From the NCBI GenBank assembly GCA_963575745.1, contig CAUYUJ010000052.1, positions 1-64,000 of the forward strand: DNA of 64,000 nt, in the 5' to 3' direction. Each line of letters starts with the position of its first letter. Positions within the stretch are counted from its first letter, which is position 1. A model generated the notes under the pieces. That model saw nothing but the letters and a program-made list of their open reading frames with translations, was not told the DNA's origin and did no database searches. The stretch comes from Prorocentrum cordatum. Lineage: Eukaryota. Shown here one piece after another: positions 1 to 64,000 of this stretch. The position numbers were made by a program, and so were the translations under genes.

Positions 1-790
1 CCTCCTCCTCCTCCTCCTCCTCCTCCTCCTCCTCCTCCTCCTCCTCCTCCTCCTCCTCCTCCTCCTCCTCCTCCCCACCTCCTCCTCCTCCTCCTCCTCC
101 TCCTCCTCCTCCTCCTCCTCCTCCTCCTCCTCCTCCTCCTCCTCCTCCTCCTCCTCCTCCTCCACAATTACACAATATGAATATACTCTCCCTCTTCCCC
201 TGATGGCGTCCGGGTGATGGCCGCGCACCCTCCGCGTACTGTTTTTTTTACACACAGGATGCCCGGGAAATCCCGGGAAACGACTCTCGCTGAGGCGCCG
301 GCGTCATTTTTTCCCAAAATGCTGCTCTCGTTGAGGCGCCGGCCTCATTTCTGCTCCCGAATCGTTCCGAATCGTGCTCCCGCTGCAGCGTGGGCCTCAT
401 TTTCGGATCGGTGTTTGGCCTCCGTCGTTCAGGATGGCGTTCTCGCCCCAGCGCGGGCCTCTTTCTCGCGCGCCCATCCGCCCGCCACCACCGCGCCGCA
501 CCACCACCACCACCACCACCACCACCACCACCACCACCCCCCAGCACCAGCACCAGCACCAGCACCAGCACCAGCACCAGCACCAGCACCAGCACCAGCA
601 CCAGCACCAGCACCAGCACCAGCACAGCACCAGCACCAGCACCAGCACCAGCACCAGCACCAGCACCAGCACCAGCACCAGCACCAGCACCAGCACCAGC
701 ACCAGCACCAGCACCAGCACCAGCACCAGCACCAGCACCAGCACCACCACACCCACGCACACACGCACGCACGCACGCACGCGCACCACC
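1..790. repeat. (CCT)n, (CAC)n and (CAGCAC)n microsatellites
   Basis: Seen directly. (CCT/GAG)n tracts recur throughout the window. Confidence 0.95.
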
Positions 791-821
791 ACCCACTACG
801 CACGCGCGCGCGGAGCCACAG

Positions 822-3800
822 GTCCGCTACGACACGCGTCCGCGGATAGAGAAAATCAGCGCCATGGTAAGGGATGGGAGGGAGGGGTAGGACGTCAGAT
901 ATGACGCGAGCGCACCTAGCTTGCCCTCCCCCCTCTCCCCTCCTCCCCTTCCCCTCCTCCCCTCCCCCTCTCCTCCTCCTCCTCCTCCTCCTTCTCCTCC
1001 TCCTCCTCCCCCTCCTCCTCCTCCCCCTCCTCCTCCTCCTCCTCCTCTCGCTGCACCTGGATACGTGGTGAGAGGGACGGAGGGCCCGAGGGCGGGGCGT
1101 GCGGAGCGGCACGGGCGGAGGTCGAATATTGACGCGGAGGGGACAAGGGGAGGGGGGGCGGTGAGCTAGGGCTCCCAACTTCGCGCTTCGCGCTGCGCGA
1201 AGCGCGAAGCGCGAATAACTTCGCGCTCTCGCGCCGCCCTCCCAGAAGGAGAATAGGAGGACGAGGAGGAGGGGGAGAAGGAACGAGGACCGCGAAGCGC
1301 GAAGCGCGAATAACTTCGCGCCCTCGAGGGAGCCCTTGGTGAGGAGGGGAGCTGGGGGGGAGGGGGGACGATCGTGGAGAGGAGGACGGCCATGACGGAA
1401 GATGAGGAGGAAGAGGAGTTCCTTTCAGCAGATTTCCGTGCTCTCGTTGGGAAGGAGAAGGAGAGAGAGGAGGAGGAGAAGGAGGATGAGGAGGAGGAGG
1501 AGGAGGAGGAGGAGGAGCTGGATGTGGAGGAGGAGGAGGAGGCAGTGGAGGAGGAGGAAGAGGAGGAGGAGGCAGTGGAAGGGGAGGGAGGGTCCAGGAG
1601 GAGGAAGGACGACCATGAGGAGGGAAGGGAGGCTCATCGTGAAGGCGAATGGTCACAAAGGACCCCGATGACAATTATGAAGGAAGGGGGACGTGAAGGA
1701 GGAGATGAGATGGAGAACGAAGGAAGATCACGAAGATAAACACACGGCCAAACAGCACGCAACACGGCTCGAAGAGGGTCTGATTCACGGACGCGCGACG
1801 CGGGCCCCCTGGGCTCCCGGGCGGAATGCGGCACCGGCCCGCGCGCCAACTTTTGCCCGCGACTGCCTGGCCCTCGAGGGACTTATTTGCCGCACCAGCG
1901 AGAACTCCTCGCAGCGTTCGGGGGCAGGCGTGGGACGCAACGGGCCAGCACTTGGGCACAGCAAGCGAGTGAACGGAGAGGAACGCGCGGAGGGGGGAAG
2001 GGACCACGTTCAGAACGTGAAGTCCTTGAACGTGGGAGCCCGAGCACGTGCACAACGAGGATGGTACGACGTCTCGGAAGTCCGCGCAGACTATGTGGAT
2101 CGGCGCTGAACCACGCCCCGCGTGGCGCGCGGAGCACGCAAGGGGCGGCGCTGGGGGCGCGAGACTACCCTTAGGTCGGGCACGTCCCATTACAGGCGAA
2201 TTTGGGACGAACAGTAGAAAGTAACGAAAGCAGATTCAAACATGGTCAAAGAAATAGCTGGAACCCCTCCCCAGGCTATTCATGTTTTAGCGATGTTTGA
2301 ACATTACGATTGTAGAGGGACGCGCCCGACTTCAGACTACCCTGGGAACCCGAAACCAACACATGCATTTGGCCGCGGCGCGGGCGGCCACGCGGCCAGC
2401 AGCGCAGGCCGATGCCGGGCTGCGAGATGGCAGACGGAACGCGTCGGACGCGAGGGGAGCCGCGGAGAGAGGGGGACCGCGGGCAGGTGCAGCGGGGACC
2501 GCGGGCAGGTGCAGTTGTGGGGGGGTCCTCGGGAGACTTTGGGGAGGTCTCGTGGCCACGAGCCGCCTCGGAGCGCATCTGAGGGCTCTTGGAGCAAGGG
2601 CTCCCAGCTTCGCGCTTCGCGCTGCGCGAAGCGCGAAGCGCGAATAACTTCGCGCTCTCGCGCCGCCCCCCCAAAGGGAGAATAGGAGGACGAGGAGGAG
2701 GGGGAGAAGGAACGAGGACCGCGAAGCGCGAAGCGCGAATAACTTCGCGCCCTCGAGGGAGCCCTTGTGGAGGCACGTGGGTAAATCAGCAGCACCCCGC
2801 AACAGCAGATACAGTGGGGGCCCATGCCAAGAAACATCCTGCTCGCCTCCAGGGTGCCCTGGGCTTCTTGGGTTTCGATGGTTCTGCGATGGGAAGCGTG
2901 ACCTTCCCTCACCAACAACCAAGGGACGTCCTGGGGTCTCAGGGTTGGGTTTCTTGTGGAAGGTTTCTTGTGAACTGGCCTCCACTGTAAGGCGCTCAGA
3001 ACATGCAGCCCCTCACTGCAATTAGGTCGGGCATGTCCTCCAACGGGGGGATTTGGGACGAAGAATGGCACAGATTCAAACCATACTCAAACATTGTCTA
3101 AACATGCCATCGAAAAATCGTCCCCCTACTATTTTGAACCATGTTTGAACATTCCTCCTGTGGAGGGACACGCCCGACTTAAAGGTATGGCGCTCAGAAC
3201 ATGCAATCCTTCATTACAAGTCTCCCCGCCGCTTCGCCGCAGCATCGCCGACGCATCGCCGATGCATCGACGACGTCAACGATGCGTCGGTGCCGTCGGC
3301 GTGGAGAAAGTCGGTCTCCACATCGCACCGCATCGGCGATGCATCGTCGATGCGGCGCGATTCTCCAACACTGAAGGGGCCCTGGGACACACAAATAAAT
3401 ACACACAAATAAAACTATTCCCCACATTTTCCCATATTTTCTGGGGTTTTGTCTTCCCGCCCAAGTCCCATATGTTCCCATATTTTCCTGGGAATCGACG
3501 ATTCATTGTGTCTGTGTGTTTTTTCCCCTCCTGAAACACCCTCAGCTCCTACCCCATCTGGGAGGCCTCCTAAGTTCGCGCTTCGCGCTGCGCGAAGCGC
3601 GAAGCGCGAATAACTTCGCGCTCTCGCGCCGCCCTCCCAAAGGGAGAATAGGAGGACGAGGAGGAGGGCGAGAAGGAACGAGGACCGCGAAGCGCGAAGC
3701 GCGAATAACTTCGCGCCCTCGAGGGAGCCCTTGTTTTTCCCCTCCTGAAACACCCTCAGCTCCTACCCCATCTGGGAGGCCTAGATATTCGCGCGGGAGT

Positions 3801-6800
3801 GGCGGCCCAGGCCCATGGGTGAGATTCGTGCGAAGCAGCTGCACTATTTTCCCCTGCCAGGGCGCCGTGAGGGGCACCCTGTATCGGGCGGGTGGTACAC
3901 AGGTAAGGCAAAACAAATGGAAATTAATGAATATCTCGAATTATTTAAACGATAATTTGCACATCATTTGATGAAAAATAAATCGGGCAAAAGAAACTAC
4001 CATGATAAATATAGACGAAAATTTGCTTTATGCATTCTCCAAACAAATCTGCGATTACAATTTACAATAATTCGATCAAAACGATTGGGGGGTGACCGAA
4101 AGTGGGGGGGGGGAGGGCCCTATATGGGGCGACGAGATCTATGCATATCCACTGCTCCTGGCCAGGCCCATCCTGGGCCCAGGAGCTGTGTATATGCCTC
4201 CCTGGCCAGGCCAGGAGGGCGTACACACCGCTCCTGGGCCCAGGATGGGCCTGGCCAGGAGCAGTGGATATGCATAGATCTCGTCGCCCTACTATAGGGC
4301 ACCTCTTGGGTCCTCCAGAAAGGGCCCTGAAAGCACCCGGTTGGGTCCTTCTCTCCACCCCCCACGCAGGTCACCCCCCACTGCCGCCCGCCCGACAGGA
4401 GCCCTGGGAGGTCCGCGGCAGGCGCCCGCCGCTCCCAGGGGCCCGTGCAGAGACCTCCGCGGAGGCCCTGTACTCAAGGGCCGAGGGCCCTCGGTCGGGG
4501 ATCTTCTGACCCGGGTCAATCCAGACCCGGGTCAGCAGGAAACCAAAAACTGCAATGCAGGAAAAAAAATGGCAACGCAGGTCTTCGCAAACCCAGGTCA
4601 ACCAATACGCGCGGCCGCCTCGCGGCCACGAGCGGCTCGCTAACCCGGGTCAGCCAGAGGGCGTCTTCGCAGGATCCTGCAGGATCTGGCGCTCTGGCTG
4701 ACCCCCGTTTACACTGACCCCCGTCTCTTAGGCCCCGACTCGGAGCGAGCGCGCGGTCCCCGGGGCATCTCGCCAGTTTTGTTGCTCGGCCACCGATCCC
4801 GTTCGGCCGAACCAGACCGTGCGGACCTCTCGCTCTCCCTCCCGCCGCCCTGCGCCAGCGGAGCCGCCCCCCGCGACGCCTCCGCCGCGGAGGGCGGGGA
4901 CCCGCCCGGAGCAACGCCGCTCCGGGAGCGCGCCAGCGGGGCTGCCAGTGCGCTGTGATCGAAGCGGCGGCGCGCACAAGGGTGCTCCAGATTTCGTAAT
5001 AAAGGGAGGGGGGTCTCATTTCGGGGGGGGGTCTCTTCCAGGCTATCTTGGAGGGCCTGGGGGGGTCTGGGGACGATGTTTTGGAGGGTTCTCCCACGGG
5101 GGAGGTCTGAAATGGCTTGTCTTGGAGGGTCCAGACCCCCTCCCTTTTATTACGAAATCTGGAGTAACTTAGGGGGATGGGGGGAAGACTTCTTCAAAGC
5201 CTCCTCCTCAGAAGGCGCCGGCCTCAAGTCTACAGACAAGGCCCGTGCCTCTGAGAAACAGGGGTGCCTCTCAGAAACAGGGGTGCCTCTGAGAAACAGG
5301 GGGGGGGGAGAGAGGAGAGAGGAGAGAGGAGAGAGGAGAGAGGAGAGAGGAGGAGGAGGAGGAGGAGGAGGAGGAGGAGGAGGAGGAGGAGGAGGAGGAG
5401 GAGGGAGGAGGAGGAGGAGGAGGAGGAGCAGGAGGAGGAGGCTGCTCCCCCCGTCCCCCTCTGCGCGTGGCCGAGCAACCTCGGGCCGGGTCGCAGCGCC
5501 CGGCTCCAACCGGCCCTGGCCGATGCCGGGCAGATCGAACCTGGGAGCGCAAGAAACGGATGCATCCCCCGCACGAGGAGGGGGAGGACCCTGACCTTCC
5601 AGGAGGGCTAAAAAATAGCACCCGACGTAAAAACCTATCCCAGAGCTATTCTACGTCTTGGTTTTAGGCTGTTTCGTCCTGTGTTTTAGGCTTTTAGGTG
5701 TCCAGTGCTAAAAAATAGCTCTCTGGAAGGTCAGGGGAGAAGGACGAGGACGAGGACTGAGAGGAGGAGGAGGAGGAGGAGGAGGAGGAGGAGGAGGACG
5801 AGGAGGAGGGCGATGGTGGGCACAGCAGATGCTGTCCCAGACCGACGGCGGCCGCTGTTGGACAGCCGCCTGTCTCGAGCAGGCAACGTCCGCGGCGACG
5901 CCGTCAGCGAGTCCTGTTCAAACTCGACACGGGCTGCTGTCAGTCTTCATGCACAATCTTGCTGTGCCCATTTCGCTTGTACCGGGTACCGAATCAAATC
6001 GAATCGGCAGCGCGGCCAGCGGATCGCATCGCATCGAATCTGATCCCAGCGGCCCTGCGGAGCAGCCCTCTGTGGGCGATGCGCCCTCTGGGCTCTCGGC
6101 GGTGGGCTCCCGTCGTGCAGCCTTGGCGCCGCCCCAGCTCCCCGCGCAGGTGACGCCTCGCAGCTTGCTGATCTAAGAAAGGATACGTCGACCCCTCTCC
6201 CAGGCTTCGTGGGGTTTTCGAATGCACCATGAATTTGGGGCCCAACCCTGGGAGCTACGATGGGAAGGCGTCCATCCTCGACGGGGTTGCGTCCAAGTAG
6301 ATAGCCCCCTTGGGGTGCACCCCAAATGTTCCCCTCTTTCTCTGAATGGAACTTTTCCGGCGGCACTCGGGAATTGGGGTTAGGTCGGGCTTGTCATCCT
6401 ACAGGGGGATTTTGGACGAAAGCCAAAACATACGCAACACGTATTCAGAAATGGTTACAACATGTTAGAACAATCGTCCGCGGAGTATGTTTTGACTATT
6501 TTTTAATGTTCCTCCTGTAGAGGGGCACGCCCGACTTAAAATTGGGAGAGAACTGCACCGCAATGCCTGCGCCGATCTGCTCCGCAATCCCTGCGCGCTG
6601 CCTCCCAGAATTTCTCCCAGTCGCCTGCGCCGATCTGCTCCGCAAAATGCCTTGCGTCGCACTGCCCTGCGCCGCTGCTCGGGCGGGGCCCAGAACACGT
6701 CTTTATCACTCGCGGTAACGCTTGTGACCGGCCCCCGTCACCTTAGGTCGGGCATGTCCCCCTACAGGCAGATTTTGGATGAAAAATAAGACATACCCCC

Positions 6801-9800
6801 AAATGCCCCAAAATACCAACAAAATTACAAAAAAACGTACCTGGACTATTTTTTCTATTTTTGAATATTCCGACATGCCCGACATAACCGTCACCCCGCC
6901 ACTCGCCCCTGGTCACATTACGGATTCGCGCCGGCGCCGTCTGGGAATCAGCCACCCTTCGGCGTTCCCACATGGTGCGGGCGCGAATCGCGACGTGACC
7001 CGCTCCCTCCTCCCTCCCCCCACCCCGACACGCTCACGGCCGCCAAGAAGAACGAAACGCTGTCCTGAACGACGACCCCTTCCGTGACGAGAGCGGGGTC
7101 CCGAGCTTGGAGGCGGCCAGGGGCTCTGAGCTGGCTGGGCCCCCCCCAGAAACTCTGTCAAAAAATGGATCCGTCAAATTTCAGATTGGGCCTCGGGACC
7201 GTCAGAATCCACTGCGAAAATCCAGTTTTGACGCGGTCAAATCAGAGGAGCCCGTTTTGCCAGATCTCGACTTGAAGCAGGTCCGGTAGATTGCCCCAGA
7301 TTTGATGCAAGCAACTCCGCTGCAAATCGGTCCTCGGGCCCCTCCTAAGAGGTCTAGATGGTGCAATTTGCTTCTCCCCGCAGGCGTGTTCGACGGCAGC
7401 GAAAAGGCCAACAACCTCGTCGAAGCCAGAACCTCGAACCTCGCGCCACCTTCCTTGAAGGGGCCCAGGGACACACGAATGAATACACATAAATCCCAGG
7501 ATTCCCCACATGTTTCCATATTTGTGGTACTTCCCCCCCACTTCCCATGTTTGCCCATATTTTCGGGGGGATCGACAATGGATCATGTTCGTGTTTCTTC
7601 CCCTCCCGATTCCTGCTCGCCCGAACCAGTGCTGGGCAACTCCCGACCCCTGGCCGACTCCAACCCTGAGCTCGCCCAACGAAGCGTGCAGCCGGCGACG
7701 TGCAAGCCCAGGGAGGACGCCCAAAGAGAGGACGCGCAGAGAGGACGCCCCGAGGGGACGCGCAAAGAGATGCGTAGATGCGTTCTCTCTCTCTGCGCCC
7801 TCCGAGGGCGCCCAGAGCGTGAGGGGCAACCAAAGGGGGGCATTGCCTGAGGGGAGGGGACTTCGACCTTGAAACGACGATACTCAAGGGGCCCCAGGAC
7901 ACACAAATAAATACACACAAATAAAAAGATTCCCCATATTTTCCCATATTTTCTGGGTTTTTGTCTTCCCCCCCACTTCCCATATTTTCCTATATTTTCC
8001 TGGGGATCGTCAATTAATTGTGTCTGTGTGTTTCTTTCCCTCCTGAAATACATCGATCTATCGGCGATGAACCCCCGCTAGCGAATCCGCTTCCTGGGCG
8101 AGATGGGGCAATCGAGGGAAAACTGCACCAATGACGATCAAGGGGCAATCAATGGGCGAGTGGGCGACGATCAATGGGCGATTGGGGGTCGATGCATTCC
8201 CCCCTTGCCTATCAGGTCTGCGCTGGATCGGATCGCGAAATCGGATCGGATCGAGAGCAGATCGACTCGCCAACGAATCGTCCCGAATCGGATCGGCATC
8301 GAATCGGCGCGCCCCGCTTCCGGCTGGCCCTGGCCGATGCCTGTGAATAGAGCCGGATCGCATCGAACTGGAATCGCGGCCCCAGCCGGCGAATGGAATC
8401 GCATCGAATTGGATCGTAGGCGGCCCTGCCTATCCCCCCCAAGCGTTGCCGCTGAGAAAAGACGCGCACTCCAAACCACGTGCATGGGGATTCCGCCCGA
8501 GGGCGAGGCCGCCCTCGCGCTCGAGAAGAACGGGCGTCCTACGAGAGATGACGTAGCGGCCTTCCGCGGTGGCTTACGCGGGCCGTCGGCACGGCACGCT
8601 GCCTTGGAATCGAGCGAGCGTACGCGCGACCTCATTCGGGACGCCCACGCGCCAGTGGGCGCCGCGTCGCATGTGGGCGACGAAAAGACAAGGGTCTTGC
8701 GCATGTTGACGTAGCAACCTTGCGCAGTGGCTTGCGCGGGCCGCCAGCGTAGCACACCGAGTGGAGAAAGAGGGCGCTTCAAGGCGACCTTGAGCAAGGA
8801 ACTTACGCGCGAAGATCCGCGCAGCCGACGCCACGTTCTCCCTTCGCTCGAGTGGATTCGTGTGCGCGAGCGTCATTGCCTCCTCCTCCTCCTCCTCCTC
8901 CGCCTCCTCCTCCTCCGCCTCCTCCTCCCTCTGCCTCCTCCGCCTCCTCCTCCTCCTCCGCCTCCTCCTCCTCCCCCTCCTCCTCCTCCTCCTCCTCCTC
9001 CTCCTCCTCCTCCTCCTCCCCCTCCTCCTCCTCCTCCGAGGTGAGGATGAGGAGCGCCCCCAGCGCAAGGCCCGACAGTACATCAGCGCGGTCACCAGTG
9101 GGGTGGCCCATCCGGCCCCTCTCGGCGACCCACGGGCGATCGGAGGTCGATGCGCCCCGCCCTGAGTCTAACTCAAGACGGAGCCAGGACGGGGATCAAT
9201 TTGAAGTTCAATTGAAGTTCAAAGTGATCCTCCCCTCCCTTCAATTTGAAATTCAAATTGATCCTCCCCTCAATTTGAAGTTCAAATTGAGGTCCTGGCT
9301 TCGTCTTTTTTGCACGAAGATAACATTCATCTTCGCTCAAATCGGAGATCTCTGAGACCCGGCGGTTCTGGAGGATGCATCGGGCACCGCGGATGCCCCA
9401 GAGCGTTCCGGAACGCTCTCAGAGCGCTCCTGGCAGCTCCTCTGGAACGGATTCTCGGGGATGGACAGACCATCCTTTAGTAAAACGTGGTTTAGTGAAA
9501 ACGACCTGAGGCCCAAACCTGGCGGGCGCAAGCGTGGAAAATAACGGCCACGGCGCCCTCTCGAGAACCGAAAACGGACAATTCACTAATCGACGTGTCA
9601 CTGTTGGGGGTTCTGCCCACCCCCGAGATTCATCCTCGTCCTGGTCCCGCCCGAGAACCCCACCCTCCCAGTGCTCCCCAATCTTCGGGTCAGAGCTCGG
9701 CTCTCCGGCGGCCGTTCCGGACGAGGCGCGGCCGCGGGAAGGTAACTCCCGCGGCTCGGGAGCCAACGAGGTCTGGCGAAAACGTCCGGAAGCCTCGAAA

Positions 9801-12800
9801 CTCGAAGCCCTTCGCTCCCACTATCTGCGATCCGTGGGCGACTGGGTGGTGATGCATCCCCCCCTGATCCATCTCCGCGTGACGTTGCCCCCCCTGAACC
9901 TAGATAATGTTAGGAAGGCTGGGGGGAAGTTTCCTCATTTGACGATCGGCGCTTGTTTGTTTTCAGTGCTTGGGACTCTCGTCTCGCCATGGCATGTGCG
10001 GGCTGCTGCTTCTTGTGTATGTGCGTTGGCTGATTTGGTTGGCCGACATCCAAGCAGTTGAAAACAAGCACACGCCCCTCAGCGCTTGCAACATCAACTA
10101 TGTCGAGGCCCCCGATTCATCGATGCTCAGCGACGGCGGCACAGCGCTGGCGGCGACGGTGCCGCCTGCAAGCCCCCGGCACCGCCAAGGCGCTGGGTGG
10201 CCTCTGGGGCCGGAGTCGGCCTGGCCAGACCGGTCACGTCCATGGGGGGCCCGCCTCTGCGGGGGCAGCCACGTCCAGGGGAGGATCGTGGGCAAGGGGG
10301 GGAGGGGATGATGCGGAAACGGAGATGAAGGAGAAGGAGGAGGGACCGGAGAGGAAGGAGAAGGATGAGGAGGAGGTGAGGGGAAAGCAGGAGGAGGAAC
10401 ATGAGGAGGATTGGGCGAAATGAGTGAGCGAGGTGAGCGCGGGCATGGGGCGAAAGGAGGGAGGAGGGAGGAAGAGGATAAAGATAAAGATAAGGCCGTT
10501 GGGGGTCTGAATGTCAACCACTTTACTTGCTTGACTGACCACTGGGTGGGGATAGGATGCAGTCCCAAGAACTCATGGCAAGTGAGGAAGAGAAGGAGGG
10601 GACGGATGAGGAGGAGGAGGAGGAGGAGGAGGAGGAGGAGGAGGAGGAGGTGAATGAAGTGAACGAATGAAAACCGAGTGGCCAGAATGAGCATTCGAAA
10701 CCCTATGTGACAGATGGAACATGCTCGAGGCAGCATATGCAGGCAGGACGGCGCCTGATCATGACTTGCAGCTTCACTTCGCACTGTGAACATATATGCC
10801 AACTTGTGCTGTTTGGTTTCAAATACCACGCTTGCCCCGTGCTACCGCGCCAACCTGCGACGCCCCCGCCGGCGACAGCTGCAGGTCCGATGCCCGGTGC
10901 CCGAAATCAAGCTGCGCCACTTGGGGCGGGCCCCCGTTCCGGGGGGCCGAACGCTGCGACAGGCGGGGCCCGGTGGGCCAGGCCCCGGGCCGGCGAGCCA
11001 CCCAGGCGCACCGCTGTCCTCCCCCATCGGCTCGGGGTAGTCCCCAACTTCCCAAGCCGAGTTCAGCAGTGGCGACGCCGAAGCACCCCGCCGAATCAAC
11101 CGATGGACCGACTGCACACGTAAAGGGACAGGTGGATGGGAGAGGAAAAGAGGAGAAGGATGGTCAGGCAAGGGACAAGAAGGAGGACGAGGAGCACGAG
11201 GAGGATCGGGTGTGGGCAACCTATGCTGGAGCACTTTGCAACCTTCTACCTGTGCGCGACCATAAACCGTAGCCGCAGTTGCACAGCGAACATGCCTGCC
11301 TGCATGCAACTGTTTGAGTTTTCAGTGTCGAGAAGCCACACTGCAAGGAGTCTCAAGCGAAACTCACGGGCAAGCCTACGGTCACCCCTGGTGGTGCGAC
11401 ACAGGAGCTGCTTCCCCCGGAGGGAGCCTGGAAGAGGTCCCCCCAACTGCCGATGCCTGTCTTTTCTGAATACGGGGTCCCCGACCTTTTCGGTCGGAAG
11501 AAGTAGTCATCGGTCCGAAGAAGTAGGAAGAACGTAGGGTAGAAACATGAAGTAGGAAGGCGCTGAACGTAGATTGGGTGTCCGCCCGCCCCCTCGGGAG
11601 GACGGAAAAGGTGAAGCCACTCGATCATTGAAGAAGGGAGGCGTTTAAAAAAGATTGGAATCTGGCACCCCAAGAAGACCTACTTTCAACGACCGATGAT
11701 TCATCCGGAATCGTTTTTGGACGGTCCAGGGGCCCGGCGACGGCCCGCAGAGGCCGAACACGGCTACTCCAGATTTCGTAATAAAAGGGAGGGGGTCTGG
11801 ACCCTCCAAGACAAGCCATTTCAGACCCCCCCCCCCGTGGGAGAACCCTCCAAAACATCGTCCCCAGACCCCCCCAGGCCCTCCAAGATAGCCCGGAAGA
11901 GACCCCGCCCCCGAAATGAGACCCCCCTCCCTTTATTACGGAATCTGGAGTACACGCACCTTCCACCGTACTGTACTGGACGGCCGGACCCAGGACAGAA
12001 GAGCTTCCTTCGAGAACATGAGACCCCCCGCTGGCCAGACAGACGAACAGTCGAGGGCACCCTCCCCAGGAGGCACAACAACTCTCAAGCACCGCGCAGA
12101 GCAGCAGGGTGCCCTCCCCGAGCCGACCTCGATCTCCTGCCCAGCTCCGACCGCACAGCGACGCGAGAGAGGCCTTGGGCCCGCCCCTCCTGCTCGCGCC
12201 TCCCCAGAAGAGGAGGAGGAGGAGGAGGAGGAGGAGGGGGAGGAGGAGGAGGAGGAGGAGGGGGAGGAGGAGGAGGAGGAGGAGGAGGAGGAGGAGGAGG
12301 AGAAGGAGGAGGAGGAGGAGGAGAAGGAGGAGGAGGAGGAGGAGCAGGAGCAGGAGCAGTCGTGGAGCAGGAGCAGGAGCAGGAGGTTTGATGCTCGTGT
12401 GGGCTCGGGGAGAAGGGCGAGGGCTGCACGCGCCGAACGAAAAACAGAGAGCCCCCCTGGGCGCAGCGGGGAAGCGCAAGACGAAGCCAGGACGAGGATA
12501 ACATCGGGTGCAGATAAGTTTGGGCGTGGCTCCATGGGGGGGTCACAAATGGGGGGGGTCAGAAACTCTCCCCTCTTGTGCCTCTTTCGGGCCCCTCCGG
12601 AGCCGCGGGGGGCTCGTTCAGGTACCGTTTGGGTACCTTTTCGGACCACCCTCGCCACCCCCCCATCTACGACCCCCTCATTGCGCAACGCCCAATAAGT
12701 AGAGAATCTCTGTTCTCCGGAGGCTCTGGAGGATGCATCGGTCGGGGATGGACAGAACCCCCTTTAGCAAAACGTGGTTTAGTGAAAACGACCTCGGGCC

Positions 12801-15800
12801 CAAATCTGGCGGGCGAAAGCCTGGAAAATGACGGCCACGGCGCCCTCTCGAGAACCGAAAACGGACAATTCACTAATCGACGTGTCACTATTGGGGGTTC
12901 CGTCCAGCCCCGAATCGGGCGCCGCAGCGTCCCCGAACGCCCTGAGAGCGTTCCGGAACGCTCCGCAACGGATCTACAAGGGCTCCCAGCTTCGCGCTTC
13001 GCGCTCCGCGAAGCGCGAAGCGCGAATAACTTCGCGCTCTCGCGCCGCCCTCCCAAAGGGAGAATAGGAGGACGAGGAGGAGGGGGAGAAGGAACGAGGA
13101 CCGCGAAGCGCGAATAACTTCGCGCCCTCGAGGGAGCCCTTGATCTATCCTCGTCCTGGCCCCATCCGAAGAGAGCCCCCCCGCGGCCCGAGGCCTGCGG
13201 GGCGGCGAAGCAAGAGCGCGAGACGACACAACACGACGCACGTGGGAACCGCACACACACACTAAGACACACACACACACACACACTAAGACACACACAC
13301 ACACACGCACACGCACACGCACACGCGCACGCACACGCACACGCACACGCACACGCACACACACACACACACACGCACACACACACACACTAAGACACAC
13401 ACACACACACACGCACACACACACACTATTTGGCGTCGGCGGCTGGGTAGAAGAAGTGCTCCAGCGATGTGACACCCACACACACAAACACGCACACACA
13501 TATATGGAGTCACTGAGGTATCTGGCCCCTGTCCCAAGGGGCTTCATAGAAACGCCATCGGGCCACGTTCAGTGTTTAATTTTCTGGCCAGTTCTATGGG
13601 CGACAGGTGCCGATCAAAACCTATACACTCTGCCTGGACCGCCATTTGCCACTCGAGTGGTGGACAAACAGAGCGTAGGACAGTGGACATGCCCCTGGCC
13701 TCGAGAAGATCCCCGACACGACGAAGAGCAAGCTTCTCCTCCGTCATCCTCCTCTTCAAGGCCGCCCAGCACCAGCCGAGCCGCGTGGGTTGGCGGCGCG
13801 CACAAGAGGGTAGAAGGAGGGGGGAAGGCTTCTTAGAAGGAGGCTGCTTCTTAGAAGCCGCGGGCCCTACATCTACAGACAAGGCCCGCGCCTTCTGAGA
13901 AGCAGAGGTGCTTCTAAGAAGCCTTATCCCATCCCCCTACCCCCCTCTGCGCGCCGCCAAGTGGGGCGCGCGATGGTCGCTTCGGGCCCCTCCGCCCATT
14001 CAGCGTGACGGCCCTCTGGCCAGGGACCACGCAGCGCGAGGCGCAAGCTTCTTCCCGCCCCTGCTGGTGTAAGGAAGGCCCAGACCTTCCTCCAACGCAT
14101 TGACAAGTTTCAGAACGGAGGCTGGGATGGGGCCCTCGCAAAGCCATGGGACCTTCAAGCAACGACTCGGGATGGAAAACTGGTCTCCGGGAAGGGGTCG
14201 AAACTTCTGGGGACTGCATAGCTGAAAATATGAAGACATGGGATCTCTGGGCACGAAGGCAGCTGTGAGGACAAGCTTGGATCCAGATAGAGCGGGGATC
14301 CAGATAGAGCGGGGATCTCCGAGAACCCGCGGGTCTGGAGGATGTATCGGCCGCTGCGGTCGTTTCACAGCGCTCTGGAACGCGCTGAGGCCTGTCCAGA
14401 ACGCTCTTGAGCGTTGTACCTTTCTCCTAGGCCTGCCTGACGGTGACCTCCTCCAGAGGTGTCCAGAAGCTTCTGGAGGTCCCTGGACGAGCTGAGTGGC
14501 AACGTAGGGGGGGGGACCAGGGGAGACGCGTCGAATTGGCATCGGCCCCAGACCGCTGGCCCCCCATCTTTGCACCCTCGCCTCCAGAGACCTCCACAAG
14601 TTCCTGGAGGTCTCTGGAGGAACCGGGCAGCAGCAACTGATGAAACGTCCGCGCGGACTTCTCGGGCCGGCGCTGGACCCCCTGCCTGGCGAGCAGCGCG
14701 CCGTCTTGCGGCGCCGGAGGAGCCGCCAGGGATTGGTGGCGTGTACACAAGAGAGTAGGGGGGAGGGGGGAAGGGTTCTCTAAGAAGGAGGTTGCTTCTT
14801 AGAGGGTGCCGGCCCAACATCTATAGATCCGCAGGCCCCCTTGCGGGGCCATCAGGCTGCGAAGATTAGGCTTGCAGCTCCCTGTGCCAGTTGCAGTTTC
14901 CAGTTTCCACGGTTACAGCCTTGCTTTCTGCTTCCTTACTGCTAATTGTTGCTGAACGCGCGATGGGGGGGAGCCGAAAAGCGTCCTGGCTAGCGTTCCC
15001 GAATCGCGTTGTCTGAATTCCCGGGGGGTCGTGGGACACGTGAAAATACATCATATTCGCGTCCCCGAGGCCATAATCCTTAGAACAAATTGCGCCATAT
15101 TCGCGTCCCCGAAGACACTAACCCTTGTAAATTATACAATGCTCGCGTCCCCGAAACCGCAGGCCCTTTAAAACATATGCAATGGTCGCGTCTCCGAAGC
15201 CATACATCCGCTTAAATTACACCATATTCGCGCACCCGAAGCCCTAAACCATCGCACATTACAAAACATTCGCACCCCCGAAGCTATAAAGCTTATAACA
15301 TGATACCATATCCGCGTCCCCAGGGCCAGACCCCCCCGCAAATTACAACGTACTTGCGTCCCCGAGGCCACACATCATCGCGAATTATACAATATTCGCG
15401 ACCCCGAGGCCATGAACCCGCGTAAATCACTCATATTTTCCCCCCGAGGCAATCAACGTTTGAAAATTATGCAATATGTGCTCCCCGAGGCCACAAACCC
15501 TAGTAAATTAAGCAACATTCGCATCCCCGAAACCATACACCATGGTAAATTACCTAATAGTCGCGCCACCGAAGACATAAACCCTCGTACGTAAATCAGA
15601 TTGGCCCTCGCGTGAAGTCCCGACATTGCTTCACGTCAGCGTCCAAGACACCCCAACACAGCTCTGGCAAGTCCCACTCGAAGAGAGGGGGGCCGGCGGC
15701 ATGGGGAGGAAGCCGTTACGGATATGAGGCCCATGCCTTCTCAGAAGCAGGGTGCTTCTGTGACGCCTTCCCTCTCCCCCTGCCCCCTTGCGCGCGTGGC

Positions 15801-17887
15801 TGAGGGGAGGCCCAACTCAGATCCAAGAAATCCCACCGGACCTCCGAAAGCAGATGCAGTCTTTCCTTCCCCGAGCCCCAGAGGCCCAGGAGGGGCTGGG
15901 CCAGCCTCGCTCCTCGGCCCCCGACCATGCTCCTCCCGAGGGGCAGCGGTGGAGGGGACCGGCTACGGGAGCGGGACAATCAAACTGGAATTGGCGATAC
16001 ATCGCCGATGCACAGGCTCTCGATGGAGAGTCAGCGCGGTCCTGGACGGGGTGGGCTATCGAGCCCTTATTGGCGATGAATGGGCGATTGGGGGTCGATG
16101 CCGATGCGTCCCCCCCTGAAGCCAACCCCCCTGACATCGCCCACGGGTTTTCGGTTCATAACTCACTCGGCTCTCCAGCGGCCGTTCGGGACAATCCAGA
16201 CGACCAGAACGCTCTCGGCAAGCACAGCCGCTGGAAGGCACCCCGAAGCTACGAGGATCGGCGAAATCGTCTGGATTCCACGGACATCGAAACCTGTGGC
16301 CCCCTTCCTAAACATGCCCCTGACTCCGTCCTTTGTCCCTCCCTCTCTGACCTGGTCCCGCGTCGGCGGGGGCCGAACCCTCGATTATGCTCCTCCTTCC
16401 GTTGCATCTTCGGGGGGCCTCGTCTGTCCCACCACGCCCCTATCCGCGTCGAATCCATGCCGAATACGTGTCGGACTCGTAGAATCCGCGTCGAACCCAC
16501 GGCGAATCCGAGTCGAATCCTTGCCAAGTCTGCATCGAGTCCGCAGCGAGCCCGCGTCGCACACGAGAGAAGACACCGATTTGGAGGACAGACGAGGTCG
16601 GGCCGAACCCTAGAGGCCTCCTAGATAGATGAAGCCGGAAGGTCTCGACGCATCACCGATGCGTCGGCGGCGTCGGCGATGCAGCGGCGACGTCCGCATG
16701 GAAAGATCGGGCTCAATATTGAGCCGCATCGCCGATGCATTATCGTTGTGGACGATCCTTCGACCACATCTGCTCAGACCCCATTCCCAGACCCCTGGCG
16801 TCATGGTTTGTGTCGTGAGGTCGACACCCAGAAGTCTCCACCCGTTCGCTGGGACCGGTTTTTTGTCCTGAGTCGTTTTCAGGGCCCCCGACGCCAAAAA
16901 TAACGAAAAACCTCGCGTCATTTTTTTGTCACATGATTCGAGGGGGTCTGGGTGGTTTGGGAGGCTTTGATCGGGGAGACATAAGTCTCGGATACGGGGG
17001 ACTCGGGTTGGCATGACGGGGCCATCTTAAAAATGACGAGACCCAATCTGAAATTTGGCGCGAGCTCCCGCTGCAAACATCCCACGAAAACTGGACCGTC
17101 GAAATCCAGGACTCCCATCAAAAACGTTGGCAAACCTGAGTTCCGGCTTACTCGAGTCTTACGTTTCCCCGACTACGAGGGGCAACGATAAGGGGGGATA
17201 GGCTCAGGGGGGAATGCATCGACCTGGAATCGGCGATACATCGCCGATAGATCGACTACAGGCTCCCGATCGTGAATCCGCACCTTCCTGGGCGGGGTGG
17301 GTCCCTATCGGCGAACAATGGGTGATTGGGGATCGATGCATCCCCCCCTATGCCTATTCCCCCCCTGTCGTTGCCCCTGAGACTAGAGACCCTCGATCCT
17401 GCTCCTCCCTCCCCGCCTCCCCCGCTGGACCCTGCGCGGCCTGCGAGCGAGCAGGGCGCCAGGCGACGCGCCCGGCCGCCCGCAGCGTAGATGACACGTA
17501 AGAGGGTGTGCTCTGGGGCCAAGGCTGCGCCGCCAGTGGGCCGGGCGAGCCGGTGCGAGGGGAGCAGAGGCGGAGGAGTAGGAGGCGGAGGAGGAGGAGG
17601 AGGAGGAGGCGGAGGCGGAGGAGGAGGAGGAGGAGGCGGAGGAGGAGGAGGAGGAGGAGGAGGAGGAGGAGGAGGAGGAGGAGGAGGAGGAGAGGCGGTG
17701 GCGTAAGGGGCCGCCCAGACCCAGACCGCCTCGGGTCTCGAGAAAAAGCACCACCAGGAGGGTGTTCTGCACCGTCGGGCTCTGGGGGCCCTCACCAGCA
17801 CTCGGGACCGGCGACACAACAGCTCAGGATGAGGAGCTGCTTCCGAGGAGTGGGTCGAAACTTCCAGGGGCCCACGTCATTGATTAA
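822..17887 (+). CDS. Putative multi-exon gene, hypothetical protein (5' part probably outside the window)
   Basis: Hand-assembled, phase-consistent exons in non-repeat islands with AG acceptors and GT/GC donors: 822-866, 2853-2880, 3861-3902, 4439-4486, 6150-6203, 7384-7424, 9771-9837, 10055-10107, 10885-10925, 11204-11251, 13679-13760, 14431-14478, 15821-15883, 17828-17887 (TAA). No homology recognised; individual boundaries are uncertain. Confidence 0.45.
1166..1338 (+). mobile_element. MITE family A (TIR C(T/A)AGGGCTCCC...GGGAGCCCTTG)
   Basis: 11-bp TIR, TSD gtgag; six near-identical copies in the window. Confidence 0.85.
2171..2334 (+). mobile_element. MITE family B (TTAGGTCGGGC...GCCCGACTTAA, 8-bp TSD, hAT-like)
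   Basis: TIRs; TSD gactaccc on both sides. Confidence 0.8.
2595..2767 (+). mobile_element. MITE family A
   Basis: TIRs; TSD tggag. Confidence 0.85.
3022..3182 (+). mobile_element. MITE family B
   Basis: TIRs; no clean TSD, but the flanks share ggcgctcagaacatgca. Confidence 0.75.
3372..3534 (+). mobile_element. MITE family D (TGAAGGGG...CCTCCTGA)
   Basis: TSD aacac; five copies in the window. Confidence 0.8.
3570..3733 (+). mobile_element. MITE family A, left end damaged
   Basis: Same body; flanked by a ~50-bp direct duplication instead of a short TSD. Confidence 0.8.
4125..4291. mobile_element. Fold-back MITE family H
   Basis: Almost fully palindromic, 167 bp; TSD ctata. Confidence 0.85.
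4985..5164 (+). mobile_element. MITE family G (CTCCAGATTTCGTAATAAA TIR)
   Basis: Long TIR; the second copy at 11767-11950 is in the opposite orientation. Confidence 0.8.
6380..6539 (+). mobile_element. MITE family B
   Basis: TIRs; TSD aattgggg/aattggga. Confidence 0.8.
6743..6887 (+). mobile_element. MITE family B
   Basis: TIRs; TSD ccgtcacc. Confidence 0.8.
7456..7609 (+). mobile_element. MITE family D
   Basis: TSD ttcct. Confidence 0.8.
7884..8046 (+). mobile_element. MITE family D
   Basis: TSD gatac/aatac. Confidence 0.8.
9455..9626 (+). mobile_element. MITE family Q (TCGGGG...CCCCGA)
   Basis: TSD gattc; other copies at 12742-12913 and, diverged, at ~47558-47710. Confidence 0.8.
11767..11950 (-). 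mobile_element. MITE family G
   Basis: TIRs; TA flanks on both sides. Confidence 0.8.
12742..12913 (+). mobile_element. MITE family Q
   Basis: TSD atcgg; nested in another repeat. Confidence 0.8.
12977..13142 (+). mobile_element. MITE family A
   Basis: TIRs; TSD atcta. Confidence 0.85.
15050..15590. repeat. Degenerate minisatellite, ~41-45 bp period, ~13 units
   Basis: Recurring core attcgcgtccccga(g/a)gcc. Confidence 0.8.
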
Positions 17888-18759
17888 ATCAAGACGTCGG
17901 GGGTCTGGGAACGGAGACAAACGGAAAACGTGTCCGCACCCCCGTCCTCGCCGTCTGGATTCCGAGGCGCGATCCCGCGGGTACGCGGTCGCAGGGACAC
18001 GTTCCGCGCGAAGGCATCCATCCTCAAAAAAACGTATCCGCGGGGTCGCGACCAGCGAGGCCTCGGAGGGGGAAACGCTTGTTCGCCCACGAGATGGGAT
18101 TCGAGTAGATGGGGTAGGAGGATCGCACCACATCGCCGATGCATCGGCAATGCATCGGCGATCCATAGGCGATCCAGCAGCGACGGCGGATGCTGAACCG
18201 TCAAGGCGTGAAAAGAGTCCAGCTCCAAATGGAGTTGCACCCACGATGCATCGGCGATGCTACTGGATCCACCGACCCCTTCTGCTCAGACCCACCTTTG
18301 CAGGCCTACTGTTTGGCGGTACCCATGAGGGGTCAAGAGAACCGAATAACGCCAGAGAGAACCAGATGAAATTAGCCTGGCGAAGGGTCCAACCATAAGC
18401 AGTTGTGAGTAACGCAGTTGTGAATATCATCTTCGGTGGAGCTCCCTGTGGGGCCACGAGCCCTGTGAGTGGTGTGCCGAAAAGGGTGTGGGGGACTGGA
18501 CGGTGGCACTGGGGCTTTCGGTGGACCCCCTTATGGGGCGACGAAAAGTGTGAAAGGTGTGCCGAAATTGGTGTGGGCGGGGCATGCGGGCGGTGGTACT
18601 AAAGCCTTCGGTGGAGCCCTATGGGGCTACGAAGCGTGTGAGGGGTGTGCCGGAATGTGTGCGGGGGACGCATGTGGACGGTGGAACGGGGGCCTTCGGT
18701 GGAGCCCCGTATGCGGCCACGAAGCGTGTGAAGGGTGTGCCGAAATGGGTTTCCATAGC

Positions 18760-19740
18760 AGCAGTTGCCACGCTCAGGCAGAGGGCGTCGCTCAAGGCGG
18801 CGGCCAGGGACCCTCGCGCGCTGGTGGCGAAGGAGTCGGCGAGGGGCTGGGCCACGGCAGGTTCGCCTGGCGCAGAAGAGGGCGTTGAGGTGCTGCGTAA
18901 GAGGATCGCACTGGTCGCATGCGAGGGTCTGCGACAAAGGCTACGCAGCGTCTGACGAGGTTCGCGCGCGGCCTCTTCCCAGAAGTCGCCCACGGGTGGT
19001 GTCTGGAGTATGAGAAGCTAGAGCATGGGGTCGAGCTCCAGTACGTGAACCAGCCGCTGGGCACCTTCGCGGGGAACCACTTTCGTGGACGGGTAGGCGG
19101 GAGAATGCGGAGGACGATGCCTCGCTGCGCTCGGGTTGGGCGGTGATGATGCGGAGTCCCACAGGCAGGCTGGTCGGCGCGTGGTACGGCACGGTGCCGC
19201 TGCGGTGGGCGCCGATGCAGCAGGCTTGAGACGGCGAGGGCTACGCGTTCCGCATGCCGTCGAGGCGCTGCGCTGCCCAAGCGACAATCTCCTCGCACTG
19301 CCGGGAACAGGAAAGGAGCGCTCGGGTTCGGGAGCGACCGCAACATGCTGTGGAGCAGGAGGTGGACCGAGTTCGGCGACACGGAGGGGATCCAGGTGGT
19401 GCAGGTCTAGGGCCACCAGCACGAGGCGGACCGCAAGAACGAGGAGGACGTCGGGAGGAGGACCACTTCGCATACACCCTGCGAAATGCTTTAGAAATCA
19501 TGGGTTAAGAAATTCATAGTCTCAGAACTTGAGTAAAAACCCAAAATTTCCGTTCAAATCTTAGGATTCACATTGAAAAGTTAAGAATAATCGAGACTCT
19601 GGACGAACACTGAAGTTTTCTTAAGCATCGCCTAAGGTGTAGACAGGAGCGGCGGCTTGGGCCACCAGTGCCCAAAGGGGGGCTGGCGGCGGCAGCCGCA
19701 CACGCGCTAGCCAAGCAGACGGCGCAGTGGATGGCCACGT
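18760..19740 (+). mobile_element. Decayed LINE-type RNase H fragment, interrupted by a TA-MITE
   Basis: Read across frameshifts: FARGLFP...FVDG*A, LRSGWAVMM...AWYGTVP...QQA*DGEGYA, and LW...IQVVQV*GH (KVKGH-like), in RNase H motif order. Confidence 0.6.
19475..19639 (+). mobile_element. TA-MITE (Tc1/mariner-like; CACCCTGCG...CGCCTAAGGTG)
   Basis: ~24-bp imperfect TIR, TA on both sides, AT-rich body; four copies. Confidence 0.8.
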
Positions 19741-19762
19741 CCACTGTGCTGCCGCAGGAGCA

Positions 19763-19957
19763 TCGGGTCGGGCGAAAGGGGGGGATAGCAAAGGGGGGGT
19801 TTGAGAATCAGCTCACGTAGCTGATTTCCCCGGCGCCTCCCAGCGCCGGAGGCGGCTATGTATCGAGGAATGGGCCCCTTGGTGAGGCCAAAACCAGCTG
19901 CATGCAGCAAATTTCGTAACCCCCCCTTTCCCAATCCCCCCCTTTTGCCCGACCCGA
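19763..19957. mobile_element. MITE (TCGGGTCGGGC...GCCCGACCCGA), single copy in the window
   Basis: TIR of ~20 bp; TSD gagca. Confidence 0.75.
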
Positions 19958-21319
19958 GAGCAAGCGGACGCCGAAGGCTTCCTGGAGACCTTCATAGAGC
20001 TATGGGTCCGGGCGGAGGTCGAGGCCGCGGAGGGACAGGCAGGTGGCGATGGCCAGGGGGCGGCGGTTCCAATGGAAACGTTTCGTACCCTCGGGGTTTC
20101 CAGGGGATCCCGAACCAAGGTGGCGGGAGAGCATGGGCGAACGAGTCACCTTGCCCTCCACCGCCGCCGCCGACTCGTTCGGCCCCCGCCTCTTTTCTTG
20201 CGGGCGCGGGATTCCCCAAACCCTCGAGGGCGACGCTTCCAGTGGAAGCGTTTCGTGCCTTCAAGGGTTCGGAGTTCGGGGAGCCCCCGAACCTATAGGG
20301 ACAGAGATAATGTGGCCGAATTAGTCACCTTGCCCTCCGCCGCCGCCACCTTCCCCACCTCCCCACCGAATGCATGTTCAAACAAACGCAAAACGCTCGA
20401 CGCTTCGCGTGCCCCCCACCTGTCCACCCAGACACGACTGAAGGAGGAAGCTATCCTGAGCCATGCTCGACCTCCTGGGACCAGCTTGTGGGTTGGAAGA
20501 GGAGGGGGAAGAGAGGGAGGAGGAAATGGAGGAAGGAGGAAGAGGGAGGAGGCAGGAAAGGAGGAGGGAAGAAACGGACGATGACAAGGAAAGAAAAAGT
20601 CGGGCGTTGGAGATGTGGTGTTGTGAACGGTGCGCGGGTATGTTTTGCGAATGCATATCGTGGCTGTTGGATGTATGTCGTTGTTTAGAGGTGGCATGTG
20701 TTGTTGGAAGTTGTTGTTGAAAGACGGCACAGCTCCCAGATGCCAGAAAGTAAACCAGTACCAACTCCAACTGGAACATTCATGTTGACCCCCAGGATGA
20801 ATGTGTGCTCGTAAGACGTCCATTTGACGTCTGAACCGTCTTGGAATGCTGTACACATGGAATTCTATTGTCGGCTCAAGATGGCTGGTTGTAATTGGTA
20901 CCAATTGTTTTTTGGGGGCCGGTTGAGAAGTGGTCAGGTCGGTTGTAATGTGTACAAATCGGTTGGGGTTGGTCCGACATGCGGTTCGACCTCTCCTCTT
21001 GATGGGGGGATGGGGGGGCACCCTCCGTGGTTCGAACCTCTTCCCTTGCATCTCAGAGCGACCCCCACCCCCTCCGGAAGGCGACGATAGGGAAAACACA
21101 GTCGAAGAAGACGATGCCGACGCTGATGTCGTCGTCGCCATCCTCCTCATCTTCCTCCTCCTGCTTCTCCTCCTCCTCCTCCTCCTCCTCCTCCTCCCTC
21201 TTTTTCTTAGGAGGACCCGACCACCACAACCACCACCGCCAACCACCGCCCCACACCCAAAAGGAGGGGGGACCGGGGGGGGCGCTGGCATCAACATGAG
21301 GGGGGGAAACCTTAGACCG

Positions 21320-21359
21320 TATATGGTACGTGTGTATGTATACACATATCTATGTATAC

Positions 21360-21397
<38 letters not shown>

Positions 21398-21880
21398 TGT
21401 GTGCATGACTATATGTTTATATGCCTAGGCACATATGTAAGTATGCGTATGTGTGTATGTATGTATGTATGAATGTATGGATGGATAGATGGATGGATGG
21501 ATGGATGAATGTATGTGTGTATGCATGGGCGTGAGTGTGTATGTGTACGTATGTATATGTGTACATATGTGTATATGTATGTCGGTATGTCTGTCTGTCG
21601 GCTTGTATGTATGTATGCATGGATGTAGGTCTGTGTATGTATGTATGCACGCTTGTATGCCTACATGCATGCATTGCTGATGTGTGTATGTTGGTGTATA
21701 CGTATGCATGTATGCATGCATGTACTTAGTTGTGTGTAGGTAGGTAGTTGGGCTGGAAAGTGGTTGTGTATGTATGACGTATACATGTTTGTATGTATTT
21801 AAGTATGTAGGTATGTATGCATGGAGATGCGTTGATCTCTGTACGCATACACCTGTCGATGTGTATACACGTGTATGCCT
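21320..21880. repeat. (TATG/TA)n low-complexity tract
   Basis: Seen directly. Similar tracts at 36510-37000, 39900-40070 and 40490-41260; (CA)n at 13250-13500. Confidence 0.9.
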
Positions 21881-22734
21881 ACAAAAACTAGAACCACGCG
21901 CGCCAGTATGATCAAAGCGATCCCAAAGGCGGGGTCAAAGACAGTGAACGACTCCAGGACACCAAGACAGAGGCTGTCCTAGCGAAGACTCTCACGGCGC
22001 CTTCGAGGCCACATATCATCCGATAAAACTCATGCTGGAGCGTCTGTGACGAGTGTCATGCGAAGCTTTTTTGAAAAGTTCTCGCGGGCAGCTCAGAATG
22101 CGTCTTGAGACCTCCTGTGCGGTCTTGAGGTCCTCGGTTATATGGCATACAGCATCGGGCCCATCAGGGATACCTTGGGGGGGTTCGGGATCGCCCTCAA
22201 CCTCTCTATGGGCACTCTTGCGTGGAGCTTCTCTCAGACGGTCGCGGCCCCAATTAAGAGCGCTTTTGTGGGCTCGCTGTGTCAATCTTGTGGCGATCAT
22301 GTGTCCCTCGTCTGGAAGTTCCGCACAGTGATGTGTATGGAATGTGTCCATGCCATTCCGTTGTTGTGGTGCTGACCCTTCGCGCACAAGAACCTGAGCG
22401 CGCGAAGCGCGCTGAAGCGCGTGGTCACCAGTCAAGGCAGCAACCCCACGAAGCACCAGGAGATATCAGCAGGTATGCGGTAGGACTAGACGGAGACGGA
22501 GGATCGCGCCGCACCGCCGATGTATCGCCGATGTATCGGCGATGCAACGGCAACGTCGGCGATGCATCGTCGACGTCGGCGTGGAGACCACCAGGCTCCA
22601 CATCGAGCCGCATCGCCGCAGGAGACACGGAGCGGTGGGATGTGAAGCGAGGCGCAGGGCGAAATTGAGGTCAGGTGCGTGGGCACCAGGCAGATAAAGA
22701 GAACCTGCTGAGAGCCTCTGTCGGGCGCCGCGCA

Positions 22735-23514
22735 TCACCAGATCCCAGGGATCATCTTCCACCGCTCGGCGGGGTCCCCGCCGTCCCGCTGGCCATCCTG
22801 GTAGAGCTCCACGTACCTGGCGTGCCTATCCTTGGCGAAGGGCGCCATCGCCATGATGGACAGGACGAGGAGGAGCGCCGACGTTGCGTCGAGGGCGTTC
22901 AGCGCGGCGTACCCGACCCAGCTAACAAGCTCGAAGCTGTAGTGCGGGCAGGACACGAGGCCGAAGGGCCCACGCTGCGGTATGAAGTACCGCCCTCGGT
23001 GCTCGCTGCCCGCGGCAAGGCGGTCTTTGCAAGCGCGAAGCCGGCGCAGCTCCCAGTGGCACCAAAAGTTGCCCGCCTCGCCCACGGCGAAGACGCCCAG
23101 CCCGCAGCACGCGAGGAGCGGCGGCGTCGTGCCGTGGCGCCCGAGCGGCTCGGCGCCGACGGCCGCGCCCGCGACGAGGCCCCAGAGCGCGTAGTAAAGG
23201 AGCTCACCGCGCGAGTCGCGCTTGAAGTTCCCAGTGTAGTCGTTGATGAAGAACACTTCGTAGAGCCGCCGCAGAAAGTGCACGCTCCAGCAGGCCAGCG
23301 CGAGGCGCGCCTGGAGCGGGCCAGGCAGCCCGCCAGGCGCCGCGAGCAGGGGCCGACACCTGGAGAACCAGGTCAGCCCAGTCGAGCCATAGCTCCAGCC
23401 AGCGAGGAAGGTGAGCGGGGCGATGGCGTAGCCGCCCGCCCAAGGGTAACGCACCTGAAGCCGATGCAATAACGCACTGGCGAAAATCCGCTCTTGCGCC
23501 GGCTGCGGCACCAT
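22735..23514 (-). CDS. Steroid 5-alpha-reductase / very-long-chain enoyl-CoA reductase (TECR/Tsc13/DET2-like) family membrane protein, intronless, 259 aa
   Basis: Uninterrupted GC3-rich ORF from ATG (23514) to TGA (22735-22737). Family motifs HFLRRLYE, GNFWCHWELRRLR, YFIPQRGPFGLVSCPHYSFE and C-terminal MIPGIW, plus several hydrophobic segments. Confidence 0.9.
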   Translation of the reverse strand: MVPQPAQERIFASALLHRLQVRYPWAGGYAIAPLTFLAGWSYGSTGLTWFSRCRPLLAAPGGLPGPLQARLALACWSVHFLRRLYEVFFINDYTGNFKRDSRGELLYYALWGLVAGAAVGAEPLGRHGTTPPLLACCGLGVFAVGEAGNFWCHWELRRLRACKDRLAAGSEHRGRYFIPQRGPFGLVSCPHYSFELVSWVGYAALNALDATSALLLVLSIMAMAPFAKDRHARYVELYQDGQRDGGDPAERWKMIPGIW

Positions 23515-23538
23515 GGACGGTAAGGCGATGGTCCCCCA

Positions 23539-23560
23539 CTTGAGCAAAACTGGCCACGAG
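23539..23560 (-). other. Relict dinoflagellate spliced leader (DinoSL) upstream of the reductase gene
   Basis: Minus strand reads CTCGTGGCCAGTTTTGCTCAAG versus DinoSL DCCGTAGCCATTTTGGCTCAAG: 17/22 identical with an intact 3' GCTCAAG. It lies 24 nt upstream of the ATG. Confidence 0.85.
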
Positions 23561-23566
23561 GGTCCC

Positions 23567-26507
<2,941 letters not shown>

Positions 26508-38300: not shown

Positions 38301-41222
38301 ACAGTATCATCACAACAGCACTACCGTACGAACGAATACTATAACAGTGCTGCGACACTGCGGAAAAGGGGTATTCCTACTTCAGTGCTGTAGTATACTC
38401 ACTGCAGGCAATTATCGAGTACTACTCATACGACTGTTGTTCTATACTGATGCTGCTACAGCGCCACTACTGCAACAATATAGAACGATTCCCCAATAGT
38501 ACAGCACTCTTCCTATAGCACCACCACTAAAGCAATACAGTTCGAGGATACGACCAATGTGCTCAAGCACTACAGTAGCGGACGACTTCTACTACAACAT
38601 TGCAATGCGACTACTAATTCAAGCATCAACGTATGATACGGATTGCAAGACCTGGGTGCCACCACTGCAACTACAGGAGTAGCACAGTGCTGCCACAGCA
38701 TAAACATGTAATACCACGAGTGGCTTAGCATGGTATCGACGTACCACTCGTACAGTACTAGGGTACCTGCAGTACTACTGCTACGTACTGTGCTACGACT
38801 ATTTCTGAGTCGCCACTACAACACTGAAACAACACTACAGCAATCCGACACTACCGCGGCATTGTAGTCCTACTGCAAGCATGTAGCACGATCGCTGCAG
38901 GCATTCGTTGAATACTACCCATACGCATACTGTACCATCGTACTGCTTCTACAGTACCACTACTATAACAGCGGAGTGCGATTCCCCGATAGTGCAGCAC
39001 TCTCCCTGCGGCACTGCCACTAAAGCACTAGAGCTCGAGCATACTATTGCTGTGCTTGAGTACTAAAATTAATGAGTTGCCCCACTACAAACGACAGTGC
39101 GACTGGTAAAACAAGTGCTAGAGTATGATATTTACCGCACGGCCTGAGAAGTAGTAGTAGTTGTTGCTGCTGCTGCTGTACTTGCAGTAGTAGTACAAGT
39201 ACTACAAACCACTGCGACTATTACGACTACGACTACGACTACAACTACTACTACCAGATACTACAATGCTGCCACACAAGTAATGTAATACTAATACGGT
39301 AGTTCCATAATGCTGCCGTCGTAGAACACTGCGATTTGAACAGCACTACAATTCTAGTACTACGGCAGTCAGTACTACAGCACTGTCATTGCAATACAAG
39401 AGTAGTACTACCACGTACTACTGCACGACTGTTAATGCAGGACTGTAGCAGTAGAGTGCTCCTACGTTAGTACCCTCGTGCATCTGGCGGCCATGGAAGG
39501 GGAGGAGGAAAGATGCGGAGTCTCCTCCGTGTTCCCCCGCCTCTCCTCCCGTCTCCCTCCTGGGTCTTGGGGCAACGGGACAGGGGGGAGGATGCAAGGC
39601 CCCCCCGTCTCCGTAGGCTTGGGCGTGGTCGCCGTCGTCCCTCCTCCGCCTCCTCCTCCTCCTCCTCCTTCTCCCCCCTGGAAGGTGGGGGCGGGATTCC
39701 TCCCCCCCACCAGAACGGGCCGTAAAGAGGAGGAAGGTTCACTTGGTCACGAACTATAGACATCGAGGTTCGCATAGTCGAGGTCGTTATTACGCGGCCA
39801 ACCCAGCGAGGTTCGCACCGCTAGGTTCCCAAGTCAAAAACTCAGGGAAGGCGAACAACACAAACCTTCAAAGGCATGGGAGGAACAGGCCAGGACCCAC
39901 ATACGTACATACATACATACATACATACAGACAGACATACATATATGCATATATACATACATGCATACATACATGCGGACGTACAACTATACAAAAACAT
40001 ACACCTATCAATATACATATAATGTACACATACGTATACACACAACCATACATGCATGCATGCATGACTGTAGACATCAGAGCGAGGGGGCCGAGAGGTC
40101 ATTCATTGTCCCTGGGTGCGTGGCTGAAGTGAGGATCCATGGTGGGGATTATGCTTTGTGTTGTTGTCGTCGTCCCCCCCGCGACCCGCCCGCGACCCAC
40201 TCGCGATCCACCCCGCGACCCACCCCGCGACCCACCCCGCCCACCCGCGACCCATACGCGACCCATCCGCGACCCAACCGCGACCCGGTCCACGACCAAC
40301 CCGCGACCCGCCCTCGACCCACCCGCGACCCACCCCCCGATCCACCCACATTGCTATAACGAAAAAGTCAGCGCCTGCGGCGGGCTCACTGCATAATTAG
40401 TTAAAGTTAGGCGCCTGCGGCGGGCTTCTTCAGAGCCTCGCAGACTGACGACGCCCTCGCCGCCCCCGCACTCTTATCCGCAACTGCGGGGTGCTACGTA
40501 TACATACATACATGGATGCACTCATGAACGCATGCACACTTACGTACTTCTAACCATCCATAAATACATACATAAATACATACAACCATGTCTACGTGCA
40601 GACGCTCATACTCACATAAATATATACATGCATTCATACATGCATACATCTATACACACATGCATACATACATACATACATACATACATACGTACATGCA
40701 TACATACATACATGCATGCATGCATACATACATACAAGCAGACATCCATGCTTACATTAATGAACACGTGCAAGTGTACATGCATAAACGCATGCAGACT
40801 TGGACACGTACAACTTTACACACATATAATACATACATGCATAGTTGTATACATCCTACACATGTCATCTCAAACATGCTTAGACACGTACATCAATTCA
40901 TTCATACGTGCAAATATACATACATACATACATACATACATACACTCATACACATACATTCATGTACACATAGACATACCTATACACACATGCATACATA
41001 CATACATACATGCATGCAGGCATACAAACACGTGTGCATGCATGTATGTATACACACATACACATACACACAAACATACATTCAGCCACGCATGCATGCA
41101 TGCACACATGCATACATACATACATAACTACAACCATACGGACGGACGGACGGACAGACGTACAGAAAACACAGATGCACGCATACACACAATCATACAT
41201 GCATGCAGTCATGCATGCGAAC

Positions 41223-41260
<38 letters not shown>

Positions 41261-44200
41261 TACAACCATCGCGCGCGCTTCGCGCGCGCTCATGTTCTAG
41301 CTCGGCTTGACAGGCTAACTCATGTAATACCAGTTTGGTCGCTCCTTGCGTCCAGGGACTACCTTGGAGGCCCTGCGCAAGCCACGGAATCTTATAGAAG
41401 GGGAAGTGCGGAAACGCAGAAATCATTACTTTCCTTCAGGTGTTCAAATATTTGGGTCCCTCAAAAGCTTCCTGGGTTCTTTTCGTTGGAGGTGAGGGGG
41501 TCTAAATTCTGATCTGTTGTGCAAGAATAAATCGGGGGCCAAACTTGAGAACAAAAAAAAGGAATTGTGGGATTTCTATTTTTTCCAGTTCCTCGGCGCT
41601 GTTCGGCGCTGTTTTTTGTTTGTGCCTCGCGGGTTTTGCTAGCCGGGCCCCCCAGGGGTGTGGGATCTTCCGGACCCCCTGGAGTATCTGGAGGCCTCCT
41701 GGAGGCCTGGAGAGCCGTCGGAAGGGTCTCTCGGGCTGCGCGGGAGCGTGTTGGGTCGTTCTCTACGTTCCGGGGGCTGGTCGTCCTGGGCTGTCCTCAG
41801 GCGTCTTGGGGGTCCCCCGGGAAGCCAGGAGGCGCGGTACCGGCCAGATGTCAGGGGATGCGTGGGATCTCCGAGCAGGAGTCCCACTTTGAAAAAAGAA
41901 AGGGAATTCTGGAAATTCCGTTTTTCCCAACCATCCTGTGGTGTTGGGTCCTCGTTTTGAAGAGACAGCGCCCCGCGTCCCACCTTCCTTCCTCCTCCTC
42001 CCCCCTCCTCCTACCCCTCCTCCCTCCTCCCCGTCATTGGCTCTGCTCTCGGCACACCCCTCACACGCTTCGTAGCCTCATAGGGAGCTCCACCGAAGGT
42101 CCCAGTGGCGCAGCCCGCATGCGGTTCCCCAACCCAGGGCAGCGTTTCGTAGCCCCATAGGGAGCTCCACCGAAGGTCCCAGTGGCACAGCCCGCATGCG
42201 GTTCCCCCACCCAGGGCAGCGTTTCGTGGCCCCATAGGGAGCTCCACCGAAGGTCCCAATGGTACAGCCCGCATGCAGTTCCCCCTACCCGGGGCAGCGT
42301 TTCGTAGTCCCATAGGGAGCTCTACCGAAGGTCCCAGTGGCACAGCCCGCATGCGGTTCCCCCTACCCAGGGCAGCGTTTTGTGGTCCCATAGGGAGCTC
42401 CACCGAAGGTCCCAATGGTACAGCCCGCATGCGGTTCCCCCACCTGGGGCAGCGTTTCGTAGTCCCATAGGGAGCTCCACCGAAGGTCCCAGTAGCACAG
42501 CCCGCATGCGGTTCCCCCACCCAGGGCAGCGTTTCGTGGCCCCATAGGGAGCTCCACCGAAGGTCCCAGTGGCACAGCCCGCATGCGGTTCCCCCACCCA
42601 GGGCAGCGTTTCGTGGCCCCATAAGGGCTCCAGCCCAATGGCACAGCCCGACAGGGTCCCCCCATAGTGGGTCCCACAGCCCGCATGCGGTTCCCCCACC
42701 CACCGGGCAGCGTTTCGTGGTCCCATAGGGAGCTCCACCGAAGGTCCCAGTGGCACAGCCCGCATGCGGTTCCCCCTGCACAGGGCAGCGCTTCGTAGCC
42801 CCATAGGGAGCTCCACCGAAGGTCCCAGTGGCACAGCCCGCATGCGGTTCCCCCAGGGAAGGTCCCAGGCACAGCCCGCATGCGGTTCCCCCACCCGGGC
42901 AGGCGTTTCGTGGTCCCATAGGGAGCTCCACCCCAGTGGCCCGCATGCAGTCCCCCTTTCGTCCCCAGGGAGCTCCACCGAAGGCCCCAGCCATGCGGTT
43001 CCCCCACCCAGGGCAGCGTTTCGTGGCCCCATAGGGAGCTCCACCGAAGGCCCCAGTGGGGGTGTTCGCATGCGGTTCCCCCACCCAGGGCAGCGTTTCG
43101 TAGCCCCATAGGGAGCTCCACCGAAGGCCCCAGTGGGGGTGTTCGCATGCGGTTCCCCCACCCAGGGCAGCGTTTCGTGGCCCCATAGGGAGCTCCACCG
43201 AAGGCCCCAGTGGGGGTGTTCGCATGCGGTTCCCCCACCCAGGGCAGCGTTTCGTAGCCCCATAGGGAGCCCGAAGGTCCCAGTGGCACAGCCCGCAGGC
43301 GGTAGGGCAGCGTGTGGCCCCATAAGGAGCTCCACCAAAGGTCCCAATGGCACAGCCCGCGTGCGGTTCCCCCACCCAGGGTAGCGTTTCGTAGCCCCAT
43401 AGGGAGCTCCACCGAAGGTCCCAGTGGCACAGCCCGCATGCGGTCCCCCACCCAGGGCAGCGTTTCGTGGCCCCATAGGGAGCTCCACCGAAGGTCCCAG
43501 TGGCACAGCCCGCATGCGGTTCCCCCACCCAGGGCAGCGTTTCGTGGTCCCATAGGGAGCTCCACCGAAGGTCCCAGTGGCACAGCCCGCATGCGGTTCC
43601 CCCACCCAGGGCAGCGTTCGTGGCCCCATAGGGAGCTCCACCGAAGGTCCCAGTGGCACAGCCCGCATGCGGTTCCCCCACCCAGGGCAGCGTTTCGGCC
43701 CCATAGGGAGCTCCACCGAAGGTCCCAGTGGCACAGCCCGCATGCGGTTCCCCCACCCAGGGCAGCGTTTCGTAGCCCCATAGGGAGCTCCACCGAAGGT
43801 CCCAGTGGTACAGCCCGCATGCGGTTCCCCCACCCAGGGCAGCGTTTCGTAGGCCCCATAGGGAGCTCCACCGAAGGTCCCAGTGGCACAGCCCGCATGC
43901 GGTTCCCCCACCCAGGGCAGCGTTTCGTGGCCCCATAGGGAGCTCCACCGAAGGTCCCAGTGGCACAGCCCGCATGCGGTTCCCCCACTCACGGGCAGCG
44001 TTTCGTGGCCCCATAGGGAGCTCCACCGAAGGTCCCAGTGGCACAGCCCGCATGCGTTTCCCCCACCCAGGGTAGCGTTTCGTAGCCCCATAGGGAACTC
44101 TACCGAAGGTCCCAGTGGCACAGCCCGCATGCGGTTCCCCTACCCAGGGCAGCGTTTTGTGGTCCCATAGGGAGCTCCACCGAAGGTCCCAATGGTACAG

Positions 44201-47200
44201 CCCGCATGCGGTTCCCCCACCCGGGGCAGCGTTTCGTAGTCCCATAGGGAGCTCCACCGAAGGTCCAAGTGGCACAGCCCGCATCTCCACCGAAGGTCCC
44301 AGTGGCTCAGCCCGCATGCGATTCTCTCACCCAGGGCAGCGCTTCGTGGCCCCATAGGGAGCTCCACCGAAGGCCGCAGTGCGCATGCGCCCCCCCCCAC
44401 CCAGGGCATCGCTTCGTGGCATAGGTAGCTCCCCTGAAGGTCCCAGTGGCGCAGTTCGCATGCGCCCCCCCCCCCCCACCCAGTACAGCGTCTCGTGGCC
44501 CCATAGGGAGCTCCACCGAAGGTCCCAGTGGCACAGTTCGCATGCGTCCCCCCCGCCCAGTACAGCGCTTCGTGGCCCCATACGGGGCTCCCCCGAATGC
44601 GATACCCACAACTGCATATGGTTGGGTCCTTCGCCAGGCTAATTTTTTCTCAAAATCCTCGATCTTCTAGGGTTGGAAGCGGGAAAACATGAGAAGGCGG
44701 AAAACATTAGAAAAACCATTGGAAATCAACGATGATACCCTCTTTGGGCTCTCTCGGGACTGCTCTCGCAGCTCTCTTGGGCTGTTCTTGGAGCATCGTC
44801 GGGGTCATTTTGGGGCCTCTCAGGGATCGTGGATGTGTTGGGGCGTCTGGGGGGCCCGGAGGCCTCTGGAAGCCTCCTGCTCCCGCTCTTGGGCCCATCT
44901 TGGGCCCGTTCTGGGGTCACCTGGGAGCCTCGAGAGCCGTCGGAAGGCTGACTTGAGCTGCTTGGGAGCGTCTTGGGCCATCCTTTCGCATTCTGAACGC
45001 TCCTGGGAGGCGTCTTTTGGCCCCTCCTGGAGCGCTGTGGAGGCTCCCCAGAAAGGCCGGAGGAGCGGTACCGGGAGCTTTCCCGAGGTGTGGGACCCAG
45101 GGCCGGGGGGGGGGTCCATATTTAAATGATTAACATAATGATTAATACTAGTATCATTACCTTTATCATTCGTAATAATATTATTAACATTATTATAACA
45201 TGATTATTACTAGTAGTATTAGTAGTATTCTTAGTATTATTATTATTGTTGCTATTATTGTTGTCATTATTGTGATTACTATTATTAGTATTAATATCGA
45301 TATGAGTATTACTAGTATTACTAGTATTAGTATGATCATCAGTGTTATTAGTAGTAGTATGAATATTATGTTTATTCTTATTATAAATAGATGTATGAGT
45401 CGAATTCGAATTATTATTGTGATTATCACTATTATCCGATATAATATTATATATACACACACTGGCCTACGGACTATCCTGCCACGGTGCCCGGATGTGC
45501 GAGGCCTCTCGGGTGTTCGTCGGTACCCCGTTAGAAGCCTCGTCGGGGCCATTTTGGAGCTTCTTGGGGCCTCCTTCGGGCCTCGCGGGGGCCTCTCGGG
45601 GGCCTCGTGGTGCTTCTTCGGGGCCTCTTAGGGCCTCCTGGGGGCCTGTGGGGGCGAAAGGTCTTGGGCACCTCTCGCGGCCGCTCTGGGGCCCTTATTG
45701 GGTCGTCTTTGGGGGCCTCTAATGCCGCCCTGGGGCCCTCTCGGGTCGCCTTGGGGCTCCCAGGGAAGCATCTGACTCCGTCCTTGGGGTTTCTTGGAGG
45801 CCTCCTGGGCCTTCGCGGGGCGGTCTGGGGAGCCTCTTGAGCCGTCGTGGAGCGTTGGAAACTCCAAAAGGCTTGAACGCAAAAATGCTTCAAAGCCTCA
45901 TGAAGATCATTCATTTGGGCCTCTTGGGGTGCTCGTGGAGGTCCTGTTGGAGTCTTCTTGGGCCGCCTTGGGGGACTCTTGGGCCGTCCAGCAAGCTTCC
46001 TGGGCAGTCTGAAGCTATTGGAGGCCGTCTTCGGGGCAGCTCGGGGCAGTCTCGGGTTGGCCATCGCTCGGACGTCCGTTCCCTGTGTTTTTGTTCGGTT
46101 TCCTGCGCGGGTTTTTCGCCAAAAAGGATCAAGGATGCTCCTCGATGGTCCTCGCCGAGAAAAAAATATGCACACGTCCGAGCGATGCCAGGTGGGCCGT
46201 CGGGGCGGCCGCCCGATCGCTCCGCGGGCTGCTCGGCGGCCCCCCGACGGCGGACCCCGGCCCGGAGCCCGGCGGCCGCGTCGCAGACGCGCGGCGGGGG
46301 ATCCCCGGGGAGCACCTGCACGCTCGGGGCCCGGCGGCCGCGGTGTGCCAGGCGCGCCAGGCGGGGCGGGGAACCCACCAAGCTTCAGGTCGGGCCTGTC
46401 CCCCCTATTGGGCGCCCGAATTATCCGGGGTAACTCGGGTCCGGGGTAACTCGGGTTCGGAGTCCCGAAGAAGGAACCCGAGTTATCCCTGACCCGAGTT
46501 ACCCCTGATGATTCGGGGCTCTTGGACGCCCGATTCATCCGGGGTAACTCGGGTCCGGGGTAACTCGGGTTCGGAATCCCGAAAAACGAACCCGAGTTAT
46601 CCCTGACCCGAGTTACCCCTGATGATTCGGGGCTCTTGGACGCCCGATTCATCCGGGGTAACTCGGGTCCGGGGTAACTCGGGTCTGGATTCCCGAAAAG
46701 CGAACCCGAGTTATCCCTGACCCGAGTTACCCCTGATGATTCGGGGCTCTGACCCCCTACAGGCGGATCTTGGGTGAAAAACCAAGCACTGTCACAAAAG
46801 ATTCAGCCATGCTCCAAAAACGGTCAAAACATAGTCCCAGGATGAATTACGTTTTCACTATGTTTGGATCTTCCTCCTGTAGAGGGACAGGCCCGACTTG
46901 AAGCAGGCTCCACCTGTCGGCTGGGAGATAAACCATCGCAGGTCCGCGCGGCGCATTTCTTCAATCGGCGCTGGAGTCCCCCTCCCTGGCGCGCGGAGAC
47001 CCGGGGACTCCGCTCACCCCTCCCAACCCCACAATTCTATGCTTGCGTACTTGACTTTAGGTCGGGCACGTCCCCCTACAGGTAGATTTTGGACGACAAA
47101 CGAACAGTGGTAAAAAAATATGCCCAAAATATTGAACAATGCTACAAAGATCGTTCCCCAGACTTTTCGTTTAAAACTAGTTTTGAGCATTCCCCCTGTA

Positions 47201-50200
47201 GAAAGACACGCCCGACTGAAACTCAATTGCTTGAGAATTTGGAGGCTCAGGAAGAGCCCCGAGGGGGCACAAAAACGGCCAGCGGAACACCTCTGGACGG
47301 CCAGCTGAGACTTTGCGGCGCGCACAAGGGGGTGGAGGGAGGGGGGTGGAGCTTCTTAGACGGAGTCTGCTTCTTAGAAGGCGCCGGCCTTACGTCCATA
47401 GACAAGGCCCGCGCCTTCTAAGAAGCAGGGTTGCTTCCAAGAAGCCCTCCCCCCTCTCCCCCTCCCCCTCTGCGCGTGGCTGAGAGACGGCAGCGACTCT
47501 CCCGCCCGACCACATCCACCCCAAATGGGTCCCCAGGCCCCACCTGGGAGCCATCCCTCGGCGGTGGACCAACCTCCCTTTAGGAAACCACCCCCTTTAG
47601 TGAAGACGGCCTACAGGACCGAAGCCGACGGACCTGGACCGGCAAAGACAACGGCCGTGACGCCCTCTCGCGAACCGAAAACGGCCCACTCACCAATCGA
47701 CGTGTCAGGGTAGGATCGGGCGTTGGCAGAACTGGGTTTCGTGGGACCTCGTTTCAATGATGTGTACTGGGGGACGCCCTCCAGCCCCATTCCACTAACC
47801 GGAACTGCCGTCACCCGAAGAAACACCAGCTGCGGCAGACCTGGTTTAGCGATTCTGGCCAATTTAGGGGCTCCAGGGCCCTACCGCTGAACGGGTCCCC
47901 TTACCTGGGGTCCTGGCTATACCCGACAGGAGGTCGATCAAACTCCGGATCCCGAGGCGCTTTTCGCTGCGGATGCAGCCCTGGCGACGCGAGGCCTCCT
48001 GGCGGCCCAGGAGAAGGCCGCCGGTGCCTCGACCGGCCTTTTTTCTTTGGGCCCCGTCGCCACGGCGGAATCCGCCTCGAGATCCTGGCGAGAATGCACT
48101 GCAGGACAGGCCTATCGGGGAGACGTAAGCAGGGAACCGAACTCTACACACCGACGCAGATTGCTGACCCTGCACCGCAATAATTTGCATAGGAAAGTGG
48201 ATCCTGGTGTATACGGGACCCTGGTGTACATGCTTTCCGTTGTTTTCCCAGGGAACGGATCAAAAACTATACACCACACCACCCCGACGTCGTCCCCGAC
48301 CCTCACAGAGTCCTGGGAATGAAAACAGCCCGCCACTGGTAATGTATGTGTTCCACTTTCCGAGTAAGACTCGGGTACGGGGGACTCCGATTGGCCCGAC
48401 GGGTCCATCACGAAAATGACGAGACCCCGTCTGAAATTTGACGCGAACTCCCGCTGCAAACATCCCACGAAAACTGGACCGTCAAAATCCATGACGCGCT
48501 CGTCAAAAAAGTCGGCAAACCCGAATTGTGGCTTACTCGAGTCTGACGTTTCCCCGAGTCTTGCTCGAACGCCGTCAGCCCAGATCCCCGACTTGGCGGA
48601 CCTCAGGCTGGCCAAGTAATTTCGAGCCCAACTCTGGCTCTGTCTGTCGTTCCACAGGGAGGCGCAAGAAGCGGCTGGACACTGCTTGAAACCGAAAGTG
48701 TCGCAGCTAACATTGCTAGCCTGGCCTTGACTTGCAAATTCGGTGGATGGGGGGAAGGATATAGGAGGGGCCCCACTCAGAGATATACGATGGGGGGCCG
48801 TCCATCCTCCATGGTGGTGAATGTGGCAGCCCCCTGGGGATGTATCTTCGAACTCACTGCGTTTCTAAGCGTGCAAAATGTTGCGGGAACCTCGGAGATT
48901 GGGTGCGCTGGATCGCCGGCGACCTCATCCTGTGACGCCTTCCCTGTCTTTCGCAAATGCTCATCCTCTCATCCTCATCCTCCTACTGACAACCCAGGCA
49001 TCGAATATCTTGAAAAGCCGCGTTTCGTTCTCACACTTTCCAACCTGCGGAACCGATTGTCGGGCACCCGCTCCGTCAGACAAGCACTCAGAGTTGAAAA
49101 GCCTGCCCTGGAGCGAGGATTGAGACCGCATCGAACAAATGACGACATCGGATCTCTGGACCCCGGCCCCTGTACTGGGATGGGTCGCCCCCCCCCCCCC
49201 CCCACCTCTGACGTACCCTAAGGGATGTCTTGCGCATGCCAACAATGTTTGCGCATACCACAACCAAAGTGATCGTGTCGAAGTCGGTGAGTTCTCCCCC
49301 CGAGGGGCCCTCCAGAAAAAAAACACTTGTCGTTGTGGCTGTGGCTCCTTGGATAAGGATGCAGGGGCCTTGGACGCCCATTTCGAGGCTCTTCGAGCGG
49401 AGCGCGGCCAACGAAAGTGGCCAAGGATGGACCGAGGAGGCAAGGATGCAAAGGTACCCTTGGGAAGGTTGCCCATCCTTACTATGCGGGTTGACGAGTC
49501 GGATTGAGCGAGCCGAAACAACCAATGTCGAATCAGCTCGATCGTGTCGAAGTGAACCCTGGTCGGAGGTCTGGGTTACGCGCGGCGCGACCGCGGTCCA
49601 CGGCGTCCAGTTCGCACTTCACCAGGACTCGGTCCTGCGGCAGGCTGGGATCGCACGGCCTGGACTGCTGCCACACTCGCAACGCGCATCAATTATCATA
49701 TTTGCCATGGCTGCCCATGGTCTCCATCATATTGCTGCCCATGACACTACCAGGACGCCCGTTGCGATTGTGCGGCTGCCTACTGCCGCTTCGGTATCTG
49801 CCGCCGCTGCGGCTGTTCCCTCTGTCGCTACCTTGCCTGCTACCTGGCCATAGCATATGGCGGCCGCTGTCAGAGGTAGCAGCCAAGGTAGCCTGGCTTT
49901 GAGCGGCAACCACAACAATGCGGATGCATGATACGATCACCACAAGCAGGCAGCAACGTTGCTGCTGCTACCATCGCTGTCGTTGCTCGTGCTGCGATCT
50001 CTACCACCAGAACTACCACCACCATTCCTTCAACGACGAATGATAGTAGTGCGATTGCAATTACTGCAACATGCACCACCCTCACCGATGGCCGCACTAG
50101 AAACTAGGATTACCAAGAGTATTAGTTCCCCGTACTGCTACACTTACGGGACTGCAGATTGTGGCGGCGAATACGAGTGATGCTCCTAGTCTGGCTGTTG

Positions 50201-52421
50201 AGGCTGTTTTCGCGACCGCAAGCAGCAGCCCCTCGGTGAGATGCAATACCACTATGGTGACGATCGCAAGCGCCACTACGCCTGCTAATTCTATAATGCA
50301 CCTCCCGTTAATTCCCGAAAAAAAGCGAAGTCGCCAGTAACATGCACGCGGCCGGCTGCTTCACCGAGTCAGCACTTGGCAGAACAGCGACAACAGGGCG
50401 AACCTGCTGCCGAGAGCGCTGCCAACATGGGCGTGGATGACGCATGCGGGCGGTGGCGCTGGGGCCTTCGGTGGAGCTCCCGCTGGGGCCACGAAGCGTG
50501 TGAGCGGTGTGCCGAAATTTGTGTGCGTGACGCATGCGGACGGTGCCACTGGGGCCTTCGGTGGAGCTCCCTGTGGGGCCACGAAATGTGTGAGGGGTGT
50601 GCCGAAATGGGTGTGAAATGTGTAATGGGTGCCGAAATAAGTGTGCCGGAGGCATTTCAAGCTGCGAAGCTGTGGAGGCAAACCGCTGGGGCCCTTGCCG
50701 TGCGGCACGGCCGCGGCGCAGGGCCGGTCGCGGCCGCGCTCGAGAGCTTGACAGAGCTGCAGCTCTGGTCCGACTCGAGCGTTGGACTGCTGTGCCAGCC
50801 GCGCCCGAGGGTTGTTGCCCTGCCCAGATGCCCCTGCAGGACACGCGAACGGTGCTGGTGGAGGCGTGGTCCCAGCGCGAGGACCGGCGCCTAGCCAGCA
50901 GGCGCGCTGACTTCCAGCACGTCGACGTTGGCGCCGATCGCTGGGCAACGAGGCGGCCCCTGACCAGCGGCTCGCTGGCGGCAAACGCCGCGGGGGCTCT
51001 GCGCGCGGTGCTCGCAGGCAAAGTGATCACCGAGTCCGTTGCAACGAAGTGTGGGCGGCCTGCCTCTTGCCCGCACTGCGGCGCGCCCGTGGAGGACCTC
51101 GAGCACCGCATGTGGATCTGCCCGCGCTGGGAGCCCGAGCGCCGAGCGGCGATGCAGCCAAAGGGTTTCACTGCGGAGGCCGCCCGCGCCTGCCTGCCTC
51201 CCGAGGCAATGCGCACTGGCGTCTTGCACCGGAACCCTCGTTTGGCTGTCCTCACGGAGGTGGCGCGGCTGCCCTTGTCGCTGCCCGCGCCCCCCGACCC
51301 GCTGGCCGGCTTCCCAGCCACGTCGCAGCGCAGGCCCCGCGCCTGGGCGGACGGCTCCTGCGAGCGCCCGGGCGACCCCCTCCTCGCCAGAGCTGGCTGG
51401 GGCGTCCGGCGTCCGCATCGAGGACGGCGCCGGGGGCCACGCGGACCGCCATGGCCCCGTCGATGGAGCGCAAGCCGCCCAGCGCGCAGAAGCCTGGGCG
51501 TGCGTGCAGGCGCTGCACTTGGCGGGTGGCTGCGTGGAGGTGGTCACCGACTCCCGCTTCGTCAGCCGCTGGGTCGCAGCGCTCCAGGGCGGCGCCAGCC
51601 CGGCTGACTGGGCGCACGCACACTTGTGGGAGGCAGTCGCCCCGCAATGCCGCAGCGGGGTGCTGCACGCCCGCTGGGTCAAGGCGCACCTCGACGCCGA
51701 CTAGGCGCGCGAACGCGGCATGTCCGAAGAGGGCCGCGCGGGAAACGCAGAAGCAGACCGCCTGGCGGGGCTGGCCGCCGAGGCGCGAATGCCTGCGACC
51801 GCGTTGCGCCAGGAGCGCCAGCGGCAGCTCGACGCGTTAGCCGCGGTGCAGAGGGTGATGGCGTTCATGCGCCGCGCGGCGCCGCGGGGCCGCGCGTTCG
51901 GCATCGCTGGACGGCGCCGCGTGCCTCGCGGCCTCGCCAGGCCCCGCTGGACGCCGCGGTTCGCTCGCTGTTCGCCAGCCACGCCTGGCGGCCGCACGCG
52001 GCGCCCCAAGGGCCAAGATGGGTCGCTTGCCTCCGCTGCGCCGGGTGTGTCAAGCAAAGGCGCGGGTTGGCGAAGTGACCGTGCGCCGGCTGGGTTCAGA
52101 CGCTGCCACCGCGTGCGGCGGGCCTGCTGCTGCTGCCCGCGGCCCGCGCCGGTGGCGCCGAGGCCGACTGGCGGGCGGCGCTTCGGGCGCGGCTCGCCAC
52201 GCGTCCCGGCGCGCCCGAGGCGCCAGGCTAATTAATTGAATTGGCGACGCCACCGCTGGCGCAGGTGCGGGCCGCGCGCTCGACGCAACCCCCTCTTCCT
52301 CCTCCTCCTCCTCCTCCTCCTCCTCCTCCTCCTCCTCCTCCTCCTCCTCCTCCTCCTCGTCCTCCTCGTCCTCCTCGTCCTCCTCGCCCTCCTCCTCCGC
52401 CTCCTCCTCCTCCTCCTCCTA

Positions 52422-52463
<42 letters not shown>

Positions 52464-55400
52464 CTCCTCCTCCTCCTCCTCCTCCTCCTCCTCCTCCTCC
52501 TCCTCCTCCCCCCCTCCTCCGCCAGTAGGCTTTCTCCGCGCTGGTAAAAAGTGTGAGGGGTGTGCTGAAATTGGTGTGCGAGACGCATGCGGGCGGTGAC
52601 AACAAGGCCTTCGATGGAGTTCCCTATGGGGCCACGAAACGTATGAGGGATGTGCCGAAATTGGTGTGCGTGACGCACGCGGGCGGTGGCACTGTGGCTT
52701 TCGGTGGAGCTCCCTATGTGGCGTGACGCATGCGGGCGGTACCTGGGTCTTCAGTAGAGCTCCGTGGGGCCACGCATCGTGTGAGGGGTGTGTGTGCCGA
52801 AGTGAGGGGGGTGATGGGAGGAGGAGGGGGAGGAGGAGTGAGGGACGCGGGGCGCTGTCTCTTCAAAAGAAGGACCCGACACTACAGGATGGTTGGGTAG
52901 TTTCCGGAGCCGCGGAACATGTCTAATCGTTGCCTGGACAGTGGGATGACGGGACCCCCCCTTGGCGTTTTCTAAGCTTTTGCTCGCGCATTATCCGTGC
53001 TCGCTGTCGGCCAGGGGCCCTAAGCCAGACCTCGCGGCTACGACCAAGCTCTGACCGCCGAGGTTCCGCGGTTAGAACTTGATCTTAAATGGCGATGGAG
53101 CAGGGGGAGGGGGAGGAGGAAGATCAGGCGTATACTCTGTACCCCGTGGGGCAGGCAAATTTATCTTGGCCTCATTTGCCCATGGTGTTCCGCTGCGCCT
53201 GTCCGACTTGATTCGTTGGCCTCTGAGCCTAAAAATGTGTTTTCACGCGCCTTTGTTTCCCCCACAGACGCCACAATCCTAGAATCAAGTCCGCGCGATG
53301 TCAAGGGGCGGCGAGGTCCCGAGGTGGTCCGCGTGGGACCCACCTCCGCTGGGCCTCCCAGGAGCCCGCGAAAGCGGCGACGGTTGCGCAGATCACAGAC
53401 GGCACGAGAGAAGAGGAGAGGGGAACACGGGAAACAGGGGAGAAGGAGGAGAGGAGCAGAGGAGGAGGAGGAGGAGGAGGAGGAGGAGGAGGAGGAGGAG
53501 GAGGAGCTGGAGACCACACTGCTCTATTCAAGACGAGTGCCCAGCACAGGAGGGCTGGGCAGGAAGAGCAGGAGGAGGGCACGAAGGCAGTCGAAGCCTC
53601 GACGCCGCGAGACCCCGAAACCTCGCACGGGCGCCCCGCGGCGCAGCGCCCGGCCGCGCCAGCCCCCTCCCTCCTCGGCGAGCCCGCGGCCACGGGGGGG
53701 GGGGCGGAGGGCCAAAGTTAGGTCGGGCATGTCCCCCTACAGGCCGATGTTCGACGAACAAGGAAAACTACGCAAAAAGTACTCCAACATTACTGCTAGA
53801 AAATACCAGAAAAATCACCCCCATACGCTCTTGGTTGGAACTATGTTTGAATAGTCCTCCTGTAGAGGGACAGGCCCGATTTAAGGCCAAAGGGAGGGTT
53901 GGCCGTCCAGCGCGGCGTCGTCCAGCGTCAGCAGCTGCGACAGGTCCTGGGGCGCAGCCACCGGCGATGCACCAGGCGATCGAAACTCCAGCCATGCCCC
54001 TGCTCACGCCAGGGCGGAACATGCGTGAGATCCTGGCCTCCTCCGAGGCCACGCTCCTGGAAGAACAAACAGCTGGCCATCGCTCGGACGTCCATTCCCT
54101 GTTTTTTTCGGTTTCGGAAGTCCGCGCGGACTTCTCGGATCTGTTGGCGCGCGGAGCGCGCCAGGGGCGGCGCTGGAGGCGCCGTCGGGGGGCCCCAGCG
54201 CGGATCCAAGAAATCCGCGCGGAGCGCCAAAAGTTTATGTTTATGGCGTTTTTCTTCTTCTGTACCCTGCTGCACCTTGCGTCCAGAAGCGGGGGCAGCA
54301 GCAGGGGTATGGATCGAAGGTCGGCCACCGATGCACATGCCGATGCCAGGTCGTCGCCTCCCTACCACGGGTCTGCCTCCAGAGCGGTTCGGAAGACCTG
54401 GATCTGGTCATTGTGGTGCAGTCCCTTTTCTTCCATAAGTTAGACTTCGAATAGAGAACCTGAGGAAAAACTAGACAAACTGTCAAGCAATTCCGGAACA
54501 CTGAGTCCTCCCAAACGAGGAGGGTTCCTTCTTCAGCGGCCCAATTGTAGTCATGGTGCTGGGTCCACTCACGATCAATATGAATTCGCTGCCACTCTTG
54601 ATTAAAGACGCGCCACTGATATCTGGACAGCTCGGAATCTGAAACAAAGCTCGCATTTGGCATGACAAGTCGTAACAGCATTCAGCTATTCAATCCGCGC
54701 TTTGAAGATCGACAAGCATATAACGAACACAAGCATAAGCTGCCACAGGTCCGCGGGGAGTCAGTGGATCGGCATCGGCTGGAGGCGGCGGGGGGATCTC
54801 AACTGCACGGGGCCCCAGACAATCGATCAAGAGGAGGGGAGGATGCCAAATCTGCAAACATCGGTCACCAGACCTCTGCCCGGGGTCCACCTAGGAAAGC
54901 TGTCCCACCCGAGGAGGAGGAGGAGGAGGAGGAGGAGGAGGAGGAGGAGGAGGAGGAGGAGGAGGAGGAGGAGGAGGAGAGAGAGAGGAGGAGGAGGAGA
55001 GGAGGAGGAGGAGGAGGAGGAGGACGAGGACGAGGAGGAGGAGGAGGAGGAGGAGGAGGAGTAGGACAGAACGCCTGCTCGAACCCCGGGCACCTCGGAC
55101 CTCGCCCCCCCCCGCTCCCTGCTCGCTGGAGCCAGTGCGGGACCACGCCTCCGACTCCGAGCCAGCTCCAGTAGGGCGACGAGATCTATGCATACCCACT
55201 GCTCCCGGCCAGGCCAATCCTGGGCCCAAGAGCTGTGAATACGCCCTCCTGGCTTGGCCAGGGAGGCATATACACCGCTCCTGGGCCCAGGATGGGCCTG
55301 GCCAGGAGCAGTGGATATGCATAGATCTCGTCGCCCTATCCAGGTCAGAGGTCCGCGCAGCGTGAGTGGGTTTTGCCGTGTTTGGCCAACACGGCAAAAC

Positions 55401-58400
55401 ACGGCAACACGGGGCCGGCAAAAAAACGGCCCTGTCGTTTCCAGGGCCCACTAGGAGCCAGACGGCGTGCGCCTTCTTCGGGGCGCGAAGCGCGAAGCAC
55501 GAACTTGGACGCCCGAAATGGGTACGGAAACAATGGGTACACTGCCCAACAACAGATGTTGTCCCAAACCAACAGCGGCCGCTGTTGGGCAGGCGGCCTT
55601 CTGTCTCGAGTGGACACAGGCCGCGGCGACGTGGACAGCGAATCCTGTTCAAAGTGAACAGGAACTGCTGTTGGGCATCGTACCCATTCTTTCCGTGCCC
55701 ATTTCGGGCGTCCAGAACGAGGGGAACTCTTTGATGACGCCGCGGAGCCGGCGGGGGAGCTGTCGATGGCACCCGCATCCCGTACTTGAAGCGGGGCGCA
55801 TCCTGCCCAGAGCCCCCTCTTCTTCCTCCTCCTCCTCCTCCTCCTCCTCCTGCTCCTCGTCCTCCTCCTCCTCCTCCTGCTCCTCCTCCATCCTCCTCTT
55901 CCTCCTCCATCCTCGTCCTCCTCCATCCTCGTCCTCCTCCTCCTCCTCCTCCTCCTCCTCCTCCATCCTCCTCCTCTTCCTCCTCCTCCTCCTCCTCCTC
56001 CTCCTCCTCCTCCTCCTCCTCCTCCCCCTCCTCCACCCCCCTCCTCCATCCTCCTCCTCCATCCTCCTCCTGCTCCTCCTCCTTCTCCTGCTCCTCCTCC
56101 TCCTCCTCCTCCTCCTCAATCCTCCTCCTCCTCCTCCTCCTCCTCCTACTCCTCCTCCTCCTTCCTCCTCCCTGGGGTCTGGAGGGGACCGCGACGCGTC
56201 GGAGCGTCCAAGATGTCTCAAACATGGCTCCACGCCGTCTCGCCTCTTGGCTTCCGGTGAGCTTCGGGTTCCCCCGGATGGTGCCAAGATCGCTAGAGAG
56301 AGAGCCCCAAGAGGTGCCCAAGACGGCGCAGTGCCGCCCCGAGCGCCCTCCAAGAGTGCCCGAAAAAACTACACATTTGGCTCCGACGGGAGGGCGTAAT
56401 ACGAGACGCCCTCTCTCTGAATCGATGGCCTCCAAAATGGCCTCAAGAGATCCCTCAGGACCCCCAAGATGGCCAAAACATAGCACAACAGGCTTCCAAC
56501 ATGAACCCAAGAGGGCCCAAATAAGCTGCCAAGAGGCTCCCAAGTAAGCTACCAAGAGGCTGCCGCGAGAGCATGCATGGTTGATTCCAGGGCCTGTTCA
56601 GGCTCAACCCAATCTTCGGTTTGACGGCTGTCCCCCCCGTGGTCAAGTGCTTGCTCCTATACTTCCCTGATCAGGGCAACTCGCCTGGGCATCGTTTCTG
56701 TAGATGGGCTGGTGGGGATACGCGATGCGTCAAACAGTATGCTTACTTGTGCACTGTCTTGTTCTTCGACTGCAGGGGTCGCCTGTGTCGCGTGCGACGC
56801 GATGAGGAGCGGGCACTCGCCTGGCTTCCCGAGGAGTAAGATCAGATAGTGGCCGCCGGATGCCAGAGGGAGCCAAAGACGTCCACGAACCTCGATCCTC
56901 GATCCTCAGACCTCCTGGTGCGGGAGGGGGGCCTGTATCCCGTGCGCCGCGATGACGAGCGCGTACGCGCCGGGCAGGCTGTGCATCTCGAGGAAAGAAA
57001 TCAGATCCTGCAAGGGGGGGATTGAGCAAAAGTAAACTGGGACCGTGTGAAGAGGGGGAAACACCGACTTGGTTGGAATCGGCGATGCATCGCCGATCGA
57101 TCCGCGACAGCCTCCCGATAGCAAAACCGGACGCTCCTGGGCGGGACGGGCTGCCGGGCTCCAAAACTGGCGATCAATGGATCCGGCGCGTGGGCCCCCG
57201 ATCCAAGGATCGGGAAGAGCTCTCCCCCGGCAACACGAGCCCAATGCCGCCTCTGAGCCGGCGGCGGAACGCGCAGACTGTGCCGGGGACACGGGACGTG
57301 TCGCCAGTCCAGGCGCCGTTTGTGCACGCTTGCGCGCTGCCTCGAGATCAGGGGCTGGAGCGTCCTCCCCCGAGCGTGTCCCTCCACCGAGGTTGCCACC
57401 CCCCCCTGGCTTCTGGCCATACCTCTGCGCTCGGGCGGTCGTTCGGGAGGACTCTCGGGCACTCCGGGAACGCTCTCGGCGAGGAGAAGCTGCTGAAAGC
57501 AGTCTCAATTAGGCTGGAGCGCCGACGAGATCCTACGAAAGCGTCCAGCAACCTCGATCCATGGAGCCTTCTGTCTCCCCCCGAACCTCCCTGAATTGTT
57601 GTTTGCGTCTGCGCTTCCTCGAGAATGGGGGTCGAGATCGTTTGCTTGATCCTTACATTGCACAGTTGTGTTCTCGAGCTCAGGCACCTTTCTCTTCGTG
57701 GTCGTGCGCAGGGCTGAACCTAACCGGTGCTTTTCGTTTCCGTTTTGTTGTCGTGCTCCCTCATGTTGTCTTCAGTCCGCCTTTTTCGCGCAAAACGAAC
57801 TCGAAACGAAAACGGCCCACGAAATCACCAAAACACCGTTTATCGCGAGCGGCCAAGAGGGGGGTGTCCAAGAGGGGAGGTGCAAATCATGACCGGCTGC
57901 ATGTGCGCGGCCCAGCGGGGGGGCCAGGGACGTGATGAAATGAGAAGAGGCGCCATGAAATCTGGGGAAATAGCATGGCCCACGCCATGAGATCCCCCCC
58001 CCTAGTCATCACCCCCCTCTTTGCCGCCCCCGAGTTTAGGTCCACCCCTGGCCGTGCGCCCTTCCCCCCCGGGCCTCCCTGGCCCCCTCTCCGGGTGAGC
58101 TCAGCGGGGCCTCCCCGGGCCCTCGTGTTCCCTCGTGTTGTCTTCAGTCCGCCTTTTTCACGCAAAACGAAACCGAAACGAAAACGGCCCACCCCTGGCC
58201 GTGCGCCCTTCCCCCCCGGGCCTCCCTGGCCCCCTCTCCAGGTGGGCTCAGCGGGGCCCCCCCGGGCCCCGCTCCCGCCCCCTGGTCGCGGAGCCCTGCA
58301 TCTTTCGTGGTCGTTCGCCCTCGCACCCGGGGCTTCCTGGTCTCCTCCACCGGCGGCGGGCGAAGGGGGGAAATGAGAAGGAGAAAGCCCTCTCAGAAGG

Positions 58401-61400
58401 TGGCGGGGCTTCTCGAAGCCCTGGCGCGGCTTCCGAGAAGTCTTGGGCTGTCGTCGGGGAAGGCTCAGGAACCTCCGCAGAAGCCCGGGAGGCTTCCAGG
58501 CCCTCTGCGAAGGCCCGCCCCTTCCCACTTCCCCCCCCTCGCTCGCCGCCGGTTTCTGGGGCCGCGGAGCCCACCCGCGGAACCCACGCCTGGCCCCCCT
58601 ACCCTACCGCCCCCCCCCCCCCGCTGGGCATCCCTGGCGCGGAACCCTTCCCTGTCCCTTCTCGCTCGCCCTCGTGCGGCTCCCTGGCATCCTCCCCTCC
58701 TCGGGGCCGCGGAACCCACCCGCGGATGCCACCCCTAGAGGCCTCCTAGATGGGGTCCGAGTAGATGGGGTCGGAGGATGGCGCCGCATCGACGATACAT
58801 CGACGATGCATCGGCGATGCATCGGCGATGCATCGGCGATGCACCAGCGATGCATCGTCGACGTCAGCGATGAATCGGCGACGTCGACGTGAAGCAAATC
58901 GGGCTCCACGTCCAGCCGCATCGGCGATGCGTCGGCGATGCGGCGCGCTCCTTCGACCCCATCTACTCCGGCCCCATCTGGGAGGCCTAGAACCCCTGGG
59001 CCACGCCCCCGCCCTTGGCCCACCGAGCCTGTTCCTGTTTGTGGTCGTTCGGCCCGCCCTTTTCCCCCTCCGCGGCTCCCCAGGCCTCCTCCCGGCGAGG
59101 CCGCGGGGCCCCCCAGCGGAGCCCCGAGGAGGAGGAGGAGGAGGAGGAGGAGGAGGAGGAGGAGGAGGAGGAGGAGGAGGAGGAGGAGGAGGAGGGGGGA
59201 GGAGGAGGGTGAGGGGGGGAGGGGGAGAACGAGGAGGAGGAGGGGGAGGAGGAGGAGGAGGAGGCGCATGCCCCCCCCTGGACCTCCCTGGGCTTCCCTG
59301 CGCATCCCACCCCGGTTGGGCCACGGAGCCCACCCCTGGCCCGCAGCCGGGCCCCGCGCCCGCAGCGGGCCGAGGAACAGTCTGCTTGCACGGTCGCTCG
59401 TCCTCCGTGCTGCGCCGCCCTGGCTCCCCTCCTAAAACAGGGCCAGGATCGGGACAAATCGCTCCAGGGCGTTCCGGAGCGCTCTCAGAGCGTTCCGGAA
59501 CGCTCTGGCGCGGCCGCGGCGCCCAATACATCCTCCAAACCCGCCGATTCTCAGAGACTTCGAATCATCCCGATCCGATTTGGTCCCGACCTTCGCGTCG
59601 TTGTACCTCCCTTTCTGGGCCGCGGAGCCCGCCCGCGGAACCTGCCCCTGGCGCCCCTGGGCCTAGCCCGGGGCCTCCCTGGCCCCCCCCCCCCCCGGGC
59701 GGGCCGCGGAGCCCACCCCGTGGCCCCCTTCCGGGCTCCGCCCCCGCCCCCGGGGGATATGCTGGCGGCGCGCCCCATAGGGGGCGGAGGGGGGGGGGGA
59801 GGGCTTCTCAGAAGGAGGGGGGAGGGCTTCTTAGGAGGAGGGGAGAGGGAGGGGGCTGCTCAGGAGGAGGGGGAGGGAGGGGGGAGGGAGGGGGGAGGGC
59901 TTCTCAGAAGGAGGGGGGAGGGCTTCTTGGAAGGCTTCTCAGAAGGAGGCAGGGGGGATAGCTTCTTAGAGGGAGGGGCGCCTTCTCAGAAGCAGGGGTG
60001 CCTCTAAGAAGCCCTCCCCCCTCCCCCACCCCACCCCCCTCTGCGCGTGGCTGAATAATTATGGGCATGCTCTCCATGCGCTGTCGACACCTCGACAGGC
60101 CGCCGGCCGCCGGCTACGACGTCCCGACCATCGGGAGACTTGCACCCCGGCTGCGCGAGCAAGGAGAGGTCAGCACCGAATGGATGAACCACATATCGGA
60201 CCGACAATTGCGTCGGATGGGGCCGCATCGGCGAGGAGCGAATCGGATCGGCCACACCACGGTGCACAGCGACGTGCAAGCATGGGGCCGCGTCGGATCG
60301 TCGGAACATTGAGAACGAGTCGGATCGAGCCTGCCGAAGTCGATCTGGATTCGGAGCGATCGCATCGGAGTGGGCCTCGAATGGATGTCTGTGCCGGGGG
60401 AGAACCGTGCAAGCTGCGGGTCATCCCTCTCGGCGGCCCAGGGACCAAATCCGGGCAACATCGGTACCCGTACCCCTCCTGGGGTCCAGCTGGCGCAGTC
60501 GTTTACCCTTGCTCCGTTCTTGACGGTCCTGGAGCCCGAAAGCGGCCTACGCTAGGGCTCCCAACTTCGCGCTTCGCGCTGCGCGAAGCGCGAAGCGCGA
60601 ATAACTTCGCGCTCTCGCGCCGCCCTCCCAAAGGGAGAATAGGAGGACGAGGAGGAGGGGGAGAAGGAACGAGGACCGCGAAGCGCGAAGCGCGAATAAC
60701 TTCGCGCCCTCGAGGGAGCCCTTGCCTACGGGGGCAAACAACAAAAACCTTGAACCTCGAAGCAGCCCCTGCCCGAACCCAGTACCTCGAAACGGCCCGT
60801 CCTCCCTGGTAGCCGAATCTAGTGCTGGACCACCGCAGACCCCCACACGGCTCAAAAAATCGTCCTTCTCCTCCGACTCGTCCTCCCCGGACGCAGTCCG
60901 CTCGGCAGACGGGCCCCCTCGGGCCCAAACGTCTGTCGATCGTCTGTCGATCCGCGGGCCCCAAAGGCAGGCAAGACCAGAATCGAATCGATCATAAGTC
61001 GGCTCGACGATCGATGAGCCAAATCGGTGATCGATGGGTCGAATCCGAAGTCGAGCCGAACCGGAATCGGAATCCATCGGAATCGCATCGATGCGGATCG
61101 GGGGAATCCAAACGAGCCGGCGTCGCTGCCTGGGGGGGCGGAAAATGGGGGGCTCACCTCTCGAGCCCTGAAGGCTCGGGCCTCTTGAGGGGCCCTGAAA
61201 GGCTCCTCTTCTGCAGCCCTCGCTGCGCCTCCCAGTGATCGCCCTCCCACTGCGCGACGCCCAGTCGATCCCAACTCCCTCGAGGCAGGTGTCCCTGCTC
61301 CAGATCGGACTCGGAGGGCCCCGAGCCAATGGCCGCTCTGGCGGGGGGCCACTCGGAGGCCTCCCTTGGCCCTCTGGGGATTTTTCTGAGGATCCAGCGC

Positions 61401-61876
61401 TCCAGGAGGGGGGGGGCGGCGCAGCTGGAGGGGGGCGCCTTCCAAGAAAGGGGGTCTTGGAAGGCAGGGACCAGGGCCTTCTTAGAGACGCCCTCGTGCT
61501 TCAAGCAAGCCCTCTGTTCTTTCGCTTGTTGTCCTTAAGCAGGTTGGCAGATCGACACATGCGTTAACAACTAAACCCATCACCCTGCAACGCTTGCCAA
61601 ATATCGAACAAACTCTATAGCCAAACCTGCCGTCACGAGCAAGCTTTCTTGAAATAAGCATTCTTAGACCTCTCCACACCCCTCCGCCTTCTCAGGAAAC
61701 CGCCACCCCGTGCGTTGCCCCCCTGTGCGCGCCGCCAGCATGACCACTGGTATCTCTACTTACCCTTGCCTCGCGGGGGGCAAAGACGGGGGGTCGTAAA
61801 ATGGGGGCTGCGTAGCAAATACACATACACGGCGCTGGTGCTTCCCGGCACCTGGAAGCGCCAGAAGCGGTCATGT
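35322..61876 (-). CDS. Putative multi-exon gene, hypothetical protein (probably continues past the window end)
   Basis: Phase-consistent candidate exons on the minus strand: 61876-61852, 60478-60395, 59419-59371, 56820-56783, 55802-55773, 54032-53973, 47980-47905 (ccag|G...CAG|gtaag), 46985-46914, 41372-41363, 37151-37124, 35453-35322 (TGA). Alternative phasing is possible. Confidence 0.35.
37510..39460. repeat. (AGCCTA/C)n hexamer tract followed by a TAC-rich region with a ~500-bp triplication
   Basis: Anchor ctcgctgcaggca...tactactcatacg at 37896, 38398 and 38891. Confidence 0.75.
41920..44660 (-). repeat. Satellite-carrying element: ~33 copies of a 77-bp unit between a conserved head and tail
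   Basis: Unit gtttcgtggccccatagggagctccaccgaaggtcccagtggcacagcccgcatgcggttcccccacccagggcagc. Related pieces on the plus strand at 18350-18750, 50420-50640 and 52545-52900. Confidence 0.85.
45122..45460. repeat. AT-rich (ATT)n degenerate microsatellite
   Basis: Seen directly. Confidence 0.9.
46385..46901 (+). mobile_element. MITE family B interrupted by a family C element
   Basis: Left end tcaggtcgggcctgtcccccta; the element resumes ccccctacagg at 46753; degenerate TSD accaagct/agcaggct. Confidence 0.75.
46408..46752 (+). mobile_element. Family C element (three ~120-bp units)
   Basis: Same termini ttgggcgcccg...ggggctctga; target cccccta duplicated. Confidence 0.7.
47057..47220 (+). mobile_element. 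MITE family B
   Basis: TIRs; degenerate TSD. Confidence 0.75.
48340..48560 (+). repeat. Dispersed repeat O (cccgctgcaaacatcccacgaaaactggaccgtc)
   Basis: Other copies at ~16970-17170 and ~28310-28505 in the same orientation. Confidence 0.7.
50640..52230 (+). mobile_element. 5'-truncated, decayed non-LTR retrotransposon (LINE): post-RT region, CCHC zinc finger and RNase H
   Basis: CPHCGAPVEDLEHRMWICPRW zinc knuckle, then RNase H motifs WADGS..AGWGV, AQRAE, VVTDS, WVKAH, GNAEADRLA. Frameshift near 51405 and in-frame TAG at 51702-51704. Confidence 0.85.
53718..53884 (+). mobile_element. MITE family B
   Basis: TIRs; TSD ggccaaag. Confidence 0.8.
55172..55338. mobile_element. Fold-back MITE family H
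   Basis: Palindromic; TSD tccag. Confidence 0.85.
57843..58033 (+). mobile_element. MITE family P
   Basis: TIR TCG.GAGCGG...CCGC.CCCGA; TSD gttta. Confidence 0.8.
58737..58990 (+). mobile_element. Family E inverted-repeat element with an internal (CATCGGCGATG)n array
   Basis: Arms gatggggtc.gagtagatggggtcggagg / ccccatctactccg.ccccatc. Further full or partial copies near 16612, 18090, 22485, 27750-27950, 29413-29676, 33058 and 34848. Confidence 0.75.
60552..60724 (+). mobile_element. MITE family A
   Basis: TIRs; 6-bp TSD cctacg. Confidence 0.85.
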
Positions 61877-62578
61877 CTCGAGACACATAGAAAACGGCGG
61901 CGAAACAAATCAGCTGCAAGAAACCGATTACTCAATCCTCCAGATGTCTGTCGACACGTTTAAGGGACGAGGGGATCTTGCACATTGCAAGTTCAGCCTG
62001 GAAGCTCTCTCCTCCCTTGAGGGCCCTATCTTCGACCCACCGAATCTGTTGAGCAAAGGCTGGCCGTCCAGGTATCCCAACATGTCTACTATGAAAAACG
62101 TATTTGTAGATCCACAGAACGCCCACATGACAGAAACAACGTTCATAAACAGGACACCCTAAAACAGAACTGCTTCGACCAGAGATGTCATTGAAGCACG
62201 TGCGACAGGACAGATGAGGTGTTCAACACGTTTTCTGTTGGGGCGTGGGAAGGCCCAAACGCTTTGTCAATGCTCCGAGAGGGAACTCCAGAGGAGTATC
62301 TGACTACCTACCAGACCACCCCAACCCAACCCGAAGACCCGAATTTCGGGTTGGGGGGGGTACGGGTTCCACATGTGTTTTTTCGATGTTTCCCGCCCCC
62401 CCCCCACTGGAAATCGAGGGAAAATCTGACCCTTCGGGTTGGGTTGGGGTGGTTTGGTGGGTGGTGAGTATCGGCTGAAGGGGGGAAGCAATGACCTGGA
62501 ATCGGCGATGCATGGCCGAGACATCGGCGAGAGGCCCCCGACAACCAAACTGCATGGCCCTGGACGTGGTGGGTTTTC

Positions 62579-62745
62579 CTAGGGCTCCCAAGTTCGCGCT
62601 TCGCGCTGCGCGAAGCGCGAATAACTTCGCGCTCTCGCGCCGCCCTCCCAAAGGGAGAATAGGAGGACGAGGAGGAGGGGGGAGAAGGAACGAGGACCGC
62701 GAAGCGCGAAGCGCGAATGACTTCGCGCCCTCGAGGGAGCCCTTG
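62579..62745 (+). mobile_element. MITE family A
   Basis: TIRs; 6-bp TSD gttttc. Confidence 0.85.
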
Positions 62746-62855
62746 GTTTTCGGGACTGTATCGACGAGGAGGAATCGATTGGGGGCCGATGCGTCACCCC
62801 CTGAGCCTGTCCCCCCCCCCCAAACGTTGCGCCCTGGCTTTCGGGCCACAAACCA

Positions 62856-63007
62856 TGGAGGGCCCCAGGACACACCAACAAATATACACACAAAAATAAT
62901 AAGATTCCCCATAGTTTCCTACATTTTCTAGGTTTTTGTCTTCCCCCCCATTTCCCATATTTTCCCATATTTTCCTTGTGTGTGTGTGTGTGTTTTCCCC
63001 CTCCTGA
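62856..63007 (+). mobile_element. MITE family D, diverged
   Basis: Same body; TSD degenerate. Confidence 0.7.
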
Positions 63008-63198
63008 AAACTGCTCCCGGGCGGGCGGCCGTTCGGGACGATCCAGTTAACCCTGGGGCGCTCTCAGCGAGGCGCAGCCGCCCAAGGCCCCCCGGACGAT
63101 GGAAAGCAGACGAGATCCGACGAGACCATCAAGAAACCTGGAACCTGGAAACCGTTCGCCCACTCCTGAACCGAATCCCCCCTGACGTTGCCCCTGAG

Positions 63199-63392
63199 TC
63201 GGGAGCGGCAAAGAGGGGGGTGTCGAAGAGGGGGGTGTGCAAATCATGACTGGCGGCATGTGCGCGGCCCAGCGGGCGGGCCGGGGACGTAAGGAAATAA
63301 GAAGAGGCGCCACGAAATCTGGGGAAATATCATGGCCCCCGCCATGATATCCACCCCCCCCTAGTCATCACCCCCCTCTTTTCCGCTCCCGA
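63199..63392 (+). mobile_element. MITE family P
   Basis: TIRs; TSD ctgag. Confidence 0.8.
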
Positions 63393-63530
63393 CTGAGAGC
63401 CCCCCCCCGGCCGATCCTCGAAAAACGCGGACGACCTCGCCCCGGCCCCGGGAGACGCGAGCGCCGCCAGCGGGGTCCTGGCCCGGGCGGGGGGGGGGCG
63501 CTGCCGGGGCGGTCGGCGGATTCGTCGTCG

Positions 63531-63620
<90 letters not shown>

Positions 63621-64000
63621 CGTCGTCGTCGGCGTCGTCGTAGCGCTCCGGAACGCTTTGCGCATTGCTTTTTCATAAAAGATGTTAAAGGAGGTGTTTC
63701 CCTTTGAGCGGAACCTTTCGGGCTTCACTAAGGGAATTCCCGCTGCAGCGTTGGTTACATCGGATCGGTGGTTTGTTTCCGTCGTTCAAACGAGCGCTGA
63801 CCCCCCGAAATCGACGCGGGATCGGACCGGGCCATGGCAAGCGCATCCAAAATTGAGCAAGCTCTCCGTTCCGACCGCGCGCGCCCCCAGTGACCTTGCC
63901 AGGCTCTTTGCGACAATCGCGGTGTTCGTAAAACGACGTTGCTGTGAGTGCGAGTTTGGGAAAAGCTTCACTCGTGCAGCTAGCAGCGGGAACTTCAATT

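What the first reader, a model, noticed from the sequence alone, without database searches (positions are those of the whole stretch)
1166..63392. Unrelated DNA-type MITE families are each co-oriented across 62 kb, on both sides of an apparent gene strand switch
Seen: internal asymmetry lets orientation be scored. Family A is 6/6, B 7/7, D 5/5 and TA-MITE 4/4 in one orientation; P, Q, C, N and O also agree within family. For the four largest families alone, chance agreement is 2^-18 if insertions are independent and unbiased. Most copies have their own distinct TSD, so they are separate insertions and not segmental duplicates. Exceptions: family G (one copy each way) and the satellite-carrying element. 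Established: cut-and-paste TIR elements generally insert in either orientation. Inference: a chromosome-scale polarity (replication direction, chromatin architecture, or splice-related selection as with Introners) steers insertion or retention. If both gene models are right, the bias does not flip with transcription direction, which argues against a simple transcription or splicing explanation.
Basis: partly seen in the sequence, partly recalled or inferred. Interest (0 to 1): 0.8.

Follow-up and report, generated by a model that had tools for sequence, protein, structure and literature searches.

The report
Same-way-round MITEs across 62 kb
Dozens of tiny transposon relics from many families all point the same way along 62 kb of gene-poor dinoflagellate-type DNA, so something directional in the chromosome, probably one-way transcription, seems to decide which insertions stay.

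Summary
Self-BLAST and strand-blind nhmmer scans give A 6/6, B 9/9, D 5/5, TA-MITE 4/4, K 7/7, F 6/6, E 3/3 and I 3/3 copies in one orientation. Over 17 families there are 44 concordant and 4 discordant orientation choices (P = 8e-10). Copies have TIRs, unrelated flanks and their own TSDs (TA, 5-6 bp, 8 bp), so they are separate insertions.

The "gene strand switch" is not supported. Pfam scans of 582 ORFs plus the gene ORF found two coding pieces. One is a complete intronless steroid-reductase gene on the minus strand, preceded by a relict dinoflagellate spliced leader. The other is a plus-strand RNase H piece that is a 5'-truncated, frameshifted LINE fragment.

"Unrelated" is partly overstated: A, B, D and I share 5-bp TSDs, and A, B and D have similar termini.

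Best reading (0.4): the window lies inside one unidirectional transcription block, and only one orientation of each element is retained. Insertion-time polarity, or introner function in unannotated genes, remains possible. No RNA data could be laid and no genome was available, so chromosome scale and mechanism are untested.

The parts
1166..1338 (+). MITE A1 (TIR CTAGGGCTCCC/GGGAGCCCTTG, TSD GTGAG)
2595..2767 (+). MITE A2 (TSD TGGAG)
3563..3733 (+). MITE A3, 5' end atypical, flanked by a perfect 49-bp duplication (3520-3568 = 3734-3782)
12977..13142 (+). MITE A4 (TSD ATCTA)
60552..60724 (+). MITE A5 (TSD CCTACG)
62579..62745 (+). MITE A6 (TSD GTTTTC)
3230..3370 (+). MITE B1 (long-TIR family with GCATCGGCGAT repeats); right arm interrupted by D1 and followed by A3
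16612..16785 (+). MITE B2
   Evidence: +87.8 vs -47.4 bits
18087..18304 (+). MITE B3
   Evidence: +125.2 vs -79.1
22475..22618 (+). MITE B4, 117 bp downstream of the stop codon of the minus-strand gene
   Evidence: +101.0 vs -44.7
27755..27943 (+). MITE B5
29413..29675 (+). MITE B6 (most palindromic copy: +198.6 vs -171.4; asymmetric core motif is on +)
33058..33238 (+). MITE B7
34848..35077 (+). MITE B8 (TSD TCGAA)
58736..58987 (+). MITE B9 (TSD ACCCC)
3372..3535 (+). MITE D1, nested in B1 (TSD AACAC)
7456..7606 (+). MITE D2 (TSD TTCCT)
7885..8047 (+). MITE D3 (TSD ATAC)
33992..34155 (+). MITE D4 (TSD AGAGA)
62860..63008 (+). MITE D5 (5' truncated)
19473..19647 (+). TA-MITE T1 (about 25-bp TIR TACACC...GGTGTA)
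28510..28676 (+). TA-MITE T2, abutting E2
30310..30469 (+). TA-MITE T3
30838..31013 (+). TA-MITE T4
2171..2332 (+). MITE K5 (TIR TTAGGTCGGGC..., 8-bp TSD AGACTACC)
3022..3183 (+). MITE K2
6380..6540 (+). MITE K1
6743..6887 (+). MITE K7 (8-bp TSD CCGTCACC)
46749..46901 (+). MITE K6
47057..47220 (+). MITE K4
53718..53884 (+). MITE K3 (8-bp TSD GGCCAAAG)
5170..5276 (+). MITE F3 (partial)
13778..13960 (+). MITE F1
14721..14837 (+). MITE F5 (partial)
15723..15804 (+). MITE F6 (partial)
47307..47484 (+). MITE F2
59883..60054 (+). MITE F4
16970..17172 (+). MITE E1 (TIR TCGGGGAGAC...)
28311..28513 (+). MITE E2
48364..48557 (+). MITE E3
9455..9626 (+). MITE I1 (TSD GATTC)
12742..12913 (+). MITE I2 (TSD ATCGG)
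47558..47714 (+). MITE I3
4985..5166 (+). MITE G1 (33-bp TIR, TA ends); discordant pair with G2
11765..11950 (-). MITE G2, 96% identical to G1 but inverted
59463..59561 (-). Repeat M, discordant copy (other copies 9342, 14311, 32230 are +)
58341..58519 (-). Repeat P, inverted relative to 34161-34336
41972..44604 (-). 77-bp satellite array, opposite in orientation to its dispersed 90-bp relatives at 18431-18750, 50419-50614 and 52547-52803
22735..23514 (-). Complete intronless gene, 259 aa, steroid 5-alpha-reductase family (PF02544), GC3 87%
23539..23557 (-). Relict dinoflagellate spliced-leader-like sequence (16 of 19), 25 nt upstream of the ATG
50670..51929 (+). 5'-truncated, frameshifted LINE fragment (zinc knuckle plus RNase H), not a host gene

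Best explanation
The window is repeat-rich, gene-sparse DNA of a GC-rich dinoflagellate-type genome. It carries at least 17 short repeat families. Most are classical non-autonomous TIR transposons (MITEs, 100-260 bp) that inserted one by one, mobilised by at least three kinds of machinery (TA, 5-6 bp and 8-bp TSDs).

Proposed mechanism: the whole 64 kb lies inside one strand-polar domain, most likely one unidirectional transcription block of the kind described for dinoflagellates. Insertion itself is orientation-blind. Copies that put the 'wrong' strand of an element into the long read-through transcript are removed by selection, because they bring cryptic splice, trans-splice, cleavage or termination signals. 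Selection is efficient in very large protist populations. Only families harmless in at least one orientation can reach high copy number. Those harmless in both orientations (G, palindromic H, perhaps M and P) show no bias.

Shown here: co-orientation, separate insertions, several TSD classes, a single minus-strand host gene, and the absence of a demonstrable strand switch.

Inferred: dinoflagellate origin, transcription of the non-coding parts, selection as the filter, and which strand is read.
For: Co-orientation: 44 concordant against 4 discordant choices, P = 7.6e-10.

Independent insertions: TIRs, unrelated flanks and copy-specific TSDs.

Three TSD classes share the bias. That is hard to get from one transposase's quirk and points to a host-level, strand-reading filter.

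Dinoflagellate context: an intronless, complete gene (homologues of 251-264 aa cover 98-100% of it) is preceded on the same strand by a 16-of-19 match to the DinoSL motif, where 0.01 matches are expected per window. Relict DinoSL upstream of the CDS is the published mark of dinoflagellate retrogenes (PMC5585692, passages).

Published dinoflagellate features (passages read): genes lie in unidirectional blocks with strand-exclusive RNA (PMC8110479), and arrays average 800 kb in A. carterae (PMC11572971), so a 64-kb window is expected to sit inside one block. Introner-like TIR elements with 4, 5 and 8-nt TSDs create introns in a single orientation (10.1101/2020.10.14.339549).

No plus-strand host gene was found. 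The only plus-strand coding piece is a dead LINE, which would be antisense to minus-strand transcription.

Unique sequence shows a small A>T excess on the plus strand: +0.036 overall, positive in 12 of 16 4-kb bins, negative in 3 and zero in 1.
Against: Only one host gene lies in 64 kb, so 'one block' is an expectation, not an observation.

Selection would have to act on insertions in mostly non-coding DNA and for nearly every family.

The youngest family (A, 93-99% identity) is already 6 of 6. That fits bias at insertion as well as fast purging.

No motif is shared by the families on one strand. Substitutions in the copies show no clear strand asymmetry: C>T 76 against G>A 101, with families disagreeing. 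The skew in unique DNA is weak and negative in 3 of 16 bins.

A GC dip at 36-42 kb resembles what is described for convergent block boundaries, although the minus-strand gene to its left does not fit a convergent boundary.
Confidence: 0.4

Rival explanations
1. Polarity acts at insertion. A strand-asymmetric target state, such as the replication fork (leading versus lagging template) or the transcription bubble or R-loop, orients strand transfer, so cut-and-paste elements enter in one orientation per domain. This would be the eukaryotic counterpart of Tn7/TnsE or IS200/IS605 behaviour in bacteria (recalled knowledge, not from a call).
For: The youngest family is already 6 of 6 (identities 93-99%). 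The bias holds in DNA without detectable genes. A, B, D and I share a 5-bp TSD, and A, B and D have similar termini, so a single machinery with such a property could explain 23 of the 48 choices.
Against: TA-type (T 4 of 4) and 8-bp-TSD (K 7 of 7) families show the same bias, so several unrelated transposases would all need the property. G, a young TA element, is 1+/1-. No eukaryotic precedent was found in four literature searches, which cover only the held library.
Confidence: 0.2
2. The copies are working introner elements. The window is covered by unannotated 'dark' multi-exon genes on one strand, and each MITE is spliced out as an intron, or as part of one, which works in only one orientation.
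For: Dinoflagellate introner-like elements have TIRs and TSDs of 4, 5 or 8 nt, and many classes create introns in one orientation only. A high-GC dinoflagellate genome is reported to have long introns enriched in elements with 8-20-nt inverted and 3-5-nt direct repeats, and about half its genes have no annotation (10.1101/2022.07.25.501386, passages).
Against: The TSDs do not fit the published splice-recruiting patterns (GHNN, AGGH, NAGGH or NNAGG, GHN6) on either strand for A and K, and fit only loosely for D. No element ends in AG on the plus strand, and A ends in TAG on the minus strand in only 3 of 6 copies. Removing each of 38 copies in silico does not give longer junction-spanning ORFs than removing 300 random 170-bp pieces (medians 211 and 215.5 against 199 and 214.5 codons). 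Pfam found no coding signal next to any copy. D1 lies inside another MITE.
Confidence: 0.15
3. The copies are not independent. Old segmental or tandem duplications, or orientation-preserving local copying, spread elements that were already co-oriented.
For: Copies cluster: A1-A3 lie within 2.6 kb, T2-T4 within 2.5 kb, and K pairs are 310-360 bp apart at 6.4 kb and 46.7 kb. A 49-bp perfect duplication flanks A3.
Against: BLAST alignments stop at the element ends and the flanks are unrelated. Copy-specific TSDs are present. Offsets between copies of different families are not collinear (coordinates). Copies of A up to 59 kb apart are 94-99% identical, while their flanks gave no self-BLAST hit.
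Confidence: 0.07
4. Chance, mis-scored orientation of palindromic elements, or an assembly artefact.
For: B, F, O and H have long TIRs, so both strands align. B6 scores +198.6 against -171.4.
Against: A, D, T, K, E and I give essentially plus-only alignments. A, D, T, E, K and I alone give 22 concordant choices, which is 2^-22 by hand from the counts. An assembler cannot create TSD-flanked insertions in one orientation.
Confidence: 0.02

Closest known systems
Introner-like elements (ILEs) of dinoflagellates (Roy et al., preprint 10.1101/2020.10.14.339549; passages read)
   Same: Both are short TIR elements with TSDs of 4, 5 or 8 nt. Several mobilisation machineries coexist in one genome. Orientation relative to the transcribed strand is fixed or biased.
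   Different: ILEs are defined as introns inside genes and recruit splice sites from TSDs of set patterns. Here no copy is shown to be an intron, the TSDs do not fit those patterns, and most copies lie in DNA with no detectable coding sequence.
Introner elements as defined in Amoebophrya and Prorocentrum cordatum: introns with 8-20-nt inverted and 3-5-nt direct repeats at their ends (PMC7789003; 10.1101/2022.07.25.501386; passages)
   Same: The end anatomy matches families A, B, D and I (10-60-nt TIRs, 5-bp TSDs), and the genome is of a high-GC dinoflagellate type.
   Different: Those papers do not report orientation relative to neighbouring elements or outside genes, in the passages I read. 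Their supplementary tables were not opened.
Strand bias of transposable elements inside transcription units: antisense excess of L1 and LTR elements in mammalian introns, and sense-oriented SIDER elements in trypanosomatid directional gene clusters (recalled, not from a call)
   Same: Orientation follows the direction of transcription through selection on RNA processing.
   Different: Those cases concern retroelements. As I recall, the mammalian bias is only partial. Here cut-and-paste MITEs show 44 concordant against 4 discordant choices (92%).
Replication-directed orientation of Tn7 (TnsE pathway) and IS200/IS605 in bacteria (recalled).
   Same: Transposons point one way over tens of kilobases because the target is strand-asymmetric.
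   Different: Those are prokaryotic, each involves a single element type, and the mechanism is tied to the replication fork. Nothing comparable is established for eukaryotic TIR elements.

Membership tests
MITE (non-autonomous TIR DNA transposon) | Terminal inverted repeats | tested here: met
   A 11 bp, B about 60 bp, T about 25 bp, K about 26 bp, E about 25 bp, I about 15 bp, G 33 bp. D is imperfect..
MITE (non-autonomous TIR DNA transposon) | Target-site duplication of family-specific length, different in each copy | tested here: met
   A 5-6 bp (5 of 6 copies), D 5 bp (4 of 5), I 5 bp (2 of 2), B 5 bp (2 read), K 8 bp (clear in 3 and partial in 1 of the 6 copies printed), T and G with TA ends..
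MITE (non-autonomous TIR DNA transposon) | Short, no coding capacity, many copies with unrelated flanks | tested here: met
   Copies are 100-260 bp, no Pfam hit lies on any copy, and the flanks do not align.
Introner / introner-like element | The element is removed from the transcript as a spliceosomal intron | not testable with these tools
   No RNA reads could be laid.
Introner / introner-like element | Splice sites carried by the element end and/or recruited from the TSD (GHNN, AGGH, NAGGH or NNAGG, GHN6) | tested here: not met
   The TSDs of A and K fit none of these patterns on either strand, and D fits only loosely. No consistent terminal AG..
Introner / introner-like element | Sits inside a protein-coding gene | tested here: inconclusive
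   No coding signal flanks any copy, and the ORF-restoration test equals its controls. Genes without known domains cannot be excluded.
Dinoflagellate unidirectional gene block | Dinoflagellate origin of the DNA | tested here: inconclusive
   A relict DinoSL-like 19-mer (16 of 19, 0.01 expected) lies 25 nt upstream of an intronless gene on the same strand. GC is about 60% and there is one gene in 64 kb. No taxonomic label was available.
Dinoflagellate unidirectional gene block | Several neighbouring genes on one strand, and strand-exclusive RNA | tested here: inconclusive
   Only one host gene was found (minus strand). No RNA data.
LINE (APE-RT-RNase H non-LTR retrotransposon), for the plus-strand 'gene' | Collinear similarity to a LINE ORF2-type protein; truncation and frameshift | tested here: met
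   50% identity over 211 aa and 62% over 108 aa to residues 969-1270 of P0003 (1477 aa, PF03372 plus PF00075), in two frames. tblastn covers residues 934-1349 only..

The most novel reading that the evidence does not exclude
In this dinoflagellate-type genome a domain-scale strand polarity (replication fork direction or the transcription bubble) orients the integration step itself for several unrelated cut-and-paste transposon superfamilies. MITE orientation would then be a sequence-readable map of chromosome polarity domains. That would be a eukaryotic counterpart of Tn7/TnsE or IS200/IS605 behaviour and a new constraint on DDE transposition.
Probability: 0.15. Interest if true: 0.85.

Novelty: new variant of a known kind. 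Interest (0 to 1): 0.62.

Why it matters
TIR transposons are generally taken to insert either way round, so near-complete co-orientation of many families over 62 kb of mostly non-coding DNA is unexpected.

If it tracks the unidirectional transcription blocks of dinoflagellates, two things follow:

- MITE orientation could be used to read block direction and strand-switch points (dinoTAD borders) straight from sequence in genomes where half the genes are unannotated.
- It would show that selection on read-through transcripts reaches far outside genes, which bears on whether dinoflagellate arrays are transcribed as long units.

If the bias is instead set at insertion, it would be a new mode of target choice for eukaryotic DDE transposons.

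Four full-text searches and the passages read gave no report of such co-orientation outside introns. That covers the held library only.

Tried and rejected
- **Whole genome:** none is held, so no genome-wide orientation map was possible.
- **Sequencing runs:** no RNA holder was listed.
- **Read laying:** the first try was one base too long. I did not resend, so there is no read evidence of any kind.
- **Six-frame Pfam on long stretches:** I scanned stop-free ORFs instead, 150 + 150 + 150 + 132 = 582 of the 703 ORFs of 60 aa or more. Left out were low-entropy ORFs, 25 ORFs inside the 77-bp satellite and one duplicate. In those four scans only RNase_H passed its curated cut-off. Steroid_dh was found separately. 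PRIMA1, NeA_P2, Cytochrome_C7 and Mucin were below cut-off.
- **GC3 scan for exons:** only the steroid-reductase gene stands out.
- **ORFs over 250 aa:** they read as non-coding GC-rich sequence or repeat translations.
- **Rfam and tRNA scans:** nothing.
- **Full 21-nt DinoSL with 3 mismatches:** no match. The 19-nt version found the relict. A 15-nt core gave one further match at chance level (53078).
- **Substitution strand asymmetry in the copies:** marginal and inconsistent.
- **Skews of unique DNA:** weak.
- **Shared strand-specific k-mers among families:** none beyond chance.
- **In-silico excision test for restored ORFs:** equal to controls.
- **Metagenome scan with the A core:** one 2.5-kb contig with a single 83-88% identical copy, useless for orientation.
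- **Three viral-contig scans with A, T and B cores:** nothing.
- **Earlier findings of this scan:** nothing for this genome or sequence. Only prokaryotic parallels turned up.
- **Protein Atlas for the gene:** confirms the family, gives no taxon.

Full report
**What the window is.** The 64 kb has about 60% G+C with local dips: 36% at 24-26 kb, which is a 2.9-kb (AGT)n tract, and 48-52% at 36-42 kb, which holds (CATA)n tracts. After masking, 47% of it is tandem or interspersed repeat. No whole genome is held, so everything below concerns this window only.

**Checking the observation.** A self-BLAST clustered into families, followed by profile scans of both strands with nhmmer, gives these counts of copies in one orientation:

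- A 6 of 6
- B 9 of 9
- D 5 of 5
- T (the TA-MITE) 4 of 4
- K 7 of 7
- F 6 of 6
- E 3 of 3
- I 3 of 3
- J, N, O, Q and R 2 of 2 each

For B, K and I the extra copies were found by profiles built from other copies, and in each the plus score clearly exceeds the minus score. Examples are K 86.5 against 20.6, 77.2 against 17.8, 75.9 against 22.5 and 67.3 against 15.6, and B 125 against 79, 101 against 45, 97 against 38 and 88 against 47. B has TIRs of about 60 bp, but its asymmetric centre (GACGTCGGCGTGGAG...GAGCCGCATCG) is on the plus strand in all nine copies.

The exceptions are:

- G, 96% identical and inverted.
- M, 3 plus and 1 minus.
- P, 1 plus and 1 minus.
- The 77-bp satellite array, which is minus against three plus dispersed relatives.
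- H, a palindrome that cannot be scored.

The tally is 44 concordant and 4 discordant choices, binomial P = 7.6e-10. The eight families with three or more copies alone give 2^-35.

**Separate insertions.** Alignments end at the element termini and the flanks are unrelated. The TSDs are copy-specific:

| Family | TSDs read |
|---|---|
| A | GTGAG, TGGAG, ATCTA, CCTACG, GTTTTC |
| D | AACAC, TTCCT, ATAC, AGAGA |
| I | GATTC, ATCGG |
| B | ACCCC, TCGAA |
| K | GGCCAAAG, CCGTCACC, AGACTACC (8 bp) |
| T, G | TA ends |

D1 lies inside the right arm of B1 with its own TSD, and other B copies serve as the empty site. At least three kinds of mobilisation machinery are therefore involved. 'Unrelated' is partly overstated: A, B, D and I all make 5-bp (A 5-6 bp) TSDs, and the termini of A, B and D resemble each other (CAAGGGCTCCC, TAGAGGCCTCC, TGAAGGGGCCC).

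**Genes and the alleged strand switch.** I scanned 582 of the 703 stop-free ORFs of 60 aa or more against Pfam (selection), plus the gene ORF separately. Two coding pieces emerged.

1. 22735-23514 on the minus strand encodes a complete 259-aa steroid 5-alpha-reductase-family protein: PF02544 at 1.2e-14, GC3 87%, and homologues of 251-264 aa covering 98-100% of it. It has no intron. Twenty-five nucleotides upstream of its ATG, on the same strand, lies GTGGCCAGTTTTGCTCAAG, a 16-of-19 match to the dinoflagellate spliced leader, where 0.01 matches are expected per window. Relict DinoSL in front of a CDS is the published hallmark of dinoflagellate retrogenes (PMC5585692, passages).

2. The plus-strand RNase H signal at 51.0-51.7 kb belongs to a stretch, 50670-51929, that aligns in two frames to residues 934-1349 of a 1477-aa protein with APE endonuclease and RNase H domains. 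It is a 5'-truncated, frameshifted LINE, not a host gene.

No tRNA or Rfam family is present. I therefore find one host gene, on the minus strand, and no evidence for a strand switch.

**Context from papers (passages read).** Dinoflagellate genes lie in unidirectional blocks, with RNA almost exclusively from one strand per block (PMC8110479). Arrays average 800 kb in A. carterae, and convergent switch regions show a GC dip (PMC11572971). Introner-like TIR elements with 4, 5 and 8-nt TSDs exist in many classes, several of which create introns in one orientation only (10.1101/2020.10.14.339549). A high-GC dinoflagellate genome (59.7%) has long introns enriched in elements with inverted and direct end repeats (10.1101/2022.07.25.501386). 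None of these passages, nor four full-text searches, reports co-orientation of MITEs outside introns.

**Mechanism.** Several unrelated machineries share the bias, and only RNA-level processes read a sequence strand-specifically with sequence-dependent outcomes. I therefore favour retention under one-way transcription (0.4).

Tests that could have strengthened this were weak or blank:

- There is no shared strand-specific motif.
- Substitution asymmetry is marginal and inconsistent.
- A>T skew in unique DNA is small, +0.036 overall, and positive in 12 of 16 bins.
- No RNA reads could be laid.

Insertion-time polarity (0.2) fits the fact that the youngest family is already 6 of 6, but it needs TA, 5-bp and 8-bp machineries to share the property.

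The introner reading (0.15) fits the anatomy, but three results count against it. The TSDs do not fit the published splice-recruiting patterns, the ends lack consistent AG, and in-silico excision restores no ORFs beyond controls.

Hidden duplication (0.07) is contradicted by the TSDs and the unrelated flanks. Chance or artefact is negligible.

**What stays open.** Four things remain unknown: whether the polarity extends beyond this window, which strand is read across the non-coding parts, whether the 36-42 kb GC dip marks any boundary, and whether the bias is set at insertion or afterwards. Ten families keep their orientation across that dip, while M and P do not.

Noticed in passing
window 3520-3568 and 3734-3782: A perfect 49-bp direct duplication flanks MITE A3. 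It consists of the last 16 bp of D1 plus the outer 33 bp of the B1 right arm. A3's 5' terminus is atypical and resembles the B terminus. This is far longer than the family's 5-6 bp TSD, so it looks like an aberrant insertion or repair event.
   Followed up: partly
window 23539-23557 (-): A relict spliced-leader-like sequence lies 25 nt upstream of the intronless steroid-reductase gene, marking it as a probable retrogene. A 2.9-kb (AGT)n microsatellite (23633-26507) lies directly upstream.
   Followed up: partly
window 50419-50614, 50670-51929, 52547-52803: The dead LINE fragment is bracketed by two direct copies of the 90-bp 'S' repeat (about 83% identical) and followed by a (CCTCCT)n tract. 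Either the LINE landed in an S array or S is part of a composite element. The same unit, shortened to 77 bp, forms the 2.6-kb satellite at 41972-44604 in the opposite orientation.
   Followed up: partly
window 36000-42000: G+C dips to 48-52%, with (CATA)n-type tracts. The microsatellite changes strand form near 36.7 kb: TATG-type at 21418-21691 and 36569-36686, CATA-type at 36795-37023 and 39892-41138. GC dips are described at convergent block borders in dinoflagellates, but the gene to the left is on the minus strand, which does not fit a convergent border.
   Followed up: no
L001 122-287 and 352-2421: A marine metagenome contig carries an 83-88% identical family-A copy 65 bp from a 690-aa ORF with no Pfam hit. 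The ORF's Atlas look-alikes include clusters in which a minority of members carry Plavaka (38%) or Transposase_21 (15%) domains. This is a lead to a possible autonomous partner, not tested further.
   Followed up: partly
window 4127-4293 and 55170-55338: Family H is an almost perfect 167-bp palindrome (foldback element): the two copies align equally well in both orientations (259 and 228 bits).
   Followed up: no
window 28311-29675 and 33058-34336: Two dense pile-ups of different MITEs lie end to end (E2-T2-Q1-N1-B6, and B7-N2-O-D4-P1). T2 starts within 3 bp of the end of E2, and N abuts B in both places but on opposite sides. This suggests insertion hotspots at or in resident elements.
   Followed up: no
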